From Candidatus Poribacteria bacterium (GTDB lineage Bacteria; Poribacteria; WGA-4E; WGA-3G): a stretch of 64,000 bases of DNA. Positions 1 through 64,000 of the stretch are shown here, in pieces. The notes under the pieces are model-generated. The model was not told where the DNA came from. It searched no databases and worked only from the letters and a program-made list of their open reading frames with translations. A program made the translations under genes and the position numbers. The stretch spans positions 3,520,001-3,584,000 of the forward strand of contig CAXXLX010000001.1 of NCBI GenBank assembly GCA_963665235.2, in the 5' to 3' direction. How positions within the stretch are numbered: position 1 is the stretch's first letter; each line of letters opens with the position of its first letter.

Positions 1-564
1 CCGGTCGCTGCTGAATTGGAGCCAGCGATGATTGCGGGTGTCCACTACGGACACCTCGCCGTTCCGCCCGATACCGATGCCTTCTGGGGCATCTAACTGA
101 AACGAAACGGGTGCAGTTGTTGTGAGCAGGTAAAAGATGCGGTTCACTATATTGCAGAACTGCACGCGATTGTTGCCTGTATCTGCCACGTAGAGCAGGT
201 AGTTCCGTTCAAAGCTGAGTGCTACGTCGGTAGGGAAATCGAATTGTCCTTCACGCCACCCGCGGCTTCCGAATTCGGTGACGAAGTGTCCATCGCTGTC
301 GATAACTTGCACGCGGTTGTTTCCAGCGTCCGCGATGTAAAGTTGTCCGTGGTCATCAACGACTAGCCCGGCAGGTTTGTGGAATTCTCCTGCGCCTTGT
401 CCCGCTCTGCCGAGCGTTTTGACGTAGTTGATGCCCAATATAGGTGGCGATTTCCGTTCCCGAATTGAGGGCACGATATCTACAGTCGGAATCCCTTGGG
501 ATGGCGATGTGCCTGCATCGTTTGGAGTAGGCACGGTGCAGCTCAGCCAGCAGAGAAAGGACAT
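1..564 (-). CDS. NHL-repeat (beta-propeller) protein, runs off window start; start uncertain (in-frame ATG also at 630)
   Basis: Manual translation gives GQGAGEFHKPAGLVVDDHGQLYIADAGNNRVQVID and GQFDFPTDVAL...YVADTGNNRVQ, which are typical NHL repeats; not in the ORF track because it is truncated. Confidence 0.8.
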   Translation of the reverse strand, partial: MSFLCWLSCTVPTPNDAGTSPSQGIPTVDIVPSIRERKSPPILGINYVKTLGRAGQGAGEFHKPAGLVVDDHGQLYIADAGNNRVQVIDSDGHFVTEFGSRGWREGQFDFPTDVALSFERNYLLYVADTGNNRVQFCNIVNRIFYLLTTTAPVSFQLDAPEGIGIGRNGEVSVVDTRNHRWLQFSSDR

Positions 565-580
565 CGTTATGAGGACAAGA

Positions 581-1240
581 TTAACCGCGCTGTACCCTGA
601 ATTTGAAGACGAATGTCGTTTGCTGGTCATTGAATTCACTCGTTACGCCGGGGATAATAATCCGCAAATTCTTGGACTTGGTGCTCCGTTTTCGGAAATA
701 GAGGTAAAATGTTGCCTGTCTCATCGGCATAACGGTCGTTTTCTCCGAATCCGCCGTCGGAAGGGCAGCTGCGTCGCCCTGGACCCGGATTGTTTTGTCC
801 CATCGAAAGACATCCGCAGCGAATTCTGGTGGCAATTTCGGTTTATAGTTCTTCTTGAAGTAGAAGGATTCCTGCGATTTATCTAACGGCTTTATGATGT
901 TTTTCGCCTGATCAAGCATCCGGCATTCGTTCTTTTTGAAGGATATCCAGTGGGCCGTTTTGTTGTGAAGCAGGATAGCGAACGCGTCCACATTTTTCTC
1001 ATCGTTGAGAGGGACCGCCATGGCGACTATGCCGTTTTTCACATAGATAACGGTGCCTGTTCGTGGCATAATGGTGGCATCCGGATCGAAAACGGGCACT
1101 ATCAGCTCCGGTTTGAGCACATCTGTAACCACATTCTTAACCTTCGTACACCCGGTCAGAAATAGGGTTAAAGCTAAAATCAGTGAAAGTAGTTTGTAGG
1201 TCGGGTTAGCCGACATTTGAAAAGTTAGTAAGTTTTTCAT
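581..1240 (-). CDS. Hypothetical lipoprotein
   Basis: Hydrophobic stretch ending in a LTGC lipobox; ATG at 1240 preferred over the ORF-track start at 1348, which overlaps the upstream gene. Confidence 0.65.
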   Translation of the reverse strand: MKNLLTFQMSANPTYKLLSLILALTLFLTGCTKVKNVVTDVLKPELIVPVFDPDATIMPRTGTVIYVKNGIVAMAVPLNDEKNVDAFAILLHNKTAHWISFKKNECRMLDQAKNIIKPLDKSQESFYFKKNYKPKLPPEFAADVFRWDKTIRVQGDAAALPTADSEKTTVMPMRQATFYLYFRKRSTKSKNLRIIIPGVTSEFNDQQTTFVFKFRVQRG

Positions 1241-1280
1241 AATATTTCGTAGGTCAGGTTGCTGGCAGTTAAACCGGACA

Positions 1281-2240
1281 TCAGTTGAACTGTGCGAGCG
1301 TCGCTGCTCCAACAAATCCGGCATCTGTGCCCAATTGTGCTGGAACAATCTCCATAGTGCCCGGTATATCTATTGCGCGTTTTCTAAACTCGGCGCGAAT
1401 ATGTTGAAAGAGCAGGTCTTCCCCTGCGGCGGCGATGCCGCCGCCAATAATGGCAATTTGTGGGTTAAGAATATGTGCAATTGATGTTAGTGCAATCCCG
1501 ATGTATCTCCCTGTTTCTGCAAAGATGTCCCGTGCAAGTTTGTCCCCTGCAGTAGCGGCTTCCGCTATCTGCTTCGGTGTCAAGTTTTCTGAATTTAAAG
1601 AGGTTTGTAGGTTTTCTTCTGTTATTTTTTGTAACGTTCGTTCAACGATATGCTGTGCGCCGGCGTAAGCTTCAAGGCATCCCTGGTTTCCACAACCGCA
1701 CTGCCGTCCGGTGGGTTCAACGATGGCGTGTCCAACTTCACCGGCTGCGTGCCTGCTGCCGTGGTAGACCTCCCTGTTTATGACAATGCCGCCGCCGACC
1801 CCTGTTCCAAGCGTGAGGGTGACAAGGTTTTCGTAGCCTCTCCCCGCGCCGTGATGAAGTTCGCCTAACGCCATGACATTTACATCGTTGTCAATAAAGA
1901 GTGGCACCCCCTCTAAATCGGTAAGTGCTGAAGAGAGATATGCTAGAAGCGGAATTTCGTGCCACCCGGGAAAATTCGGTGAAAAATGGACGATACCGTC
2001 CTCCGGAATGACAAGCCCCGGGGCTCCTAGGCCGATTCCGATAAGCTTCGCCTGAATTTCTTCACCGCCTGCCTCCGTGATGATTTGGCGAATAATCTTT
2101 GCAATACGTGTCGCAACCGCCTTCGGGCCTTCATTTGCACGGGTTGAAGACTGCAAACGGGACACAAGTGTCCCATCTGTTGAGACTAATCCCGCTTTGA
2201 TGTCGGTTCCACCGAGGTCTATCCCAATACTATATTTCAT
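1281..2240 (-). CDS. ROK family sugar kinase (glucokinase-like)
   Basis: GIDLGGT, NDVN, LGTGVGGG, AGEVGH and CGCGNQGCLE ROK motifs; start MKYSIG at 2240. Confidence 0.92.
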   Translation of the reverse strand: MKYSIGIDLGGTDIKAGLVSTDGTLVSRLQSSTRANEGPKAVATRIAKIIRQIITEAGGEEIQAKLIGIGLGAPGLVIPEDGIVHFSPNFPGWHEIPLLAYLSSALTDLEGVPLFIDNDVNVMALGELHHGAGRGYENLVTLTLGTGVGGGIVINREVYHGSRHAAGEVGHAIVEPTGRQCGCGNQGCLEAYAGAQHIVERTLQKITEENLQTSLNSENLTPKQIAEAATAGDKLARDIFAETGRYIGIALTSIAHILNPQIAIIGGGIAAAGEDLLFQHIRAEFRKRAIDIPGTMEIVPAQLGTDAGFVGAATLAQFN

Positions 2241-2244
2241 CGCC

Positions 2245-3483
2245 TTACCATTGAATACGTGCGCCGTCCCCAACGTTACAGAAATAGATGTCGGGTTTGA
2301 TGCCTGTGTTTTGTGTGTATTCTGTCGTAATCTGTTCACGAAACGGCTCTGTTGCCGCTTCACGGACGATGTTGACTGTACATCCCCCGAACCCTGCCCC
2401 GGTCATTCGCGCACCGATGACTCCATCGATGCTTTGGGCAATATCGGTTAGCAGGTTGAGTTCGTCACAACTGACTTCGTAAGCGTCGCGTAAACCTATA
2501 TGTGAGGCATTCATAAGCCTGCCAAATGTTTCAATGTCCCCTGATGTGAGGGCATGAACTGCGTTTTGGACCCGTTCATTCTCTTCAATCACGTACCTAC
2601 ACCTCTTTTGTGTATTCTCAGGCAGTTTTTCTTCATATTTTTTGAAGTCGGTTATTGCGACATCCCGAAGTGAGGTGATAGCGGGTATCTGTTTTTTGAG
2701 AATCTCAACGCCGTTTTCGCATTCGGCACGACGCTGATTATAGGCTGAAGCGGCAAGTTCACGTTTGACGTTGGTGTTGCAGATAACGAGCTGGGCATCG
2801 CCTAACTCAAGGGGGACATGCTTGTACTCCAGAGAACGACAATCCAAAAATAGGGCGTGGTTCGCCTTTCCTAACAACGATATGGTCTGATCCATTATGC
2901 CGCAGTTGACTCCAACATATTCGCTTTCTACCCGTTGGCATAACAGTGCGACCTCTATGGGGGGCAGGTCGATTACCGCAGCCCCGGAGGCGGGGTTTCT
3001 ACTAGGTAACCTCGCTATCTCTAAATCACATGTACCTAAAAAGGCAAGGGTGGCAGCGACGGAAAGTGCCGCTGAAGAACTGAGTCCAGCACCGAGTGGG
3101 ACGTTACCGGTAATGACCGCAGACATGCCGCCTAATGTGTAACCCGCTGGTTGCAACACCTGCTCCTGCAAGAGGTGTGAAACCCCTTTCAGATACCTGC
3201 TCCACGCGGGCAATCCGTTATCGTGTGTGTCCAAGCTGAAAGTGCACGATTCATTTAGGTCTAAGGCGTGAAGATGGACTTGCCGGTCGGTACGCTTACT
3301 TGCGGCGATGCGGATATATCTATCAATTGCGGCGGGGAACACATATCCTTCGTTGTAGTCGGTGTGTTCGCCGATGAGGTTGACTCTGCCGGGCGCGGAA
3401 ACGGTGAACGTTGGCGGATGACCGAAACGGTCACGAAATTCCTGTGCCAATTCATTGCTATAGGTGCGTTCGTTCTGTTTCAT
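2245..3483 (-). CDS. galK: Galactokinase
   Basis: APGRVNLIGEHTDYN, GAGLSSSA, CGIMDQ and GARMTGAGFGGC motifs; GAGG RBS before MKQNER. Confidence 0.95.
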   Translation of the reverse strand: MKQNERTYSNELAQEFRDRFGHPPTFTVSAPGRVNLIGEHTDYNEGYVFPAAIDRYIRIAASKRTDRQVHLHALDLNESCTFSLDTHDNGLPAWSRYLKGVSHLLQEQVLQPAGYTLGGMSAVITGNVPLGAGLSSSAALSVAATLAFLGTCDLEIARLPSRNPASGAAVIDLPPIEVALLCQRVESEYVGVNCGIMDQTISLLGKANHALFLDCRSLEYKHVPLELGDAQLVICNTNVKRELAASAYNQRRAECENGVEILKKQIPAITSLRDVAITDFKKYEEKLPENTQKRCRYVIEENERVQNAVHALTSGDIETFGRLMNASHIGLRDAYEVSCDELNLLTDIAQSIDGVIGARMTGAGFGGCTVNIVREAATEPFREQITTEYTQNTGIKPDIYFCNVGDGARIQW

Positions 3484-3509
3484 CCGATTACCTCTCCTGC
3501 GTTGTTTAT

Positions 3510-4289
3510 TCAGGTGGGTGCAAAGAATTTTAGCAGCGTCTCCAGTGTGGTACGGAGTTCCATTCGTGGGATATAGCAATCAACGTTAATATCCGGAAGG
3601 TGCAGGGTGTTGTCGTCGTGCTTCTCTTGTAGAATTTGCTCCTCCGGGGCATGCGGTGCAGGTTGCAGGTGTTGTCGGGGCGGTTTTTCCGGAGGTGCTG
3701 CGCACTCAACGATAACTATTTCGCCTATGGGAAACCACCGATGCACGGTAAGCGGTGCCCCTTCTGCCTCTGTCAAAACGGTCAGGTACGGGAGCGATGC
3801 TGCTGCCAATTGTTCCAACTGCAAAAGCATCTTTGTGATTTCAGAAAAACGGGGTTTCTGAGTTTCCTCCGTAGGACGTGCAGCAAAAATAGACAGTAAC
3901 GGCCTTGATTGTTCCAACGCATCCGCTATTGCTGCGGAAAAAACAGACTCAGCTAGCTGGCACAGTGAGGTGTCTGCTGCCTGAGAAAAATCGGGAGCGA
4001 CGATAAATAGACTGACCGGGTACCCAGAAATTTTCGAGTGAACAGCGATAGCCGTACTTACCCCGTGTTCGCTTTGGCTTCTAGCTAATATTAACGGGTC
4101 ATCTTCGGCGGTATCCGTAAGGAGTTTCAGCCGGTTTTCGACCGATAACGGGAACAGTGCGCCACAGTGTGGACAAATATGCCCGTTGCGTTCTAGTTCT
4201 CCCTGGAAAGCTACTTCGTTGCAGTGCTCACATTTGTGCCATAAGTTGATGCTTTGCTCAGCGATTTCGGTGTGTGGCAGGGTACGCAT
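3510..4289 (-). CDS. AccD-like protein: acetyl-CoA carboxylase beta-type zinc ribbon with a divergent carboxyltransferase-like remainder
   Basis: WHKCEHC..ELERN.HICPHCG...RL matches the AccD N-terminal zinc finger; no GGSMG or SGGARMQE motifs. Confidence 0.55.
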   Translation of the reverse strand: MRTLPHTEIAEQSINLWHKCEHCNEVAFQGELERNGHICPHCGALFPLSVENRLKLLTDTAEDDPLILARSQSEHGVSTAIAVHSKISGYPVSLFIVAPDFSQAADTSLCQLAESVFSAAIADALEQSRPLLSIFAARPTEETQKPRFSEITKMLLQLEQLAAASLPYLTVLTEAEGAPLTVHRWFPIGEIVIVECAAPPEKPPRQHLQPAPHAPEEQILQEKHDDNTLHLPDINVDCYIPRMELRTTLETLLKFFAPT

Positions 4290-4315
4290 AATCTGATTTC
4301 CTATTAATACCGTTA

Positions 4316-4660
4316 TTAGAGAAAGCTGGCTATTGCGTCTGCCTCAGTCTCGTATCGGTCAAATATCGTCACGAGTTTTGCCATAACGATGAGACTTCTG
4401 ATGTTTCCACCAATATTGAGGAGAACGACCCTTCCATTCGTGCGTTGGATAGAGGTATAGGCGGCGACGACAACGCCTAAGCCGGAACTATCCATCACTT
4501 GGACCCGTTCCATGTTTAGAACCATGAAGACGGGTTTGCCTTCTGCTGCCTCAACGTGTTCATCAATAATCTCTTTCAGCTTTATTGCATTACGTCCAAT
4601 CAGATTCCCCTCAATATCTAAAATCGTAACGCTTCCTTTGTGTCTTAGGTTGACTTGCAT
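4316..4660 (-). CDS. STAS-domain anti-sigma factor antagonist
   Basis: MDSSGLG phosphorylation motif; AAGGAG RBS. Confidence 0.9.
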   Translation of the reverse strand: MQVNLRHKGSVTILDIEGNLIGRNAIKLKEIIDEHVEAAEGKPVFMVLNMERVQVMDSSGLGVVVAAYTSIQRTNGRVVLLNIGGNIRSLIVMAKLVTIFDRYETEADAIASFL

Positions 4661-4871
4661 AGATACTATTATTACTCCTTTAAAGCTGTGCATTTCTAGG
4701 AAGCTCTCTAGAAATCTAGCTTCTGAATTCTTGTTTGCGCTACCTTTGCTGCCAAGCTGCCGTGGCTTTACAAGGTATGCCTTAGGTGTTCCATCTCTGT
4801 CTTGCTTAACCTACCTGGTTAGGAAACCGCATTTGCATGCGGGTGCCAAATCTTCGCCAGGCGTTAGTACA

Positions 4872-4900
4872 AGTGTACCATATAACGATTGGAACGTCAA
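4872..4900 (-). promoter_or_regulatory. sigma70-type promoter of the STAS gene
   Basis: TTGACG-N17-TACACT with TG extension on the minus strand. Confidence 0.55.
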
Positions 4901-5030
4901 GAAAAGTCCGCATAATTGACTGATTTGCGAAGCAGAATGAAAGTTAAAACGCTAAAGTGGGCATAAAACACAAGTCTTTAGAGTTCGTTGACACAATAAG
5001 TCCCGACTTAAAGACATAGCGTAAGCTGCT

Positions 5031-5330
5031 TCAGTCCTGTCTGCTCCGTTTTGCAGGGGGTGGAGGCAGATCTATATATACCCTACCTTGGGCTCTACGC
5101 TCTTTCTCTCTTGCCTTCACATAGTCGTAAAGTTCCTCTATAGAATTAAATTGGGCAGCAAACTCTGCTTTCATTCGATAGCATTCTTCAAGGATAGGAT
5201 CTGTCTGCGGTTCAACGTGCTCTTTCATGTGTATCTCCTCAATTAACACCGTGGGTGTACAGAGAGTTGTCGGTTGGTATCCAGCGGCTAGGCAAACGTC
5301 AGTGATATGCTGCCGCTTGGTTTCATTAAC
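5031..5330 (-). pseudogene. Remnant of a PIN/VapC-type toxin C-terminus in frame with a small antitoxin-like ORF (MKEHVEPQTDPILEECYRMK...)
   Basis: The frame upstream of ORF 5031-5249 reads IVNETKRQHITDVCLAAGYQPTTLCTP, resembling a PIN-toxin C-terminus; it is preceded by a stop and has no N-terminal half. Confidence 0.45.
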
Positions 5331-5405
5331 AATAAAACAGAGGCCTCAGAAGAACAGCGCATGTGCTCCTAGTAGAAGTGCTAACGTCTTCTATCTATAG
5401 GTGGT

Positions 5406-5834
5406 TTACACATCTGGACTTTGCTTATATTTCACCATTTTGACGACGGTGCCCCCTTCTTCGTATGTCACTGAGTCCATACAGTTTTCCATTAGGAAAA
5501 GGCCCCTGCCGCTGTCTTTGAGCAGATTTTCAGGTTCAAGCGGATCGGCGACATCTTCGCGTCGGAACCCGGGCCCCTCATCCTTAATAACGATAGTGAG
5601 TTTCTCCTCATCAATAAAAAACTCAATTGTGGCGGTCTTTGTAGGGTCCTCTTTATTTCCGTGTTTAATTGCGTTTGTCCCCGCTTCAATGACAGCCAAG
5701 TTCACTTGTTCCTGTGTTTCATCATCAAAATTCATCTGTTCCAAAAGATCATTGATGATGGTATCAATTAGAAATATGAACTGCATTGAGCTTGGGAGAG
5801 AAAGGGAAATTCTCCATTGCATTTTCTCGCCCAC
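5406..5834 (-). CDS. RsbW/SpoIIAB-like anti-sigma factor Ser/Thr kinase
   Basis: EAGTNAIKHG, DEGPGF and SGRGLFLM HATPase_c_2 motifs. Confidence 0.92.
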   Translation of the reverse strand: MGEKMQWRISLSLPSSMQFIFLIDTIINDLLEQMNFDDETQEQVNLAVIEAGTNAIKHGNKEDPTKTATIEFFIDEEKLTIVIKDEGPGFRREDVADPLEPENLLKDSGRGLFLMENCMDSVTYEEGGTVVKMVKYKQSPDV

Positions 5835-5931
5835 GTGTTAAGCTCCTTCCTTTTACAAGTTGTTAGACAGACGTGGATTCCGGGGGAGCAATATAAGATG
5901 CGTTATTCCGTTGCTCCGGTTTTTCTGTTAA

Positions 5932-7167
5932 CTATTCCAGGTCTGTGCGCTTAATTACAACTATTGCGCGGTCATCGTTTAGCTGTGCTTTTCCGCTAAA
6001 TTCTATGAGTTCTGCTTCGAGATTATCACAGAAGGTTTCCGCTGGCCGCGTTAGATTTCTTAAGAGGCAGTCAATCAGGCGTTCTTCACCGTAGAAGTCT
6101 CCGGGGGTTTGCCTCTCTGTTTCGGTCACGCCATCAGTATAAAGTAAAAGCATATCTCCTGGGGCGAGTTGAGAGGTTCCCGTAGAAAAGGTTGCGCTAT
6201 CAAACGCGCCTAGCAACATGCCCCCTATTTGAAGTAATTCGATCTGTGTAGTGTTTTCAGCGGTTGTAGTCTCTTCAGAATTCGCTGGTGTTTTTATGTA
6301 GTGAATCGGTGGACAGTGTCCCCCGTTAGCATAAGTAAACATTCCTGTATCTATTGACAGGATACCGTATACCATTGTAGCAAATTGTTCGGGGTCGGTG
6401 TTGTGGAAAAGTAGGGTGTTAATGCTTTTTAGGACTGTCGCGGGGCATTCAGTGTCCTCGTTGCTGAGTAGTCGGGAGGCTGTCTGTATCATGACCATCA
6501 AAAGGGCTGCAGGAATGCCGTGTCCCCTTACGTCTCCGAGTACAATGCCAAGTTGTGTGTCACTGAGGGGAATAAAATCGTAGAAATCGCCAGAGACGGC
6601 TGTTGAACTTCGGAATCTTGTTGCAAACTCGTACCCTGGGAGTCTCGGCGAAGTTTCTGGTAGCAGTTTGCGTTGGATCGTTGCAGCCGCTTGGAGGTCT
6701 GACCCCAGTTCAGCGACCCCTTCTTCACTGAACCCGTCTCCCATGGCGTTGATTAGCGGGTTAATGTATTTCACTATCCGGGTACGGCCGAGGACTGCGT
6801 TAATTCTCGCTGTCACCTCTCTTAAGTCAAAAGGTTTGGTAATATAATCGTCCCCGCCACTTGCTAATCCGTGGAGTTTGTCCTCTGTCTGTGAACGTGC
6901 TGTTAGCCATAGTACCGGAATCGCCTGCGTTTCGGTGTCCGCCTTCAGATGCTTGATGACCTCTAAACCGTCCATGTGTGGCATCATGACATCAAGTAGA
7001 ATCAGGTCAGGTTGTTCTGCATTGGCGCGTTTAAGCCCGCTGAGTCCATCTTCAGCAGTGATTACATGGAATCCATCCGCTGTGAGGCTCATTTCAAGCA
7101 GTGCCAGGATATCAAGGTCATCATCAATGACTAAGATAGTTTCAGTTTCTGAAATAGTTTCATGCAT
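5932..7167 (-). CDS. Response-regulator receiver fused to a PP2C/SpoIIE phosphatase (RsbU/RsbY-like)
   Basis: N-terminal LVIDDD..LLDVMMP..KPF receiver; SGDFYD, GDVRGHG, YTDGVTE and DDRA PP2C motifs. Confidence 0.92.
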   Translation of the reverse strand: MHETISETETILVIDDDLDILALLEMSLTADGFHVITAEDGLSGLKRANAEQPDLILLDVMMPHMDGLEVIKHLKADTETQAIPVLWLTARSQTEDKLHGLASGGDDYITKPFDLREVTARINAVLGRTRIVKYINPLINAMGDGFSEEGVAELGSDLQAAATIQRKLLPETSPRLPGYEFATRFRSSTAVSGDFYDFIPLSDTQLGIVLGDVRGHGIPAALLMVMIQTASRLLSNEDTECPATVLKSINTLLFHNTDPEQFATMVYGILSIDTGMFTYANGGHCPPIHYIKTPANSEETTTAENTTQIELLQIGGMLLGAFDSATFSTGTSQLAPGDMLLLYTDGVTETERQTPGDFYGEERLIDCLLRNLTRPAETFCDNLEAELIEFSGKAQLNDDRAIVVIKRTDLE

Positions 7168-7191
7168 ATCTTCTGTTCAACCTTTTCTCTG

Positions 7192-9702
7192 TTATTCGTC
7201 AGTCAAGTTATACGGGAGCCAGATTTGAAAGTTACACCCTTTCCCATTTTCACCAGCGTCGACCCATATTTTTCCGTGATGTGCCTCAACAAATCCCCTG
7301 GCAATTGAGAGTCCCAATCCGGTGCCCCCTTGTTGCCGAGTTTGCACATTACTGAGCTGCTTAAATTTGTCAAAGACCATCTCACGTTCTTGGATGGGAA
7401 TACCGGGTCCCGTGTCGATCACTTCGGTATAGATGCCCTCCGCTCCGTTCATCGTGTCAGCCGGTGTATCGCCTATCGGCCAACGCCTCCTAGACAGTCG
7501 GACAATGACTTCCCCGTTAGGCGGGGTGAATTTGATAGCATTTCCGAGCAGGTTCGTAAAAACCTGCCCAAGATGTTCTGCATCTCCCGTGAGAGATGGT
7601 AAATCGGTTTGAACGTCCAGTACTAATTTAATCTCTTTTTCATCGGCAGGTGGCCGGAGTTCCTCTAAGCGTTGTTGCGCGATGTCAACAAGATTTACCT
7701 GTTGTAGTTTCATCTGAATGCGTCCGGCTTCAATACGGGAAACGTCAAGCAGGTCATTAATCAGTTCAGCGAGCCGTTGAGACTGCCGGTGTGCACGTGT
7801 CAGGCTTTTTTGCTGTCCATCGTTAAGTGGGCCGGTTTTGCCTTCAAGTACTAACGAGATAAACCCGATGATTGATGTCAACGGTGTGCGCAATTCGTGG
7901 GAAACGAGTGAGACAAAGTCCGATTTCATTCTGTCTATTTCATGTTCGCGCGTTATATCGTCAAAAACGTAGACCGTGCCCCCTATGTGTTCATCGGTTT
8001 CTGATGCGGTATTACCCTTTACCGAGGAAAATTGACTTGCTACAACCCGAAGGACGCGGTTAGCTCCATCTTGGTCAAAATTGAGTTCAACGGTAACGCG
8101 TGCGTCTTTTCCTTGTGCGTCCGCTAAAACGGTCAGGTTTGTAGCACTCACCAACTCCGTAAAACGGGTTGGAAACGGTGACGTTGGGCTGTAGTTAAGC
8201 AGCCGTTTCGCGACAGGGTTGACATAAAGCAGGTTATCGTGAGTGTCAACGACAATCAGTCCTTCGCCAAGGTTGTCAACGATAGCTGTCATCTGTTGTT
8301 CCGCGTCGATGAGTTTTTCTACAGCGGTTTTCAGATTTTGCTGCATGTCGTTGAACTCTTGTGCCAGCATTCCGACTTCGTTTTTGCTGTTGACAGCAAT
8401 CTGCCCTCCGAATTTTTCGTCCACGGCCCTGTTTCGGAGAGATCGCATGTCCACTTTCTGGCTGCTTCCTGCTTCGGAATCAACCTGAATAACCTCTTTC
8501 GCTTCTCTCCCGATACGTTTGGCTGCATGTGTGAGTTGCATAATCGGCTGTGTAATTCGCTGGGCAACTATGTAGGCGAACGGCACAACGATAATACATG
8601 AAATAATGGTAACCCAAATAACGAACTGATTCAGTTTTGCGACCCCGGCGTACACCTGAGCGGTTGGGTACGCGATGAGAGCTATCCAATTGCTGAAGTT
8701 CTGTTCTGCTTTCCAAGGTTTAGGACGTTTGGTGCGTGCCCATCCATACACCCAGGTTGCCTCTCGGATACCGGTTTCGCCATGCGATTCATAACCGTGA
8801 TATTTTCCGGTTCGTCCGCGTTTTGCTTCAACAATTGCCGACATGGCAGCATTGCTCTTGACAATATCGTCGCCGATGCTATATCCACTTTTTGGCGATG
8901 CAGCTATGATTTTCCCTGAACCGCTCATTAAAACGATGCGGATATCAGATACGTCGGGTACCACTAAATCTGAAAGTTCCGGCAGATATACAACTGTCCT
9001 CAGGACACCGATAGCCTTTCGAGGCGATTCTATATCAAAAATCGGAATTGCAACCGGCAATAGGTGCCGCCTCCGTTTGGGATCGTACCGGATATCTTCA
9101 AGAACATCATACCCGAGCCCGCTGTTATATGCGTTTTGCCACCATGCCCTCTGCTTAACATTGTGTGGTCTAGCATTGTACGTATTGTAATCCAGTGCAA
9201 AAATATTTGAGCGAAGCACCTCCCCTTTCGCATTGGCAATTGTCACAACTCCTGCATACCTCTCAATCGCTCTGATGCTCGCTGCGAGGTCTCCCCAAAC
9301 CTGCATAAAAACAACTTTGCTGTTCTCAGCACTATGGGAACGTGCGACAGCGTAGCGGAGTCCGGGTACGTTGAGTTCAGTGCGAATTTGTGCTAATTTT
9401 CTCTCAATTGCCATGTCCGCGAGGTGCACTTTATCCTTTGCGGCGAGTACCCAGCTTTCAGCGATACTGTCTTTCAGGACGTTCTCGCTCAAGGTTTTCA
9501 GTATCATGGAGATGACAAATAATGGCACGAGCGAAACGGCCAGGAAGATAAGCACGTGTTGTGCCCGTAGACCCAATCTCATCCGAAATTTCGGGGTAGA
9601 TTTCTCGTCACGTTCGTTCTGTGCAGGCGCGGTTTGTTTGCGCGGGTCATCAGAATCATTTTGAATCTCTTGCTGAGAGGGGTTAGCTCTGTCAGGATGC
9701 AT
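7192..9702 (-). CDS. Membrane sensor histidine kinase (Cache-HAMP-PAS-HisKA-HATPase)
   Basis: Two TM helices, SHELRTPL H-box, NLLGNAIKF, DTGPGI and GTGLGL. Confidence 0.93.
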   Translation of the reverse strand: MHPDRANPSQQEIQNDSDDPRKQTAPAQNERDEKSTPKFRMRLGLRAQHVLIFLAVSLVPLFVISMILKTLSENVLKDSIAESWVLAAKDKVHLADMAIERKLAQIRTELNVPGLRYAVARSHSAENSKVVFMQVWGDLAASIRAIERYAGVVTIANAKGEVLRSNIFALDYNTYNARPHNVKQRAWWQNAYNSGLGYDVLEDIRYDPKRRRHLLPVAIPIFDIESPRKAIGVLRTVVYLPELSDLVVPDVSDIRIVLMSGSGKIIAASPKSGYSIGDDIVKSNAAMSAIVEAKRGRTGKYHGYESHGETGIREATWVYGWARTKRPKPWKAEQNFSNWIALIAYPTAQVYAGVAKLNQFVIWVTIISCIIVVPFAYIVAQRITQPIMQLTHAAKRIGREAKEVIQVDSEAGSSQKVDMRSLRNRAVDEKFGGQIAVNSKNEVGMLAQEFNDMQQNLKTAVEKLIDAEQQMTAIVDNLGEGLIVVDTHDNLLYVNPVAKRLLNYSPTSPFPTRFTELVSATNLTVLADAQGKDARVTVELNFDQDGANRVLRVVASQFSSVKGNTASETDEHIGGTVYVFDDITREHEIDRMKSDFVSLVSHELRTPLTSIIGFISLVLEGKTGPLNDGQQKSLTRAHRQSQRLAELINDLLDVSRIEAGRIQMKLQQVNLVDIAQQRLEELRPPADEKEIKLVLDVQTDLPSLTGDAEHLGQVFTNLLGNAIKFTPPNGEVIVRLSRRRWPIGDTPADTMNGAEGIYTEVIDTGPGIPIQEREMVFDKFKQLSNVQTRQQGGTGLGLSIARGFVEAHHGKIWVDAGENGKGCNFQIWLPYNLTDE

Positions 9703-9710
9703 CGCTTTTC

Positions 9711-10043
9711 CTAAAAGGCGTTTTGCGCATCCTCTTCGGTATCATATACCTCTAGAATTGTTGCAAGACGCGTAACTTCCAGTATGTTGCTGACCGCTTC
9801 TTGCGGGTTCAGCAAAACCAATTTCCCATCCGATTCTTGCAAAATTTGCATAGTTAGAATAATAACACCGAGTGCAGTACTGTCAACTAGCGGAACCCTC
9901 TTTAAATCGATAATGAGTTTGTGATTCCCATTTTGCAGTTGCTGTTCCATTTCCTCTCGGAACTGTGTCACGGTGTTTCCTATAATCTTTCCTTGCACGC
10001 GAACAATGGCGGTGTTTCGGGCACCTGGGGTAATATCAAACAT
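9711..10043 (-). CDS. STAS-domain anti-sigma factor antagonist
   Basis: VDSTALG motif, 110 aa. Confidence 0.88.
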   Translation of the reverse strand: MFDITPGARNTAIVRVQGKIIGNTVTQFREEMEQQLQNGNHKLIIDLKRVPLVDSTALGVIILTMQILQESDGKLVLLNPQEAVSNILEVTRLATILEVYDTEEDAQNAF

Positions 10044-10120
10044 TTCATAAATCTCCTTAGCCGGGCGTATCGCGCGTTCAAACGGGTATCTGCAAGTAGC
10101 AGGTAAACGTCACCGCTCCT

Positions 10121-10819
10121 TTAATTTTCACTACTATCAACACGACTGATAACCACATAAGTGCGATTCAATTCGGGTATACGGCTGACATGCACCACAT
10201 CAATTTTGCCGCCGAGTTGATGAATTCTTTTCTCACTCTGGCGGATTTCAGCAGCGTTTTGACCAGATTTGTAGGCTATCCATCTTCCTGTGGTTTTAAG
10301 CAGTGGCAGACAATATGCTGCTGACTCTGCTAGAGAGGCAACGTAACGTGTTAATACCCAATCGTAAGTGTTCACAAATTCAGCAGCTTCCGCACAAGTT
10401 TCCGCGCGTACATCTAGCACTTCAACTGACCCAGCCAAACCGAGCTGATAAATCACATATTTGAGAAATGCTGCCTTTTTGTGAGAAGCCTCAACGAGGG
10501 TTAACCGGATATCTGGAATGTAAATTTTAAGCACAATCCCTGGAAACCCTGCTCCGGTTCCAATATCGACAACGGTTTGTCCTCCCTTCATATTGACGTG
10601 TTCCAGCACGCTGACCGAGTCAAGAAAATGTTTATAGCGTACCTCTGCCTCATTTCTAAGTGCCGTTAGGTTAATATGGGCATTCCATCGCTTCAATGCC
10701 GAAAAATACCGGGTTAACTGTTCAACCTGTTGTGGTGTAAGCGGAAATCCGTACCGGTCGAAGTCCGCTTTAAGTTGATGCTGGAATTGCGTCTCCATGT
10801 TTTTTTGTAATAACGGCAT
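10121..10819 (-). CDS. rsmG: 16S rRNA m7G527 methyltransferase
   Basis: WNAHINLT, HFLDS and DIGTGAGFPG motifs; downstream of mnmG. Confidence 0.95.
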   Translation of the reverse strand: MPLLQKNMETQFQHQLKADFDRYGFPLTPQQVEQLTRYFSALKRWNAHINLTALRNEAEVRYKHFLDSVSVLEHVNMKGGQTVVDIGTGAGFPGIVLKIYIPDIRLTLVEASHKKAAFLKYVIYQLGLAGSVEVLDVRAETCAEAAEFVNTYDWVLTRYVASLAESAAYCLPLLKTTGRWIAYKSGQNAAEIRQSEKRIHQLGGKIDVVHVSRIPELNRTYVVISRVDSSEN

Positions 10820-11099
10820 ACAAAGAATGCCTATTAGGTGGTCCCATGGTTTGTATCTATGTTATTAGACTTCACATTTTTATAATAACATAATTCTATT
10901 TCTAAAGTCAACTTTTTTTAGATTTATTATGATGGACTGTGGGGATTCAGGTTTGCGCGGTGAGCTGTTGGGAAAAATGTAGCGGATTGTAACACTTTTT
11001 AATGATGTGAGTTCAATGGACAAACCTATAAGCGTTAATCCCCTTTGACAAAATATTTACACACGCCTTCTGTGTCGAAAATACCAAGAAAACGTTGGA

Positions 11100-12977
11100 C
11101 TATCGGTTTTGCTGATGCAGCATGACCATCAAGATTGAAACGTCCGCTGGGGATACCCCAGGCAGACGGGACGCTTGACCGATAGACGTAGGCCGAATCT
11201 TTGCAAGCTTCTCGCGTGCCTCCGTTTTTAAACCGCGCACCTCCGTGTAATTAAAGGTATCAGGGATACGAAGGTGCTCTAATTTTTTGAACTGATGAAT
11301 CTGCTGTTGTTGCCGTTGGATATAACCATCATATTTAATCTGAATTTCAACCTGTTCTGTAACGGCTGAATCGAGTGTCCCCGGGGGCGGCACTAGCCGT
11401 GCTATGTCTGCATAGCGGAGTTCTGGACGTTTGAGCAGGTCTGCCAATAGGGTCGGTTGCTTGAGCTCCCCGGTTTTGGCGATATTTGCTAATTTTTCAA
11501 TAGTTGCCGCGTTCGGGGTGAGTCGTGTTTCTGATAGCCGCTTCAGTTCTGTTTCGATAGCACTCGCTTTGCGCTGAAATCTACTGTAGGTGTCATCATC
11601 AACGAGCCCAATTTGTCTGCCGATTTCAGTAAGCCGCAGGTCAGCGTTGTCCTCGCGTAATGTCAATCTATATTCCGCGCGAGATGTGAACATTCGGTAA
11701 GGTTCACGAATATCTAAGGTCACCAAATCGTCAATGAGAACAGCTATGTATGCCTGTGCTCTGTCAAGGATAAGAGGCTCTTTGCCTTTCACTTTCAAGG
11801 CGGCATTGATGCCAGCCATTAATCCTTGCGCGGCGGCTTCCTCATAACCGGTTGTGCCGTTGAGCTGACCGGCAAAATAGAGTCCAGGCACCTGTTTTGT
11901 TTCCAATGTCGGTTGCAGTTGCGTAGCAGGGGCAAAGTCATATTCGACAGCGTAACCGAAACGCATAATCTCGGCATTCTCTAATCCTTTGATGCTATGC
12001 ACCATCTCCACTTGTACATCTTCGGGCAAACTTGCAGAAATGCCGTTAAGGTAAATCTCGTCTGTATCCAACCCCTCCGGTTCGACAAAAACCTGATGTT
12101 CCGTTTTTTCAGCAAACCGCACCACTTTATCCTCAATAGAGGGACAATAGCGGGGACCGATACCGACGATGCGTCCGCTATACATTGCTGAACGGTGCAG
12201 GTTTTGACGAATAACCTCGTGTGTTTTTTCATTGGTATAGGTGAGATAGCACGGCACTTGCGGTTGTGTAATTCGCTCTGTTGAAAACGAGAACGGCATC
12301 GGCTCTTCATCGCCCGGTTGCATCTCCATCTGACTAACGTCGATAGAGTGTGCATTCACACGCGGGGGGGTGCCTGTTTTAAGTCTGCCGATTTCAAAAC
12401 CGAGGTTCAGAAAACTTTCAGAGAGTTTTTCGGCAGAAGATTCACCTGCCCTGCCAGCACTATACGACACATCTCCGATATGAATTAGGCCTCTTAAGAA
12501 GGTCCCTGTCGTTAGAATTACGGCATCTCCGTAATAAGCGGTTTGGGTTTGGCTTTTAATTCCGATGCACCGCCCATCTTCGACGAGCAATTCTTCCACT
12601 AACACCTGTTTGGTGTCGAGGCGTTCCTGTTTTTCCAGTACACACTTCATTTCATCCTGATACGCCTTTTTGTCCGCCTGCGCGCGGCTGGAACGCACCG
12701 CCGGTCCCTTTTTGGTGTTCAAACGGCGGAATTGGATGCCGGTTTTGTCAATGTTCTTCGCCATCTCCCCGCCCAGAGCGTCTATCTCTTTTACAAGATG
12801 CCCCTTGGCAAGTCCCCCGATAGCAGGATTGCAAGACATCTTGCCAATCGTATCCAGATTGATGGTTACGATGAGCACTTCGCAGCCCATGCGCGCGGCA
12901 GCAAGTGCTGCTTCGCAGCCTGCATGTCCCGCGCCGACAACGATAACATCGTAATGTTTGTGATAGGTGTTCATCAT
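11100..12977 (-). CDS. mnmG: tRNA uridine-5-carboxymethylaminomethyl modification enzyme
   Basis: GAGHAGCEAA, MSCNPAIGG, GPRYCPSIEDK and YRMFTSRAEYR motifs. Confidence 0.98.
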   Translation of the reverse strand: MMNTYHKHYDVIVVGAGHAGCEAALAAARMGCEVLIVTINLDTIGKMSCNPAIGGLAKGHLVKEIDALGGEMAKNIDKTGIQFRRLNTKKGPAVRSSRAQADKKAYQDEMKCVLEKQERLDTKQVLVEELLVEDGRCIGIKSQTQTAYYGDAVILTTGTFLRGLIHIGDVSYSAGRAGESSAEKLSESFLNLGFEIGRLKTGTPPRVNAHSIDVSQMEMQPGDEEPMPFSFSTERITQPQVPCYLTYTNEKTHEVIRQNLHRSAMYSGRIVGIGPRYCPSIEDKVVRFAEKTEHQVFVEPEGLDTDEIYLNGISASLPEDVQVEMVHSIKGLENAEIMRFGYAVEYDFAPATQLQPTLETKQVPGLYFAGQLNGTTGYEEAAAQGLMAGINAALKVKGKEPLILDRAQAYIAVLIDDLVTLDIREPYRMFTSRAEYRLTLREDNADLRLTEIGRQIGLVDDDTYSRFQRKASAIETELKRLSETRLTPNAATIEKLANIAKTGELKQPTLLADLLKRPELRYADIARLVPPPGTLDSAVTEQVEIQIKYDGYIQRQQQQIHQFKKLEHLRIPDTFNYTEVRGLKTEAREKLAKIRPTSIGQASRLPGVSPADVSILMVMLHQQNR

Positions 12978-13051
12978 CTTTTTCCGTTGTGTAGGATTTA
13001 CTAAAGTTTGGGCAATTTTAGAGTTTGCATTTGCCGTCGGTTTCCAGATGC

Positions 13052-13954
13052 CTATTGCCTGCTATTTCCGTTGAGATCAATATCCTCGAAGGTTTTAGCG
13101 TTGAGTATCTGATCGAAGAGTGTATCAAGTTGTGAGAATTCCGTGATTCCCCGGATTTCCTCTACAACGGTATCAGAGATTTCAGGGAATTGGTGCGTTA
13201 GCAACTTGATAACATACTCTTGTTTAGTGCGGAATTCACCTTGTTCGAGACCGCGCTCATAACCTTGTTCATCACCGCGTTTCATGACCTGTTCGTAAAA
13301 AGGAGATTCTTGCATGATTGCCTCCAATCTAGGTTTTTGAAAAAGTTCGTTTGGATGGACTAAACTCCCGAAAACCGAGAGCGCAAATAGAAGGTTCGCC
13401 CGCATTTCTCGGCTGACATCTGCTGCTTGGGTCGTCTCTATACACTTCTCAACCCAGGCTTCAGGGGTCATATCCGCTGGCGGTTCCATCAAAGCCGTGA
13501 AAGGGAGCAAGCCTACAGCTGCAGGGTCTAAAAACGCTTCCCCCGGCAACTCATAAACACGGATGACGTTATACTGGAAGTACCCACCGCCCCGCTGTTC
13601 GTTTCCATACCTATAGACACCGGTGTCATTTTTCCCCGCAGGGGGACGGATATAGAACACCGTTGAATAGACGTTCTTGCCGTGTTCAAGGGCAAGGAGA
13701 CTTGAATATGCCAGCATCCGGAGGTGCATCGGTTTATGGGTGCTGTCGTCGGTTTGTGCCTCTATATGTAGGATAGCCTTCTCATCAGGCAGTTGGACGT
13801 GAAACGTCATATCGCTATGATGCACCCGAAGCGTGACGTGTGCGGTGTTCAGCTGCTCTAAAATTTTTACTTCTGATGTCCCGAGTGCTAACGCTGCTAA
13901 AGCATCCGGGAACCACTCCGTAATGCGTTTAAAGATTTTATCAAAAAATGCCAT
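13052..13954 (-). CDS. Rpn family recombination-promoting nuclease / PD-(D/E)XK putative transposase with DUF4351-like C-terminus
   Basis: SD..LHIEAQT..MHLRML.Y core; C-terminal MQESPFY..EQGYERGLEQG. Confidence 0.8.
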   Translation of the reverse strand: MAFFDKIFKRITEWFPDALAALALGTSEVKILEQLNTAHVTLRVHHSDMTFHVQLPDEKAILHIEAQTDDSTHKPMHLRMLAYSSLLALEHGKNVYSTVFYIRPPAGKNDTGVYRYGNEQRGGGYFQYNVIRVYELPGEAFLDPAAVGLLPFTALMEPPADMTPEAWVEKCIETTQAADVSREMRANLLFALSVFGSLVHPNELFQKPRLEAIMQESPFYEQVMKRGDEQGYERGLEQGEFRTKQEYVIKLLTHQFPEISDTVVEEIRGITEFSQLDTLFDQILNAKTFEDIDLNGNSRQ

Positions 13955-13977
13955 AATGAATATTATACCTTATATTA

Positions 13978-14330
13978 ACCCAAGTTGCTACTTATAAGTT
14001 TTTAGACCTGGAAACACCGTCTTTAATGAAAATATGCTGATAATTAGCTAATATTTGTCCCGTTCACTTCCAATTCGCACACAAATATGCACAATCTGGA
14101 AGATTATGCTACTACAAATATGCACAATCTGGAAGATTATGCTACTACAAATATGCACAATCTGGAAGATTATGCTACTACAAATATGCACAATCTGGAA
14201 GATTATGCTACAAATACAAATATGCACAATCTGGAAGATTATGCTACTACAAATATGCACAATCTGGAAGATTATGCTACTACAAATATGCACGATCTGG
14301 AAGATTATGCTACTATGTGGCAACTTAGGT
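13978..14330. mobile_element. MITE family 2 carrying 7 tandem ~33-bp hairpin units
   Basis: TIRs ACCCAAGTTGC / GCAACTTAGGT; 7-bp flanking direct repeat TATATTA; second copy at 56088-56239. Confidence 0.85.
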
Positions 14331-14418
14331 TATATTATAGAGATATGTCAATATGTTTAATCTGACCCGTTAAGTTTTTATAGATATTTCCTAACTGCAA
14401 CTAACCCTATTGGCGAGC

Positions 14419-15360
14419 CTAAAGCCCCTCATAAATAATATTGAGAACGAGTGTGCCGACAATCTCTAAACTTTTCGGGCTGCATTTATCCACTGTGTCT
14501 TCAAGCGTGTGCCAGTGTGGATAATCGAAGTCAATGATATTGACCATCGGTATGCCTGCCCTGATTAACGGCACATGGTCATCCATCACTGCGGGCCCTA
14601 ATTTGCGTTGAAATGGAGCTAAACCGAGCTTCTCTGCACGTTGCCAGATTGCTGACGCAAGTTGACTGTTTGCCTGCCAAGAGAATTTTTCTATCGGTAT
14701 TTGTAAATCTTTATCACCTATCATGTCCAAAAGGATGCCGTAGTCCGGTCTCCATTTTCCCATGTTTTTCGCGAAATATCGAGAACCGAGGAACATTTGG
14801 TCGGTTGTTTTTCCGTAATCTTCACCGTCAAATAGGATAATAACAATTCTACGTGGCGGGGGTTTCTCTTTTAGCATTCGTGCGATTTCGAGTAAAACTG
14901 CTACCCCTGACGCGCCATCATTCGCGCCGAGGATGGGTTCGCGTTGCTTCTCAAGATTCGGGTCTCTATCTGCACAGGGGCGCGTGTCCCAATGTGCAGC
15001 GAGCAGCAGTGTCTCGCGATGGTCCCCGCCAAATTCCGCGATGATGTTGTTCATGTGCAACGTTATCCGTTGCGGCGGAACACTGTTGCTATCTACCTCC
15101 GATGTGTAGGGTTGAAGCACCACGGTATCAGCATATTTCTTGAGTTCCGTGAAAAGGTACGCTTGGGTTTTCTGGTGTGCGTCTGACCCCGGGGGGCGCG
15201 GGCCAAATTCACACTGCTTTTCCAAGAAAACAAACGCGCGTTGTCCATCGAAGCGAGGGTGTTCCCCCTCAATAGGCGCGCTATTTGATTCAACACATGT
15301 GGAGGCGATACCACAGTAACAGAGAATAGTAATGATGGCAGTAAATTGTATAAATTTCAT
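14419..15360 (-). CDS. M28 family peptidase (glutaminyl cyclase-like), exported
   Basis: AHWDTR, GANDGASG, FDGED, DDH and WHT motifs; signal peptide. Confidence 0.9.
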   Translation of the reverse strand: MKFIQFTAIITILCYCGIASTCVESNSAPIEGEHPRFDGQRAFVFLEKQCEFGPRPPGSDAHQKTQAYLFTELKKYADTVVLQPYTSEVDSNSVPPQRITLHMNNIIAEFGGDHRETLLLAAHWDTRPCADRDPNLEKQREPILGANDGASGVAVLLEIARMLKEKPPPRRIVIILFDGEDYGKTTDQMFLGSRYFAKNMGKWRPDYGILLDMIGDKDLQIPIEKFSWQANSQLASAIWQRAEKLGLAPFQRKLGPAVMDDHVPLIRAGIPMVNIIDFDYPHWHTLEDTVDKCSPKSLEIVGTLVLNIIYEGL

Positions 15361-15381
15361 CGGTCAACCCGGTCTAGGAAA

Positions 15382-15981
15382 TTAGACTGTGCGCCTCCCT
15401 TCCAATGCTTTCGCGAGCGTTACCTCGTCAATGTACTCCAAATCTCCCCCGACAGGGATACCGTGGGCGATTCGGGTGACGGTTACCTGAAACGGTTCCA
15501 ATTGTTGCGTAAGGTAGAGGGCTGTCGCTTGTCCCTCTGTGTTCCAATTCGTAGCAAGGATAATCTCTTTAACGGTGCCGTTGTGTACGCGCCCGAGGAG
15601 GGACTCCATTCTCAGGGAGTCCGGGCCGATACCGTCTAAAGGGGATAGAACGCCCCCGAGGACATGATAGAGTCCGTTATGACTTTCGGTGCGTTCGATT
15701 GCCCAGAGGTCATCGGATTCTTCGACGACACATATAACTTGTTGGTTCCGTCTTGGGTTTGAACAGATTTTACACGGATTGATGTCCGTGATAGTGCCAC
15801 ATATTTTGCAATCCGACAAGTTTTTTTTAACTTCCAAAATCGCTTCAGCGATTTGGGTGGTCTCATTCTCCGGGAGCTTTAGCATAAAAAATGCCAAACG
15901 TTGCGCGGTTTTTGGACCGACTGTCGGAAGTTTTTGGAGCTGTAGGATGAGCCGCTCCAACGGTTGCGGATAGCCTTGCAT
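15382..15981 (-). CDS. recR: Recombination mediator RecR
   Basis: LPTVGPKTAQRLA, C4 zinc finger and YHVLGG TOPRIM motif. Confidence 0.97.
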   Translation of the reverse strand: MQGYPQPLERLILQLQKLPTVGPKTAQRLAFFMLKLPENETTQIAEAILEVKKNLSDCKICGTITDINPCKICSNPRRNQQVICVVEESDDLWAIERTESHNGLYHVLGGVLSPLDGIGPDSLRMESLLGRVHNGTVKEIILATNWNTEGQATALYLTQQLEPFQVTVTRIAHGIPVGGDLEYIDEVTLAKALEGRRTV

Positions 15982-16129
15982 GTTTTCGCCAATTCTTTAG
16001 TTTGAAGGGTTGTCGGTTTATCTCAGATGCGTCCGTTGCTAAGTGCCAATGGAGCTGCTGAAGTCGGCACCGTGTCCGTTTAGAAATCGAACCTTGCGGT
16101 TCCAGTTCCGGCAGTTGAGATGTGAACCC

Positions 16130-16438
16130 TTACGGCAGTCCAGGAAGTTTGAGCCCACCGGTCAGTTTGCTCATCTCCTCAGACATCAATTCTTGGGATC
16201 GTTGCAACGCTTCATTGACAGCGGCGACGACTAAATCTTCAAGCATTTCGGTGTCGTCTGGGTCGACCACTTCTGGTGTAATACGAAGTGAGACAAGCTC
16301 TTGCTGCCCGTTGACGACTGCTGTGACCATCCCACCGCCGACGTTTGCCTCGATAGTCTGGTTAGCGAGTTCTTCTCGAATTTCAAGCATGCGCTTTTGC
16401 ATCTGCTGTGCCTGTTTCATCAAGTCATTCATTTTCAT
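16130..16438 (-). CDS. ybaB: YbaB/EbfC nucleoid-associated protein
   Basis: MKQAQQMQ..GGGMV..MLEDLVVAAVNEA; located between dnaX and recR. Confidence 0.95.
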   Translation of the reverse strand: MKMNDLMKQAQQMQKRMLEIREELANQTIEANVGGGMVTAVVNGQQELVSLRITPEVVDPDDTEMLEDLVVAAVNEALQRSQELMSEEMSKLTGGLKLPGLP

Positions 16439-16486
16439 AATAATAAAATAGGTTCCGGTTCTGAAAAAAGGACCGGATGTTTCTCC

Positions 16487-18256
16487 TTATTGGGTTTCTA
16501 CAATTGTTGCGTCAAAGAGTGCAAGCACCGGTCTCAGCTGTTCATCCTCCGCGGCTTGCCGTCTACGCATCATTGGGGTTGTTCTCATCTCTTTTTCAGA
16601 TGTTTCGGAGCTCTCCTTGGTTTGTGCAATGCCTTCCTGTTTAACAAGTTTAACGTCTATCGTTTCGCCAACGATTTTTGTAAAAGCGGTATTGATAATT
16701 TGTTTCGCTTCATCGTTCGCCAATTCGTCAAACATTGTTGGGGAGCACGCGATTTTAATCTGATTGTGGCCGTTTAGCACTGGCACTGCATCCTTAAACA
16801 GTACATAGTTTAGCTTTGCCGGGAGTTGCGGTCTCACCTCTTTTTCCCAAATAGACTCCAACTCGGTCGTTAAATCCCGGACGCTTTGGGGCTCGGATGC
16901 GACCGTGTTTGGGACAGCCTCATTCGGTTCCGGCACGGCTTGCTGGTCGGAATGAGACACAGTGCCTGAGGTGGATGGCTCCCGGGGGGTGTATGCGATT
17001 TCGCTAGGAGGTACCACCGTTTCCCGCGTGTAGGGCTCCGGGAGTGTAGCCTGCGCCACCGATTCTGATGCTACAGCGGCACTGTCAATTTTCTGCTCTA
17101 AGGCCACCAATTTATTGACAATTTCCTCAAGTTGAATTCCCTCTTTAAGTGAGTTGAGCTGAATCAGTGCGTTTTCAAGTTGCAGTTGCGGGTACCCGTA
17201 CTGTTTGATGTCACTGTTAGTGTGCATCAAGATTTTGATAATTCGGGAGAGCCGGTCTACTGAAATCTGTTGTGCTTTCTGCTTGAGCGCGGGTAGCTCA
17301 GATTTTGGGCTCTGGATAAGGTCATCTAGCGTATTGTCAATTGTGAGGAGCCGGATGTCCCGAAAATAGGCAATCAGTTGATGAAGGCATTGGACTAAAT
17401 TGGTGCCCTGTTTAGAAAGTTTGTTTAAGGTTACCAGCCCGTTAGTGAGGTTCCGCTCGCCAATTGCTTCGGTCAGTTCGTGAAGGAGAAAGCTGGAGCT
17501 GAGCCCGAGCGTTTCTTCAACAGCGGACACCGTCAAATTTTTTCCAGCGGAGGCAACCAATCGTTCTAGGAGGTTTTCGGCATCCCGAAGGCAGCCTTCA
17601 GATTGGCGAGCGATGAGTGAGAAAACCTCACCTTCTGCTGAAATATCTTCATCGTCGGATATGAGTTGTAAACGTGCGGTTATCTGCTCAGGAGTTAGGT
17701 GCCGGAAGTCAAAATCTTGACAACGCGAGGTGATGGTTTTCGGAATTTTTCCGTGCTCGGTAGTCGCCATAATGAAAATGACATGCGGGGGAGGCTCTTC
17801 AAGTGTTTTTAAAAGCGCGTTGAACCCATCGGTCGTCAACATGTGAACTTCATCGATGATATAAACCTTATACTTACAAGCTGCGGGGGAGAGTTTGACG
17901 TTTTCACGGAGGTCACGGATTGTGTCAATTCCGCGATTGGAAGCAGCGTCCATCTCTATTACATCAAACGAGGTCCCATCTGAAATGTCCTTACAGAAGA
18001 CGCACGCGTTGCACGGTTCTGCAACGGTGACAGGCCCTAAGTCGGTGTCTTGTGTGCGATTCGGACAGTTGACAGCTTTGGCAAAGAGCCGCGCGACTGT
18101 CGTTTTCCCAGTGCCTCTCGGTCCCCAGAAAAGGTAGGCGTGGCCGAGGCGTTCGGACCGAATTTGGTTTTGTAGCGTGGTAGTCACGTGTGCTTGTCCA
18201 ACAACATCGCGGAAGTATTGAGGGCGCCATTTTTGGGCAAAGACTTCATAAGACAT
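16487..18256 (-). CDS. dnaX: DNA polymerase III subunit gamma/tau
   Basis: KWRPQYF, GPRGTGKT, EMDAASNRG and IIDEVHML motifs. Confidence 0.97.
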   Translation of the reverse strand: MSYEVFAQKWRPQYFRDVVGQAHVTTTLQNQIRSERLGHAYLFWGPRGTGKTTVARLFAKAVNCPNRTQDTDLGPVTVAEPCNACVFCKDISDGTSFDVIEMDAASNRGIDTIRDLRENVKLSPAACKYKVYIIDEVHMLTTDGFNALLKTLEEPPPHVIFIMATTEHGKIPKTITSRCQDFDFRHLTPEQITARLQLISDDEDISAEGEVFSLIARQSEGCLRDAENLLERLVASAGKNLTVSAVEETLGLSSSFLLHELTEAIGERNLTNGLVTLNKLSKQGTNLVQCLHQLIAYFRDIRLLTIDNTLDDLIQSPKSELPALKQKAQQISVDRLSRIIKILMHTNSDIKQYGYPQLQLENALIQLNSLKEGIQLEEIVNKLVALEQKIDSAAVASESVAQATLPEPYTRETVVPPSEIAYTPREPSTSGTVSHSDQQAVPEPNEAVPNTVASEPQSVRDLTTELESIWEKEVRPQLPAKLNYVLFKDAVPVLNGHNQIKIACSPTMFDELANDEAKQIINTAFTKIVGETIDVKLVKQEGIAQTKESSETSEKEMRTTPMMRRRQAAEDEQLRPVLALFDATIVETQ

Positions 18257-18400
18257 GCGAAAACCTTAGAGGGACAGAGATAGAAATTTACTCTCACTAC
18301 GATGGCGAGGTAGTATGAACGTTCCAATCCAAATATTACCTATATTAAATAGGCAGGACGTACCACAACACCCCACCTCTACACTCAGGCAGTGGATACT

Positions 18401-18670
18401 GGCTATGCACCCGGGGTTGACAAGCCTTTCCAAGCGTTGCCCATGTCGTTGGCTCCGGCCAGGCTACCTTGCGTCACACTATAAAACTTATCTGCCGCTG
18501 CTTCTTTCCAGACCTGACGGGGTTCAACAAGCTATAGTTGCTCAAGACCCAGCCTTCAACGCTACGTGCATGGGACAGTCCTTACAAAGACAGGCCGCAT
18601 ACCGGGAATTCAGTCCTGCTATAGCGGATTGCAGGTGCAGGGCACCGCTACCTCCCCACCTAGCATAACC
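18401..18670 (-). ncRNA. ffs: Large-type bacterial SRP RNA (with Alu domain)
   Basis: 5' GCTAGGTGGGGAGGTAGCGGTGCCCTGCACCTGCAATCCGCT; helix 8 TCAGGTCTGGAAAGAAGCAGC; complementary ends; upstream of dnaX. Confidence 0.92.
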
Positions 18671-18699
18671 AAGCTGTTAAATGTATTTATCGGATGTTA

Positions 18700-19135
18700 T
18701 ACCATTTTTATTAATTATTCTATCATTACCGGTTGTTAGAAATGAAACAAAGAACGGAAGACCCAAACTGGAAGTTTATGCTACAATAAAGCACACAAAC
18801 TGGAAGTTTATGCTACAATAAAGCACACAAACTGGAAGTTTATGCTACAATAAAGCACACAAACTGGAAGTTTATGCTACAATAAAGCACACAAACTGGA
18901 AGTTTATGCTACAATAAAGCACACAAACTGGAAGTTTATGCTACAATAAAGCACACAAACTGGAAGTTTATGCTACAATAAAGCACACAAACTGGAAGTT
19001 TATGCTACAATAAAGCACACAAACTGGAAGTTTATGCTACAATAAAGCACACAAACTGGAAGTTTATGCTACAATAAAGCACACAAACTAAAAGTTTATG
19101 CTACAATAAAGAGACATTTTCAATTAGAAATGGTA
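18700..19135. mobile_element. MITE family 1 carrying 11 tandem 32-bp units
   Basis: Ends TACCATTT / AAATGGTA; TTA target duplication; unit CACACAAACTGGAAGTTTATGCTACAATAAAG. Confidence 0.88.
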
Positions 19136-19186
19136 TTAGATAGTTCCGACAATAGGCGGTACGGCTGGCGTACCGCAACAAAAAAA

Positions 19187-19278
19187 TGGCGGAGAGAGTG
19201 GGATTCGAACCCACGGTACTGCTTAACAGCACACATGATTTCCAGTCATGCCAGTTCAACCAACTCCTGCATCTCTCC
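19187..19278 (-). tRNA. tRNA-Ser(GGA)
   Basis: Cloverleaf with long variable arm, anticodon loop CTGGAAA, encoded CCA. Confidence 0.93.
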
Positions 19279-19341
19279 GATACGCTCCGGTAGGGAGCAC
19301 ATACTGCGCATCACCCTACAAATATCTCTAAGAAAATGGAA

Positions 19342-19414
19342 TGGAGCAGACGGGAGTTGAACCCGTGACCTCATCCGTGCGAGGGATGCGCTCTCCCAAC
19401 TGAGCTACTGCCCC
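19342..19414 (-). tRNA. tRNA-Ala(CGC)
   Basis: GGGGCAG acceptor with G3:U70 pair, anticodon loop CTCGCAC. Confidence 0.92.
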
Positions 19415-19448
19415 AAAAACTTCGAAAACGGACGCTAGAAAAATTCAA

Positions 19449-19533
19449 CGGAGAGAGTGGGATTCGAACCCACGGTGACTTGCGCCACAACAGTTTTCGA
19501 GACTGTCCAGTTCAACCACTCCTGCATCTCTCC
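19449..19533 (-). tRNA. tRNA-Ser(CGA)
   Basis: Anticodon loop CTCGAAA, long variable arm, GTTCGAATC T-loop. Confidence 0.92.
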
Positions 19534-19567
19534 CTAGTGTTATAGAAGACTTTGGATTTTTTAGGTA

Positions 19568-20017
19568 TTAACGTCGTTCCATAAAAAAAGATTTCAATAA
19601 CGTGCTGCTCTCTTCTGCTAAAATACCGCTTACCAATTCGACTTGATGGTTCAATCGTTCATCTTGAAGGATGTTGTAGAGGCTGCCTGCGGCTCCCGAT
19701 TTCGGATCGGATGTAGCATAAACAACCCGCGGAATACGGGCAAGAACTATCGCCCCTGCACACATTGGACACGGCTCCAAGGTGACATATAGGGTCGTAT
19801 CGCTCAAACGCCAGTCGCCAATTTTTTGGGAAGCAGTCTGTATCGCCAGTATTTCGGCGTGTGCAATAGGATTGCCGGAATGCTCCCGCAGATTATGGGC
19901 AGCAGCGAGTTGCATATCTGCTTTCACAATGACTGCACCGACAGGCACTTCACCCTTCTTCCCTGCTTGTTGTGCTAATTCGAGGGCTTGCCCCATCCAA
20001 AAGGAATCGATGTCCAA
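19568..20017 (-). CDS. tadA: tRNA adenosine(34) deaminase
   Basis: GEVPVGA, AHAE and TLEPCPMCAGA motifs. Confidence 0.95.
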   Translation of the reverse strand: MDIDSFWMGQALELAQQAGKKGEVPVGAVIVKADMQLAAAHNLREHSGNPIAHAEILAIQTASQKIGDWRLSDTTLYVTLEPCPMCAGAIVLARIPRVVYATSDPKSGAAGSLYNILQDERLNHQVELVSGILAEESSTLLKSFFMERR

Positions 20018-20082
20018 TTTTTCTGCCTTTGTCCATACCCATGCAAAATGTGCATGGGTGCCAACCCGGGTGTAATTGAGAA

Positions 20083-20156
20083 AGCGCCTGAGAGGATTCG
20101 AACCCCCGCCCTTCTGATCCGTAGTCAGATGCTCTAATCCACTGAGCTACAGGCGC
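20083..20156 (-). tRNA. tRNA-Arg(ACG)
   Basis: Anticodon loop CTACGGA. Confidence 0.93.
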
Positions 20157-20168
20157 GCCTTCAAAAAA

Positions 20169-20253
20169 CGGAGAGGGTGGGATTCGAACCCACGATGACT
20201 TACGCCATAACTGCTTAGCAGGCAGTCCAGTTCAACCACTCCTGCACCTCTCC
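20169..20253 (-). tRNA. tRNA-Ser(GCT)
   Basis: Anticodon loop CTGCTAA, long variable arm. Confidence 0.92.
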
Positions 20254-20270
20254 CTATTTAATTTAAACGA

Positions 20271-20358
20271 TGGCGGTGGGAGTAGGATTCGAACCCACGG
20301 TGACTTGCGCCACAACGGTTTTCAAGACCGCCGCTTTCGTCCACTCAGCCATCCCACC
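20271..20358 (-). tRNA. tRNA-Ser(TGA)
   Basis: Anticodon loop CTTGAAA, encoded CCA. Confidence 0.93.
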
Positions 20359-20382
20359 AATCTTTTCCATTTACTGCTTTTA

Positions 20383-20411
20383 ATTATAACACAAATTAAA
20401 CGGTTTGTCAA
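20383..20411 (-). promoter_or_regulatory. Consensus sigma70 promoter of the tRNA/tadA operon
   Basis: TTGACA-N17-TATAAT on the minus strand. Confidence 0.85.
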
Positions 20412-20563
20412 GCAAATCGACGCAAATATTTAAAAAAATTCGGGACAGACGCAAATTGATAGTGCAAACGTTTGTGGTAAGAGGTTTGGACTTTGTGTTA
20501 CGGAGACCTTCGGAAAATACCCACCTCTATGTTTGCAATTTTCAGGGTGTACGGCCCAAAAAA

Positions 20564-21223
20564 TTAAGTTTCGCTATCCCATTCCAAGGGCTGGTTTTCC
20601 AAATAGGGACGTAGCAGAATTCGGAGCCGACGGTGCGCATGATGTAGATGCGTTTTAACCGTTCCCTCCGAGCGGTCTAAGAGGGAAGCAATCTCTTTAA
20701 TTTGCATCTCACGTCCGTAGCGAAGTCTGAAAACCCGCTGCTGCTTCGGTGGCAACTGCTCGATGGCTTTACAGATAATATGCCCCAGCTCCTTCTGGAC
20801 AATTAGTTCTGAAGGGGATGGTTGCGTATCCGGGATCGGTAACTCATCATCGCCATCCGGGGTTAACTCCTCAAATGCTACCGTTTTATGTTTTTTCTGC
20901 TGGCGTAAAAAATCGATACAGCAATTTACCGCGATACGGTAAAGCCAGCTATAGAAGGCCGACTCACGTTTGAAGTTCGGCAATGCCTTGAAGGCTTTTA
21001 GGAAAACCTCTTGGCAAAGGTCTTTTGTCGTTTCCGCGTCATGTATATGTTTGTAAACGAGATTCGCAATCCGCTTCTGATATTTAAGCATGAGGGTGTT
21101 AAACGCCTGTTTATCGCCATTCTGGAACCGGGTTAACACCTCCTGCTCGTCGATAAACTCAAGTTCATCAGCAGATGGAAAATCTATGAGGTATGTTGTA
21201 TCTGACATGCTAATTTTCTCCAT
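20564..21223 (-). CDS. ECF-type sigma-70 factor
   Basis: DLCQEVFLKA, FYSWLYRIAVN region 2; EIASLL.RSEGTVKTHLH region 4. Confidence 0.92.
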   Translation of the reverse strand: MEKISMSDTTYLIDFPSADELEFIDEQEVLTRFQNGDKQAFNTLMLKYQKRIANLVYKHIHDAETTKDLCQEVFLKAFKALPNFKRESAFYSWLYRIAVNCCIDFLRQQKKHKTVAFEELTPDGDDELPIPDTQPSPSELIVQKELGHIICKAIEQLPPKQQRVFRLRYGREMQIKEIASLLDRSEGTVKTHLHHAHRRLRILLRPYLENQPLEWDSET

Positions 21224-21378
21224 TATGCAGCGCGAACGCCGTTTTAAGTGAAGGGGCTGTCCAAAAAAACTTTAATTTAAATTTATACACCTTTCGGCAG
21301 AAAAAGTTCCATTTTTATATTGTTAGACATGTTTATCCGTTTTTTGTTCATTTTTTTCCCCTTTTCCCCCCTTTCCAC

Positions 21379-21865
21379 GGGTGTGTAAAGTTTTTGTACA
21401 AGTAGGACTTACGCATTCCCCTCCGCTCCTCTACTAGCGGGATATCGGTATTAGTCCCATAGGGACGATATATTTATAGAAACTGCTGCTTCTTTACGCC
21501 CGAATGCCCGTAAATATTTTGTACTTATGTGTCAATAATGCAGAAAACACGCTAAACCTCCAATCACAAAACTTCGATTGTTACGCAGATTAAAATCCGC
21601 GTAATCCGATAAATCCGCGATAATCCGAGATTCTGACAAAAAACGCAATACCCATAATCACAAAACTTTGATTGTTACACATGGGACAATCCGCGAAATC
21701 TGTGTAATCCCCGATAATTTGTGATTTGCGGCGTACTCGCCCAAATGCGCCGTGCCTTCAGACAACATACACGCTAAATCCCCTCTTCCATTCTTCTTCT
21801 CTTCCACCCTTCCAATCTTCCATCCTTCCACCTATCCCTTGGTCCTCCAAAAACTTTACGCCCCC
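21379..21865. mobile_element. MITE family 4 (IS256-like ends), composite interior
   Basis: TIRs GGGTGTGTAAAGTTTTT / AAAAACTTTACGCCCCC; flanked by direct repeat CCTTTCCAC; related copy at 52750-53081. Confidence 0.65.
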
Positions 21866-21879
21866 CCTTTCCACGCGAT

Positions 21880-21908
21880 TTGCGAAAATCCGGTATTTCT
21901 GATAAAAT
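21880..21908 (+). promoter_or_regulatory. Putative native promoter upstream of murJ
   Basis: TTGCGA-N17-TAAAAT. Confidence 0.45.
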
Positions 21909-21970
21909 AGACAGTAGGTCAAAAGTCAGGCGGCATTATTTTCATCGTTTTTTCAACCGTTCTCTTCTAA

Positions 21971-22182
21971 TACCATTTCTAATTGGAAATGTCTCTTTAT
22001 TGTAGCATAAACTTCCAGTTTGTGCACTTTCTTGTAGCATAAACTTCCAGTTTGGGCACTTTATTGTAGCATAAACTTCCAGTTTGGGCACTTTATTGTA
22101 GCATAAACTTCCAGTTTGTGTCTTCCGTTCTCCGTTTGATTTCTAACAACCGGTAATGATAGAATAATTAATAAAAATGGTA
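21971..22182. mobile_element. MITE family 1 (inverted orientation), 4 units
   Basis: Same ends as 18700-19135 in reverse complement; TAA duplication at 21968-21970 and 22183-22185. Confidence 0.88.
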
Positions 22183-22270
22183 TAATATAGAGAGCGGGCT
22201 GTGTTCGCGCCTGGCGGTTCAAATTAGGTAAAATTAGATGGAAGAAAACGGAACGAACTCCACAAACGAA

Positions 22271-22478
22271 GTCAATAACCCCCCGCTAAAGCATGGGGGC
22301 TTGTGCGAACCGCCTGCCAAGCGGTCACTCCACAAGTTAAACCGTTGACTACAGTAATATATCGGGTATTCTTAGCGTGGCAGCTAACAAGATGTTTCAG
22401 ATGCTCCCCAAGTCTGAATCCCCTCTGAATACCTGATCTGGATGGGGAAACATATACCCGAAAGGAGAAAACAAACTT
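22271..22478 (+). ncRNA. omegaRNA scaffold of IsrB
   Basis: ~210-nt structured region between the left end and isrB; GTCAA pairs with TTGAC near 22345; ATGCTCCCCAAGTC and GATGGGGAA segments are typical of omegaRNAs. Confidence 0.75.
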
Positions 22479-23531
22479 ATGTTTGTGCCAGTCAAAACGA
22501 AAGAGGGTGAACGATTGATGCCGATGCATGCTGCACGTGCAAGGAAACTTGTCAAACGCGGTGAAGCAACGCCTTATTGGAACAACGGTGTCTATTGTGT
22601 CCGTCTCAACAAAGAACCGAGTGACCGTGAGAAACAAGACATCGTAGTCGGTGTGGATCCTGGCTCTAAGAAAGAGGGTTTCACCGTAAAATCTAAGCGT
22701 CACACGTATCTGAACGTGCAAGCCGATGCACATAGCAAAGTCGGCAAGAAGGTTGAGAAAAGACGTGAGTTGAGGCGTAGCCGCAGAGCGCGTAAATGTC
22801 CAAATCGGAAGAACCGCAAGAATAAAGGTGCTAACAAAAAGAAGATTCCCGCAGGCACGCGTGCCCGTTGGGATTGGAAACTGCGGATATTAGATTGGTT
22901 GTCTAACCTCTATCCTGTTACACACGTCTGTGTTGAGGATATTAAGGCGCGGACAAAACAGTATCAAAAGCGGTGGAATCAGGCCTTTAGTCCTTTGGAA
23001 GTGGGAAAGCATTGGTTCTATTCAGAGGTAGAAAAGCGATGGGAACTCCTAACATTACAAGGGTTTGAAACCAAAGAGATACGCGAGCGGCTTGGTCTCA
23101 ACAAGTCGTCAAAGAAGTTAGCTGAAACCTTTGAGGCACATTGCGTTGATAGCTGGTGCTTGGCCTATCACACCATTGGCGGTTTAGAGATACCCGACAA
23201 TACCGATATATTCTGTATCTCACCAATACCGATACGCAGGCGACAACTCCACAGACAAAATCCGCAGAAAGGTGGCAATCGGCCGCGATATGGTGGCACC
23301 TTATTAGGCGATGGACTTGTTAAAAGCACATTGATAAAGCACGACAAATATGGACTCACACGTCCGAGGTCCCACCGAGGACATCCTATTGCGGGTGTTA
23401 ATGCGAAAGGCCTATTCTCTGTCTATTCAAAAGATGGACAACGGTTAACAACGGGTGCGAAACGCACAGATTTTCAAGTGCTAACACGCTTGAACTTTCA
23501 ATATAGGAGCGGTGTTTCCTCCCCCGCATAA
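22479..23531 (+). CDS. isrB: IsrB RNA-guided nickase (RRXRR/PLMP + split RuvC, no HNH)
   Basis: 350 aa; RLMP; RuvC-I VGVDPGSK; Arg-rich bridge helix RRELRRSRR; RuvC-II VEDI; RuvC-III AHCVDS; no HNH insert. Confidence 0.88.
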   Translation: MFVPVKTKEGERLMPMHAARARKLVKRGEATPYWNNGVYCVRLNKEPSDREKQDIVVGVDPGSKKEGFTVKSKRHTYLNVQADAHSKVGKKVEKRRELRRSRRARKCPNRKNRKNKGANKKKIPAGTRARWDWKLRILDWLSNLYPVTHVCVEDIKARTKQYQKRWNQAFSPLEVGKHWFYSEVEKRWELLTLQGFETKEIRERLGLNKSSKKLAETFEAHCVDSWCLAYHTIGGLEIPDNTDIFCISPIPIRRRQLHRQNPQKGGNRPRYGGTLLGDGLVKSTLIKHDKYGLTRPRSHRGHPIAGVNAKGLFSVYSKDGQRLTTGAKRTDFQVLTRLNFQYRSGVSSPA

Positions 23532-25175
23532 ATGCTGGGGGTCTCCACACCGAATATTTTGATGAATCAAAGTGTGACCCGGGCAGCTGGGGTTGTAAGT
23601 CTTGCAGTGATGGGGTCACGGGTGTTAGGGCTTGCCCGAGAGGTCGCCATCCTGTATTATTTTCAGACGAAGTTCGGGGCAGCCGCCTACCATCTCGCGT
23701 TTCGCATCCCGAATTTCCTGCGCGACCTGTTCGGTGAGGGTATCTTGAGCAAGGCGTTTATTACGACATTCCTTGCGGCGGAAGCAGAAGAGGGGGAGGC
23801 GGCGGCATGGAATCTTGCAAACCGCATCTTTAATCTGATAGCCCTTATCCTAGTAGGTGTGGTGGGGCTCGGTATCGTTTTCGCACCCGCTATCGTTGAT
23901 GTCCTGGCCCGTGAGGATTTCGACGAGCAATTAAATAACGTTGAACATTACGGATTTGACAGTAAAGTTGAATTGACAATCTATTTGACGCAACTGATGT
24001 TTCCGTACCTATTCCTCGTTTCGCTTGCAGCGATAGCGATGGGATTATTGAACAGTAAAGGTAAATTCGGTATCCCCGCGTGTGCTTCCTCCTTCTTTAA
24101 TCTGTGCTCGCTTGTCGTTGGTATCAGCGGTTATTACGTCTGTCGATGGCTCGGAATTCATCCGACAACAGGAATGGCAGTAGGGGTCATTGTGGGAGGT
24201 ATTGCTCAATTTGGAATTCAGGTGCCCTCCATGTACCGAGTCGGTTTTCGGTATCGTCCACTCTTGAGCCTACGGCATCCGAGGGTACGCCAAATGCTGC
24301 AATTGCTTGGGCCTTCGGTGTTAGGTGTGGCAGCGGTGCAGGTGAATCAACTGACAAATACGTGGTTTATTACCTCAGGCGATGAATGGTTACCGTGGAT
24401 TAACAGTGCCTATCGTATAATGCACCTGCCGTTGGGTATATTTGGCGTGGCGATTTCGACGGTGGCACTGCCGCAACTTGTGAAATTCGCTACTGTGGGT
24501 GATACGGACAACTTTCGCGCCGCTTTCTCTTACGCCCTCCGTTTAATGTTAACTGTAATCCTTCCCGCATCAATTGGATTGATGGTATTGGCAGAACCGA
24601 TTTGTCGGTTGCTTTATGAGCACGGGGCATTCACGGAGGGGGATACAATTGCAGCCGCTGGTGCTCTGTTCGTTTACGCCTTCGGGTTGTGCGGTTTCGC
24701 GGCTCTCAAGCTTGTGACGGATGGATTTTATGCATATAAAGATATCCGTGCGCCAGTTATCGTCAGCATTTGTGCGGTAGTCCTCAACATCGGTTTGAAC
24801 TATCTGTTTATCTATCGCGGGCTCCTGTTCGAACATTGGGCAATTGTGCTTTCAACTGTTTTTACCGTGACGCTGAACTTTTTAGTTTTGCTCCTGCTGC
24901 TCCGACGTAAGGTTGGACGGTTGAATTTGCGACCGCTCCTTCCGATGGCATTCAAGGTTTTGATGGCTTCGATTGTGATGGGATTTATCTGCTGGATAAC
25001 AAATGGAGTCGTTGAAAAGGATTGGCTCGGCACAGAAGGTATTCTACCACGCGCCCTAGGTGTATTCACCCCCATCGGATTCGGTCTGCTGACATTGGCG
25101 GGGATGTATAAGTTCTTGAGAATCACTGAGTTTGACGATATTTTGGAAATGTTTAAGCGGCGATTTCGGAATTGA
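23532..25175 (+). CDS. murJ: Lipid II flippase MurJ (N-terminus altered by IS insertion; in-frame ATGs at 23532 and 23562)
   Basis: SRVLGLARE, AFRIPNFLRDLFGEG and LPLGIFGVAISTVALP motifs; many TM helices. Confidence 0.95.
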   Translation: MLGVSTPNILMNQSVTRAAGVVSLAVMGSRVLGLAREVAILYYFQTKFGAAAYHLAFRIPNFLRDLFGEGILSKAFITTFLAAEAEEGEAAAWNLANRIFNLIALILVGVVGLGIVFAPAIVDVLAREDFDEQLNNVEHYGFDSKVELTIYLTQLMFPYLFLVSLAAIAMGLLNSKGKFGIPACASSFFNLCSLVVGISGYYVCRWLGIHPTTGMAVGVIVGGIAQFGIQVPSMYRVGFRYRPLLSLRHPRVRQMLQLLGPSVLGVAAVQVNQLTNTWFITSGDEWLPWINSAYRIMHLPLGIFGVAISTVALPQLVKFATVGDTDNFRAAFSYALRLMLTVILPASIGLMVLAEPICRLLYEHGAFTEGDTIAAAGALFVYAFGLCGFAALKLVTDGFYAYKDIRAPVIVSICAVVLNIGLNYLFIYRGLLFEHWAIVLSTVFTVTLNFLVLLLLLRRKVGRLNLRPLLPMAFKVLMASIVMGFICWITNGVVEKDWLGTEGILPRALGVFTPIGFGLLTLAGMYKFLRITEFDDILEMFKRRFRN

Positions 25176-25605
25176 TGACCTGTTAGAGACAAGTACTAAA
25201 CTTTGGACAATTTTAGGGAGACACAATGTTCTTGTCAAACGGATAGGTGGAAGGGTGGAAGAATGGAAGGGTGGAAGCGGGGAAGCGGGTTTTGACGCGC
25301 GGCAGAGATAGGCTTAGCCTCACAATCCTCTTGCTAACTGCTAATGGTTTCCAACATTCTATAAACATTCCGCCCCGCTGGGGCTAGTTTGTGTTTTGTT
25401 TGTGTTTTCTATAAACATTCCGCCCCGCTGGGGAAACCGCACTTTGAAAAACCCATCGGCGGAAACCATTTTTCTCTTCTTTGTCCTTGTGTGAGGCACT
25501 TAGAGAAAAATCAGAGAGGCTTTGAAAGCGGGTATCCGGCTCACGGATATTGTCCAAACTATAGAAGACAAGTACAGCAGGCAGGTTTTAAAAAGAGAGG
25601 AAAAT

Positions 25606-26385
25606 ATGCTAACCAAACGGGTAATTCCATGTTTAGACGTACGGGCGGGAAAAGTCACCAAAGGCATCGCTTTCAAAGGCAATGTTGATGTGGGTGACCC
25701 TGTCGAAATGGCACGGTTTTATTATGAAAGCGGTGCCGATGAACTTGTCTTTTACGACATCACCGCAAGCAACGAACGGAGAGATATTATGATTGATGTT
25801 GTCTCCGCTGTCGCTGCTGAAATTTTTATTCCGTTTTCTGTCGGCGGCGGGTTGCGGACGCTTGAGGATATGCGCCGCGTGCTACTTGCTGGCGCGGAGA
25901 AGGTGAGCATAGACTCCGGGGCAGTACGAAATCCTGATATTATTGCAGAAGGGGCACACGCCTTCGGTAGTCAATGTGTTGTCCTGAGCATGCAGGTCAA
26001 ACGCGTACCGAAAAGTGAACAGATTCCAAGCGGTTATGAAATCTATATCGACGGGGGACGGACACCGGTCGGTTGGGATGCACTGGCATGGTCCAAACGC
26101 GGCGTTGATTTAGGAGCAGGCGAGATTGTCGTCAATAGCATTGATGCTGATGGCACTAAAGCAGGGTATGAGTTGGCACTGACAGGCGCAATCGCTGAAT
26201 TGGTCTCGGTGCCAGTAATTGCCTCCGGGGGTGCAGGACATCCTCAACACCTATGCGATGTTTTTGTCCAAAGCAACGCGGATGCAGCGATTGTCGCCTC
26301 TATTACACACTACGGCGAATTTACGATTGAAAATATCAAAACCTATCTCGTGGATGAAGGTGTGAGTGTGCGCGATACCTGGTAG
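25606..26385 (+). CDS. hisF: Imidazole glycerol phosphate synthase cyclase subunit
   Basis: [31 protein letters not shown] and VIASGGAG motifs; GAGG RBS before ATG 25606. Confidence 0.96.
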
Positions 26386-26410
26386 GGGCAGTAGACACGT
26401 AAGTATCAAA

Positions 26411-26962
26411 TCATTGAAGGGATGATAACACCTTACCCCTGAGTGTTTCTACTTCTTCAGTAAGTGCGCTAATCATCTCATTTTGTTTGTGTATAAGTGC
26501 CGCAATCTGTTTCTCTGACGCGCTATCCTTCACTCTGAGTGTTTCTACTTCTTCGGTGAGTGCGCTAATTATCTCATTTTGTTTGTGTATAAGTGTCGCA
26601 ATCTGTTTCTCTGACGCGCTATTCTTCCTACTACGCCATGCCAGGATAATCTGTGGTATACCTACGGCTAAGACTATGAGAGCTATCAGAGCGAATACAA
26701 AGTTCGCGACCATTACGATTTGTTTTTCGACACCTGCGATCTGTTTTTCGACACCGGTTAAACGTCCATCTAATCGCGCAAAACCCGTTTTTAAAGACAC
26801 AATATCGGCTTTTATAGGTGTGAGTTCCTTGTCAATTATTTTTTCGACTTCCTCTTTGACAACCGTGCGAATTTCTTTGAGGTCTTGAGGTGTCAACTGT
26901 GCGAGAGATGGCAGTGTAAACATACACAAACAGACCGATAAACAGAAAATAGATTTCAACAT
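26411..26962 (-). CDS. Hypothetical exported coiled-coil membrane protein with duplicated 32-aa C-terminal segment
   Basis: Signal peptide, coiled coil, one TM helix, SASEKQIA.LIHKQNE.ISALTEEVETLR x2. Confidence 0.7.
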   Translation of the reverse strand: MLKSIFCLSVCLCMFTLPSLAQLTPQDLKEIRTVVKEEVEKIIDKELTPIKADIVSLKTGFARLDGRLTGVEKQIAGVEKQIVMVANFVFALIALIVLAVGIPQIILAWRSRKNSASEKQIATLIHKQNEIISALTEEVETLRVKDSASEKQIAALIHKQNEMISALTEEVETLRGKVLSSLQ

Positions 26963-27207
26963 GGTTTACTCCTTTCAGGAAACCCGTTATTTTTTTCTAA
27001 AGCAATTATACAGAATTTTTCTGATTAATGCAACATCAATTTTTTCCAAATTAATTTTTGATATTTCGCAGAACTCTTTTTTCATTGACTATTTTTTCGC
27101 AGCAGGTTATCATGTTTTCATATATTTTTGAGCCAGCATGGGTGGGATATATCACTATCCTGCTCGTGCAACTATTTATGTGAAACGTACACAAAAGCGG
27201 GAACTAA

Positions 27208-28602
27208 TACCATTTTTATTAATTATTCTATCCTTACTAAAGTTTTATTCTAGATTTCAGGCAGCCTTGTCAAAAGGCAGGGCGTTATCTTGCGTTTCCT
27301 CGGGCAGAATATTCTGCGAGTTTGTTTTATCTTCGGAACTCGCAGAAAATCGGCGGCACAAAATCTGTGCTTGAAGATAAGCGACCCGCAGTCCTTGTGT
27401 GACTTAGGTTTATACCAATGAATGCCTAGTTTTTCACAGACCTGCTCAACACTGATAAGTTTTTGTGTCGTTTCCGGAATAGAAAAGATTAGCTTTGTTA
27501 GAGATGCAACGAAACTCAGTTGTAGGAAGCGATTGATGCTTTTTCGGGACTTGACCTGATTGAAACCGAAGTGTTGCTTTGCGTCGCGAAAGGCGGCATC
27601 TGGTATTGTGTGGTATGTCAAGCGTCAAATCACGGTAAGGTTTTGACTGTCTGTTTCTCGGATGACAACTATTTATTTTTGTTGCTATCTGTGATGCCAC
27701 TTGATACACAAATGGAGACGAAAAGCGGCGGATGTTTAACGGACGGCCGGGGCCTCGACGTTTCGGGACCATTTTCGCCCGACACAAGATATTGTTTGAA
27801 TGCCAAAACCGTCTCAAACATCGACGGGCGAACCCTCTATCAAAGATGATTAGCCCCGCAGGTATCTTGGAGACGATAAATCAAGACGGACTGTCTTCGG
27901 CACAACAAGCCTGACCCACACAGGAAAAGCCATTGCCAAACGCAGCAAACTATGAAGTTGATATGCTACTAAAAAAATGCACATAACGGTTTTCAAAGCA
28001 GACGTGTGGTCATAAACATAAACCCAATCCAGAAATAGTTTATTGCTCAATTTTGCCGCAAAGCGTCAATGCACAAACCGGGACAGTTTACTTCGTTCCG
28101 AAGACACTTGATTGATAAAAAACCCTGGGTATGGCAGCAATAAACCCAAACATCGCTTGGAAAAGCGAAGTTTTGTTGGTTTAAACAACTAAAATGTGAT
28201 AGAATATAAGCAAAAAAGAAGGTTCTCCAAGAAAATTTAATTTATTTTAAAATGAGAGACATTGTCCATCTTAATTCTTAAAATTGTTCAACTTTAGAAA
28301 TGGAGAATAACATGACAATGCTACTACAAAAACCAAACCTGGAAGTTTATGCTACTACAAAAATGCACAAACTGGAGTTTATGCTACTACAAAAATGCAC
28401 AAACTGGAAGTTTATGCTACTACAAAAATCGCTACTACAAAAATGCACAAACTGGAGTTTATGCTACTACAAAAATGCACAAACTGGAAGTTTATGCTAC
28501 TACAAAAATGCACAAACTGGAAGGTTCTGGAAGTTTATGCTACTACAAAAATGCACAAACTGGAAGTTTATGCTACAAGAAAGAGTTCAATTAGAAATGG
28601 TA
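27208..28602 (-). mobile_element. Decayed IS701-like DDE element, likely parent of MITE family 1, with ~7 hairpin units
   Basis: Same ends TACCATTTTTATTAATTATTCTATC / CAATTAGAAATGGTA; TAA duplication; internal transposase fragments. Confidence 0.75.
27250..28230 (-). pseudogene. Frameshifted DDE transposase (IS701/IS4-like)
   Basis: Fragments WVYVYD..ALKT, FPVWVRL, IIFDRGF, HNILCRAK-like, GPGRP and AFRDAKQHFGF..RFLQLSF lie in different frames. Confidence 0.7.
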
Positions 28603-28698
28603 TAACATGACAAACCAACCCCTGTCTATCTCCTTGCCGATCAGGTTCGTGCCTGTTCTCTGCCTGGGGAGGAACAGATTGAAAGGGGAGAAAAAATT

Positions 28699-29376
28699 AT
28701 GACTCAAAATAGCCAATTTACCGATGAACTCAGAAAATACGCTGCGCCTATCTGGGAGGCAGACCTCAAGCACCCGTTCGTTCGCGGAATTGCTGATGGA
28801 AGTCTACCCATCGAGAAGTTTAAGTTTTACCTGATTCAGGATTATCTGTTCCTGTTGGATTATAGCCGTGTCTTTGCGTACGGTGTTATCAAAGCTGCTG
28901 ATGAAGCGACGATGGCGATGTTTTCGCAATTGCTCAACGAAACGTTGAATACCGAGATGGATTTGCATCGGGGGTATTGTGAGAAATTTGGTATTTCCGC
29001 TGCGGAAATGGAAGCCGCACTGATGACACCTACAACCCACGCCTACACACGTCACCTGCTCCATGTCGCGCAAATTGGGACGCTGGCAGACCTTATCGCA
29101 GGCGTACTACCGTGTCAGTGGGGTTACGCCGAAATCGGCACGACACTTGCGGAACAGGGGGGCTCACCTGAACCGCTTTATCAGGAGTGGATAGATATGT
29201 ACGCCTCGCCTGAATTTCTGGCTTTAGGGGAGTGGTTGCGTTCCCAGCTAAACAACTTAACTGCTGAGAGCAGTACTGCCGAAAAACAGCGCATCCAGCA
29301 GCATTTCCTTCTCAGCAGTCGTTATGAATATCTCTTTTGGGAGATGGCGTGGACGGAACAAGAATGGCAAATTTAA
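28699..29376 (+). CDS. tenA: Thiaminase II
   Basis: HPFV..IADGSL, FYLIQDY.FL, LPCQWGY, WIDMY and EYLFWEMA motifs. Confidence 0.95.
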   Translation: MTQNSQFTDELRKYAAPIWEADLKHPFVRGIADGSLPIEKFKFYLIQDYLFLLDYSRVFAYGVIKAADEATMAMFSQLLNETLNTEMDLHRGYCEKFGISAAEMEAALMTPTTHAYTRHLLHVAQIGTLADLIAGVLPCQWGYAEIGTTLAEQGGSPEPLYQEWIDMYASPEFLALGEWLRSQLNNLTAESSTAEKQRIQQHFLLSSRYEYLFWEMAWTEQEWQI

Positions 29377-31196
29377 GAATCCGGCTTCCCAATTGGCAGC
29401 ACAAAATAGACAACTGTGCCTTGTCCCAATTCACTTTCTAACCCTATCCGACCGTTGTGGCACAGCAGGATATGTTTGGCAATTGCCAAGCCTAAGCCTG
29501 TCCCTCCCATTGCGCGCGCACGTCCGCTGTCTACCCGATAAAACCTTTCAAACACGCGGGATTGTGCTTCTAATGGGATGCCGATGCCTGTGTCGGCTAT
29601 CCGGACGATGATTTCAGTCTGCGCCTCATCACTGTCCTGCGCCTGCTGCCCTTCGTTGGATGGGGCAGTCCCGATTTCAGCGGAGACAGTAATCGTCCCG
29701 CCATCAGGTGTATACTTAATCGCATTATCGATGAGGTTCACGAAAATCTGTGTGAAGAGCTGTCTATCCACATGAACCTGCGGTAAATTCTCAGGGATGT
29801 CCCACATCAAAACAATATTTGATTCCTCTAATGCCGGTTCAAACAGGTCCAAAATCGGTTTGTGGAAAACATCAAGGTGACAAGGGGTGTGTTTCAATTG
29901 GACATCGCCTGATTCAAGCCGCGCGAGTTCGAGCAAATCGGAGACGAGACGTGAGAGCCGCGCGGCATGATTTAGGATTTTGACAATAAACTGCTCATGT
30001 GTCTTGCTGTCAGCAAGCTCACTATTCAACAAAGTTTCGGCGTACCCCTGGATTGAGGTCAAAGGGGTTCGCAGTTCATGTGAGACGTTGGCCACGAAAT
30101 CTGCGCGTATCCGCTCCAATTGCCGTACCCGACTCACATCGTGGATAGCAATAACGTACTCCCGTCCAGCAGATACAGGCACAACGGTAACCTCTGCCTC
30201 CGGCTCTCCTAGATTTCCGAGTCGAATTTCTGCAAAAGCGACTGAATCGGTCTGTTCCGCTTGCTTGAGCAGTGCTTGTAGTTCAGGGATGCGGTTGATT
30301 TCAATCAGCGGGCTGCCGATATATGCCTCCGGGAGCGTCAGCATAGCAATCGCGGCGGGATTAGCGTAGGTAATTTCGGATGCTCCGTTCACCAGCAGTA
30401 AGCCTTCACTCATATTGGTCAAAATCGTTTCCAAACGTTGATGTTCTTGGGATATCTTGTGAAGCTGCCCCTGAATTCTGTCCGCCATCCGATTGAAATT
30501 CTGTGAGAGTTGCCCCAATTCGTTGTTAGAATTGACTGGTGCCCGCGAGGTAATTTTCCCGGCAGCAAGCGATTGCGTTGTCTGCGTCAAGTTCCCAATC
30601 GGTTTGACAATAGCCCCCGTGGTGAAAATGCTAACCAAAATTGCAAGAATTAAGCCTGCAATACTTGCAAATAGGAGCATCTGCCGGAGATTCCCAATTG
30701 CTGTATTAACAGCCTCCTTCGGCAGTGCAACGCGGCAAACACCTATTAGTGTGTCGTTTCGTTTTATCGGCAGTGCGAAGTAGTGGAACTCGGTTTGGGT
30801 TGTTGTACTGTAGCGGTCGCGCATGCCGGTTCCGAGTGCTATTGCGTCACGCACCTCAGGACGATTCCGATGATTGTCCATCAGACGGAGTGCCTGCCCA
30901 TTGCGTTCTGTATCTCCCCAGACAACGCCATCTTCGCCTATGAACGTCAAACGTGCTTTACCTGTCTTTCCAAGTCTATCAATAAGCGGGTCTATCGTTT
31001 CATAAGCGAATGCATCTACTTCAGAAAGTTTTTCAATCAGAAATTCTCGCGCTAATTTCGCCTGAATTTCCAATTCGCTTGTAATCCGGCTATTCAGTGA
31101 GTCGTTGAGCGTTTGCCCAAGATAGAGGTACATCGCGAATAACACCAAAAGCACGATACCTATATAACTGAGCGTCAGTTGTGTCCGAATATTCAT
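29373..31196 (-). CDS. PhoR-like sensor histidine kinase (HAMP-PAS-HisKA-HATPase)
   Basis: MDNHRNRPEV, FVANVSHELRTPL and FERFYRVD..GGTGLGL motifs; start MNIRTQ. Confidence 0.9.
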   Translation of the reverse strand: MNIRTQLTLSYIGIVLLVLFAMYLYLGQTLNDSLNSRITSELEIQAKLAREFLIEKLSEVDAFAYETIDPLIDRLGKTGKARLTFIGEDGVVWGDTERNGQALRLMDNHRNRPEVRDAIALGTGMRDRYSTTTQTEFHYFALPIKRNDTLIGVCRVALPKEAVNTAIGNLRQMLLFASIAGLILAILVSIFTTGAIVKPIGNLTQTTQSLAAGKITSRAPVNSNNELGQLSQNFNRMADRIQGQLHKISQEHQRLETILTNMSEGLLLVNGASEITYANPAAIAMLTLPEAYIGSPLIEINRIPELQALLKQAEQTDSVAFAEIRLGNLGEPEAEVTVVPVSAGREYVIAIHDVSRVRQLERIRADFVANVSHELRTPLTSIQGYAETLLNSELADSKTHEQFIVKILNHAARLSRLVSDLLELARLESGDVQLKHTPCHLDVFHKPILDLFEPALEESNIVLMWDIPENLPQVHVDRQLFTQIFVNLIDNAIKYTPDGGTITVSAEIGTAPSNEGQQAQDSDEAQTEIIVRIADTGIGIPLEAQSRVFERFYRVDSGRARAMGGTGLGLAIAKHILLCHNGRIGLESELGQGTVVYFVLPIGKPDS

Positions 31197-31322
31197 TAAG
31201 TCTCCTCTTGAAAATCGGTTTTGCTGCCGGTGAAAAAATAGGCAGATAACTTGAGAATTACCTGCCTTCTGTGTTACGGTCGACATTTCCTGAAGCTTTC
31301 GTTACCTGAGGAGGGGCCCCAC

Positions 31323-32366
31323 TCAATCTGTTCGCTTGAGGTGACCCCACCGAACGGTAAGTTTCTCCAATGGAGACACAGCGAGAGACCCTGCTACCCA
31401 ATGTGGATAGAGAGCGTTGCCCTTCGGGAGGTTTGTCAGATTTGTCAACTGACGACTACCTAAGTCATAACGATAGATGTCATAATTGGCATCGGGGGCA
31501 TGCACGTCGAATTGGATATATAAAAGCACCGTGCTATCGTCTTCCATCCAACATCCCACGCCGACTAGCGAATCTACAGGAAAATCGTGTATCTCTCTCT
31601 TGCCTGTCAGCACGTTCTGAACAATGAGACGTTCCGCGAATTTTTTCCAATCAAGCGTGCCCTCTAATTCACTGTACATGATGTATTTACCAGAGGGGGA
31701 CCAGCTTACCTCATGTCGCCAAAGAATGGTTCCGCCATGGTGAGCTGGGCTGAGCTGTTTTCTGTCGCCTCTGCCATCCGCATTGACAATCCAAATGTTT
31801 TCACCTTTAGGCCCCTCATGTTCGTAGGCGAGCTGTTTGCTATTCGGAGACCAGGCCAAATCTTAGCGGACCACCCCTTGTGATTGAAGTTATCTGTTAC
31901 CTGTCCCAGTCTTCCGCTTTCTAAATGTAGTGTGTAGATATCATAGTGCCCCGAGCGGTCACTCTTAAATGCAATCTGTTTACCATCCGGTGATACTCTC
32001 GGCATAGTATCTGTCGGGTGATTGTCCATGAAGCGGTGTTCATTCAGTACCTATAGCATCGATGATATAAAACTCGGCATTTTGGACAACACCATTTCCT
32101 CGACTGAGGTCCCTTTCAAATACAATCCATTTGCCATCTGGAAACCAGCTCGGATGATGATCATAATGCAATGGACTTGTGATTCTTCGGACATTGCTAC
32201 CGTTGTCTTCCATCGCGTAGATATGATAAGCAGTATCGCCTGCTTGTTTCGATGCAAACACAATCTTGGCATAAGTGTGCAACGGGAAAACAAGCAAAAA
32301 CAAAAGGAATAAGGGTGCAAAGTTCACACTAACACGATAGCCACTGCTGAAAAGTTTATCTCTCAT
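31323..32366 (-). pseudogene. TolB-like PD40-repeat exported protein split into three frames
   Basis: Fragments 32040-32366, 31706-32029 and 31323-31859 each carry PSWFPDGK/SPDGKQIAF/WSPSGK repeats and join with two frameshifts. Confidence 0.75.
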
Positions 32367-32582
32367 CTGTAACCTCCTTGTGAGGCACGAGCAACACGGG
32401 TTGGACCCAAAGCTAAAGCATTGGGATTGTTAAGTGAGTCTCTTCATTGTAAAATTTTACGCGAAAAATGTCAAGAAAAAAGTAGAGAAGCATCGTCTAA
32501 TTTCCCCTTGACATTTAAATAACATTTTGCTAAACTACATCTATGCTCATCAAATTTAGCAAAATCAGAAGAGGGCACAACC

Positions 32583-33479
32583 ATGAATATCCGAATTGAG
32601 GGGATTTTTTCACCAACGATAACACCACTTGACGAAAAAGAACGCATCGATGAAACCGCATTTGTCAAACAACTTAACCGCTTGATAGACAATGGCGTAC
32701 ACGGCATCTATCTATTGGGCTCTTCCGGTGAGTTTACGACTTTGACAAACAGAGAACGCGAACGGGCGATGGATATCGCTACCAAAACTATTGCAGGACG
32801 TGTGCCTGTGATATGTTGTGTGATGGATACAAGCACACAACGCGTAATCCAAAATATTGAAACAGCCCAACAATTTGACATCGACGCGGTTGCAACAACC
32901 CCCGGTTATTATTATCCTTCCACAGATGACGCGGACATAATCCAATTTTATCACGCTATTGCCGCAAGCACTGAACTCCCGGTCCTAATTTACAATATCC
33001 CGTCTACCGCCAAAACAGCGATTAAACCGAATATCGTCGCGCAACTCGCTGATGAGTGCAATAATATCGTTGGAATGAAGGATAGTTCCGGCGATTGGAT
33101 AAACTGCCTTAATCTCTTGACACTCCTCGGTGAACGTGACGACTTCGCTATTATGATTGGGTCACACTTTATTATCGGGGCAGCGGTGTTATTTGGGGCA
33201 GATGGCGGGGTCGTCTCTATTTCAAACGTCGCCCCCAGGGAAGCTGTCGCACTCTACAACGCCGCAAAAGCACGCGACATTGATGAAGTACACCGCCTCC
33301 AAAAGTGGTTGCTCAAACTCAGCAAACTCTATACTTATGGACAGGGTGTAAGCGGTATGAAGGCATGTCTGGAAATTATGGGTATCTGTAAGGCATACAC
33401 AACAGGTCCGTTGCTTCCGCTTGACGCGGCAGCGAAAATCGAACTTAAGGAATTGCTGACCGAGTTAGGGCTCTTATGA
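32583..33479 (+). CDS. Dihydrodipicolinate synthase family aldolase
   Basis: GSSGE, IYNIP and GMKDSSGD Schiff-base Lys motifs. Confidence 0.9.
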   Translation: MNIRIEGIFSPTITPLDEKERIDETAFVKQLNRLIDNGVHGIYLLGSSGEFTTLTNRERERAMDIATKTIAGRVPVICCVMDTSTQRVIQNIETAQQFDIDAVATTPGYYYPSTDDADIIQFYHAIAASTELPVLIYNIPSTAKTAIKPNIVAQLADECNNIVGMKDSSGDWINCLNLLTLLGERDDFAIMIGSHFIIGAAVLFGADGGVVSISNVAPREAVALYNAAKARDIDEVHRLQKWLLKLSKLYTYGQGVSGMKACLEIMGICKAYTTGPLLPLDAAAKIELKELLTELGLL

Positions 33480-34747
33480 TTGAGATACAACCGCTTCACA
33501 TCCCGCCCAACGTTACAATAGCGGTGCCCGGTTCTAAAAGTTATACCAATCGTGCGCTGTTAGTTGCTGCGCTTGCACACGGCAACTCTACGTTGACAGG
33601 TGCACTTTTCAGCGATGATACGCATTATATGTGCAATGCCCTCCAAAAACTCGGTACCCCCATCGTAGAAGATAGAGCACACGCCACTTTTCATGTCACC
33701 GGAAACGGTGGGCATATTCCCGCCCAGGGTGCTGAACTTTATATAGGCAACTCCGGCACAACCTCCCGTTCGCTTATCAGTTATGTTTCCCTCGGACGCG
33801 GCAAATTCATCATTGATGGCGATGAACCGATGCGACGCGGTAGACCTATCTCTGAACTTCTGGATGCACTGACGTTGCTGGGGGTTTCAGCACGTTCACA
33901 ATTTAACAACGGACATCTCCCTGTTGTTGTGAAAGCGGATGGACTTGAAGGTGGAAAAACTCGGCTCGATGCCAGCAGAAGCAGTCAATTTTTGACCTCC
34001 CTGATGCTTATTGCACCCTACACAAAAAACGGCATGGAGATAGAGGTAGTCGGCAACCTCAAAACACCATACATTGACATAACGGTGGCGGTTATGGAGG
34101 CTTTCGGTGTACAGGTTATCAATGAAGATTATAGATATTTCCGCATTGCGGGGGGACAGCAATATCAATCGCGTACTTACGCCATTGAGCCGGATGCCTC
34201 CAGTGCATCCTACTTTTTCGCTGCTGCCGCAATCACCAGCGGATGTGTCACCGTCAAGCATCTACACACAGATTCCGCACAAGGCGATGTTCAATTTATT
34301 CACGTTCTGGAAAAGATGGGATGCAACGTCACTGCTTCCGGTACCGGCATTACCGTTAGCGGCCCGGTGCAATTGAGGGGAATAGATGTAGATATGAAAG
34401 CGATTTCGGATACCGCACTGACACTCGCAGCAATCGCGCCTTTTGCCGACAGCAGCGTTGTCATACGGAACATTGAGCATATACGTTGGCAGGAGACCGA
34501 CAGAATTCATGCAATGGTGACCGAACTCCGAAAATTAGGCGTGCCGGTCGTTGAACACCAAGACAGCGTTGAAATCTCACCGGCTCGCATTATCCCCGCA
34601 GCTGTTGACACCTACAGTGACCATCGTATAGCGATGGCGTTTTCCCTCATCGGTTTGAAGGTGCCCGGTATCCAGATTAATGATCCGGCCTGTGTCAATA
34701 AGACGTTTCCCAATTATTTTGAGGTGTTACAGGAGCTGTATGTTTGA
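33476..34747 (+). CDS. aroA: EPSP synthase
   Basis: PGSKSYTNRAL, GNSGT, SSQF, ETDRI and DHRIAMAF motifs. Confidence 0.96.
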   Translation: MIEIQPLHIPPNVTIAVPGSKSYTNRALLVAALAHGNSTLTGALFSDDTHYMCNALQKLGTPIVEDRAHATFHVTGNGGHIPAQGAELYIGNSGTTSRSLISYVSLGRGKFIIDGDEPMRRGRPISELLDALTLLGVSARSQFNNGHLPVVVKADGLEGGKTRLDASRSSQFLTSLMLIAPYTKNGMEIEVVGNLKTPYIDITVAVMEAFGVQVINEDYRYFRIAGGQQYQSRTYAIEPDASSASYFFAAAAITSGCVTVKHLHTDSAQGDVQFIHVLEKMGCNVTASGTGITVSGPVQLRGIDVDMKAISDTALTLAAIAPFADSSVVIRNIEHIRWQETDRIHAMVTELRKLGVPVVEHQDSVEISPARIIPAAVDTYSDHRIAMAFSLIGLKVPGIQINDPACVNKTFPNYFEVLQELYV

Positions 34748-34766
34748 AAAGAGCTGTTAATCTCGC

Positions 34767-35495
34767 TTATTCGCCGCCGACTTCGCCAACCTCAATTTCA
34801 ATTTCATCACGGTGCCGAATCCGTTCTACATATCCGTCGCGAATATCCACAATCCGATCGGAGACATCAAGCATTTTGAGGTCATGTGTTGCTGATATTA
34901 CGGTAACCCCGTGCTCTGTATTCAACTGCTTGATGAGGTCAATAATTTCGCGTCCTGTAACGGTATCCAGATTTGCCGTGGGTTCATCTGCAAGGATGAT
35001 GCTCGGATCATTTGCGAGGGCTCTGGCGATAGCGACCCGTTGACGTTGGCCTCCAGAGAGTTCATCGGGGAGATGATACATCCTATCCCCTAAACCGACC
35101 ATGTCCAAAAGTTTTTCAGCCTTTTCATTCCGTTGTTTTTCAGAGATGCCAGCGAAGATCATCGGCAGGGTTACGTTTCCATGTGCGGTACGCACGTGCA
35201 AAAGATTATAGCTCTGAAAGATATAGCCGACGCGGTGGCACCGAAACGCGGCAATCTGTCTTTGGGACAGTTGGGACATGTTTTGTCCATCAATGTAAAC
35301 GTTTCCCTCTGTCGGTCGGTCTAACGCGCCGATCATGTTAAAGAGGGTTGATTTACCGGACCCTGAGGGGCCCATCAGTGAGATATATTCTCCGCGTTCA
35401 ATTTCGATGTTGATACCGTCCAAAGCGCGGAGGACGTTTGAGCCCATTCGATATTCTTTGACGACATCTTCAGTTTTTACAACGATATCAGACAT
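34767..35495 (-). CDS. ABC transporter ATP-binding protein (LolD/MacB-like)
   Basis: GPSGSGKST, LSGGQRQRVAIARAL and ADEPT motifs. Confidence 0.93.
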   Translation of the reverse strand: MSDIVVKTEDVVKEYRMGSNVLRALDGINIEIERGEYISLMGPSGSGKSTLFNMIGALDRPTEGNVYIDGQNMSQLSQRQIAAFRCHRVGYIFQSYNLLHVRTAHGNVTLPMIFAGISEKQRNEKAEKLLDMVGLGDRMYHLPDELSGGQRQRVAIARALANDPSIILADEPTANLDTVTGREIIDLIKQLNTEHGVTVISATHDLKMLDVSDRIVDIRDGYVERIRHRDEIEIEVGEVGGE

Positions 35496-35516
35496 AGTAG
35501 CTCCTTTAGTTATGGC

Positions 35517-36194
35517 TTAGACTTCGGTACGCATCGCTTCGGCGGGAGGAAGTTTCGCTGCACGCCAGGCAGGAAACGATGAACCGATGACAGCTAAAAT
35601 CATGCCGAGCACACATCCGAACAGGATAAGCAATAACGCCCCAAGTTGCATCGGGCCGTCTTCAGGCCGGGCAGGCAATAGCGGGAAATAGAAGAATAGA
35701 TCTAGGCCATAGTTTTTTAACCCTAAGATGATTGCTCCTAATGCGCCGATAAGTGCGCCGATGAGCGCGCCTGCAAATCCTTGGAACCCAGATTCGAGAA
35801 GGAATAGACGCACCACAAACCCATCCAATGCGCCGAGGCATTTCATTGTGCCTATTTCACGGAATCGCTCGGTCACTGCCATTAACATAGAGTTGGCAAT
35901 TCCGACGACGCAAACAATTAGGGACATGATAATGAGCCAGATGTCCTTCGTTGAGATGCCTTGCTCGGTTGTTTCATCGAGGCTTGCAATGGCAGAGCTC
36001 CGTCCGCTCTCTTGGAGGGCAAAATCAATTTCGTTATTCATCCAGACAGAAACGAGAAAAGCGATACCGAGCGTAATACCGGCTGTCGTAATAATAGAGC
36101 GGCCGAATCGAATTTTCAGGCTTTGAAAACTAATCCGAAGCGATTCTACAAACGGAAGATCGATCTGTTCCTCAATAGGTGTTTTTTGCTGCAA
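35517..36194 (-). CDS. FtsX-like ABC permease
   Basis: MLMAVTERFREIGTMKCLGA, PAWRAAKLPP; TTG start with GGAGG RBS. Confidence 0.85.
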   Translation of the reverse strand: MQQKTPIEEQIDLPFVESLRISFQSLKIRFGRSIITTAGITLGIAFLVSVWMNNEIDFALQESGRSSAIASLDETTEQGISTKDIWLIIMSLIVCVVGIANSMLMAVTERFREIGTMKCLGALDGFVVRLFLLESGFQGFAGALIGALIGALGAIILGLKNYGLDLFFYFPLLPARPEDGPMQLGALLLILFGCVLGMILAVIGSSFPAWRAAKLPPAEAMRTEV

Positions 36195-36337
36195 ATCTTC
36201 GCCTCCTTGTTTTTCTATTGGCAATTAGCGATTGGCAATTAGCAATTGGCAAGAGGTTTGTGATTATAGTCAGGTTTATGACGCGCGTCAGAAATGACTC
36301 CCTCTTGCTAACGGTTTCCACCAGCTAATCTGCCCCG

Positions 36338-36604
36338 TTACGCCTCTATATCCTCTATGGTTTGCACTTCTAACGCTTGTGTGAGGATTGAATCTAGGCG
36401 TTCGAGACTCCGCATTCTCCCGATTTTACGGGTGAGTGTATCGGGAATATCGCCAAAACGGAAGTGTAACACTTTCAGGATAGCCTCCCGCTTCGCACGA
36501 ACCACACCGCGCTGTTCACCGCGCTGTTCACCGCGCTGTTCACCGCGCTGTTCACCGATTTCTATACCTTGTTCCATCAATTCGTGTGCTATTGTGCGTG
36601 TCAT
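36338..36604 (-). pseudogene. Duplicated 3' end of the adjacent rpn gene (C-terminal domain only)
   Basis: Near-identical to 36761-37015 with one extra GEQR repeat. Confidence 0.75.
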
Positions 36605-36760
36605 TGAATTAGCAAATGGCAATTAGCAATTAGCAAGAGGTTGTGATTCTAAGAACATATCTGAAGCGCGTCAGAGGCATCTTCCTCTGGTTTCCAACGG
36701 TTTCCATAAGTCAGCGAATCTATAAACCAACAGCCAACAGCCAACAGCCAATCTGTCCCC

Positions 36761-38113
36761 TTACGCCTCTATATCCTCTATGGCTTGCGCTTCTAACGCT
36801 TGTGTATGGATTGAATCTAGGCGTTCGAGACTGCGCATTCTCCCGATTTTACGGGTGAGTGTATCGGGAATATCGCCAAAACGGAAGTGTAACACTTTCA
36901 GGATAGCCTCCCGCTTCGCACGAACCACACCGCGCTGTTCACCGCGCTGTTCACCGCGCTGTTCACCGATTTCTATACCTTGTTCCATCAACTCGTGTGC
37001 TATTGTGCGTTTCATTGAATTTACCTCCAAAGTAGGGGTATGTTTATCAACAAGTTCTATCAACGCTTCATGCTCCGCCGGAGGCCGGCGATACATGATA
37101 AGCGATAGAATATATTGAATTGCCTCACGTCTCTCAGCCGCCTGGTCCGCAGGAAGCGTATCCGTGTGCATTAGCATATCAACTAAGACACGACTTAGCT
37201 CCTCTGGGCTTGCGTGCTCTTTTTGCAGCACCGTAAGCAGCCAACCTATCAGATGTTCTGTCTGCGTTAGCACTTCCACCTCTGTCTCTTTGACATCCAG
37301 CTGCACCGTCTCAAACTTTGGAATAAAACGTTCCAGCTCCTTGGGGAGGTCCATGAGTGCTTCCAGGGTCAGCGGAACGTTCCAGCTCTGGTCGCCTGTG
37401 TAAAAGAGTATCGGCAGAATCGGGGACAAGCGGCGTTCACTTTTGGGAGGCTTGTCTTTCTCCCATCGTCTGATTTCTGCGTCCCATATCGATACCATGT
37501 AATACCATTCCTAATTGAAAATGTCTCTTTGTAGTAGCATAAACTTCCAGTTTGTGCTTTGTAGTAGCATAAACTTCCAGTTTGTGCTTTGTAGTAGCAT
37601 AAACTTCCAGTTTGTGCTCTTTATTGTAGCATAAACTTCCAGTTTGTGCTCTTTATTGTAGCATAAACTTCCAGTTTGTGCTTTGTAGTAGCATAAACTT
37701 TTAGTTTGGGTCTTCCGTTCTCCGTTTCATTTCTAACAACCGGTAATGATAGAATAATTAATAAAAATGGTATAAGATAGAAAACGAAATCCCATCGTCT
37801 CGTCCACCGTCGATTGGTGTTCGATATGGATATGTATTATGACTTCATCGGTTTTATCGGCTGTTTGAAAAGGCGCACGATACAAAATATCCGCTTCTCG
37901 TTCCCGTAAGTCTCTCGGAATGAAACTCGTGCTAAGCCGCTCAAGCCCGCTAAAATTGATACGGGGGGCAAGGTCAGGGACAGCAATTTCTACCAACCCC
38001 TGAACGTTTACCGGTCTTTGAAGCAACCAGCGCAGGCTTCTGTCTGAAAAGTGTGCGACCTTTCCACCGAGTAAATCATTGAGAGCGGTTGTCTCTTTCG
38101 TTTCCTCTGCCAT
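36761..38113 (-). pseudogene. Rpn family nuclease/putative transposase interrupted by a MITE
   Basis: N-half (ADILY..HIEHQS..MGFRFLSY) and C-half (MVSIW..) rejoin in frame once 37503-37772 and one TAA are removed. Confidence 0.88.
37503..37772. mobile_element. MITE family 1 (inverted), 6 units
   Basis: Family 1 ends; TAA duplication at 37500-37502 and 37773-37775. Confidence 0.9.
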
Positions 38114-38483
38114 CTTTCCTCTCAGTTCCTTAGGAATTAAACAGTGTCGTCAAGTAAAATAGACAAGTTTAGTATAACACAATTTGGCAATTAGCAATTA
38201 GCAATTAGCAAGAGGTTGTGATTCTAAGCACATATCTGACGCGCGTTAGAGTCCTCTTTCTCTTGCCAACGGTTTCCAATAGCCAATAGCCATTTGGGGC
38301 GTTCGTTTCTTTCGTTTCCTCTGCCATCTTTCCTCTCAGTTCCTTAGGAATTAAACAGTGTCGTCAAGTAAAATAGACAAGTTTAGTATAACACAATTTG
38401 GCAATTAGCAATTAGCAATTAGCAAGAGGTTGTGATTCTAAGCACATATCTGACGCGCGTCAGAGTCCTCTTTCTCTTGCCAA
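38094..38483. repeat. 214-bp-period direct duplication covering the rpn start, upstream region and a heptamer/palindrome element
   Basis: 38094-38269 is repeated at 38308-38483. Confidence 0.85.
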
Positions 38484-38677
38484 TTGCCATAAGCCAATAA
38501 CCAATAGCCATTTTAGTATAACACAATTTGACGAAACATGGCAAACTTTTTTTGCCGGGTGTGTAAAGTTTTTGTCCATAAGTGTCAGTTTATGGTAAAT
38601 AGAAAAATAGAAAGAACGCGCTGTGCTGGCGACCGCCACCGCAAAAATGCAAAAATGTCGAAAACTAAATAGTCCTG

Positions 38678-39700
38678 CTAATTCTCAATTTTTATATCTC
38701 CCCAGAACGTGAGAAATTTATTCAAGGCTGCTACGTTCAGACCATTGAGAGTCAACGCCTCTACGGTAGGTAAAATTTGGGGGCCGAGACCTTCGACAAC
38801 ACCGCCTACAGCGTAGATTCTATCGTTGACAGTGCCAGCTCCCAAGAAAACCCGCGCTGTTGGCATATCTACGCTTTTCTGCCAGGTATCAGTTGAGGGT
38901 TGATATATTTCGACTGTTGCCAAACCGGGACCTTGCACAGTAAGTGTACCCCCAATTGCGTAGATTTTTGAATTCACGGTGCCGACTGCAAGGGCGGTTC
39001 TGGGAGTAGGTATATTTGCTTTTTTGGTCCATGTGTCAGTGCTTGGGTCATATTCTTCCACAGCTTTAACAATTGGACCTGCCACGCCGCTGACCCCTCC
39101 GATCAGGTATATTTTATCATTAACCGTAGCAGCAGCCATTCCCGACCGAGGATTTGACATATCCGCTTTTTTGGTCCATGTATCAGTGCTTGGGTCGTAT
39201 TCTTCCACAGCCGGTAGGACAGGGCCAACATTTTGTGCAACCCCACCAATTGCATATATCTTACCATTTGCGGCAACAGCTACAAAAAACGATCGGGGTG
39301 TAGGCATATCCGCTTTTTGTGTCCATGTGTCAGTGCTTGGGTCATATTCTTCGACTGTTCCGAGGGCAGGATTTTGTCCATCCCATCCCCCGATTGCATA
39401 TATTTTTCCGCCGGCTTCGCAGGCAACAGCCCCTGCGCGGGCAGATAGCAGACTCGCTTTCTGAACCCATTCGTCTGTTTCGGGGATATAGGCTTCGACA
39501 CTATCGACCGGTGCAGCAAGCATTCCGCCAATAACATATATCTCTTTGTCAACAGCGGAAACTGAGAAAAAGAGTCTCGGGTTGGCCATATCTGTTTTCT
39601 GCGTCCACTCTTGTGCGTTGACACTGCATATCAAAGCGAAAACACCTACTATGCTTAATAACCAACCCCATTGAAAAATTGAAATCGTGTGTTTTTTCAC
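38678..39700 (-). CDS. Exported Kelch-repeat protein
   Basis: Six KIYAIGG..VEEYDPSTDTWT.KA.MPTPR repeats; signal peptide. Confidence 0.93.
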   Translation of the reverse strand: MKKHTISIFQWGWLLSIVGVFALICSVNAQEWTQKTDMANPRLFFSVSAVDKEIYVIGGMLAAPVDSVEAYIPETDEWVQKASLLSARAGAVACEAGGKIYAIGGWDGQNPALGTVEEYDPSTDTWTQKADMPTPRSFFVAVAANGKIYAIGGVAQNVGPVLPAVEEYDPSTDTWTKKADMSNPRSGMAAATVNDKIYLIGGVSGVAGPIVKAVEEYDPSTDTWTKKANIPTPRTALAVGTVNSKIYAIGGTLTVQGPGLATVEIYQPSTDTWQKSVDMPTARVFLGAGTVNDRIYAVGGVVEGLGPQILPTVEALTLNGLNVAALNKFLTFWGDIKIEN

Positions 39701-39949
39701 GTAATCCTCCTAACTAACGTTTACTATGAATTTCCGAAGAGCTTCTTTCATCCTCCAAAGTCTTCAAATTTTAAATATTTTTGATAAATCCGGGGCATCC
39801 CCCCTATTTTAGTCATTTTAGGTTTGAAAAAAGTTCGCGCTTTTTTGACAGTGGACAGGATAATATGATATACTGCCTTTTAAACCAACTTCAATTTATC
39901 CTTTGAAACCGTCTTCCGGGATGTCAGGTCAAAGGCAGGTATACACCAG

Positions 39950-40534
39950 ATGCTCCGAAAGCCCTTCTCTGCTTTACTATTACTCTTATCTATCAGTATG
40001 CTATATCGGGTGACCCCGATTGCTGCACATGATGCTTTTTATCCACACCATCGTGAGGATTTTGAGAACATGGGCCGCCGTCGCGAATTGCGTGTCACTG
40101 TCCTTATCAGCACGGTTGTCTTTCTCGCTGTTCTTGGGGTGGTAGTCTACCTTGCCCTACGCAAAAGTAGAGATAACCGCGATATTGCCGATGCTGCTGC
40201 AAAAATGGTTCAAGAACGTTTGGAGCGGGCTACCTATAGTGCTGCGCGGGCGGTGCTGCAAAGTCTTGATGCAAACGGAAACATTGTCGAGGCTGCCACG
40301 GTGTGCTTTTCAACATACTCGGAGAGCTGCGGTGTGACGTGGCACCCGCGTCTTGATGACCCACATCGTGCGGAATCCGTTGTGTACCAGATTCGCTGCA
40401 AAATTGGGGCAGATGTTGTCACGCTCAGCATCACCCCGAAATCCGTTCAAATTCGCGCAGAACACGATTCCTCTAATTCGGAAAATGTTTGTGCGACCGT
40501 TGTGCTAAACAGAGCCGACAGCGAATCAGGTTAA
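39950..40534 (+). CDS. Hypothetical membrane protein
   Basis: Signal peptide plus one TM helix; upstream TTGACA/TATACT promoter-like sequence. Confidence 0.6.
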
Positions 40535-41280
40535 GGGGCAAGTCGGTTAATGAGTGCGGCACTATACCCCGCCCCGAAACCGTTATCGATGTTCACCACG
40601 GTGACCCCGGACGCACAACTATTTAGCATGCCGAGCAGGGCAGCAAGCCCTCCGAAACTTGCCCCGTAACCGATACTTGTGGGGACCGCAATAACAGGAC
40701 AGTTCACTAATCCTCCGACAACACTCGGGAGGGCCCCCTCCATGCCAGCCACGACAATGATAACCCGCGCGTTTAGGAGTGTTTCGTGATTGCTTAGGAG
40801 GCGATGTATGCCTGCAACGCCGACATCGTAAAGACGTTCAGGCGGGTTGCCCATCATTCGGGCAGTTTCGACGGCTTCCTCAGCCACGGGCATGTCGGAG
40901 GTGCCAGCAGAAACGACTAAGACCCCGGGCTTCCCCTCGTTCGGGGATTGCACGACGGTGATTGTTCTGCCGAGTTCGTTATAACGTGCCTCTGGGTGCA
41001 GTGCTTTTACCGCTTCGTACATAGTGGGGGTTGCACGCGTTGCAAGCAACGGATGCCCGGCTTCCAGAATGCGTTGACTAATCTGTGCCACTTGCGTATC
41101 GGTTTTTCCTTCACAGAAAATGACCTCTGGGAAACCGGTCCGGAGTTGGCGGTGGTGGTCTATTTTAGAGAAGCCGAGGTCTTCAAACGGAAGGGTGCGG
41201 AGAGATTGCAGGGCATCACTGACCTGAACCTCTCCACGTTTGACCTGTTCAAGGAGGGTTTTTAGTTTTTCAACTTCCAT
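40531..41280 (-). CDS. larB: Nickel pincer cofactor biosynthesis protein LarB
   Basis: [36 protein letters not shown] and [10 protein letters not shown] motifs. Confidence 0.93.
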
Positions 41281-41292
41281 ACGTTTTGAGGT

Positions 41293-41715
41293 CTACGCCT
41301 CCTCAGCCGCCTCCTCGGGTGCTTCTTCGGCAGCGTCCTGATTGCCGCTGACTCCTGGGATATTCTCGGTGATTTTGGTTCGGACATCCGAGAAGGCTTT
41401 TTTGCCAGTTTCAACGGCGGTTTTTGCCTGGTTCGTCGCATCTTTGACCCGCTCTTTGCCAACTTCAACGAATTCGTGGACGCTTTCCTTACCGTGTTCT
41501 ACGAGATTCTGCACGCCCTCTTTTGCTGTAACAGTGGCTTGCTGTGCGAAGTCCAAGGTTTTATCCTTTGCCTCAATGGAGGTATCCCGAATCTTTTGCC
41601 GTGTTTCTCTGCCGGAGCTGGGTGCATAGAGCAAGCTGAGAACTGCCCCGGTCAAAAAGCCGGTGAAGAAGGCAAAAATTATTGCCCCGCCATTGTTTCG
41701 TCCATCATTACTCAT
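41293..41715 (-). CDS. YtxH-domain protein
   Basis: GFLTGAVLSLLYAPSSGRETR; AAGGA RBS before MSNDG. Confidence 0.85.
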   Translation of the reverse strand: MSNDGRNNGGAIIFAFFTGFLTGAVLSLLYAPSSGRETRQKIRDTSIEAKDKTLDFAQQATVTAKEGVQNLVEHGKESVHEFVEVGKERVKDATNQAKTAVETGKKAFSDVRTKITENIPGVSGNQDAAEEAPEEAAEEA

Positions 41716-41753
41716 CTGATTTTTTTCCTTTCTTAGCTGTGGGGTTTTTCGCA

Positions 41754-41990
41754 TTACCCCCGTTTGATTATCGGTAAACATTTCCGAATGAAATTGTTCA
41801 TCCGTTTCGTAGATAGATAGGTATGAGCTATCATCTCTCTTTTCAGTCGGTTGGATATCCGTCGAATCTGTTTTCGGGTTCGCTTGCCGGAACGCGGGGT
41901 AAACAGTAACGTAACGGTAGAACCGATTAGTCCGCCGATGGCAAAAAATGCGAACCATTTACCGTGGTCCCGTTTTGAGTTATTCATCAT
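41754..41990 (-). CDS. Small YtxH-like protein
   Basis: GGLIGSTVTLLFTPRSGKRTR. Confidence 0.7.
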   Translation of the reverse strand: MMNNSKRDHGKWFAFFAIGGLIGSTVTLLFTPRSGKRTRKQIRRISNRLKREMIAHTYLSTKRMNNFIRKCLPIIKRG

Positions 41991-42562
41991 GCTTCTCTCG
42001 CTTCTAATGTGTCGTCCTCAATAGGCGGCTGTGCCTCGCCGTTTGTTGGTGGAGCCGCCGTTTGGAAGCTCCCCCACCCCGCTTTCAATCCGTGCCACAA
42101 ACTGACTACATCCGCTAGCGATCTTGCAAGCTGATTGCGAAAGTACTCCGCTTGTTCAATCGTCTGCCCTGAAAAACCGGAGACTTTTTGCACGAGGGAT
42201 TCTAGCTCCTGTACACTTTGTGTAAGGGTTTCGGTTATCTCCTGGATGTTATGGACGGTCGGTTGAACCTCTGTCTCGCTAATCTGCTGAATTGAAGCGG
42301 TAACGCCGTTGAGATTCTGTAGCAGCTGCGGTAATTCCTTGTTAACCTCTTTGACGGTTTGACTGATATCGGTAATGAGTATGCCAATTTCTTGATTGAC
42401 AAGGTTTTCCGCTGAATTCAACGTGTTCTGTATGCTATTCAACGAATTTCGGAGGCTGCCTAAAGTTGCACATAGATAGCCAATCAGCGCGGTAAGTGCA
42501 AGTAATGCAATACCGAGGCTGCATTTCCAAAAAATTGAGATAATAAAATTCCACTCTGTCAT
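41987..42562 (-). CDS. DUF948-like membrane coiled-coil protein
   Basis: N-terminal TM helix followed by an amphipathic coiled coil; adjacent to YtxH genes. Confidence 0.65.
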   Translation of the reverse strand: MTEWNFIISIFWKCSLGIALLALTALIGYLCATLGSLRNSLNSIQNTLNSAENLVNQEIGILITDISQTVKEVNKELPQLLQNLNGVTASIQQISETEVQPTVHNIQEITETLTQSVQELESLVQKVSGFSGQTIEQAEYFRNQLARSLADVVSLWHGLKAGWGSFQTAAPPTNGEAQPPIEDDTLEAREA

Positions 42563-42599
42563 GTGTTTTTCTCTTTCTTAGTCGTGTGCGTTTTGATGT

Positions 42600-42833
42600 T
42601 TAATATGATTTCCGAATTCGGAAGGGTGCTCCAATTGCCTTCATCAACGCGAAATCTAAAAAGGCGGTTGCCTGCTCACGAGAAACAGAAGGGAATCCTT
42701 CAAGAAAGTAATCTAGGCTCTCTCCTGCTTTTAGATGATCGATCAACGCTTGTATTGGAACACGGGTGCCGGTAAACACTGGTACTCCTCCGTGAATGTC
42801 GGGGTCTTGGTTTATCACTTGCTCTAATTTCAT
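42600..42833 (-). CDS. DUF433 family protein (putative antitoxin)
   Basis: DPDIHGGVPVFTGTRVPI..FLEGFPSVSREQ. Confidence 0.85.
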   Translation of the reverse strand: MKLEQVINQDPDIHGGVPVFTGTRVPIQALIDHLKAGESLDYFLEGFPSVSREQATAFLDFALMKAIGAPFRIRKSY

Positions 42834-42993
42834 CGTTGCTTTGTTTACTAAACTTTGGACAATTTTAGAAGTTTCCATTTGCGTTATTTTCTATAAACAT
42901 ATCACCCCTACGGGGTTTAGTCTGGCCGGGGGGTGTTGTTTTCTATAAAGATATCGTCCCTACGGGACTAACTTCTGTAAACATATCGTCTGT

Positions 42994-45651
42994 TTAGCGT
43001 AGTTGCTCTTCGATAATTTGTGCGGTTGCAGCGAGTGCAGCGTCCAGCTTCGCCGGATTTCGGCTGCCGCCTTGTGCTAACTCCGGCCGACCGCCGCCGC
43101 GTCCATCGGCAAGTGCCGTTAGTGCCTTCATGAGTTGCCCCGCATGTAAACCGCGATTGCTAACAAGGTCTGAAGTTACGCCTATGACAAAGGCGACTTC
43201 GTCATTTATCACTGAGGCAAGTACGACAACGCCTGTTTCTAAACGGGCTTTAATCGCATCAACAAGCTGCCGTAAGCTGTCCCGTTCAGTCGCCTCTACC
43301 CGGGAGGCGACAAACTTCACCCCGTTTACAAACGTTGCCTTTTCAGCCAAGGTGCCGATGTTAGAGAGCGCGTGCTGACTTTTCAGCTGTTGCACCTGCT
43401 GTTCCAACTCGCGCTGTTCCTGAACCAGTCGCTCAATCCGTTCTTGCAAATCGGTTTTGGGCGTTTTCAGCAAATTAGCTATATTTCTTAGGTGTCCATC
43501 GTCATCCTGAATCGTTGTTACCGCTGTGCTACCCGTGAAGGCTTCCACACGCCGCACTCCGGCAGCAATACTGCTTTCGCTCATCAATTTAACATACCCG
43601 AGCTCACCCGTCGCTTGAACGTGGGTACCTCCACATAGCTCAACGCTATACTCTCCAGCTTGTACGACTCGGACGATGTCGCCATATTTGTCGCCGAAGA
43701 AAGCTAATGCGCCTTTTGCCTTCGCTTCGTCGAGCGACATTTCGTCGATGACAAGCGTATCATTTTCGCGAACCTTTTCGTTGATAAATTCCTCAATTTC
43801 ACGCAGCTGTTTAGATGAAACCGCTTCGTAGTGTGAAAAGTCGAACCGCAATCTCCCTGCCTGAACGAGTGACCCTGCTTGCCCGACGTGTGTTCCAAGC
43901 ACAGACCGCAAACCGCTATGGAGTAGATGGGTTGCAGTGTGGCTTACAGCGATGGCCTTCCTACGTTCGCTGTCAATTTGTGCCTTTACTTCGGTGTAGG
44001 GTGTAATTTCACCTTCAACGACTTTACACCTATGTACGACAAGCTCAGGAGAAGGTTTCACGGTGTCCAGCACTCTCAATGTTGCGTCAGAACGGACAAG
44101 CGTTCCGACATCACCGACCTGTCCCCCCGATTCTCCGTAGAACGGGGTGCGATTGAGCAACACGGTGACCTCCTCATCTTGTCTTGCTCTGGCAACCGAT
44201 TCTGTGCCTGCGATGAGTGCCACAATCTCCGCTTTTGTGCTATCGTGTGTGTATCCAACAAATTCGGTGCTGCCGCTCTCTTTGAGGACATCAGCATAAA
44301 CTGCAATTTCGGCATCCTTTGCCCCGCTGCCGGTTGATTCCCATGCTGCGCGGCTGCGTTTCCGCTGCTCCGCCATGCTCTCCTCAAAACCGGTTTCGTC
44401 GACAGTGAATCCGCGTTCGCGTGTCAGAAGTTGCGTTAAATCGAGCGGAAACCCGAACGTATCGTATAGTTCAAAGGCGCGTTTTCCATCAAGCGCGGTG
44501 CCACCCTCTGCAGCAATTGTGTCGAACGACTGTTCAAGCATATCCAATCCACGTGCTAACGTTCTATGGAAGCGGTCCTCCTCACTGTGAATAGTGCGGG
44601 TGATGAATTCGCGCCGGGGGTGCACATCGGAGAACACATCGCCGAGCAGTTCAATAACTTTATCGACGAGCCGGTAAATGAAGGGTTCGTTCATCTCCAA
44701 TTTTTTGCCGTAAAGCACAGCACGCCGCAATATCCGTCGGATGACGTAACCTCGCCCCTCATTAGAGGGCATTACGCCGTCCCCGATAGCGAACGTCAAA
44801 CACCGTATATGGTCTGCAATAACCCGGTGCGGAAGTCCACGCAAATCATCAAAATAGTCGGCATCGGTCATATCTGAAATTGTTTCCAGAAGCGGTGTAA
44901 ATAGGTCCGTTTTGTAGTTCGAATCGACTCCTTGCAATATAGCGGTAATTCGTTCGAACCCCATCCCTGTGTCCACGTGTGTAGCGGGGAGAGGTTCGAG
45001 TGCTCCTGTTTGGTCCCGATTGTATTGAATGAACACCAGATTCCAAAATTCAAGAAAACGGTCGCTTGTGTTAGGACCGGCGTTCGGGTCGTTTTCGGTT
45101 TCGGGGTAAGCGTCTACGCCCATGTCGATAAAAAGTTCGCTGCACGGTCCGCAGGGCCCCGTTTCTCCCATTTCCCAGAAGTTATCCTTATCACAGCGGC
45201 GAATTCGAGCGAGAGGGATGTCTGTTTCCTGTAGCCAGAGTTTTTCCGCCTCATCATCTTCAATGTAGACCGTTGCCCAGAGCAGTTCTTTGGGAATTTT
45301 CCACAGTTCGGTGACCAATTCCCATGCAAAGGCGATGGCTTCCTGTTTGTAATAATCGCCGAAGGACCAGTTTCCGAGCATCTCAAAGAAGGTGTGATGG
45401 CTTGGTGAATGTCCCACCTCTTCGAGGTCATTATGCTTGCCGCTGACGCGTAGACATTTCTGTGTATCAACAGCCCGCGTATACTCCCGCTGTCCAATGC
45501 CGAGGAAGACATCCTTGAATTGGTTCATCCCTGCGTTGGTGAACAGTAGCGTTTGGTCACCTGCGGGTATCAAAGATGCACTCGGAACGACGGCGTGTCC
45601 GTGGGTGCGGAAGTATTCTAGGAAACTGGTTCTGATTTCATCTGATGTCAT
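42994..45651 (-). CDS. alaS: Alanine--tRNA ligase
   Basis: LLFTNAGMNQFK, HHTFFEMLGNWSFGDY, HTATHLL and ELCGGTH motifs. Confidence 0.98.
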   Translation of the reverse strand: MTSDEIRTSFLEYFRTHGHAVVPSASLIPAGDQTLLFTNAGMNQFKDVFLGIGQREYTRAVDTQKCLRVSGKHNDLEEVGHSPSHHTFFEMLGNWSFGDYYKQEAIAFAWELVTELWKIPKELLWATVYIEDDEAEKLWLQETDIPLARIRRCDKDNFWEMGETGPCGPCSELFIDMGVDAYPETENDPNAGPNTSDRFLEFWNLVFIQYNRDQTGALEPLPATHVDTGMGFERITAILQGVDSNYKTDLFTPLLETISDMTDADYFDDLRGLPHRVIADHIRCLTFAIGDGVMPSNEGRGYVIRRILRRAVLYGKKLEMNEPFIYRLVDKVIELLGDVFSDVHPRREFITRTIHSEEDRFHRTLARGLDMLEQSFDTIAAEGGTALDGKRAFELYDTFGFPLDLTQLLTRERGFTVDETGFEESMAEQRKRSRAAWESTGSGAKDAEIAVYADVLKESGSTEFVGYTHDSTKAEIVALIAGTESVARARQDEEVTVLLNRTPFYGESGGQVGDVGTLVRSDATLRVLDTVKPSPELVVHRCKVVEGEITPYTEVKAQIDSERRKAIAVSHTATHLLHSGLRSVLGTHVGQAGSLVQAGRLRFDFSHYEAVSSKQLREIEEFINEKVRENDTLVIDEMSLDEAKAKGALAFFGDKYGDIVRVVQAGEYSVELCGGTHVQATGELGYVKLMSESSIAAGVRRVEAFTGSTAVTTIQDDDGHLRNIANLLKTPKTDLQERIERLVQEQRELEQQVQQLKSQHALSNIGTLAEKATFVNGVKFVASRVEATERDSLRQLVDAIKARLETGVVVLASVINDEVAFVIGVTSDLVSNRGLHAGQLMKALTALADGRGGGRPELAQGGSRNPAKLDAALAATAQIIEEQLR

Positions 45652-45683
45652 GTTTTAAATTCTCCGCTGTTTCTACTATTTAA

Positions 45684-45712
45684 ATTATAGTGTATTTTGG
45701 ATAAAATGTCAA
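45684..45712 (-). promoter_or_regulatory. Consensus sigma70 promoter of alaS
   Basis: TTGACA-N17-TATAAT on the minus strand. Confidence 0.8.
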
Positions 45713-45742
45713 GGCAAAAATTGGGAGGTTTACCCTGATGCC

Positions 45743-46411
45743 CTAAAAAATCTGTTCAAAGACCTGCTGAATAACTTCGGCTTCAAATCCGCGTCGTGCC
45801 AAAAATCCGTGTAATCGGCGTTTCGCGACATGAGCCGGTAGGTGTTGGTACTGCTTCATGCGTTTCTGTGCAATCTGAAGGGCAAGCCGCGTTTCGTCTT
45901 CAGGTTTCACTTGTGCTAAAACCTGCTCCACGGTTTGGCGGTCGACTCCCTTCTCGAGAAGTTCCCGTTTAAGTACAGTTTTTCCGCGTGGATTCGATTT
46001 TTGTCGGCGGACAATCCACTTCTCAGCATAATTTCGGTCGCGAATATGTCCTGAACGAATCAACTCTTCAACGACTGTACCGATTGCTTCTTCCGAAAAA
46101 CCTTCCTGTGCAAGCTGCCGCTCCATCTCACTTTTGGTATAACGTTTCGGTTTTACCTTGGAACGGGGTGGCACTGCATCGTCATCGCGTGCCTCACGGA
46201 GGAGTCTGAGCGCGTAGTTCTTCGCACGCATCATTGCCTCTACCGCAATTAGCTTTTCAATGACTTCTGGCTCAATCTCTAAACCGACGCGTAATCCAAA
46301 ATTTTCAATGAGGGCAGCATGAATTACAACAAACGGGGCACTATCCAGGAAAAGTTGACGATGTTCGGGCAATTCCGGAACTGCCTGAATATCCGTAATT
46401 TGCCGTTTCAT
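45743..46411 (-). CDS. recX: RecX family regulator
   Basis: RGKTVLKRELLEKGV..RRLHGFLARRGF. Confidence 0.85.
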   Translation of the reverse strand: MKRQITDIQAVPELPEHRQLFLDSAPFVVIHAALIENFGLRVGLEIEPEVIEKLIAVEAMMRAKNYALRLLREARDDDAVPPRSKVKPKRYTKSEMERQLAQEGFSEEAIGTVVEELIRSGHIRDRNYAEKWIVRRQKSNPRGKTVLKRELLEKGVDRQTVEQVLAQVKPEDETRLALQIAQKRMKQYQHLPAHVAKRRLHGFLARRGFEAEVIQQVFEQIF

Positions 46412-46538
46412 GCTTTCTAACCGCCCTTCAAAGAAAAATTAGAGTAGCAGTGGGCGCGAGGTTTAGCGGGAACCCGCATGCCAAAAACCTCGCGCTACAA
46501 TAGCGGAACGTATTCGCCGTAACGAACGGTTAGCGTAT

Positions 46539-47171
46539 CTATTCTCCTCCATTGCGGCCTGCCCAAAGAGCGCCACGTTGTAAAAGAGTCGCGAACATGT
46601 CGTGTTGGCACGCGGCTGGGTCATGCCCAAGGGCGAGATAGAAAACTTTGCCTTGTCCCCAGTTCTTGGTCCACGCGACCGGCATTGCGGAACCCTTCCA
46701 CAAAGCTGACGCTAACACATGGTTCCGTGGGTCGTAATCAAGGATGTACTGTTCATCTTTGACGACAAATTCATCGAGCCCCTGTGTGATTTCGTGTTCG
46801 TTGTCAACAATGCTGACCTGATAATCGCGATACCGGGGGTGCGTAACAAAATAGCCGCCTACCATGGAACGATACTCCGGACATCCGCGGAACGAATCGG
46901 CAGCGGAATGTATGCCGACATAGCCTTTTCCAGAAGCGATATGGTTTAGTAAACCGTTCTTCTGTGCATCCGAAATTTCACCGACCGTATAATAAAAAAC
47001 GATGAGTTCGTACGGGTCCAGGCTTGGCGATACCAATGCGTCTAGGTCATCCTCGACGGTGGTAATCTCAAAATCGTCCTGCTGTGAGAGTGCTTTGACA
47101 ATTTCTTCGCTACACCCTTTCCAGTTATGAATTGCGCCGCCTGCGAAAACAAGCGTATTAATTTTTGCCAT
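46539..47171 (-). CDS. ThuA-domain protein
   Basis: GYVGIHSA, DEQY and GKVFYLALGH motifs. Confidence 0.85.
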   Translation of the reverse strand: MAKINTLVFAGGAIHNWKGCSEEIVKALSQQDDFEITTVEDDLDALVSPSLDPYELIVFYYTVGEISDAQKNGLLNHIASGKGYVGIHSAADSFRGCPEYRSMVGGYFVTHPRYRDYQVSIVDNEHEITQGLDEFVVKDEQYILDYDPRNHVLASALWKGSAMPVAWTKNWGQGKVFYLALGHDPAACQHDMFATLLQRGALWAGRNGGE

Positions 47172-47330
47172 TTTTAGCCTCCTTGCTATATGATATTGCT
47201 ATTATATCATGTGGGCATTTAAAGTGCAAGCGCGTTTTTTTCTTGAAAGTCATTTGCATGATGGAGGACGTTGTGATAAAATAGGAATGTTAAACTAAAG
47301 AACTGTAGATTACACAGAAAAGGAGAACGG

Positions 47331-47846
47331 ATGTCCAAAAGAATTGCAATCTTCCCTGCAAGTTTCGACCCTGTTACCAATGGGCACGCTGATCTCATCG
47401 ACCGGATTTGCAACCTTGGTGTCTTCGATCAACTTGTCGTTGCAATCGGTGTGAACCCCGCCAAACCCGCGCGTTTTACCCCCGAAGAGCGTAGACAGAT
47501 GCTTGAAACGGTAATTGAACCGTATCCGCAAGCTGCTATTGATGGATATACCGGGTTGACGGTGCATTACGCACAAGCCCGTGGCGCATGTGCTATCGTC
47601 CGCGGGCTCCGTGAAATCTCCGATTTCGAGTGGGAATTCAAAATGGCACGGATGAACCAGCAAATTGCACCCGATATTGACACCCTCTTTATGATGGCGA
47701 ATACACAGTATGCACATATTAGTTCAACGCTTGTGATGGAGGTTGTGGAGATGGGACAGGGAAAAGTGAGTGAAGAAAAGTTATTGGAGATGGTCCCGCC
47801 GGTTGTGGTCGAATTTATCAAGCGAAAATTTGATGTTTTTGCGTAA
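47331..47846 (+). CDS. coaD: Phosphopantetheine adenylyltransferase
   Basis: SFDPVTNGH, VRGLR..DFEWE and ISST motifs. Confidence 0.95.
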   Translation: MSKRIAIFPASFDPVTNGHADLIDRICNLGVFDQLVVAIGVNPAKPARFTPEERRQMLETVIEPYPQAAIDGYTGLTVHYAQARGACAIVRGLREISDFEWEFKMARMNQQIAPDIDTLFMMANTQYAHISSTLVMEVVEMGQGKVSEEKLLEMVPPVVVEFIKRKFDVFA

Positions 47847-47847
47847 G

Positions 47848-47903
47848 CATTGATGCTAGAGGGGGTGAGGAAGACTTTTTAACCCCCTCCTCCAGCATCA
47901 ATG
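47848..47903. terminator. Stem-loop between convergent genes (possible bidirectional terminator)
   Basis: CATTGATGCT...AGCATCAATG inverted repeat with inner GAGGGGG/CCCCCTC. Confidence 0.5.
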
Positions 47904-47997
47904 ATGGGTATTGCGAAAATTAGGAATATCGCTCCCCCCTGACTAATAACGCGCACAACGACATGCGGGAGTGTGTCTACTCCCTTAAAATTACTTA

Positions 47998-48957
47998 TTA
48001 GTCATCGTCGTCCTCATCATCGTCGTCGTCCTCATCATCGTCGTCGTCCTCATCATCGTCGTCGTCCTCATCATCGTCGTCGTCCTCATCATCGTCGTCG
48101 TAATCATCATCGTCGTCGTCCTCATCATCGTCGTCGTAATCATCATGATCATCGTCGTAATCATCATCGTCGTCATCGTCATAACGAAGGTTTGGAAAAT
48201 CTGCTGGGTCTTGTTGATTAATCCAATCTCTGAAGAGTTGGATTTGTGCAGTAGTCAATGGTGGTCCGCCCGGCGGCATTCTCCCTGATACGATTTCTTC
48301 GATTATATCACTACTTCGAGCATTGCCCGGCCTGAATATAGCACCCTCATCTCCACCTTTTATGAAAGCTTGGTATGTCCTGAAATCAAGATTGTAGGGG
48401 CCATTGGCATCATGACAACCAGAATAAGCACACCTTGATGTGAGAATAGGTAAAAGGTGTTGGTTAAAGGAAACTGTAGATGGCGGTGTTTGCGGTGTTT
48501 GCGGGTTTTGTGTCGGTGGTGTTCCAGTCGTTGGTTGTTGATTATTAATCCAAACTGTAAACGCTTGAATTTCTGCGTCACTCAACTTAGGCCCACCAAT
48601 CGGCATTCTCCCTGATACAATTTCTTCAATAATATCACTACTTTGCGCATTGCCTGGAGTGAATACCGGTCCTCCATCTCCTCCCTTTATGAAAGCCTGA
48701 TATGTGCTGAAATCAAGGTTTTGCGGTCCGCCAGCGACGTGACACCCCGTATACGCGCACTTTGCTGTGAGAATAGGCAGAAGGTGTTGGTTAAATGAGG
48801 TTTCAGTTCCACCATTTTCCGTAGGTGAAGACTGCACATTTTCGGATGGGGTATTATTATTGGGTAGCAAAAGATTAACGTTCTGAGAATCGCATCCCAA
48901 CAAGCAAAATAGCAATCCGATGGTGAGTAGGAAAGACTTCTGTATGTTTACAATCAT
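47998..48957 (-). CDS. Di-heme c-type cytochrome lipoprotein (Planctomycete cytochrome C-like domains) with poly-Asp tail
   Basis: LLGC lipobox; two repeats of SFNQHLLPIL..CAY[TS]GCH...GRMP; ~60-aa D-rich C-terminus. Confidence 0.75.
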   Translation of the reverse strand: MIVNIQKSFLLTIGLLFCLLGCDSQNVNLLLPNNNTPSENVQSSPTENGGTETSFNQHLLPILTAKCAYTGCHVAGGPQNLDFSTYQAFIKGGDGGPVFTPGNAQSSDIIEEIVSGRMPIGGPKLSDAEIQAFTVWINNQQPTTGTPPTQNPQTPQTPPSTVSFNQHLLPILTSRCAYSGCHDANGPYNLDFRTYQAFIKGGDEGAIFRPGNARSSDIIEEIVSGRMPPGGPPLTTAQIQLFRDWINQQDPADFPNLRYDDDDDDDYDDDHDDYDDDDEDDDDDDYDDDDEDDDDDEDDDDDEDDDDDEDDDDDEDDDD

Positions 48958-49036
48958 GATAGATTACCTCTCTAAAGTTAATGTAAAGTATGCGTTGGGG
49001 ACACGATGGAAAACCGCGCCGGCATTGCATATATTG

Positions 49037-51388
49037 CTAGAATCTATTATCCAGACTTAGGCTTATATTGAAGCCTGGGGCGTTCACACCGGAGCCGTGC
49101 GACCGATATCGCCGATCGAGTAGGTTTTCGACGGCTAACATCAAGCGGGTGTAACCGAAGAGATTAATCCCACCGTGCACGTTGAGTGTCCACCATCCGG
49201 GGGTGCCAGCATCTATGGCAGCTCCGTTGGAGTCAAATTTCACTTCGGCTGGGTCGCGTGTTTTTCCCTGTATCCGTGGGTCGCGGATGTCGCTCCGGTT
49301 GAGTCGTCTCTGTGCTGCGGCAGCACGGACAAATAGCGTTGCCCAAAACGGTGTATCTTCGGGCTCCCACTGGACTCCGACAACCCCGTTCAATGGGGGT
49401 TCTCTACGCGTACGTGCTTCCCAAGGGTTCTCCGGATTAGGGGCGACCCCGTTAATTAATAAGACCTCGCCGCGCAGCAAGGCTGCGTTCCCGTAGACCG
49501 AAAAGGCGGAATCGAGCGGAATTAATCCGGATAGTTCAACCCCCTGGAATTGTGCCTGATCGACGTTGTCAAACACGAGTACGTCAATTCCTTCGTATTC
49601 ACTAATCAGGTCTTGATGGAGTTGTGGTATTTCTCCTGCTTCGTACGCCTCTTGTACAGGAATACGTGTAACTAGCCCGTTGACGCGGCTGTGGAATAGG
49701 GTGAGGGTGCCCCGGAAATGGGAGTGTCTCGCCTTAATGCCGCCCTCAATTGTCCATGAGGTTTCCGCTTCAAGGTCCGGACTGGGTGCTGTGACCCCTT
49801 CATTGGTGACCTCTACTGCTGTTGTATCGTTCAAGGAGGGGGCGCGGAAGGCTGTGGCGACACTACTTACAAAGTTCAGCGAATTTGTTAAGCCGATAAC
49901 GAGCCCCGCACTTCCGGTTAAACTGCTGTCAAATTCACTGAATTTATCAAAACTCTTATCTCGGAGGGAGAGGTCTGCCTGGGTTTGATACAACGTTGCA
50001 CGCCCGCCAAGGATGAGTTCAACGCGCTCATGTATCGTAATTTCATCCTGAATGTATAGACTTGCATCCCAGAATCGAGAACCGTTGATGAAACGTCCGA
50101 GGTTTTCGTCGATATCTGCTTTTCCTGTCTCAAGGTCTGTTTTGATGGTCTGACTCTGCAAAATATCTAGGTAAAATTCACCGCCGCTAGTGATGCGTTG
50201 ACGCGGGAGAGCAGTGCTAACGGTTTGTGCACTTAAACCGATAGTGTTTACCGTATCGTATCGGTGTCTACGAGAGGTGGCATCCCGTTTAATCTCATTG
50301 CGTCCCTCTTTTTGTCGGTGATAGGAGGCAGTGAGGCGGAATAGGTCAACGTTGCTGGTTTGAGGATGGAGAAGATAATCGAGGTAGAGGAGGTCTCGGT
50401 TTTGCGGGTCGAAATAGAATTCGTCAAACTCTTGAGGTGCGATTTTATCGTAGCGGGGGGTTTTCGGTTGTCGCCACATCTGATAAGCGACGTTTAGGGT
50501 GCTTGTATCGTTGAGTTGATAGGCGATTTTTGCATCGGCATCGTAGGCACGCCATCCAAGCGGGCCTTGGGTGTCAATAAGCCATTCATCCGGGATTTTA
50601 TCTTTTGACAATCCTCTCACTTCATCAGAGTCATAAAGTTTCACACCGGTTGGGATTTCAGTGACAATTTCAAATTTTCGGTTTTTATAGTGGTGGTCGT
50701 ATCCGTTGCCTGGGTTTATGTCGCCATAGAAGCGCATTCCGCCGCCGACACTGAATCCAAAGTCCCCCCGGTTGGCTGTTATCTCTAATCTACCGAGCCG
50801 TTCCTGGGTGGCAGTTGTGTAGCGTGCAAGGAAGCGTGGCTGGACTTCCCATGTTTCCTGGGATGGGTCAAGCGGTATCGACTTCGTAAAGAAACTGATA
50901 ACGCCTCCTATCGCGCCGCTGCCGTACAACATGGAACTGGAGCCGAGTAGTACCTCTGCTCTGCCTAGCGTTTCCGGGGCAATGGTTGCTGCGTATTGGT
51001 TCGGTCCTGAACGGAAGGTTGAATTATTGAGGCGGACCCAATCGACCTGTATCAATGTCTGGTAGCCTGTTAAACTTCGGAGCATGGGTGAGCCCTGTCC
51101 GACTGTCGTCTGTTGTGCTATAACGCCAACGACGTTGCGAAGTAGGTTGGAGGCGATATCCGCGTTACCCCGTTCAAGCTGCTTTAGATTGAGAACAGTG
51201 ATGCTGCTCGGGGTTTTAAAGATGTCTTTTTCGACACGGATGGCTGTCACTGTTACCGCTGGCAGTTCGAAAACTTTTTCGCTAGATATAATTTCATCGG
51301 CAGTATGACCCTCCGCGCTTGCGTAGTGGCTCCAACTTGCAAATAGTGCTAAACTTATGACCGAAAAAAGATAAATGGCCTTCTGCAT
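49037..51388 (-). CDS. TonB-dependent outer membrane receptor
   Basis: Signal peptide, VTVTA TonB box, plug domain, AFRAPSL, ENLLDRRY, terminal Phe. Confidence 0.93.
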   Translation of the reverse strand: MQKAIYLFSVISLALFASWSHYASAEGHTADEIISSEKVFELPAVTVTAIRVEKDIFKTPSSITVLNLKQLERGNADIASNLLRNVVGVIAQQTTVGQGSPMLRSLTGYQTLIQVDWVRLNNSTFRSGPNQYAATIAPETLGRAEVLLGSSSMLYGSGAIGGVISFFTKSIPLDPSQETWEVQPRFLARYTTATQERLGRLEITANRGDFGFSVGGGMRFYGDINPGNGYDHHYKNRKFEIVTEIPTGVKLYDSDEVRGLSKDKIPDEWLIDTQGPLGWRAYDADAKIAYQLNDTSTLNVAYQMWRQPKTPRYDKIAPQEFDEFYFDPQNRDLLYLDYLLHPQTSNVDLFRLTASYHRQKEGRNEIKRDATSRRHRYDTVNTIGLSAQTVSTALPRQRITSGGEFYLDILQSQTIKTDLETGKADIDENLGRFINGSRFWDASLYIQDEITIHERVELILGGRATLYQTQADLSLRDKSFDKFSEFDSSLTGSAGLVIGLTNSLNFVSSVATAFRAPSLNDTTAVEVTNEGVTAPSPDLEAETSWTIEGGIKARHSHFRGTLTLFHSRVNGLVTRIPVQEAYEAGEIPQLHQDLISEYEGIDVLVFDNVDQAQFQGVELSGLIPLDSAFSVYGNAALLRGEVLLINGVAPNPENPWEARTRREPPLNGVVGVQWEPEDTPFWATLFVRAAAAQRRLNRSDIRDPRIQGKTRDPAEVKFDSNGAAIDAGTPGWWTLNVHGGINLFGYTRLMLAVENLLDRRYRSHGSGVNAPGFNISLSLDNRF

Positions 51389-51455
51389 TTTAGATATTCT
51401 CCTCTGAATTTGATTTTACGGCAGGTGTTACTGCGTCATATTTATCTATTCTATA

Positions 51456-51471
51456 TGCAATTTGTGTGCCA
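51456..51471 (-). promoter_or_regulatory. sigma54 (-24/-12) promoter
   Basis: TGGCAC-ACAAA-TTGCA about 70 bp upstream of the receptor start. Confidence 0.8.
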
Positions 51472-51510
51472 ATAAATTTGTGGGGGAATTGGCAGGTTTT
51501 GCGCGAGATG

Positions 51511-51630
51511 TGTTCATTTTCTGGACAGTGAGATTCTTGAAATTGGCGATATGATGTCCACGAACCTTTACACTGTCTAATCTCAAGCCCTTATGTCACA
51601 ATTTGAACAACATTGTTCAGATTCTGGACA
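51511..51630. promoter_or_regulatory. Putative enhancer-binding-protein sites
   Basis: TGTTCATTTTCTGGACA (51511), TGTCACAATTTGAACA (51594) and TGTTCAGATTCTGGACA (51614): TGT-N10/11-ACA. Confidence 0.55.
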
Positions 51631-51736
51631 GCTGCTGTGCATTTTTGTATCCGTTCGCGGGAATGAAATTAATTCCTTGCTTTTTGTTGCATGTCTATGG
51701 TAACCTAAAGAGAAAAAGTTGAATGTGGGAGTATTT

Positions 51737-52738
51737 ATGGTTAAACAGAAATTAAATTTTGGATTTATCGGTTGTGGTGGCAATGCACGCGGTCATGGAC
51801 GTAGTGTTTCTAAGGCTGAGAACGTGGAAATTGTTGCCCTCGCCGATCCGAGTGAAAACGCTCTTAAAGCGTTCAAAGAGAACGTCGGTTTAGACGATTC
51901 AGTCCGGACCTACGCGGACCACGTTGAGATGCTATCGGCTGCGAAACCGGATGCAGTCGTCATTAGCTCACCGCACGGGCTCCATTTTGAGCATATAATG
52001 GCTGCGCTCGATGCTGGTTGTCACGTGCATACCGAAAAACCGATGGTCTGCACGGTGGACCACGCCAAACAGGTCATGGCGAAAGTGGAGGAGACCGGTC
52101 TACACCTGATGATCGGTTATCAACGGCATTTAAGCCCTACCTATCAATACTGCCGACAAGTAGTTCAGAGTGGTGAGCTCGGGCGCGTTAACTTCGTTGC
52201 TGCGCATCAATCGCAGAATTGGTACCGGAATCAGCAGGGAAAATGGCGGCAAGACCCGTTCCTCGGCGGTGGGGGACAACTGAACGACTCCGGTAGCCAT
52301 CTCATAGATATTCTGTTATGGGTGTTGGAAGCTAGCCCGGATACAGTGTTTGCGATGATAGATAACTTGGACATTGAGGTGGATGTGCTCACTGCAATGT
52401 CAATAAAATTTGATACGGGGGCTTTGTGCAACATCAGTATTGTTGGACACGCTCACGGGGGTGTGCAGGAAGATTTTTCTATCTGGATGGAGGACGGCGC
52501 GCTCTTTTTACGCGCCGGGCAGCTGTATCGTCAAGGACAAGGTGGTAAACCTGCCCCCGTTGATAGTGCTGAGCTGCCGAAAGGGGGCAATAAGGATGCC
52601 GCTTTCATTGAACTAATTCGGGGTGAACGGACAGAAAACCCAATCGGGGTGGAAAACGGTCTGCGCGTTATTCAATTGACAGAAGCCGCGTGGCAGTCTG
52701 CTGACCTCGGACGACCTGTTAAGGTTGATTTGAGCTAG
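51737..52738 (+). CDS. Gfo/Idh/MocA oxidoreductase
   Basis: GFIGCGG, EKPM and GGGQLNDSGSH motifs. Confidence 0.9.
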   Translation: MVKQKLNFGFIGCGGNARGHGRSVSKAENVEIVALADPSENALKAFKENVGLDDSVRTYADHVEMLSAAKPDAVVISSPHGLHFEHIMAALDAGCHVHTEKPMVCTVDHAKQVMAKVEETGLHLMIGYQRHLSPTYQYCRQVVQSGELGRVNFVAAHQSQNWYRNQQGKWRQDPFLGGGGQLNDSGSHLIDILLWVLEASPDTVFAMIDNLDIEVDVLTAMSIKFDTGALCNISIVGHAHGGVQEDFSIWMEDGALFLRAGQLYRQGQGGKPAPVDSAELPKGGNKDAAFIELIRGERTENPIGVENGLRVIQLTEAAWQSADLGRPVKVDLS

Positions 52739-52749
52739 TTTGTCCCTAT

Positions 52750-53081
52750 GAGTGCATAAAGTTTCTGTACTTATCAGGACTTACGCAAATTTAGCAGGAT
52801 GCTTGTAGGGGCGGGGTCTCCCCGCCCGCTAAGTACCCCTCTAAATCCCATTATCTATCGACTTTAGCAACGCGCTGCGTAAGTCCTACTTATGTTCCAT
52901 CTTTTTTGTCTGAATGCCCGTCGCATTTGGGCGAGTACGCCGCAAATCGCGGATTAGCGCGGAGAACGCGGAGAACGCGGAGTTTAAGAGACATAGTCTC
53001 TTTAGAACGGGATTGTGAGCTCTTAGGATATCGCGTGCGAAGCACGCTCCTACAGAAGAACGTACGAAAACTTTACACACC
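52750..53081. mobile_element. MITE family 4 containing a nested family 3 MITE
   Basis: Ends GAGTGCATAAAGTTT / AAACTTTACACACC; flanked by TGTCCCTAT direct repeat. Confidence 0.7.
52775..52888. mobile_element. MITE family 3 (114 bp)
   Basis: TIRs CAGGACTTACGCA / TGCGTAAGTCCTA; 5-bp duplication CTTAT. Confidence 0.85.
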
Positions 53082-53150
53082 TGTCCCTATCTTAAGAATT
53101 TGATAATTTTTAAAATTTGTGGTATATTTTGCAAAACTCTGGAATAGTTA

Positions 53151-53597
53151 TACCATTTTTATTAATTATTCTATCATTACCGGTTGTTAGAAATCAAACG
53201 GAGAACGGAAGACACAAACTAAAAGTTTATGCTACAATAAAGAGCACAAACTGGAAGTTTAGGCTACAATAAAGCACACAAACTGGAAGTTTATGCTACA
53301 ATAAAGCACACAAACTGGAAGTTTAGGCTACAATAAAGCACACAAACTGGAAGTTTAGGCTACAATAAAGCTACAATAAACACAAACTGGAAGTTTAGGC
53401 TACAATAAAGCACACAAACTGGAAGTTTATGCTACAATGGAGAACGGCACAAACTGGAAGTTTATGCTACAATAAAGCACACAAACTGGAAGTTTATGCT
53501 ACAATAAAGCACACAAACTGGAAGTTTAGGCTACAATAAAGCACACAAACTGGAAGTTTATGCTACGATAAAGAGACATTTTCAATTAAAAATGGTA
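53151..53597. mobile_element. MITE family 1, 11 units
   Basis: Family 1 ends; TTA duplication. Confidence 0.88.
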
Positions 53598-53654
53598 TTA
53601 GTAGGGACATGAGGGGAACAGCCGGTGAATGCGGGGCACCACGGGAGAATTTAA

Positions 53655-54416
53655 TTGCTTGATGTCCAAAATCTCTGTAAATCTTTTGACAAAAAATCGT
53701 TTCTGATGGAACTGACATTTCAGATGGCAGCCGGGGAGGTACTTTTTCTGGTCGGTGAAAACGGGGCTGGCAAAACGCTTCTGCTGAACATTTTGGCGAC
53801 CTTGGTTGAACCGACATCAGGCAGTGTCACTATTGATGGTATGGATGCCTTTTCAAACTTGAAACAGGTGCGGCCCTTGATAGGATATATTCCGAGTGGG
53901 TTTGATGGATACCCGGCTTTATCTGTCGTTGATTATCTCAATTTTTTCGCCGCTGCATACAAATTAGATAAGCAGGAACGTGCCGCTGCAATTGATGCTG
54001 TGCTGGAATTAATGGACATTGAGCAGCTCCGTGACATCAAAATCGGTATTTTGTCAACGGGAGAACGTCAAAGGCTCCTGTATGCGAAAACTTTTTTGCA
54101 CGAACCGATGTTATGGCTCATTGATGAACCGTTAGCAGCACTAGACCCGCGCGGGCAAATTGAGATGGTCGAGTTAATCGGTGAACTGAAGGCAATAGGA
54201 AAAACGATTGTAATTGCTACTAATCGTCTCGACGATGTACAAAAGTTGAATGCGGTTGCTTCTGAGGATAATCTTCTCGGTATTCTTCACGATGGACAGT
54301 TTGCGGTATTCAATACGTTTAGGCAGTTGGAACAGGAAATTAAAGATGCTAATCGTTCAGAAAGCCTTCCAGCGAATTGGTTGATTGAACGTTATTTGGA
54401 GGTTACAAATTTGTAA
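53655..54416 (+). CDS. ABC transporter ATP-binding protein
   Basis: GENGAGKT, LSTGERQR and IDEP motifs. Confidence 0.88.
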   Translation: MLDVQNLCKSFDKKSFLMELTFQMAAGEVLFLVGENGAGKTLLLNILATLVEPTSGSVTIDGMDAFSNLKQVRPLIGYIPSGFDGYPALSVVDYLNFFAAAYKLDKQERAAAIDAVLELMDIEQLRDIKIGILSTGERQRLLYAKTFLHEPMLWLIDEPLAALDPRGQIEMVELIGELKAIGKTIVIATNRLDDVQKLNAVASEDNLLGILHDGQFAVFNTFRQLEQEIKDANRSESLPANWLIERYLEVTNL

Positions 54417-55189
54417 TGGCTGATATTGGAAAATTTTTTCAGGAGAATGGATACTATTTCGCAAAAGGGGTCTATTCCCCCGAAGAGCTCAAATTAATGG
54501 AGCACGACTTCGATCGGGTGGTGGACCAATTGTTGAAAAGTGATGAGAACGTCAATGCACGTTGGGGCGGCAGATTGATGGATGCCCTTGATGGCGGGCA
54601 GTCTGTTATTATTCATACGCATAATATACAGAACTATTCTGCTGTGTGGATGCAGGCGTTTCTGCAAGAGAAATTTCTTGACGCAACGGAAGCTATCCTC
54701 GGTCCGGATATCATGCTTCACCATTCCAAACTTTTCTGTAAACCGCCGGAGGAGGGCTCCCCTTTCCCGATGCATCAGGACTGGCAGTATTTTCCATCCG
54801 TTAAAGACACGATGATGGCTGCTATCATCTATGTGTCGGATGCGACCGATGAGATGGGGTGTGTCCGCGTGTACCCCGGCTCTCATAAGGAGCTCGGGCG
54901 GACCGGTGGCATGATGGGTCGTGGACAGAACGAGGAAATTACGGAGCGGTACCCGATTGAGAAGGCAACCGTTTTAGAGGCGGAAGCGGGGGATGTGCTT
55001 TTCTTTAGCTATTTCACATTGCACGGCTCCATGCCGAACCGTTCTAACCGGACGCGAAAAAGTGTGCTCGTCCAAATGCATGCAGGTGATGATCAGATTG
55101 AGGCTGAAAATAGACACACTAATGTTCAGTTAGTCCTTCGGGGTTGGAATCATTTCGCAACCCGCTCTTCTGTCGGAAGCATTCGTTAA
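54416..55189 (+). CDS. Phytanoyl-CoA dioxygenase (PhyH) family protein
   Basis: HQD, PGSHK and HGSMPNRSNRTR motifs. Confidence 0.92.
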   Translation: MADIGKFFQENGYYFAKGVYSPEELKLMEHDFDRVVDQLLKSDENVNARWGGRLMDALDGGQSVIIHTHNIQNYSAVWMQAFLQEKFLDATEAILGPDIMLHHSKLFCKPPEEGSPFPMHQDWQYFPSVKDTMMAAIIYVSDATDEMGCVRVYPGSHKELGRTGGMMGRGQNEEITERYPIEKATVLEAEAGDVLFFSYFTLHGSMPNRSNRTRKSVLVQMHAGDDQIEAENRHTNVQLVLRGWNHFATRSSVGSIR

Positions 55190-55235
55190 GGATGCAATTG
55201 GGATATCACACTTGTAGGAACGAAGAAGCATGTTA

Positions 55236-55758
55236 TACCATTTTTATTAACAGGACTTACGCAAATTTAGCAGAAACCTCGTAGGGGCGGGGTCCCCCCG
55301 CCCGCTAGGTCTCGCTCTAGATCCCACTATCATTAGGGTTTATCAACGCGCTGCGTAAGTCCTGATTAATTATTCTATCATTACCGGTTGTTAGAAATGA
55401 AACGGAGAACGGAAGACACAAACTAAAAGTTTATGCTACAAGAAAGTGCACAAACTGGAAGTTTATGCTACAAGAAAGTGCACAAACTGGAAGTTTATGC
55501 TACAAGAAAGTGCACAAACTGGAAGTTTATGCTACAAGAAAGTGCACAAACTGGAAGTTTATGCTACAAGAAAGTGCACAAACTGGAAGTTTATGCTACA
55601 AGAAAGTGCACAAACTAAAAGTTTATGCTACAAGAAAGTGCACAAACTGGAAGTTTATGCTACAATAAAGAGCACAAACTAAAAGTTTATGCTACAATAA
55701 AGTGCACAAACTGGAAGTTTAGGCTACAATAAAGAGACATTTTCAATTAGAAATGGTA
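55236..55758. mobile_element. MITE family 1, 10 units, with a nested family 3 MITE
   Basis: Family 1 ends; TTA duplication at 55233-55235 and 55759-55761. Confidence 0.88.
55251..55364. mobile_element. MITE family 3 (114 bp), nested
   Basis: Perfect TIRs CAGGACTTACGCA / TGCGTAAGTCCTG; 5-bp duplication ATTAA. Confidence 0.88.
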
Positions 55759-55791
55759 TTAGTAGGTATCTCTTAGTCAGAGGGATTTAAG

Positions 55792-56088
55792 ATGGAAGAT
55801 CAAACAATTCTCAGCAAGGAACTTATCAAACAGAGGCTGATAGACAATCGAGAAACCTTGCGAAAATACGGTGTTAAACGGATCGGTTTGTTCGGCTCTT
55901 ACGTGCGAGGGACAGCAACTGCCGGAAGCGACATTGATTTCATCGTTGAGCTCGAAAGATTGACCCTTCGTGACTACATGGGATTAGCTCTTTTTCTCGA
56001 AGAGCTGTTTAAGAAGGAGGTTGATCTGGTTACTGCTACCTCTGTCAAACCCCGTCTAAAACCCTATATCGAAAAAGAGATAGAATAA
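55792..56088 (+). CDS. MntA-like minimal nucleotidyltransferase (antitoxin); last 5 codons cut off by a MITE
   Basis: GLFGSYVRG..SDID motif; native end YVKEY* lies beyond the MITE. Confidence 0.88.
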   Translation: MEDQTILSKELIKQRLIDNRETLRKYGVKRIGLFGSYVRGTATAGSDIDFIVELERLTLRDYMGLALFLEELFKKEVDLVTATSVKPRLKPYIEKEIE

Positions 56089-56239
56089 CCTAAGTTGCCA
56101 CATAGTAGCATAATCTTCCAGATTGTGCATATTTGTGTCCAAATTGGAAGTGAACAAGACAAATATTAGCTAATTATCAGCATATTTTCATTAAAGACGG
56201 TGTTTCCAAGTCTAAAAACTTATAAGTAGCAACTTGGGT
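56088..56239. mobile_element. MITE family 2 (inverted), single hairpin unit
   Basis: Reverse complement of the 13978-14330 backbone; TAGAATA duplication. Confidence 0.88.
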
Positions 56240-56262
56240 TAGAATATGTTAAGGAGTATTAA

Positions 56263-57258
56263 ATGATAAGAGTTGCAAAGATTAGTATGGCGCATGTCCA
56301 CGCAGGTGGGTATGCTCGACAGATTCACGAAAACCCCGAAACCGAATTGGTCGCCGTTTGGGACGAAGAGGAATATGGCGGTAGAAATGCCGCTGAACAG
56401 TATGATGTTCCGTTCTATACCGACCTCGATGAGATTCTCAGCCGTGACGATGTTGATGCGGTCGCTGTTGATGCGGTAACATCTGACCATCCGCGTGTGA
56501 TGATTGCTGCGGCAGAAGCAGGCAAACATATCTTCACGGAAAAAGCACTCGCTATTACGGTTGCAGAATGTGATCCAATTATTGAGGCGGTTGAAAAGGC
56601 AGGTGTCAAGTTCATGATTTCGCTGCCGTCACGAGCCAATTCTGAGATTCTGTTCGCGAAGAGGGCGATTGATGATGGTCTGCTCGGTGACATAACGTTC
56701 GGCAGGGGCAGAATCGCGCACTCCGCTGCACTAGATAGTTGGTTCAGTGGTACAAGCGCGTGGTTCGCAGACCCGGTCCGGGCTGGCGGCGGTGCCCTCT
56801 TCGACTTAGGGTGTCACCGTGTAGATGTGATTCGGTGGCTGATGGGTGAACCGAAGAGCGCGATTGCTAAGATTAACAACTTCACCGGCAACTTCCCAAT
56901 TGACGACAATAGCGTCTCCGTCGTGGAATTCGCGAACAAGGCACTCGGCGTAATTGATGTTGCATGGACACACCGCTCCGGTCCGAATATGCTTGAGATT
57001 TACGGTACGGAGGGCTCATTCGCTGCGGGGCACGGGGAGATGCATTTTCAAACCCGCAAACTCTCTGATGAAGAGAAGGCGAAATACGTTGCAGGCGCGC
57101 CTGCAGCACCACCGCCACCGATGCAGCAATGGATCAATGCCATCCTGCGTGATGAACCGACGACGATTACTATCCAGGATGGACGGAATCTCACAGAGTT
57201 GATGCAGGCATTCTATATGTCCTCCGAACAGGGGAAAGCGATAGAATTTCCGCTCTAA
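56263..57258 (+). CDS. Gfo/Idh/MocA oxidoreductase
   Basis: GKHIFTEK and GGGALFDLGCH motifs. Confidence 0.9.
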   Translation: MIRVAKISMAHVHAGGYARQIHENPETELVAVWDEEEYGGRNAAEQYDVPFYTDLDEILSRDDVDAVAVDAVTSDHPRVMIAAAEAGKHIFTEKALAITVAECDPIIEAVEKAGVKFMISLPSRANSEILFAKRAIDDGLLGDITFGRGRIAHSAALDSWFSGTSAWFADPVRAGGGALFDLGCHRVDVIRWLMGEPKSAIAKINNFTGNFPIDDNSVSVVEFANKALGVIDVAWTHRSGPNMLEIYGTEGSFAAGHGEMHFQTRKLSDEEKAKYVAGAPAAPPPPMQQWINAILRDEPTTITIQDGRNLTELMQAFYMSSEQGKAIEFPL

Positions 57259-57342
57259 AATTTTTGTGTTGGTGCCGAATCATGCAGGACACCACACGCG
57301 TCCTTGGCATTGATTTGGCACTTTGTCCACAGGAAAGAAGGG

Positions 57343-57537
57343 ATGACAAAAAATAAAGACGAACACGTTACCAGTATATCTAAGGCACAAACTCTGGAGG
57401 AGATAGCCGACTACTGGGACACACATAGCTTGGCTGACCACTGGGATGAAACCCATGAAGTCAATTTTGAGGTTCGGATGCAGCGAAAGTGTCGTGTAAC
57501 GCTTACCCCAGAGATTTATGGGAAAATTGGCGAATAG
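57343..57537 (+). CDS. CopG/BrnA-like antitoxin, probably C-terminally truncated
   Basis: TLEEIADYWDTHSLADHWD motif; stop lies inside a heptamer repeat element. Confidence 0.6.
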   Translation: MTKNKDEHVTSISKAQTLEEIADYWDTHSLADHWDETHEVNFEVRMQRKCRVTLTPEIYGKIGE

Positions 57538-57802
57538 CGATTGGCGATTAGCAATTGGCAAGAGAAGAAAGAAAAGAGGGAGAGGTTTTGACGCGCGACA
57601 TAAACCTGCTTAGAATCTGAAACTCTTGCTATAGGTTTCCAACGGTTTCCAATATTCTATAAACATACCGCCCATATTGGGCTAAGAGGGGGATGACACC
57701 TGGGTCTATAAACGTACCGTTCTTGAGGAGCGGGGAACCGTTTTCCCAAATACTAGAGGAAAACTTTTTCCAAACTCACGCTAAACCAAATTGAGGGATA
57801 TC

Positions 57803-60298
57803 ATGCAAGATTATCAACCTATTTCACTGTCTACTTTGTGCAACGTCGGCACAGAAATTATTGGGGAAAATGCTACACCGAGTGTAGGTGCGGTGACGTT
57901 TCACGGGCTTCCCTTCAACATTTCTGAAGGTGAGAAATGTTTCTTGGGTTTCGGCGAAGGGGTTCATACCGACCCTATCAAGGTTCAGGTAAACGGTACC
58001 CCAAAACGGGTTATCTTTGTGCATCGGCTGCTTGAATCGCGAATTCAGGAGGGTGAACCGATTGGGCACCTTATCGCCAACTATGTTTTTCATTACGCCG
58101 ATGGTGAAACGGTGAACGTGCCGATCCGTGAACGTTTTGAGATTGGCAGTGTGCCGCAAGGATGGGGACAGCAGACCTTCATCGCTATACCTGATACCAA
58201 AGAGGGTTTGCATGCACGGCATCAGGGCCCGTGGGGGTCCGCAGGCAATCGTCAAACGGAGGCGACGCAATGTGTGCCGCGAAACTATTACCTTTATATA
58301 TGGAAAAATCCCAATCCTGATAAACAAATTGCTTATATCGACATTCAACCACAGGAACGGCGGTTTATTGTCGCTGCGATTACGCTCGGACACCTTGACG
58401 AAGACCCGGTCCCGCGCCGCCCGAACCGCGAAGTCAAAATCACGTTACCGCAGGCGGAGGATGCCGATAAACCGTTTGATATGGAGGTTAACGTCGACCG
58501 TGGTACCGCGACCTATCCGTATCCGTTGCCGGAAAATGCCCCCGATGCATTTATCGATGACGATTTCAAAGGGTGGGGAGAATTTCAGAACAACAAAAGC
58601 AGTCCTGCATACACTGAAATATCTGCCACGCCCTCCGCTACGGTTGCGATCAAAAACCAGGGCGAAACGCTCGGCACTGTCAATTGGGGAGATGTCCAAG
58701 AGAAAGGAAGTGCACAACCGAATGAGCGGGTCAAGGTGGAGGTGATTGACACCGGCAGAAATTGGGTGCATACCACGGTAATTGATGAGGATACGAATAA
58801 ACCTGTGCCGTGTCGTATCCACTTCCGCTCACCGCACGGTGTGCCATACGCACCGCACGGACATCACGCCCATGTCAATTCTAATATGGGCACGTGGCAT
58901 GTGGATGTTGGGGGAGATGTACGGTTAGGTCAGATTAGCTATGCGTATATTGATGGCACCTGTCAAGGCTGGTTGCCGCGTGGTGAGGTCATCGTCGATG
59001 TCGCGCGGGGTTTTGAGTACACGCCGTTGCGAACCACTGTTAACATAGAACCGGGGCAACGCAAGTTGACGTTACGGATAAAACGTTGGTGTAATATGAA
59101 CGCTGAACGTTATTTCAGTGGCGACACACATGTTCATTTCCTTTCCACACAGGGCGCGCATACAGAGGCACAGGGAGAAGACCTCGGTGTGGTTAACCTG
59201 CTCCTCTCACAGTGGGGCCATCTCTTCACGAATACAGAGGAGTTTATTGGGCGACCTACAACTTCTGCCGACGGTCGGAGTATCGTCTATGCGACGCAGG
59301 AAAACCGACAGCATGTGCTTGGTCATCTCACACTGCTCGGTTTAAAGGAGCAGGTGTCACCGTGGTGTTCCGATGGGCCTGGCGAGGCTGAATTGGGCGG
59401 TAATATGGAGGTGACGCTCTCACATTGGGCGGATGCATGTCATGCCCAAGGCGGCACTGTTGTCCTGCCGCACATTCCGAATCCGAACTGTGAGCCCGCT
59501 ACACTTATCGCAACCGGACGGGTTGACGCTGTGGAATACCTCACGAACGCGATGTATGGGCACATTGAATACTACCGTTATCTCAATTGTGGATATAAAT
59601 TGCCGCTTGTGGGGGGGACAGATAAGATGACGAGCGATGTGCCAGTAGGCGTTTATCGTACATACACCCATATCCCCGAAGATGAGGAATTCAACTACGA
59701 GAACTGGTGCAAATACATGAGTGCGGGCAACACCTTCCTCAGCGGCGGCCCGATGATTCGGCTCACAGTTAATGGACAGCCGATAGGCAGCACTATTAAC
59801 TTACCGGGGAACGGTGGTACCGTTTCGGTTGAAGCCTCCGCCGATTCCATCTTTCCGATTCATTCGTTGCAGATTGTTCAGTGCGGAGAAGTTGTTGCGG
59901 ACACAGCGGAAAACAGCGGGACGCACCAGCTACGTCTTAAAGCGAATCTGAAAGTGGATAAGCATTCGTGGATAGCTGCACGATGTGGTGGACCTAACTA
60001 TGTGCAAGCTGTTCCACACCACGATGGGTGGAGACGTGGTATCATAGCGCACACCTCCCCCATCTACATAGCGGTCGGGGGTGAGTGGTGGATGTTCGAT
60101 CCGGAAACGGCAAACTACATGTTAACGCTGATTGAGGGCGGGTTGTCCTATATCAAACAGTCGGCGCGGCATCATGAACCCGGCACCGTGACACATCACC
60201 ACGGTGAACCTGATCATTTGGAATTTCTCTCTCGGCCATTTATGGAGGCGCGGGAGGCGATTCACCAGCGGATGCATCAATTGGGCATTCCGCATTAA
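57803..60298 (+). CDS. CehA/McbA family PHP-type metallohydrolase
   Basis: SGDTHVH, QENRQ..LGH, GGTD and AHTSPIY motifs. Confidence 0.85.
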   Translation: MQDYQPISLSTLCNVGTEIIGENATPSVGAVTFHGLPFNISEGEKCFLGFGEGVHTDPIKVQVNGTPKRVIFVHRLLESRIQEGEPIGHLIANYVFHYADGETVNVPIRERFEIGSVPQGWGQQTFIAIPDTKEGLHARHQGPWGSAGNRQTEATQCVPRNYYLYIWKNPNPDKQIAYIDIQPQERRFIVAAITLGHLDEDPVPRRPNREVKITLPQAEDADKPFDMEVNVDRGTATYPYPLPENAPDAFIDDDFKGWGEFQNNKSSPAYTEISATPSATVAIKNQGETLGTVNWGDVQEKGSAQPNERVKVEVIDTGRNWVHTTVIDEDTNKPVPCRIHFRSPHGVPYAPHGHHAHVNSNMGTWHVDVGGDVRLGQISYAYIDGTCQGWLPRGEVIVDVARGFEYTPLRTTVNIEPGQRKLTLRIKRWCNMNAERYFSGDTHVHFLSTQGAHTEAQGEDLGVVNLLLSQWGHLFTNTEEFIGRPTTSADGRSIVYATQENRQHVLGHLTLLGLKEQVSPWCSDGPGEAELGGNMEVTLSHWADACHAQGGTVVLPHIPNPNCEPATLIATGRVDAVEYLTNAMYGHIEYYRYLNCGYKLPLVGGTDKMTSDVPVGVYRTYTHIPEDEEFNYENWCKYMSAGNTFLSGGPMIRLTVNGQPIGSTINLPGNGGTVSVEASADSIFPIHSLQIVQCGEVVADTAENSGTHQLRLKANLKVDKHSWIAARCGGPNYVQAVPHHDGWRRGIIAHTSPIYIAVGGEWWMFDPETANYMLTLIEGGLSYIKQSARHHEPGTVTHHHGEPDHLEFLSRPFMEAREAIHQRMHQLGIPH

Positions 60299-60312
60299 AT
60301 GTAGGAGGAAAA

Positions 60313-61284
60313 ATGCCAAAGGAATTAGTAGCGGTTGCCCCCCGGCAGCCTATTTTAAGAGAATACGAAGACGGGCCTGTCCCGACAGGCAGTGTCCGTG
60401 TGTTAGTTGAATTCGGCGCGCCGAAACGGGGTACCGAGATGACAATGTATTATGGTCTCCGAGGGGCAGGATTTCCACACGGGCTTGGAAATATGTGTGT
60501 TGGGAAAATCATAGAAATCGGGGAAGGTGTCGAAAATTGTGAAATCGGTGACCGTGTCGCTGGACACGGTCATCTGAAGGAGACGCATACCTGGGGTGCC
60601 GGCGGTGTCCTGAAGATGCCAGAACGGATGACGTGGAAAGAGGCGGTCTGTTACGATCCGGCACACTTTGCATTATCTGCTATCCGGGACGGCCAGGTAC
60701 GCGCTGGTGACCGTGTTGCTGTCTTCGGGCTTGGCGCAATTGGGCTGGTGACACAACAGTTCGCAAAGGAGGCAGGTGCTGATTTTATCGCTTGTATTGA
60801 CCCAATAGAGGGACGGCGTGCAGTTGCCGAAAAGACAGGCGCGGAGCTCGTTTTGGATCCGAGTGCCTGCAATGTCGGTGAAGTCCTTAAGGAAGCTACA
60901 GGCGGACTTGGGGTTGATGTTGCAATTGAGACGAGCGCAAATTACAGTGCGCTTGACGATGCAATTCGAGGTGTCGCTTTTGAAGGCACAGTTGCTGTTG
61001 CAGGATGGGCGAAGGAGTGCAAGGGTGGGTTGGACCTAGGCGCAGTCGCACATTTTAACATTCCGAACCTGATTTTTGCCCGTGCAAACAGCGACCCGAA
61101 CCGGGACCATCCGCGCTGGAATTTCGGACGTATCCGAAATACATGCTGGAAATGGCTCGCGGAGGGTAGGTTTGATTGTGAAGACATCGTTGACCCAGTT
61201 GTACCTTTTGAGGATTCAGTCGAGGCGTATATAGAGATGGACAACCACCCGGAACGGAGTGTGAAATTGGGGGTCTCTTTTTGA
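60313..61284 (+). CDS. Zinc-binding alcohol dehydrogenase (MDR) family protein
   Basis: GTE, GDRV and VFGLGAIG Rossmann motif. Confidence 0.88.
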   Translation: MPKELVAVAPRQPILREYEDGPVPTGSVRVLVEFGAPKRGTEMTMYYGLRGAGFPHGLGNMCVGKIIEIGEGVENCEIGDRVAGHGHLKETHTWGAGGVLKMPERMTWKEAVCYDPAHFALSAIRDGQVRAGDRVAVFGLGAIGLVTQQFAKEAGADFIACIDPIEGRRAVAEKTGAELVLDPSACNVGEVLKEATGGLGVDVAIETSANYSALDDAIRGVAFEGTVAVAGWAKECKGGLDLGAVAHFNIPNLIFARANSDPNRDHPRWNFGRIRNTCWKWLAEGRFDCEDIVDPVVPFEDSVEAYIEMDNHPERSVKLGVSF

Positions 61285-61756
61285 TGGCAATTGGCAATTA
61301 GCGATTGGCAATTAGCAAGAGGTTTGTGATTCTAATAACATATCTGAAGCGCGTCAGAACCCTCTTCCTCTTGCTATAGGTCTCCAACGGTTTCTACAGG
61401 CTAGCCCCATCGGGGCGGAATGTTTATAGCATGTGATCTATCTACACATTGATAGATGCATCACAGAGTTCGTCCGAGTTTGGTTGACTTATGAAGAACC
61501 GGCCATTTTTGGCGAGGGTATTGATAATAAACTTTATGAAGATTAATTTTGGAACGGTTGATAAATCACCACTACAAACCTAAGCGTTCAGTATTCGGTG
61601 TGAACTCCCGTTCCTTTGGGCAATTCATTGCTTGTTGCTTCCCGAGCTATTTTTTGAACTTCATTCAGTTTGTGCGTTTTTTGTAGCAAAAACTTTCATT
61701 TTGTGTTATCCTTATATAATAGACATTATGCCGGTTTAATTGTAGCATTTCTAGTT

Positions 61757-61869
61757 CGTTAGCAGTGGCAGTGCGTAGGGGCGGGGTCCCCCCGCCCGAT
61801 TTGAATCCATGGTCATAGGGCGAGGGGACCTCGCCCCGCTAATTTTTGGTCTGAATAACCGTTAGCAGT
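61757..61869. repeat. REP-like inverted doublet flanked by 10-bp direct repeats
   Basis: GTAGGGGCGGGGTCCCCCCGCCC ... GGGCGAGGGGACCTCGCCCC between two CGTTAGCAGT copies. Confidence 0.6.
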
Positions 61870-61983
61870 ACAACTTGCCGGAGTACTGAAAGGTAGGTGA
61901 TGAATCACCCTACTACGCGCGGACAGCTTGCTAGAATACTGAATTGGTGTACCAAAACTTTACACATTTGCTTTTGAAAAAAT

Positions 61984-62012
61984 TTGACTTTTGGCAAAAA
62001 ATGTCGTATACT
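61984..62012 (+). promoter_or_regulatory. sigma70-type promoter of the PAS kinase
   Basis: TTGACT-N17-TATACT. Confidence 0.6.
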
Positions 62013-62204
62013 ATTTTAATAAACTGCATGTGTTTTTAGATGTGAATTTGTGAGCAGGTGTTAAAATAGTGCAGCCTTCCCATGTTCTTTAGAGCGGTGA
62101 GTCTGTCAATACCGGAGCTGTGGTCTATTCCATTCACCCCATCCCTCCGGAAATCAGGTATATCTGGGCACCTCACAGCAAAATAGGATGTCTAGGAGGT
62201 TAAT

Positions 62205-64000
62205 GTGTCAACAGCGGAACTTGAAGCACTCAAACGTGAAAATGCTGAACTGAAAGCTGCCAATAGCGAATTGAAAGACCGGCTTGAACTGATGGAGACC
62301 ATTTTTAACATTCACAGTGAGGGGGTGGCAGCATCTAACTTAGAAGGTGAGTTTATAATTGTCAACTCAGTCGCCCAGGAGATTGTCGGTGTGGAAACAG
62401 TCGACACCTCACCTGATGAATGGAGTGGACGTTACGGAGTGTTTTATACCGATAAAGTTACACCAGTTCCAACCTCTGAACTTCCGCTCTACAAGGCACT
62501 GAGCGGGATGGCAACGGACAATGTGGAGATGTTTATTCGGAATAGTAAACGTCCAGAGGGGGTGTTTATCAATATCAGCGGGCGCCCTTTATTTAACAAG
62601 GAAGGTAACGTGACCGGGGGCGTTATCGTTATGCGCGACATCACGGAGCTCAAGGCAGTTGAAGCTGAACTAGAATCGACGATTAACGACCTACAAGCGC
62701 AGACGCAGTTGATGGAGATTATTTTCGATAATATCAGTGATGGTGTTGTTGTCGCAAATGCGGATGGGGAATATACGTTGTTTAATGCAGTCGCCAAACA
62801 TATGGCAGGTTACAATCCGGTAGGTGTAAAAATCCCGCACGCCTCTGAAACATTTGGTCTTTTTCTTCCAGATGGTGAATCGCTTTTTCCAACCTCTGAG
62901 CTCCCGCTTGCAAAGGCACTCGAGGGGGAACAGACAGATAACGTTGAGATGTTGCTACGCAATGTATCCAATCCGAACGGGCTCTATGTGAGTGTGAGTG
63001 GTAGACCCATATCTAACGAACAAGGCGTTATGACGGGTGGGGTCTCGACTATCCGTAATATCTCCAAAGAGAAAGAGGCGGAGGCACAGCTGAGAACACT
63101 AAACGATCAGCTGACAGATCAGAGCGAGCTCATGGAGTCTATCTTTAACAGTATGAGTGATGGGGTCATAGTCGCTGATGAGATAGGGCATATCACATTT
63201 TTTAATCCGAGCGCCAAACGTATTGCCAGAATTGATTTATCTCCAGAGGATATTGATGAGTGGCCCGGGCGATATGAGTTTTTTCACATTGACGGTGTCA
63301 CGCCTATTTCTTTTGAGGAGCTGCCCCTCATGCAGGCGATTCAGGGGAGGGCGACCTACAACATTGAAGCCTTTTTGCGAAATTCGAATTTTCCGGATGG
63401 GTTTTATGTCAACATTAGCGGTAACCCGCTGCGAGACAGTGCTGGTACACAGAAAGGGGGTGTCATCGTTTTTCAAGATATTACGGAGAGGATTCGTAGT
63501 AGGGAAGCGATGGCGGAGGCATTTTCGCAAGGCAGACTAGAGATTATTGATACAATTTTGCACAATATCGGCAATGCCATTAACAGTGTGGCAGTTGGAG
63601 TGGAGACGATTTATGACAACCTGAAACACGACAAGCTTGTTCCGCGCCTTTCCGCGCTTGCCCGTGCAATTGAAAAAAACCGGGATAACCTGAACGATTA
63701 CATTAAGAATGACCCCCAAGGACAGCAGGTGCTCCCGTTCATTCTTACGCTTTCCCACGATTTCACTGTGCTGCTTCAGGAGCTTCAGGAGACAACGGAG
63801 CGTATCCGGAGCAGAACAGCACATATTGTTGATATTGTCCGGACCCAAAAATCGTATCATAGTGCCAGTCCGCTCCGTAAAGATATTGAGCTTGCTGTCG
63901 CAATTTCGGATGCTGTGAAGATACTCCAGGATTCAATTGATAAGAGACAGATTGAGGTTGGGATTGACTGCGAAAAGGCACCTGTAGAGATACGGATTCA
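62205..64000 (+). CDS. Multi-PAS cytoplasmic sensor histidine kinase, runs off window end
   Basis: GGAGG RBS + GTG; three PAS repeats (IF..SDGV..ELPL..AL..GGV..RDIT); in-frame H-box ILHNIGNAINS near 63561. Confidence 0.88.
   Translation, partial: MSTAELEALKRENAELKAANSELKDRLELMETIFNIHSEGVAASNLEGEFIIVNSVAQEIVGVETVDTSPDEWSGRYGVFYTDKVTPVPTSELPLYKALSGMATDNVEMFIRNSKRPEGVFINISGRPLFNKEGNVTGGVIVMRDITELKAVEAELESTINDLQAQTQLMEIIFDNISDGVVVANADGEYTLFNAVAKHMAGYNPVGVKIPHASETFGLFLPDGESLFPTSELPLAKALEGEQTDNVEMLLRNVSNPNGLYVSVSGRPISNEQGVMTGGVSTIRNISKEKEAEAQLRTLNDQLTDQSELMESIFNSMSDGVIVADEIGHITFFNPSAKRIARIDLSPEDIDEWPGRYEFFHIDGVTPISFEELPLMQAIQGRATYNIEAFLRNSNFPDGFYVNISGNPLRDSAGTQKGGVIVFQDITERIRSREAMAEAFSQGRLEIIDTILHNIGNAINSVAVGVETIYDNLKHDKLVPRLSALARAIEKNRDNLNDYIKNDPQGQQVLPFILTLSHDFTVLLQELQETTERIRSRTAHIVDIVRTQKSYHSASPLRKDIELAVAISDAVKILQDSIDKRQIEVGIDCEKAPVEIRI

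Follow-up and report, generated by a model that had tools for sequence, protein, structure and literature searches.

The window, a 64,000-nt stretch of the genome of a probable sponge symbiont of the Poribacteria, contains eight MITEs of two unrelated kinds, each carrying a hairpin unit in one to 11 copies. All eight elements were recovered at the positions and with the unit numbers given in the initial annotation, and their arrays were delimited by Tandem Repeats Finder (Table 1).

Table 1. MITEs and hairpin units in the window, with arrays as delimited by Tandem Repeats Finder
Feature	Position	Strand	Ends; target duplication	Units	Array
Family-2 MITE	13978..14330	-	ACCYAAGTTGC; TATATTA (7 bp)	7, AATCT/AGATT variant, linker ATATTTGTA	14081-14315, period 33, 7.0 copies
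Family-1 MITE	18700..19135	-	TACCATTT; TTA	11	18764-19111, period 32, 10.9 copies
Family-1 MITE	21971..22182	+		4	21995-22118, period 32, 3.9 copies
Family-1 MITE	27208..28602	-		~7, irregular array	28318-28576, ~7 copies, irregular
Family-1 MITE	37503..37772	+		6, periods 30 and 32 mixed	37527-37708, period 30, 5.9 copies
Family-1 MITE	53151..53597	-		11	53212-53573, period 32, 11.0 copies
Family-1 MITE	55236..55758	-		10	55417-55734, period 32, 9.9 copies
Family-2 MITE	56088..56239	+	TAGAATA (7 bp)	1 (56105-56128)	
Two divergent units (further context; absent from the initial annotation)	61516..61706	+		2, linker GTTTTTT	

Genes for SRP RNA (18403-18668) and a tRNA (19190-19278) flank the MITE at 18700. 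In the element at 27208, about 1.05 kb of foreign DNA (27240-28300), non-coding and with no gene-like ORF, substitutes the inner right part, and a third small TIR element with GGACTTACGCA ends is nested in the end of the element at 55236 (about 55243-55375). Some units of the MITE at 53151 have A changed to C at stem position 3 (GCCTAAACT). Behind the intact unit of the second family-2 element, reading against a locus of a relative (L040) revealed a decayed inverted unit copy.

Hairpin loops receive insertions. The MITE at 37503 has a segmental duplicate at another chromosomal position, in which the linkers differ and one hairpin loop contains an IS630-like element; in the first of the two divergent units at 61516, the loop is interrupted by a 125-bp element with ends ATGAAGATTAAT...CTTCAT, which is a short relative of the IS630-like element. 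The latter encodes a 395-aa DDE_3 transposase and sits in the middle of the hairpin loop at 11 of the 14 ends detected, one case being in the GC-rich REP described below. Tobes and Pareja are said to have described insertion sequences targeting REPs in 2006, and a paper in J Bacteriol 181:6929 reportedly deals with insertion into palindromic units, IS1397 being its subject. The IS630-like element resembles such insertion sequences in its choice of the loop, but IS1397 is a member of the IS3 family, thus having another type of transposase, and the target here resides inside a MITE-borne array.

The repeated unit is AT-rich, 24 nt long, and consists of a GTAG head, a 9-bp stem and a 3-nt loop. 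Genome-wide mapping, with flanks and copy numbers tabulated, yielded 1272 units, of which 1236 have GTA at positions 1-3; the stem then begins with G. The compensatory change from A-T to T-A, originally noted between the two families of the window, was borne out with the stem preserved: pair 10-18 is A-T in 1138 units, T-A in 127 and unpaired or other in seven, and the T-A form tracks family 2. A T.G wobble, on the GTAG strand only, occurs in 1254 units. In the relatives, 187 loci yielded 275 hairpins, with A-T in 222 and G-C in 46 at pair 6-22, C-G in 159 and T.G in 109 at pair 7-21, and A-T in 197, T-A in 71 and C-G in three at pair 10-18; the loops vary freely. Hence the covariation that had been proposed as a check is present at three of the nine stem pairs in the genome and its relatives taken together, copies not being independent events and palindrome correction at the DNA level being another possible source. 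Judged from its sequence, the 24-nt unit belongs to the GTAG class of REPs, having an unpaired GTAG end of a short palindrome, a high and mostly extragenic copy number and a compensated stem; the comparison with relatives, where the hairpin family flanks a RAYT-like HUH gene in sister genera, supports this reading.

The 1272 units are organised in 259 arrays of 1-26 units, as counted in an assembly of four contigs. All arrays are head-to-tail and none (0/259) has units on both strands, which led us to reject inverted pairs, the REPIN form, as the replicating unit here. Eight of the 259 arrays lie within an ORF of at least 150 aa by crude ORF calls. The true unit pattern has 1181 matches in the genome, compared with zero for the reversed pattern in every genome searched. 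Spacers are 3-11 nt long and mostly identical within an array, and a CRISPR array was rejected on these grounds. Across 126 arrays of at least four units (159 linker kinds among 1013 linkers), the chance of two linkers being identical is 0.547 within an array versus 0.023 between arrays, in agreement with the homogeneity within, and divergence between, copies first seen in the window.

The carriers are true TIR/TSD MITEs of two unrelated kinds. The target duplications described for the window hold throughout the genome, with a 3-bp TWA duplication in 129 of 140 family-1 copies (TAA 70, TTA 56) and a 7-bp duplication, mostly TAnnnTA, in 38 of 47 copies of family 2. No transposase was found for either MITE, the scan for autonomous elements covering family-1 ends: all 19 candidates of 600-3500 bp with such ends were MITEs with arrays or nested inserts, and DDE_Tnp_4 had no match in the genome. 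The distance of the unit from the left end is constant within each family (31 nt in family 1, 17 nt in family 2). Paired family-1 elements contain from 1 to 34 units, the value of 34 and some other high ones arising where two adjacent MITEs were counted as a single element. Expansion is rare in family 2, with a single unit in 41 of its 47 arrays.

The initial annotation envisaged REP-like hairpins that colonise MITEs, and as a recent or ongoing step this could not be upheld. None of the 138 paired family-1 copies is free of units, family 2 has exactly one unit, in a constant position, in 36 of its 46 copies, and single-copy DNA flanks both sides of only two of the 259 arrays. In relatives, GTAGC or GTACC was found at the same offset in 45 of 57 (G023), 50 of 82 (G013), 47 of 173 (G017) and 11 of 29 copies (G007), which are lower bounds with a limit of two mismatches. 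Another genus possesses MITEs of both kinds, with one unit at the same place and the same split of A/T variants, and the capture would therefore predate the split of the genera, its direction being from the hairpin family into the MITEs if our reading is right.

Sister genera have a RAYT-like HUH gene, about 228-260 codons long, which we term RAYT2. The hairpin family occurs within 11 of 17 RAYT2 loci of at least 58% identity (14 genomes), often at most 50 bp from the gene, and in none of three loci of 37-40% identity; a RAYT flanked by the same REP, the hallmark of a REPtron, is thus found in related genomes. In G023, both hairpin variants flank RAYT2 on both sides. The hairpins beside RAYT2 lack MITE ends, and short direct arrays flank RAYT2 genes of relatives. 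RAYT2 scores 66.9 bits against NF047646 (range 64.5-75), below the curated RAYT-family cut-off of 80, and its best relative of solved structure is E. coli TnpArep (4er8, E 2.3e-4). Of the 30 loci that a RAYT-family search gave, the unit occurs at two of RAYT2 type, L069 (12 matches) and L070 (seven), and at L047 (two), which has a different, higher-scoring RAYT; the remaining 27 had none. Relatives also contain inverted hairpin doublets 8 nt apart (L028, L032, L034, L036, L040, L041), some of them stand-alone, and arrays exist in other genomes too (L042, L129, L140). Many of the related genomes searched have few units or none that could be found, and the copy number here is about 14 times that of the richest relative searched (1181 versus 86). 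Single units were also seen on two viral contigs.

A RAYT/Y1 gene flanked by the hairpin had been suggested as a check, and the suggestion proved correct for the sister genera but not for this genome: RAYT2 was not found by tblastn and genome search, and the closest of 13 Y1 matches is 1989 bp away from a unit. The only family-level RAYT of the genome (135.9 bits) is flanked by a different, GC-rich REP. A REPtron for the AT-rich unit was accordingly rejected in this genome. There are 450 copies of the GC-rich REP, grouped into 168 clusters, with five and 26 units beside its RAYT, and it forms head-to-tail arrays as well (1-26 units, similar periods); both REP families of the genome are thus arranged in same-strand arrays with periods near 30-45.

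The unit shares with GTAG-tagged REPs and REPtrons, as described in the available text of Di Nocera 2013 (PMC3733652), PMC8266576 and PMC3116915, the GTAG head, a short (near-)perfect stem, a 3-nt loop, copies that number in the hundreds and are mostly extragenic, pairing retained among stem variants and, in relatives, a RAYT-like gene flanked by the hairpin. The Stenotrophomonas REP in particular (23 nt, 8-bp stem, 3-nt loop; PMC8266576) is much like it in size, stem and loop. Set against the same portions of this literature, the present system differs in that all 259 arrays are head-to-tail and none of mixed strand, nearly every copy sits within a TIR/TSD transposon and the cognate RAYT-like gene was not found in the genome. 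RAYT2 of the relatives is also longer than classic RAYTs and scores below the curated cut-off. The passages in question mention clusters of Pseudomonas REPs reiterated in tandem, and GTAG-15 of Anabaena variabilis, many dimers of which lie inside a long palindrome never found empty. REPINs (Bertels and Rainey 2011, PMC3116915) find a likeness in the relatives' inverted doublets 8 nt apart and in the decayed inverted second copy of family 2, but, by the account given there, differ from the multiplied form in this genome, which is a direct array and not a doublet. BrickBuilt of Porphyromonas gingivalis (Klein 2015, PMC4596501) is a MITE with small inverted ends and a tandem-repeat core, and family 1, with a variable tandem repeat between its ends, belongs to this type of MITE with an inner minisatellite. 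Both are intergenic, with many copies and a variable inner copy number. According to the parts of that paper available, however, the 23-nt repeat of BrickBuilt is uninterrupted by spacers, one strain has 19 copies and there is only one carrier family, in contrast to the GTAG hairpin, 3-11-nt spacers, at least two unrelated MITE families and the tie to a RAYT-like gene in relatives seen here.

The proposal that the arrays expanded after insertion is backed by array-specific linkers and by segmental duplicates: four of six pairs whose 400-bp flanks share an identity of 0.9 or more do not agree in unit number or linker composition, and change of the arrays in place is thereby supported. The linkers duplicate sequence of the left flank (CTTTATT, CTTTCTT, TTTGTA) or, in the case of TCTT, of the right one. 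The last unit ends in TGGGT or TGTGT in 93 of 106 arrays and inner units in TGTGC in 504 of 687, the closing pair being better in inner units than in the terminal one.

We propose that the hairpin family is distributed across one family of probable Poribacteria, with RAYT2 as its partner in sister genera, and that long ago single units or inverted doublets may have been fixed as internal modules in two or more unrelated MITEs of the TIR/TSD kind. In this genome, where RAYT2 was not found, the hairpin would have spread by transposition of the carrier MITEs, presumably via DDE transposases. The first duplication may have arisen between short direct repeats flanking the unit; replication slippage or unequal exchange between the 27-33-nt periods would then have lengthened or shortened, and also homogenised, each array. 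We regard this account as a whole as probable, albeit with reserve.

Slippage has a competitor in a RAYT-type HUH nuclease, either the resident RAYT working in trans on GTAG hairpins of every kind or RAYT2 prior to its loss, which would cut single-stranded DNA at the CT of the spacer and rejoin it out of register, so that whole units are gained or lost. The GC-rich REP with its own RAYT also stands in arrays, including those of five and 26 units beside the gene, which means that arrays may be a product of RAYT action and not of slippage; insertion of canonical units would explain the better closing pair of inner units equally well. TnpA-REP enzymes cut at a CT dinucleotide beside the GTAG hairpin, according to the available text of Corneloup 2021 (PMC8266576), and CT is present in 799 of 865 family-1 spacers and 219 of 221 spacers of the GC-rich REP, compared with five of 50 in family 2, the one rarely expanded; the direct arrays around RAYT2 genes of relatives point the same way. 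However, CT is weak evidence since the spacers are T- and C-rich and copies of each other, and CT-less family-2 arrays reach 17 units. Flank-derived spacers of 3-11 nt fit illegitimate duplication, the cognate gene was not found in this genome, and two related genomes (G021 and G013) have arrays or many units without a RAYT2 match. On balance we consider an origin of the arrays by such a nuclease unlikely. Marginally more credence, still only tentative, is given to a mixed reading in which a REP family freed from its own RAYT is MITE-borne, brought to new sites by the MITE transposases and multiplied in place, with the resident, non-cognate RAYT possibly driving growth in trans by way of the common GTAG head and the spacer CT; in that case one composite element would be served jointly by an HUH enzyme and DDE transposases.

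That the arrays are retained because they serve the host, be it as protein-binding sites, terminators or RNA stabilisers or by supplying ~32-nt processed RNAs, appears improbable. It would accord with stem covariation across genera, with a wobble pair stable only on the GTAG strand and with the array between the SRP RNA and tRNA genes, both junctions of its MITE being covered without mismatch by contigs of RNA-labelled libraries, DNA carry-over being possible. Yet crude ORF calls reveal no orientation bias to co-directional neighbours (83 same versus 74 opposite, p 0.52) and place 53 arrays in divergent spacers as against 24 in convergent ones. The number of units ranges freely from 1 to 26, loops receive other elements, the arrays have no Rfam match, and in many related genomes the unit is scarce or was not found; the arrays probably serve no host function.

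Slightly more improbable still is a hairpin native to the MITEs, for instance as a subterminal transposition structure, with the copies beside RAYT2 being fragments of landed MITEs. The fixed left-end offsets and the lack of empty family-1 copies would suit it, but the unit is common to two MITE families that differ in their ends and in their target duplications, RAYT2-side hairpins have no MITE ends, and both stand-alone inverted doublets in relatives and single units on viral contigs speak against it. That copy-number differences are assembly artefacts of a repeat-rich genome is highly improbable: short-read contigs from four public runs collapse inside the array and no record spans it, but the assembly comprises only four contigs, the 259 arrays have array-specific linkers and ordered variant units, and arrays occur in other genomes.

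REPs are among the commonest bacterial repeats, and their spread and clustering are still debated. The present findings extend REP/RAYT biology to the Poribacteria, a word absent from the 15 best matches of our single search of the REP/RAYT literature, which is not proof of absence there. As hairpin loops are a landing site for the IS630-like element, the arrays also shape further genome change. One genome here offers a natural experiment, with one REP family accompanied by its RAYT and another without, carried by MITEs, both of them head-to-tail. The contrast between the two could tell whether clustering needs an HUH enzyme or follows from the replication of hairpin repeats.

The genome under study (G000) comprises 5.31 Mb in four contigs with 47.6-47.9% G+C; the window corresponds to positions 3520001-3584000 of contig C1. 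Tandem Repeats Finder and direct reading of the sequence retrieved all eight hairpin-bearing elements that the initial annotation had claimed in the window, six of them family-1 and two family-2 MITEs. Its observation is confirmed; its interpretation is supported in part, for a REP-like hairpin that expands locally inside MITEs, and not for colonisation of these MITEs as a current process. With up to five substitutions allowed, the AT-rich GTAG unit of 24 nt occurs 1272 times in G000, grouped into 259 arrays that hold between 1 and 26 units and never have units on both strands. The array periods were 32 (476 steps), 30 (206), 31 (71), 33 (66) and 27 (53). According to flank signatures, family-1 sequence borders 128 arrays on both sides and family-2 sequence another 47; 43 and 10, respectively, have partial flanks, mostly because another element is nested inside; the remaining 31 have other flanks, including at least three further repeated contexts.

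Coordinates of MITEs, IS630-like elements and hot-spot copies (C1 and C2, contigs of G000)
Feature	Sequence	Position	Remark
Family-1 MITE	window	18700-19135	limits by BLAST of element ends
Family-1 MITE	window	21971-22182	limits by BLAST of element ends
Family-1 MITE	window	27208-28602	limits by BLAST of element ends
Family-1 MITE	window	37503-37772	limits by BLAST of element ends
Family-1 MITE	window	53151-53597	limits by BLAST of element ends
Family-1 MITE	window	55236-55758	limits by BLAST of element ends
Family-2 MITE	window	13978-14330	limits by BLAST of element ends
Family-2 MITE	window	56088-56239	limits by BLAST of element ends
IS630-like element	C1	1853470-1854710	locus L094
IS630-like element	C2	852876-855372	locus L093; nine other ends besides
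125-bp derivative of IS630-like element	window	61530-61655	
Empty hot-spot copies (examples)	C1	209838, 488558, 1730036	
Occupied hot-spot copies (examples)	C1; C2	1546896, 2000305; 849340	

Both MITE families are real transposon products: a 3-bp duplication was found in 129 of 140 family-1 copies (TAA in 70, TTA in 56), and a 7-bp duplication in 38 of 47 family-2 copies. No autonomous partner of family 1 was found among 19 candidates of 600-3500 bp with family-1 ends, and a genome search for DDE_Tnp_4 gave no match. Family 1 has a hot spot in G000, the TAA within GTTCGCAAC-TAA-CATAACAG, which belongs to another repeat at least about 150 bp long. About 25 copies of this site hold MITEs, in both orientations, and 16 are empty. 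Thirty family-1 pairs with common 40-nt flanks were considered as same-site copies, but most turned out to be separate insertions into this one hot spot, in both orientations.

Several elements of the window are composite. In one family-1 MITE, a non-coding stretch of some 1.05 kb (27240-28300), with no gene-like ORF seen, stands in place of the inner part on the right. Nested in the end of another family-1 MITE is a third small element (55243-55375), which has GGACTTACGCA inverted ends and contains a palindrome rich in G/C; a similar copy interrupts an array at C1:2175184-2175316. On the minus strand, an SRP RNA gene and six tRNA genes (18403-20358) have a family-1 MITE between the SRP RNA gene and the first tRNA gene. 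In some metagenome contigs, these two genes are joined by 11-22 different letters that replace the MITE; such contigs are probably relatives (other organisms) lacking the insertion. Copy number was inspected by placing contigs of four short-read runs on window positions 18300-19500; no contig record from these runs crosses the whole array, and the middle bins are without cover because unit contigs collapse.

The unit consists of GTA followed by a 9-bp stem whose two arms enclose a TCC loop, and it occurs in two stem variants (AAACT and AATCT). Folded as single-stranded DNA, the GTAG strand reaches -5.5 kcal/mol, with none of 200 shuffles as good; the opposite strand has an internal mismatch and reaches -4.2 kcal/mol. 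In 1254 units, positions 7 and 21 form a T.G wobble, which pairs on the GTAG strand only. The compensatory change from A-T to T-A, claimed from the window, holds genome-wide: at pair 10-18, 1138 units have A-T and 127 have T-A, and in 7 the pair is broken. Among 275 hairpins of relatives, covariation is seen at three stem pairs and the loop sequence is free to vary; about half of the loci behind them were fetched with a pattern fixing pair 6-22, and therefore the G-C cases at this pair come from other loci. No Rfam family reached its gathering score on the arrays, and a reading as CRISPR arrays was ruled out by spacer length and spacer identity.

The AT-rich unit is a REP. Of 24 other genomes examined from the family of G000, 16 contain it, with counts of 1-86 versus 1181 in G000 under the same pattern search; it was in none of 16 genomes representing three further families of the order. 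Among the matches listed, 79 of 80 named carriers were Candidatus Poribacteria MAGs, and a first placement of the genome with the cyanobacteria, suggested by its heptamer repeats and MITEs, was dropped on this ground. A RAYT-model search of 40 family genomes gave two loci below the cut-off that were rich in the AT-rich hairpin (L069 with 12 hits, L070 with 7); the higher-scoring L047 had two unit hits and the remaining 27 loci none. L069, from the related genome G023, carries a RAYT-like HUH gene (RAYT2; positions 1276-1959, 228 aa, HVH motif) flanked on both sides by AAACT and AATCT hairpin forms. This gene has no Pfam match, reaches 66.9 bits against the RAYT model (cut-off 80) and, among solved structures, is closest to E. 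coli TnpArep (4er8, E 2.3e-4). Relatives of RAYT2 occur in 15 of the 40 family genomes (E 1e-20 or better), and the REP reading is borne out by the hairpin's presence at 11 of 17 RAYT2 loci with at least 58% identity; it was at none of three RAYT2-like loci of 37-40% identity.

The hairpin family also turns up in other settings. In genome G017 (L077:1930-1987), and likewise in L076, L078 and L083, family hairpins lie within the coding sequence of RAYT2, at a place 241 bp short of the match end, where they encode a portion of a variable segment that separates the HUH motif from the tyrosine region and is absent in G023. A period-31 array in another genus (L042; G021:C40:1-430) alternates AAACT and AATCT units and also holds mixed half-units (AATCT with AGTTT). 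The sole unit matches among the viral contigs scanned (IMG/VR) are single stand-alone intergenic units with loops AAC and GTT (L205:301-324, L206:301-324).

A cognate RAYT flanked by the unit was not found in G000 itself by tblastn or genome search: the sole tblastn match of RAYT2 at E 10 was the resident RAYT, with 35% identity. The Y1 transposase family has 13 matches in G000, and the nearest AT-rich unit to any of them is 1989 bp away. The resident gene (L010; C1:831718-832197) is a bona fide RAYT at family level (NF047646, 135.9 bits, cut-off 80), bracketed by another GTAG hairpin, a GC-rich one, with 5 direct copies on one side and 26 on the other. Copies of this GC-rich REP number 450 and fall into 168 clusters of 1-26, of which only three are of mixed strand; it also has a compensatory stem variant of its own (GCGTGC/GCACGC versus GCGAGC/GCTCGC). 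G000 so possesses an ordinary REP/RAYT pair, whose REPs likewise stand head to tail.

GTAG hairpins appear to be targeted in their loops by an IS630-like element with a 395-aa transposase (DDE_3 and HTH domains) and inverted ends of about 50 nt. It lies mid-loop at 11 of the 14 ends found, one of them in a GC-rich REP, and on reading its duplication looks to be 0-1 bp.

The AT-rich unit multiplies in place. Linkers, of 159 kinds, are largely alike within a copy and unlike between copies, as first noticed in the window, with an identity probability of 0.547 within arrays versus 0.023 between them. Expansion after insertion, proposed on that ground, is upheld by four of the six element pairs that were retained for having 400-bp flanks at least 0.9 identical. 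One pair has 10 versus 9 units with the linker unchanged, another 5 versus 2; a pair sharing a nested insert has 2+4 versus 3+5 units on its two sides; the pair with the element at window position 37503 is equal in unit number with different linkers; and two pairs are equal in units (2 and 2; 3 and 3), one of these 15 bp apart in length. The last unit departs from the array's modal unit at 1.88 positions on average, inner units at 0.31 and the first at 0.32; its end is TGGGT or TGTGT in 93 of 106 arrays, compared with TGTGC for 504 of 687 inner units. Linkers copy the flanks of a single unit; CTCTTTATT, for example, comes from the left flank, and TCTT, giving period 27, from the right flank. 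This fits a first duplication that would have occurred between short direct repeats at the unit's flanks, after which slippage or unequal exchange may have enlarged the array.

Alternatively, the arrays could be produced by RAYT action. TnpA-REP enzymes cleave at CT, according to an excerpt of PMC8266576. This dinucleotide is present in 799 of the 865 spacers of family 1 and in 219 of the 221 of the GC-rich REP, but in only 5 of 50 spacers of family 2, which is seldom expanded. Tandem reiteration of REPs is noted in Pseudomonas in an excerpt of PMC3733652, which also describes REP dimers of Anabaena variabilis within a long palindrome that is never empty; a bacterial MITE with an inner minisatellite is described by Klein 2015 (PMC4596501). 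No paper naming Poribacteria was among the 15 best matches for literature on REPs, MITEs, transposases or tandem repeats in this group.

There was no sign of a strand-specific role of the arrays. Crude ORF calls place 8 of the 259 arrays inside long ORFs and 53 in divergent versus 24 in convergent spacers; those between co-directional genes share the gene direction in 83 cases and oppose it in 74 (p 0.52). Cumulative GC skew of the chromosome gave no clear turning points.

Colonisation as a current process was not borne out: units were missing from none of 138 paired family-1 elements, and family-2 elements have exactly one unit in 36 of 46 cases and none in two. G023 has family-1-like MITEs with one unit at the same offset as in G000, the rest of the element having diverged, and family-2-like MITEs with one unit in the AATCT form. 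Left ends with GTAGC/GTACC at a fixed distance number at least 45 of 57 in G023, 50 of 82 in G013, 47 of 173 in G017 and 11 of 29 in G007, all lower bounds under a shared limit of two mismatches. A family-2-like MITE of G021 (L040) carries an inverted doublet of the hairpin, and on reading the G000 family-2 MITE holds a second, inverted copy that has decayed. Single-copy DNA lies on both sides of only 2 of the 259 AT-rich arrays, whereas this is so for 30 of the 168 GC-rich REP clusters. From the lack of empty family-1 copies, the fixed place of the unit in relatives and the few stand-alone arrays, we therefore infer that capture of the hairpin by MITEs is old and that the unit became a built-in part of two MITE families. 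In G000, the hairpin is not a current coloniser; it moves with its carrier MITEs.

Follow-up and report, generated by a model that had tools for sequence, protein, structure and literature searches.

An IsrB/omegaRNA element of the ISC1 group of the IS200/IS605 superfamily has inserted into murJ, a cell-wall gene normally indispensable to bacteria, in the genome of a Candidatus Poribacteria bacterium. Comparison with orthologous sequences places the element inside the native murJ coding sequence and not upstream of the gene. The insertion does not stand alone: copies of the element family frequently abut start codons throughout this genome, and murJ is one such site. The element itself is ordinary, and its insertion address is the informative part: a normally indispensable gene can harbour an OMEGA element within its coding sequence although no splicing device is present, and the empty allele is in hand. 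We consider it likely that a recent, non-autonomous ISC1 element occupies the N|ATGA site of murJ and that murJ is still expressed from the occupied allele by a restart of translation. Coordinates refer to the window, the whole stretch of 64,000 nucleotides that was analysed, and all features described lie on its + strand.

Insertion site in murJ and the empty allele

The first 11 codons of murJ (ATG GAA GAA AAC GGA ACG AAC TCC ACA AAC GAA, encoding MEENGTNSTNE; 22238..22270) are separated from the rest of the gene by the 1,291-bp element at 22271..23561, which opens with GTCAATAAC at its first base and closes with ATTTTG at its last. Host sequence resumes at 23562 with ATGAATCAAAGT, and codons 12–548 and the stop are intact (23562..25175). 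Deletion of the 1,291 nt brings the 11 codons in frame with MNQSVTRAAG, so that the in-frame joining claimed in an earlier, sequence-only reading of this DNA holds on sequence and translation alike. The insertion point is N|ATGA, directly after codon 11. The target or TAM, ATGA at 23562..23565, is formed by codons 12–13 (ATG AAT), that is, by codon 12 and one further base; it is host DNA, is present in the empty allele and recurs in the flanks of other copies. The predicted 20-nt guide segment of the omegaRNA (22251..22270; length taken from DtIsrB, PMC9581776) is likewise host DNA, lies directly 5' of the scaffold and directly precedes ATGA in the empty allele. The frame that opens at the native murJ start now has 36 codons, crossing the guide and 75 nt of the adjoining omegaRNA scaffold before it ends at a TGA at 22346–22348 (22238..22348). 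A candidate murJ promoter region at 22136..22186 holds consensus matches, namely TTGATT-18-TAGAAT at 22136–22165 and, by eye, TATAAT at 22181–22186; transcription of the guide, the omegaRNA and isrB would depend on this region as well.

The upstream codons belong to the native gene. Among 29 orthologous murJ loci examined, one is cut by a contig end, and all 28 evaluable loci have an in-frame upstream ATG with a tail of 4–14 residues. The same N-terminal tail was found in 63 of 63 murJ loci from species-representative genomes, a set that overlaps the first, and in neither set do orthologues start at MNQSV without the extension. Because MEENGTNSTNE aligns with the native tail of the orthologues (ME[NE]ET.S...), its frame is not a product of chance. 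ATGA occurs at the position of codon 12 in none of the 63 orthologues, the commonest sequence there being CAGA (38/63). The MurJ protein, 78% identical to its nearest orthologue, matches TIGR01695 with 361.7 bits (cut-off 235.55) over profile positions 2–505 of 506; profile position 2 aligns at residue 15 of a 547-aa frame that begins at an ATG in the element. This is the only TIGR01695 match over the cut-off in the genome. The only other match to the MOP family (141 bits, below 235.55) contains a TAG, and the alternative flippase Amj had no match in the genome. Since the genome is 92.6% complete, a second flippase may have been missed.

The empty-site joint that had been predicted (...AACGAA|ATGAATC) was found, with the boundaries given above, in contigs of all four public sequencing runs compared, from three studies; these contigs pass directly from 22270 to 23562 ('skips 1291, ends GT..TG'). 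The best of them, a 344-nt contig of run X5, covers 111 nt on the left and 233 nt on the right with one other letter. As the empty allele is present in every run, we conclude that the insertion is recent and polymorphic. Run X6, the only RNA-library run compared, shows the joined, empty form. In runs X5 and X6 the empty form and the flanking murJ contigs have equal depth; in run X1 the bridging contig has, by a rough estimate, a word depth of 2 versus about 6 for the flanking murJ contigs. Another contig of run X1 has 23562 as its very first base, which is where two alleles would be expected to branch. Short-read contigs break at the element ends, and among the matches listed (the best 32 of more than 1,100) there is no contig bridging an occupied junction. 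Given the empty form in every run and the equal depths in X5 and X6, the occupied allele could be in the minority or transient outside the source sample. Gaps in the contig cover of the window, and differences in depth between runs, were given no weight as evidence of absence or expression. Among JGI metagenome contigs, an exact search for 31 nt of the left flank found no match.

The element and its closest known relatives

The isrB gene (22479..23531) is intact, encodes 350 aa and has its own GGAG about 10 nt 5' of the ATG, which is kept in most alignment rows. Residues 3–164 match the RRXRR domain PF14239 (E 1.3e-28, 100.5 bits, cut-off 25), and no HNH family was detected by Pfam in the 350-aa protein at E 0.01. 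The IscB model NF040563 covers the protein only at profile positions 3–164 of 314, and the 80.4 bits obtained lie below its equivalog cut-off of 175. IsrB of Desulfovirgula thermocuniculi (DtIsrB, 8DMB chain P) aligns with residues 3–323 at E 9.2e-36, including the VDPG, ED and H..D motifs, and in the PLMP region ERLMPMH of the present protein stands opposite RPLMPTT of 8DMB. We regard the protein as an HNH-less putative nickase with motif-level conservation relative to DtIsrB. Nicking is demonstrated for DtIsrB, to which the present IsrB is likened by sequence. DtIsrB is similar in its length of about 350 aa, its PLMP, RuvC, bridge-helix and TAM-interacting parts and its lack of HNH, and also in its omegaRNA, which lies upstream and bears a guide of 20 nt at the 5' end (Hirano et al. 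2022, PMC9581776). The omegaRNA leader is shorter here, with 208 nt from the element end to the ATG, compared with the 262-nt scaffold of DtIsrB (PMC9581776).

The omegaRNA scaffold (22271..22474) matches HEARO (Rfam RF02033) over model positions 1–211 of 211, starting at the first base of the element, on the same strand and directly 5' of isrB. The score of 30.8 bits (E 6e-4) does not reach the Rfam gathering threshold of 83, a difficulty that led Meers et al. to work with a floor of 15 bits for HEARO. Covariation is supportive, with 17 of 29 predicted pairs changed on both sides among 23 copies from several genomes, although these copies are related and the count is no formal test. Together with the RRXRR domain and the DtIsrB match, these results confirm the IsrB/omegaRNA identity that had been proposed from the sequence. 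Equally in line with that proposal, an Rfam search of 21500–24000 (E up to 1, both strands) returned HEARO and one chance lncRNA match, and no intron or ribozyme family. The insert contains no group I or II ribozyme, and a reading as an IStron or self-splicing intron was therefore rejected. IStrons and homing introns nevertheless offer a parallel (PMC4227781, PMC13565253), in that they lie inside conserved or essential genes, only their precise removal restores the gene, and a nuclease targets the empty allele. The difference is that no ribozyme is present here, and harmlessness would need a restart of translation instead of splicing.

A subterminal imperfect hairpin, CCCCCCGC-TAAA-GCATGGGGG, lies on the omegaRNA side at 22279..22299, and its stem covaries between copies (columns 10–28 of alignment A1). 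A second subterminal hairpin lies on the TAM side at 23510..23552 (CGGTGT...CCCCCGCA-TAAA-TGCTGGGGG...ACACCG) and carries the isrB stop in its loop; the predicted RNA fold of 23480–23600 has a free energy of -43.8 kcal/mol (z -3.16). For IS200/IS605 elements it is customary to call the TAM side the left end and the omegaRNA side the right end (bioRxiv 10.1101/2023.03.14.532601), and the terms 'left end' and 'right-end hairpin' of the sequence-only reading were swapped in this respect. The element has no terminal inverted repeats, bears imperfect hairpins near both ends and shows no duplicated base at the empty joint, as is characteristic of ISC1; its 5' terminus is GTCA. It thereby resembles ISC1-1_MA of Microcystis aeruginosa, which is likewise non-autonomous, measures about 1.3 kb and has an HNH-less protein (IscB1 = IsrB) as its sole product. 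That element, too, begins with 5'-GTCA, bears imperfect hairpins in subterminal position and inserts at N|ATGA without target duplication; its empty sites were found by genome comparison (Kapitonov, Makarova & Koonin 2016, PMC4810608). The ATGA flank agrees with this target and with the NTGA TAM of DtIsrB, for which ATGA was among the sequences tested (PMC9581776), as the suggested NTGA-like TAM had implied. The TAM of GstIscB, TTCAT, is the reverse complement of ATGAA (bioRxiv 10.1101/2023.03.14.532601). The genome holds 13 matches to PF01797 (Y1 TnpA), 8 of them near-full and open. Three PF01797 matches lie 1.3–1.6 kb from ends that share the hairpin core of the element, and these TnpA-bearing relatives appear to be flanked by ATAA, not ATGA.

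Start-codon sites across the genome

The genome holds about 20 full-length and about 10 short copies of the element. The nearest copy (G000:C1:3489206-3490502) is 99.15% identical, and copies within one subfamily differ by 3–7% at the protein level. In a blastn search of the genome with the element and 150-nt flanks, alignments of the copies start at element position -3 to +2, and left flanks are unrelated between copies. ATGA, which had been claimed as the right flank, is present here and follows 25 of 28 ends by blastn and 33 of 36 by regex, with two ends re-registered. Among relatives, a first regex gave 1/27 loci and a second, strict one N|ATGA in 14/27; direct reading followed, several visible cases having been missed, and the counts are lower bounds.

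The insertions coincide with gene starts. An open reading frame of at least 100 aa begins at the TAM ATG in 19 of 30 two-ended ATGA insertions versus 17.5% of 39,674 ATGA sites (p 3e-8), and a start-like context was found for 15/30 insertions versus a background of 5.5% (p 8e-12). A crude model that tolerates only intergenic and start-codon sites gives an expected share of 23%. The element usually lies between the Shine-Dalgarno motif and the ATG. The start-abutted genes include full-length leuC and argJ: residues 1–465 of LeuC correspond to TIGR00170 positions 1–466 of 466, and residues 4–401 of ArgJ to TIGR00120 positions 1–405 of 405. At argJ, independent insertions by two subfamilies occurred in two genera, with both frames intact. 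A shared ancient insertion at this gene was rejected, because the two IsrBs are of different subfamilies, each is nearest to copies from the genome it belongs to, and the omegaRNA-side termini differ. A second insertion within a coding sequence, after codon 7 of an HD-domain gene, was verified against five orthologues; the 50-aa N-terminal piece of this protein gave no Pfam family, and the full protein was scanned instead.

A preference for start codons would follow from the combination of three properties: ATGA contains ATG, start sites would be transcribed in the right direction for the guide, and insertion there would leave the host frame whole. The need for outside transcription has been described for GstIscB, whose scaffold derives from the transposon right end, whose guide lies outside the element and whose nuclease targets the empty donor joint; IscB elements were found to be biased toward the orientation of the upstream gene (bioRxiv 10.1101/2023.03.14.532601). 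That work concerns an HNH-containing IscB of Geobacillus and, in the text available, describes a bias in orientation; docking at start codons or within coding sequences is not what it reports. Our results suggest a simple rule, in which an ATG-containing target and guide transcription from outside make start codons a preferred home. This raises questions for bench work on the promoters of IscB/IsrB guides, the persistence of the elements and their cost to the host. The kind of element and the ATGA target are already published (PMC4810608); the docking rule is absent from the literature searched. The main text of PMC4810608, supplementary figures apart, contains neither 'start codon' nor 'initiation codon', and its available text reports no effect of ATGA targeting on host genes and no insertion inside an essential coding sequence. 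Nor did the available texts of PMC9581776, PMC13565253, PMC10734217 and bioRxiv 10.1101/2023.03.14.532601, among others, state that elements dock at start codons; supplements may hold cases.

Translation of the occupied murJ

From the arrangement of the sequence, we infer that MurJ is translated from the occupied allele either by translational coupling or from the TAM ATG. A single RNA from the murJ promoter would span the 5' UTR, the 11 codons that include the guide, the omegaRNA, isrB and murJ. MurJ could then start at the TAM ATG at 23562, yielding MurJ without its 11-residue tail. It could also start at an ATG at 23532..23534, by reinitiation after isrB has terminated in the hairpin loop, which would give MLGVSTPNIL followed by MurJ from residue 12. 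Sequence and translation agree with the earlier observation that the isrB stop (23529–23531) is directly followed by this ATG, within the hairpin and in frame with murJ. The accompanying claim of a replacement start codon supplied by the element stands for one of the two candidates: the ATG at 23532 is element DNA, whereas the one at 23562 belongs to the host, as codon 12 of murJ. With either start, the loss would be limited to a cytoplasmic tail that is specific to the lineage and not covered by the MurJ family profile. IsrB with its murJ-derived guide would nick the empty allele, in which the guide match is followed by ATGA, and would so favour re-copying of the element; the predicted guide is indeed 5' coding sequence of murJ, as had been proposed, and the allele to be targeted exists in the public runs.

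No Shine-Dalgarno-like motif was read within 12 nt of either ATG, and the TAM ATG lies at the edge of a predicted helix. About half of the crudely called gene starts in this genome are without a core Shine-Dalgarno motif, and initiation without one is therefore common here. A ribosome-binding site split by the element and reunited by folding found no support in a weak test, as the MFE folds of five out of five mini elements with 30-nt flanks gave no pairing between the first 70 and last 70 nt. In a consensus scan of the TAM side for an outward promoter or terminator, the only promoter-like matches were weak ones within isrB, and nothing resembling a terminator turned up there.

A further-reaching proposal, which we put forward tentatively and think rather doubtful, is that this IsrB lineage is adapted to start sites and that its TAM-side end re-supplies initiation, partly through ribosomes that terminate isrB 27–30 nt upstream. 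Targeting of N|ATGA would then bring the element between a ribosome-binding site and its ATG, or to an early in-frame Met, where the host promoter would supply the transcript of guide and omegaRNA. If so, expression of murJ, leuC and argJ would depend on the element, its imprecise loss would be harmful, and the element would play the part that homing introns play in essential genes, though with no intron involved.

MurJ might instead be made solely by termination-reinitiation at the ATG at 23532 (TAA-ATG), as a 547-aa chimera with ten element residues, the TAM ATG not serving as a start. Stop and start codons are adjacent there, and coupling is classically associated with stop-start pairs that adjoin or overlap (PMC6728339); since isrB has its own GGAG, ribosomes would arrive in this region and melt the hairpin. 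The other copies make this fairly unlikely. The TAAATG form occurs at 17 of the 28 TAM-side ends in the genome, and the loop ATG is missing from the remaining 11/28 and, by our reading of the end listings, from at least 7 of 20 start-abutting copies, so that it cannot serve the family at large. Gene starts are also occupied by mini copies that lack an isrB frame, and coupling to isrB cannot therefore be general; no frame of the mini element in the HD-domain gene ends at the loop stop, yet this element lies in frame within the coding sequence.

It is less likely still that the occupied murJ is a null allele, kept by coexisting empty copies in other cells or on polyploid chromosomes, through transposition and IsrB-guided re-copying. 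The empty allele in all four runs, its depth in X5 and X6 and the missing ribosome-binding motif before either ATG are compatible with a null allele. The similarity to the nearest copy marks the insertion as young, so that the lack of decay in murJ proves little. Against this, the assembly carries the occupied form, and the empty joint is minor in run X1. Moreover, the same element family adjoins intact leuC and argJ and 17 other open reading frames of at least 100 aa, and the divergence within subfamilies suggests that some insertions are old enough for dead genes to have decayed. The argJ frames, in particular, have remained intact in both genera. An assembly artefact, in which a multi-copy repeat was misplaced in a metagenome-assembled genome, is suggested by the copy number, the contig breaks and the lack of an occupied bridge among the short-read contigs listed, but is highly improbable, since both junctions fall exactly at canonical termini and ATGA, the flanks join in frame into native murJ, a contig of run X1 starts at the very base where murJ resumes, and the contig holding the window spans 4.36 Mb.

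With expression by restart as the preferred reading, the arrangement also has consequences for annotation. An element of this kind deprives the gene behind it of its apparent ribosome-binding site, and the gene may then be miscalled; murJ is a case in point, as it would be called with a false N-terminus of 10 residues.

Boundaries and anatomy of the element

The inserted block occupies 22271-23561 (1,291 bp; first bases GTCAATAAC, last bases ATTTTG) and separates, all on the forward strand, the murJ start and its ten following codons (22238-22270) from the murJ continuation, which opens with ATGAATCAAAGT at 23562. Contigs from four of four public sequencing runs (three studies; compared over 21900-24100) join 22270 directly to 23562, skipping 1,291 nt. 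An empty allele therefore exists, and the exact joint confirms the block ends set in the sequence-only reading. A single 344-nt contig of run X5 spans both 22160-22270 and 23562-23794, differing at one position. The runs are taken as DNA because they hold contigs of 48-150 kb; the joined form was also seen in X6, an RNA-library run. By rough figures, joint-contig depth equalled that of neighbouring murJ contigs in X5 and X6, and was 2 versus about 6 in X1 and 11.6 versus 19-37 in X7.

When the block with 150-nt flanks was compared with the whole genome by blastn, left ends fell at element positions -3 to +2 and right ends at 1293-1305, mostly 1295-1296, so that copies remain similar through the first 4-5 bases of the right flank. 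ATGA formed this flank at 25 of 28 copy ends by blastn and at 33 of 36 by regular expression (two re-registered); left flanks were mutually unrelated. PMC4810608 describes ISC1 insertion between N and ATGA with no duplication, and PMC9581776 gives a TAM of NTGA and a 20-nt guide for DtIsrB.

The sole long frame of the block is isrB (22479-23531, forward strand, 350 aa). In profile searches its product matched Pfam RRXRR (E 1.3e-28) and, of the 314 positions in the NCBIfam model for IscB, only 3-164, the first half; no HNH family was matched. It also matched the solved Desulfovirgula thermocuniculi IsrB (8DMB; E 9.2e-36, residues 3-323), with which its PLMP-type motif and RuvC motifs align. The Rfam model for HEARO, an RNA since renamed omegaRNA, matched at 22271-22474 on the forward strand, from the first base of the block and over the whole model length, at 30.8 bits (E 6e-4), under the gathering score of 83. 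In 23 aligned leader copies from this genome and relatives, which are related to one another, 17 of 29 predicted pairs changed on both sides; this supports, but does not prove, a conserved omegaRNA structure. No intron or ribozyme family of Rfam matched across 21500-24000. Protein-profile and omegaRNA covariance-model searches, both proposed earlier, thus hit the block, and its anatomy and the empty allele support its reading as an IsrB/omegaRNA element in murJ. It is a further member of a known element type.

Among 13 Y1 TnpA matches in the genome (8 open), three lie in elements of ~1.8-2.1 kb (contig C1, 3153209-3154827 and 31454-33074; contig C2, 338524-340142) that share their end hairpin core (CCCCCAGCTAAAGC.TGGGGG) with the IsrB elements. 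Their TAM-side flank appears to be ATAA, not ATGA.

Position within murJ

The frame from 23562 scored 361.7 bits against TIGR01695 (cut-off 235.55), with the profile beginning four residues past Met. Forty related genomes yielded 29 orthologous loci, one of them cut short by a contig edge; each of the 28 with a readable 5' end carried an ATG in frame, 4-14 codons before the aligned position. Such a tail was also present at 63 of 63 loci in species-representative genomes (61 titled Candidatus or uncultured Poribacteria, or untitled MAGs), a set that overlaps the first. Same-family tails read ME[NE]ET.S... and then [QNILE]NQ.VTRAAG, in register with MEENGTNSTNE and MNQSVTRAAG on the two sides of the block. 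The MEENG tail is thus native to murJ, as had been proposed, and by these sequence comparisons the element is within the murJ coding sequence. ATGA was found at the codon matching Met-12 in none of the 63 loci, the commonest sequence being CAGA (38/63), which indicates that the target arose in this lineage.

The suggestion that the element supplies a replacement start could apply to only one of two ATGs: that at 23562 is kept in the empty allele and is host DNA, but that at 23532, directly after the isrB stop and in frame with murJ, lies in the element. Longest-frame automatic calling of 23532-25175 would give MurJ a false transposon-encoded N-terminus, MLGVSTPNIL. As for a possible substitute for MurJ, no Amj match was found in the genome, and the sole other MOP-family match (141 bits, under cut-off) contains a TAG; with the genome 92.6% complete, a second flippase may have been missed.

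Insertion at start codons across the genome

The start-codon habit of these elements is of more interest than the element itself. IsrB matches number 31 in the genome, of which 20 are open and nearly full-length; isrB-less short derivatives of 450-650 bp are also present. Among 30 ATGA-flanked insertions with both ends defined, 19 had a frame of at least 100 aa from the TAM ATG (background 17.5% of 39,674 ATGA sites; p 3e-8), 11 had GGAG, GAGG or AGGA 4-12 nt before the left junction (3.2% background) and 15 satisfied a start-like criterion (5.5% background; p 8e-12). On a crude gene map (1,584 ATGA-starting genes, 5,249 intergenic ATGA sites), starts would make up 23% were only start and intergenic sites tolerated; 15-19 of 30 were observed (p 1e-3 to 3e-6).

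The host ORFs behind the elements have real N-termini, since profile matches run full length: LeuC residues 1-465 cover TIGR00170 positions 1-466 of 466, and ArgJ residues 4-401 cover TIGR00120 positions 1-405 of 405. In other abutting ORFs, TIGR02226, a double-transmembrane N-terminal domain, matched from residue 1 and MTHFS from residue 10 (profile position 2), and several more have N-termini that by eye resemble signal peptides or lipoproteins. Intact leuC (C1, 1198240) and intact argJ (C2, 342217) each have a full-length IsrB element inserted between their Shine-Dalgarno motif and their ATG, as does argJ at locus L102 of G012, a related genome of another genus. The latter element belongs to a different subfamily, so the argJ start was occupied independently in the two genera; relatives' elements show similar start-site placement. 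In an HD-domain/dGTPase-like gene, codon 7 is followed, with the frame kept, by a 477-bp isrB-less copy (C1, 19462-19938) placed at an internal ATGA. The 7-8-residue tail is shared by five orthologues, and comparison with them verifies this as a second in-coding insertion. We found no published statement of start-codon docking by these elements, and the papers' supplementary files may list insertion sites.

Possible expression of the occupied allele and neighbouring repeats

The preprint bioRxiv 10.1101/2023.03.14.532601 describes the IscB scaffold as the transposon right end, with the guide coming from outside the element, so that transcription has to enter from outside; it also reports orientation biased toward that of the upstream gene, and a GstIscB TAM, TTCAT, that is the reverse complement of ATGAA. 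Here, the murJ promoter region (candidate sites 22136-22186) would drive co-transcription of guide, omegaRNA, isrB and murJ, MurJ would be translated from 23562 or 23532, and IsrB with its murJ guide would nick the empty allele. This is a plausible mechanism of tolerance. The core Shine-Dalgarno motif is missing at about half of crude gene starts in the genome, so translation could plausibly begin at the AU-rich element end. The loop ATG (23532 in this copy) is absent from 11 of 28 TAM-side ends and isrB-less copies also occur at gene starts, which counts against a single mechanism; coupling to isrB is impossible in the HD-domain gene, where the copy lacks it. The native murJ start now opens a 36-codon frame (22238-22348) across the guide and 75 nt of scaffold, and ribosomes on this overlapping frame may interfere with omegaRNA formation.

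Directly upstream of the promoter region, a 32-nt hairpin-forming unit (consensus CTTTATTGTAGCATAAACTTCCAGTTTGGGCA) is repeated in tandem at 21995-22118, and it recurs in the window at 18759-19047, 37587-37683, 53242-53541 and 55446-55734. It looks like a REP-type repeat, with 376 units (at most 4 substitutions) at 182 loci genome-wide, arrays of up to 10 and sequencing depths in the thousands in the runs. Low-complexity blocks rich in GGTGGAAGG flank the murJ locus in inverted orientation (21781-21850 and 25240-25300). At 25365-25390, and again beside C1 3490502 and C2 343435, a short GC hairpin (CCGCCCCGCTGGGGC) precedes a T-rich stretch; this motif probably represents a further small repeat family or a type of terminator.
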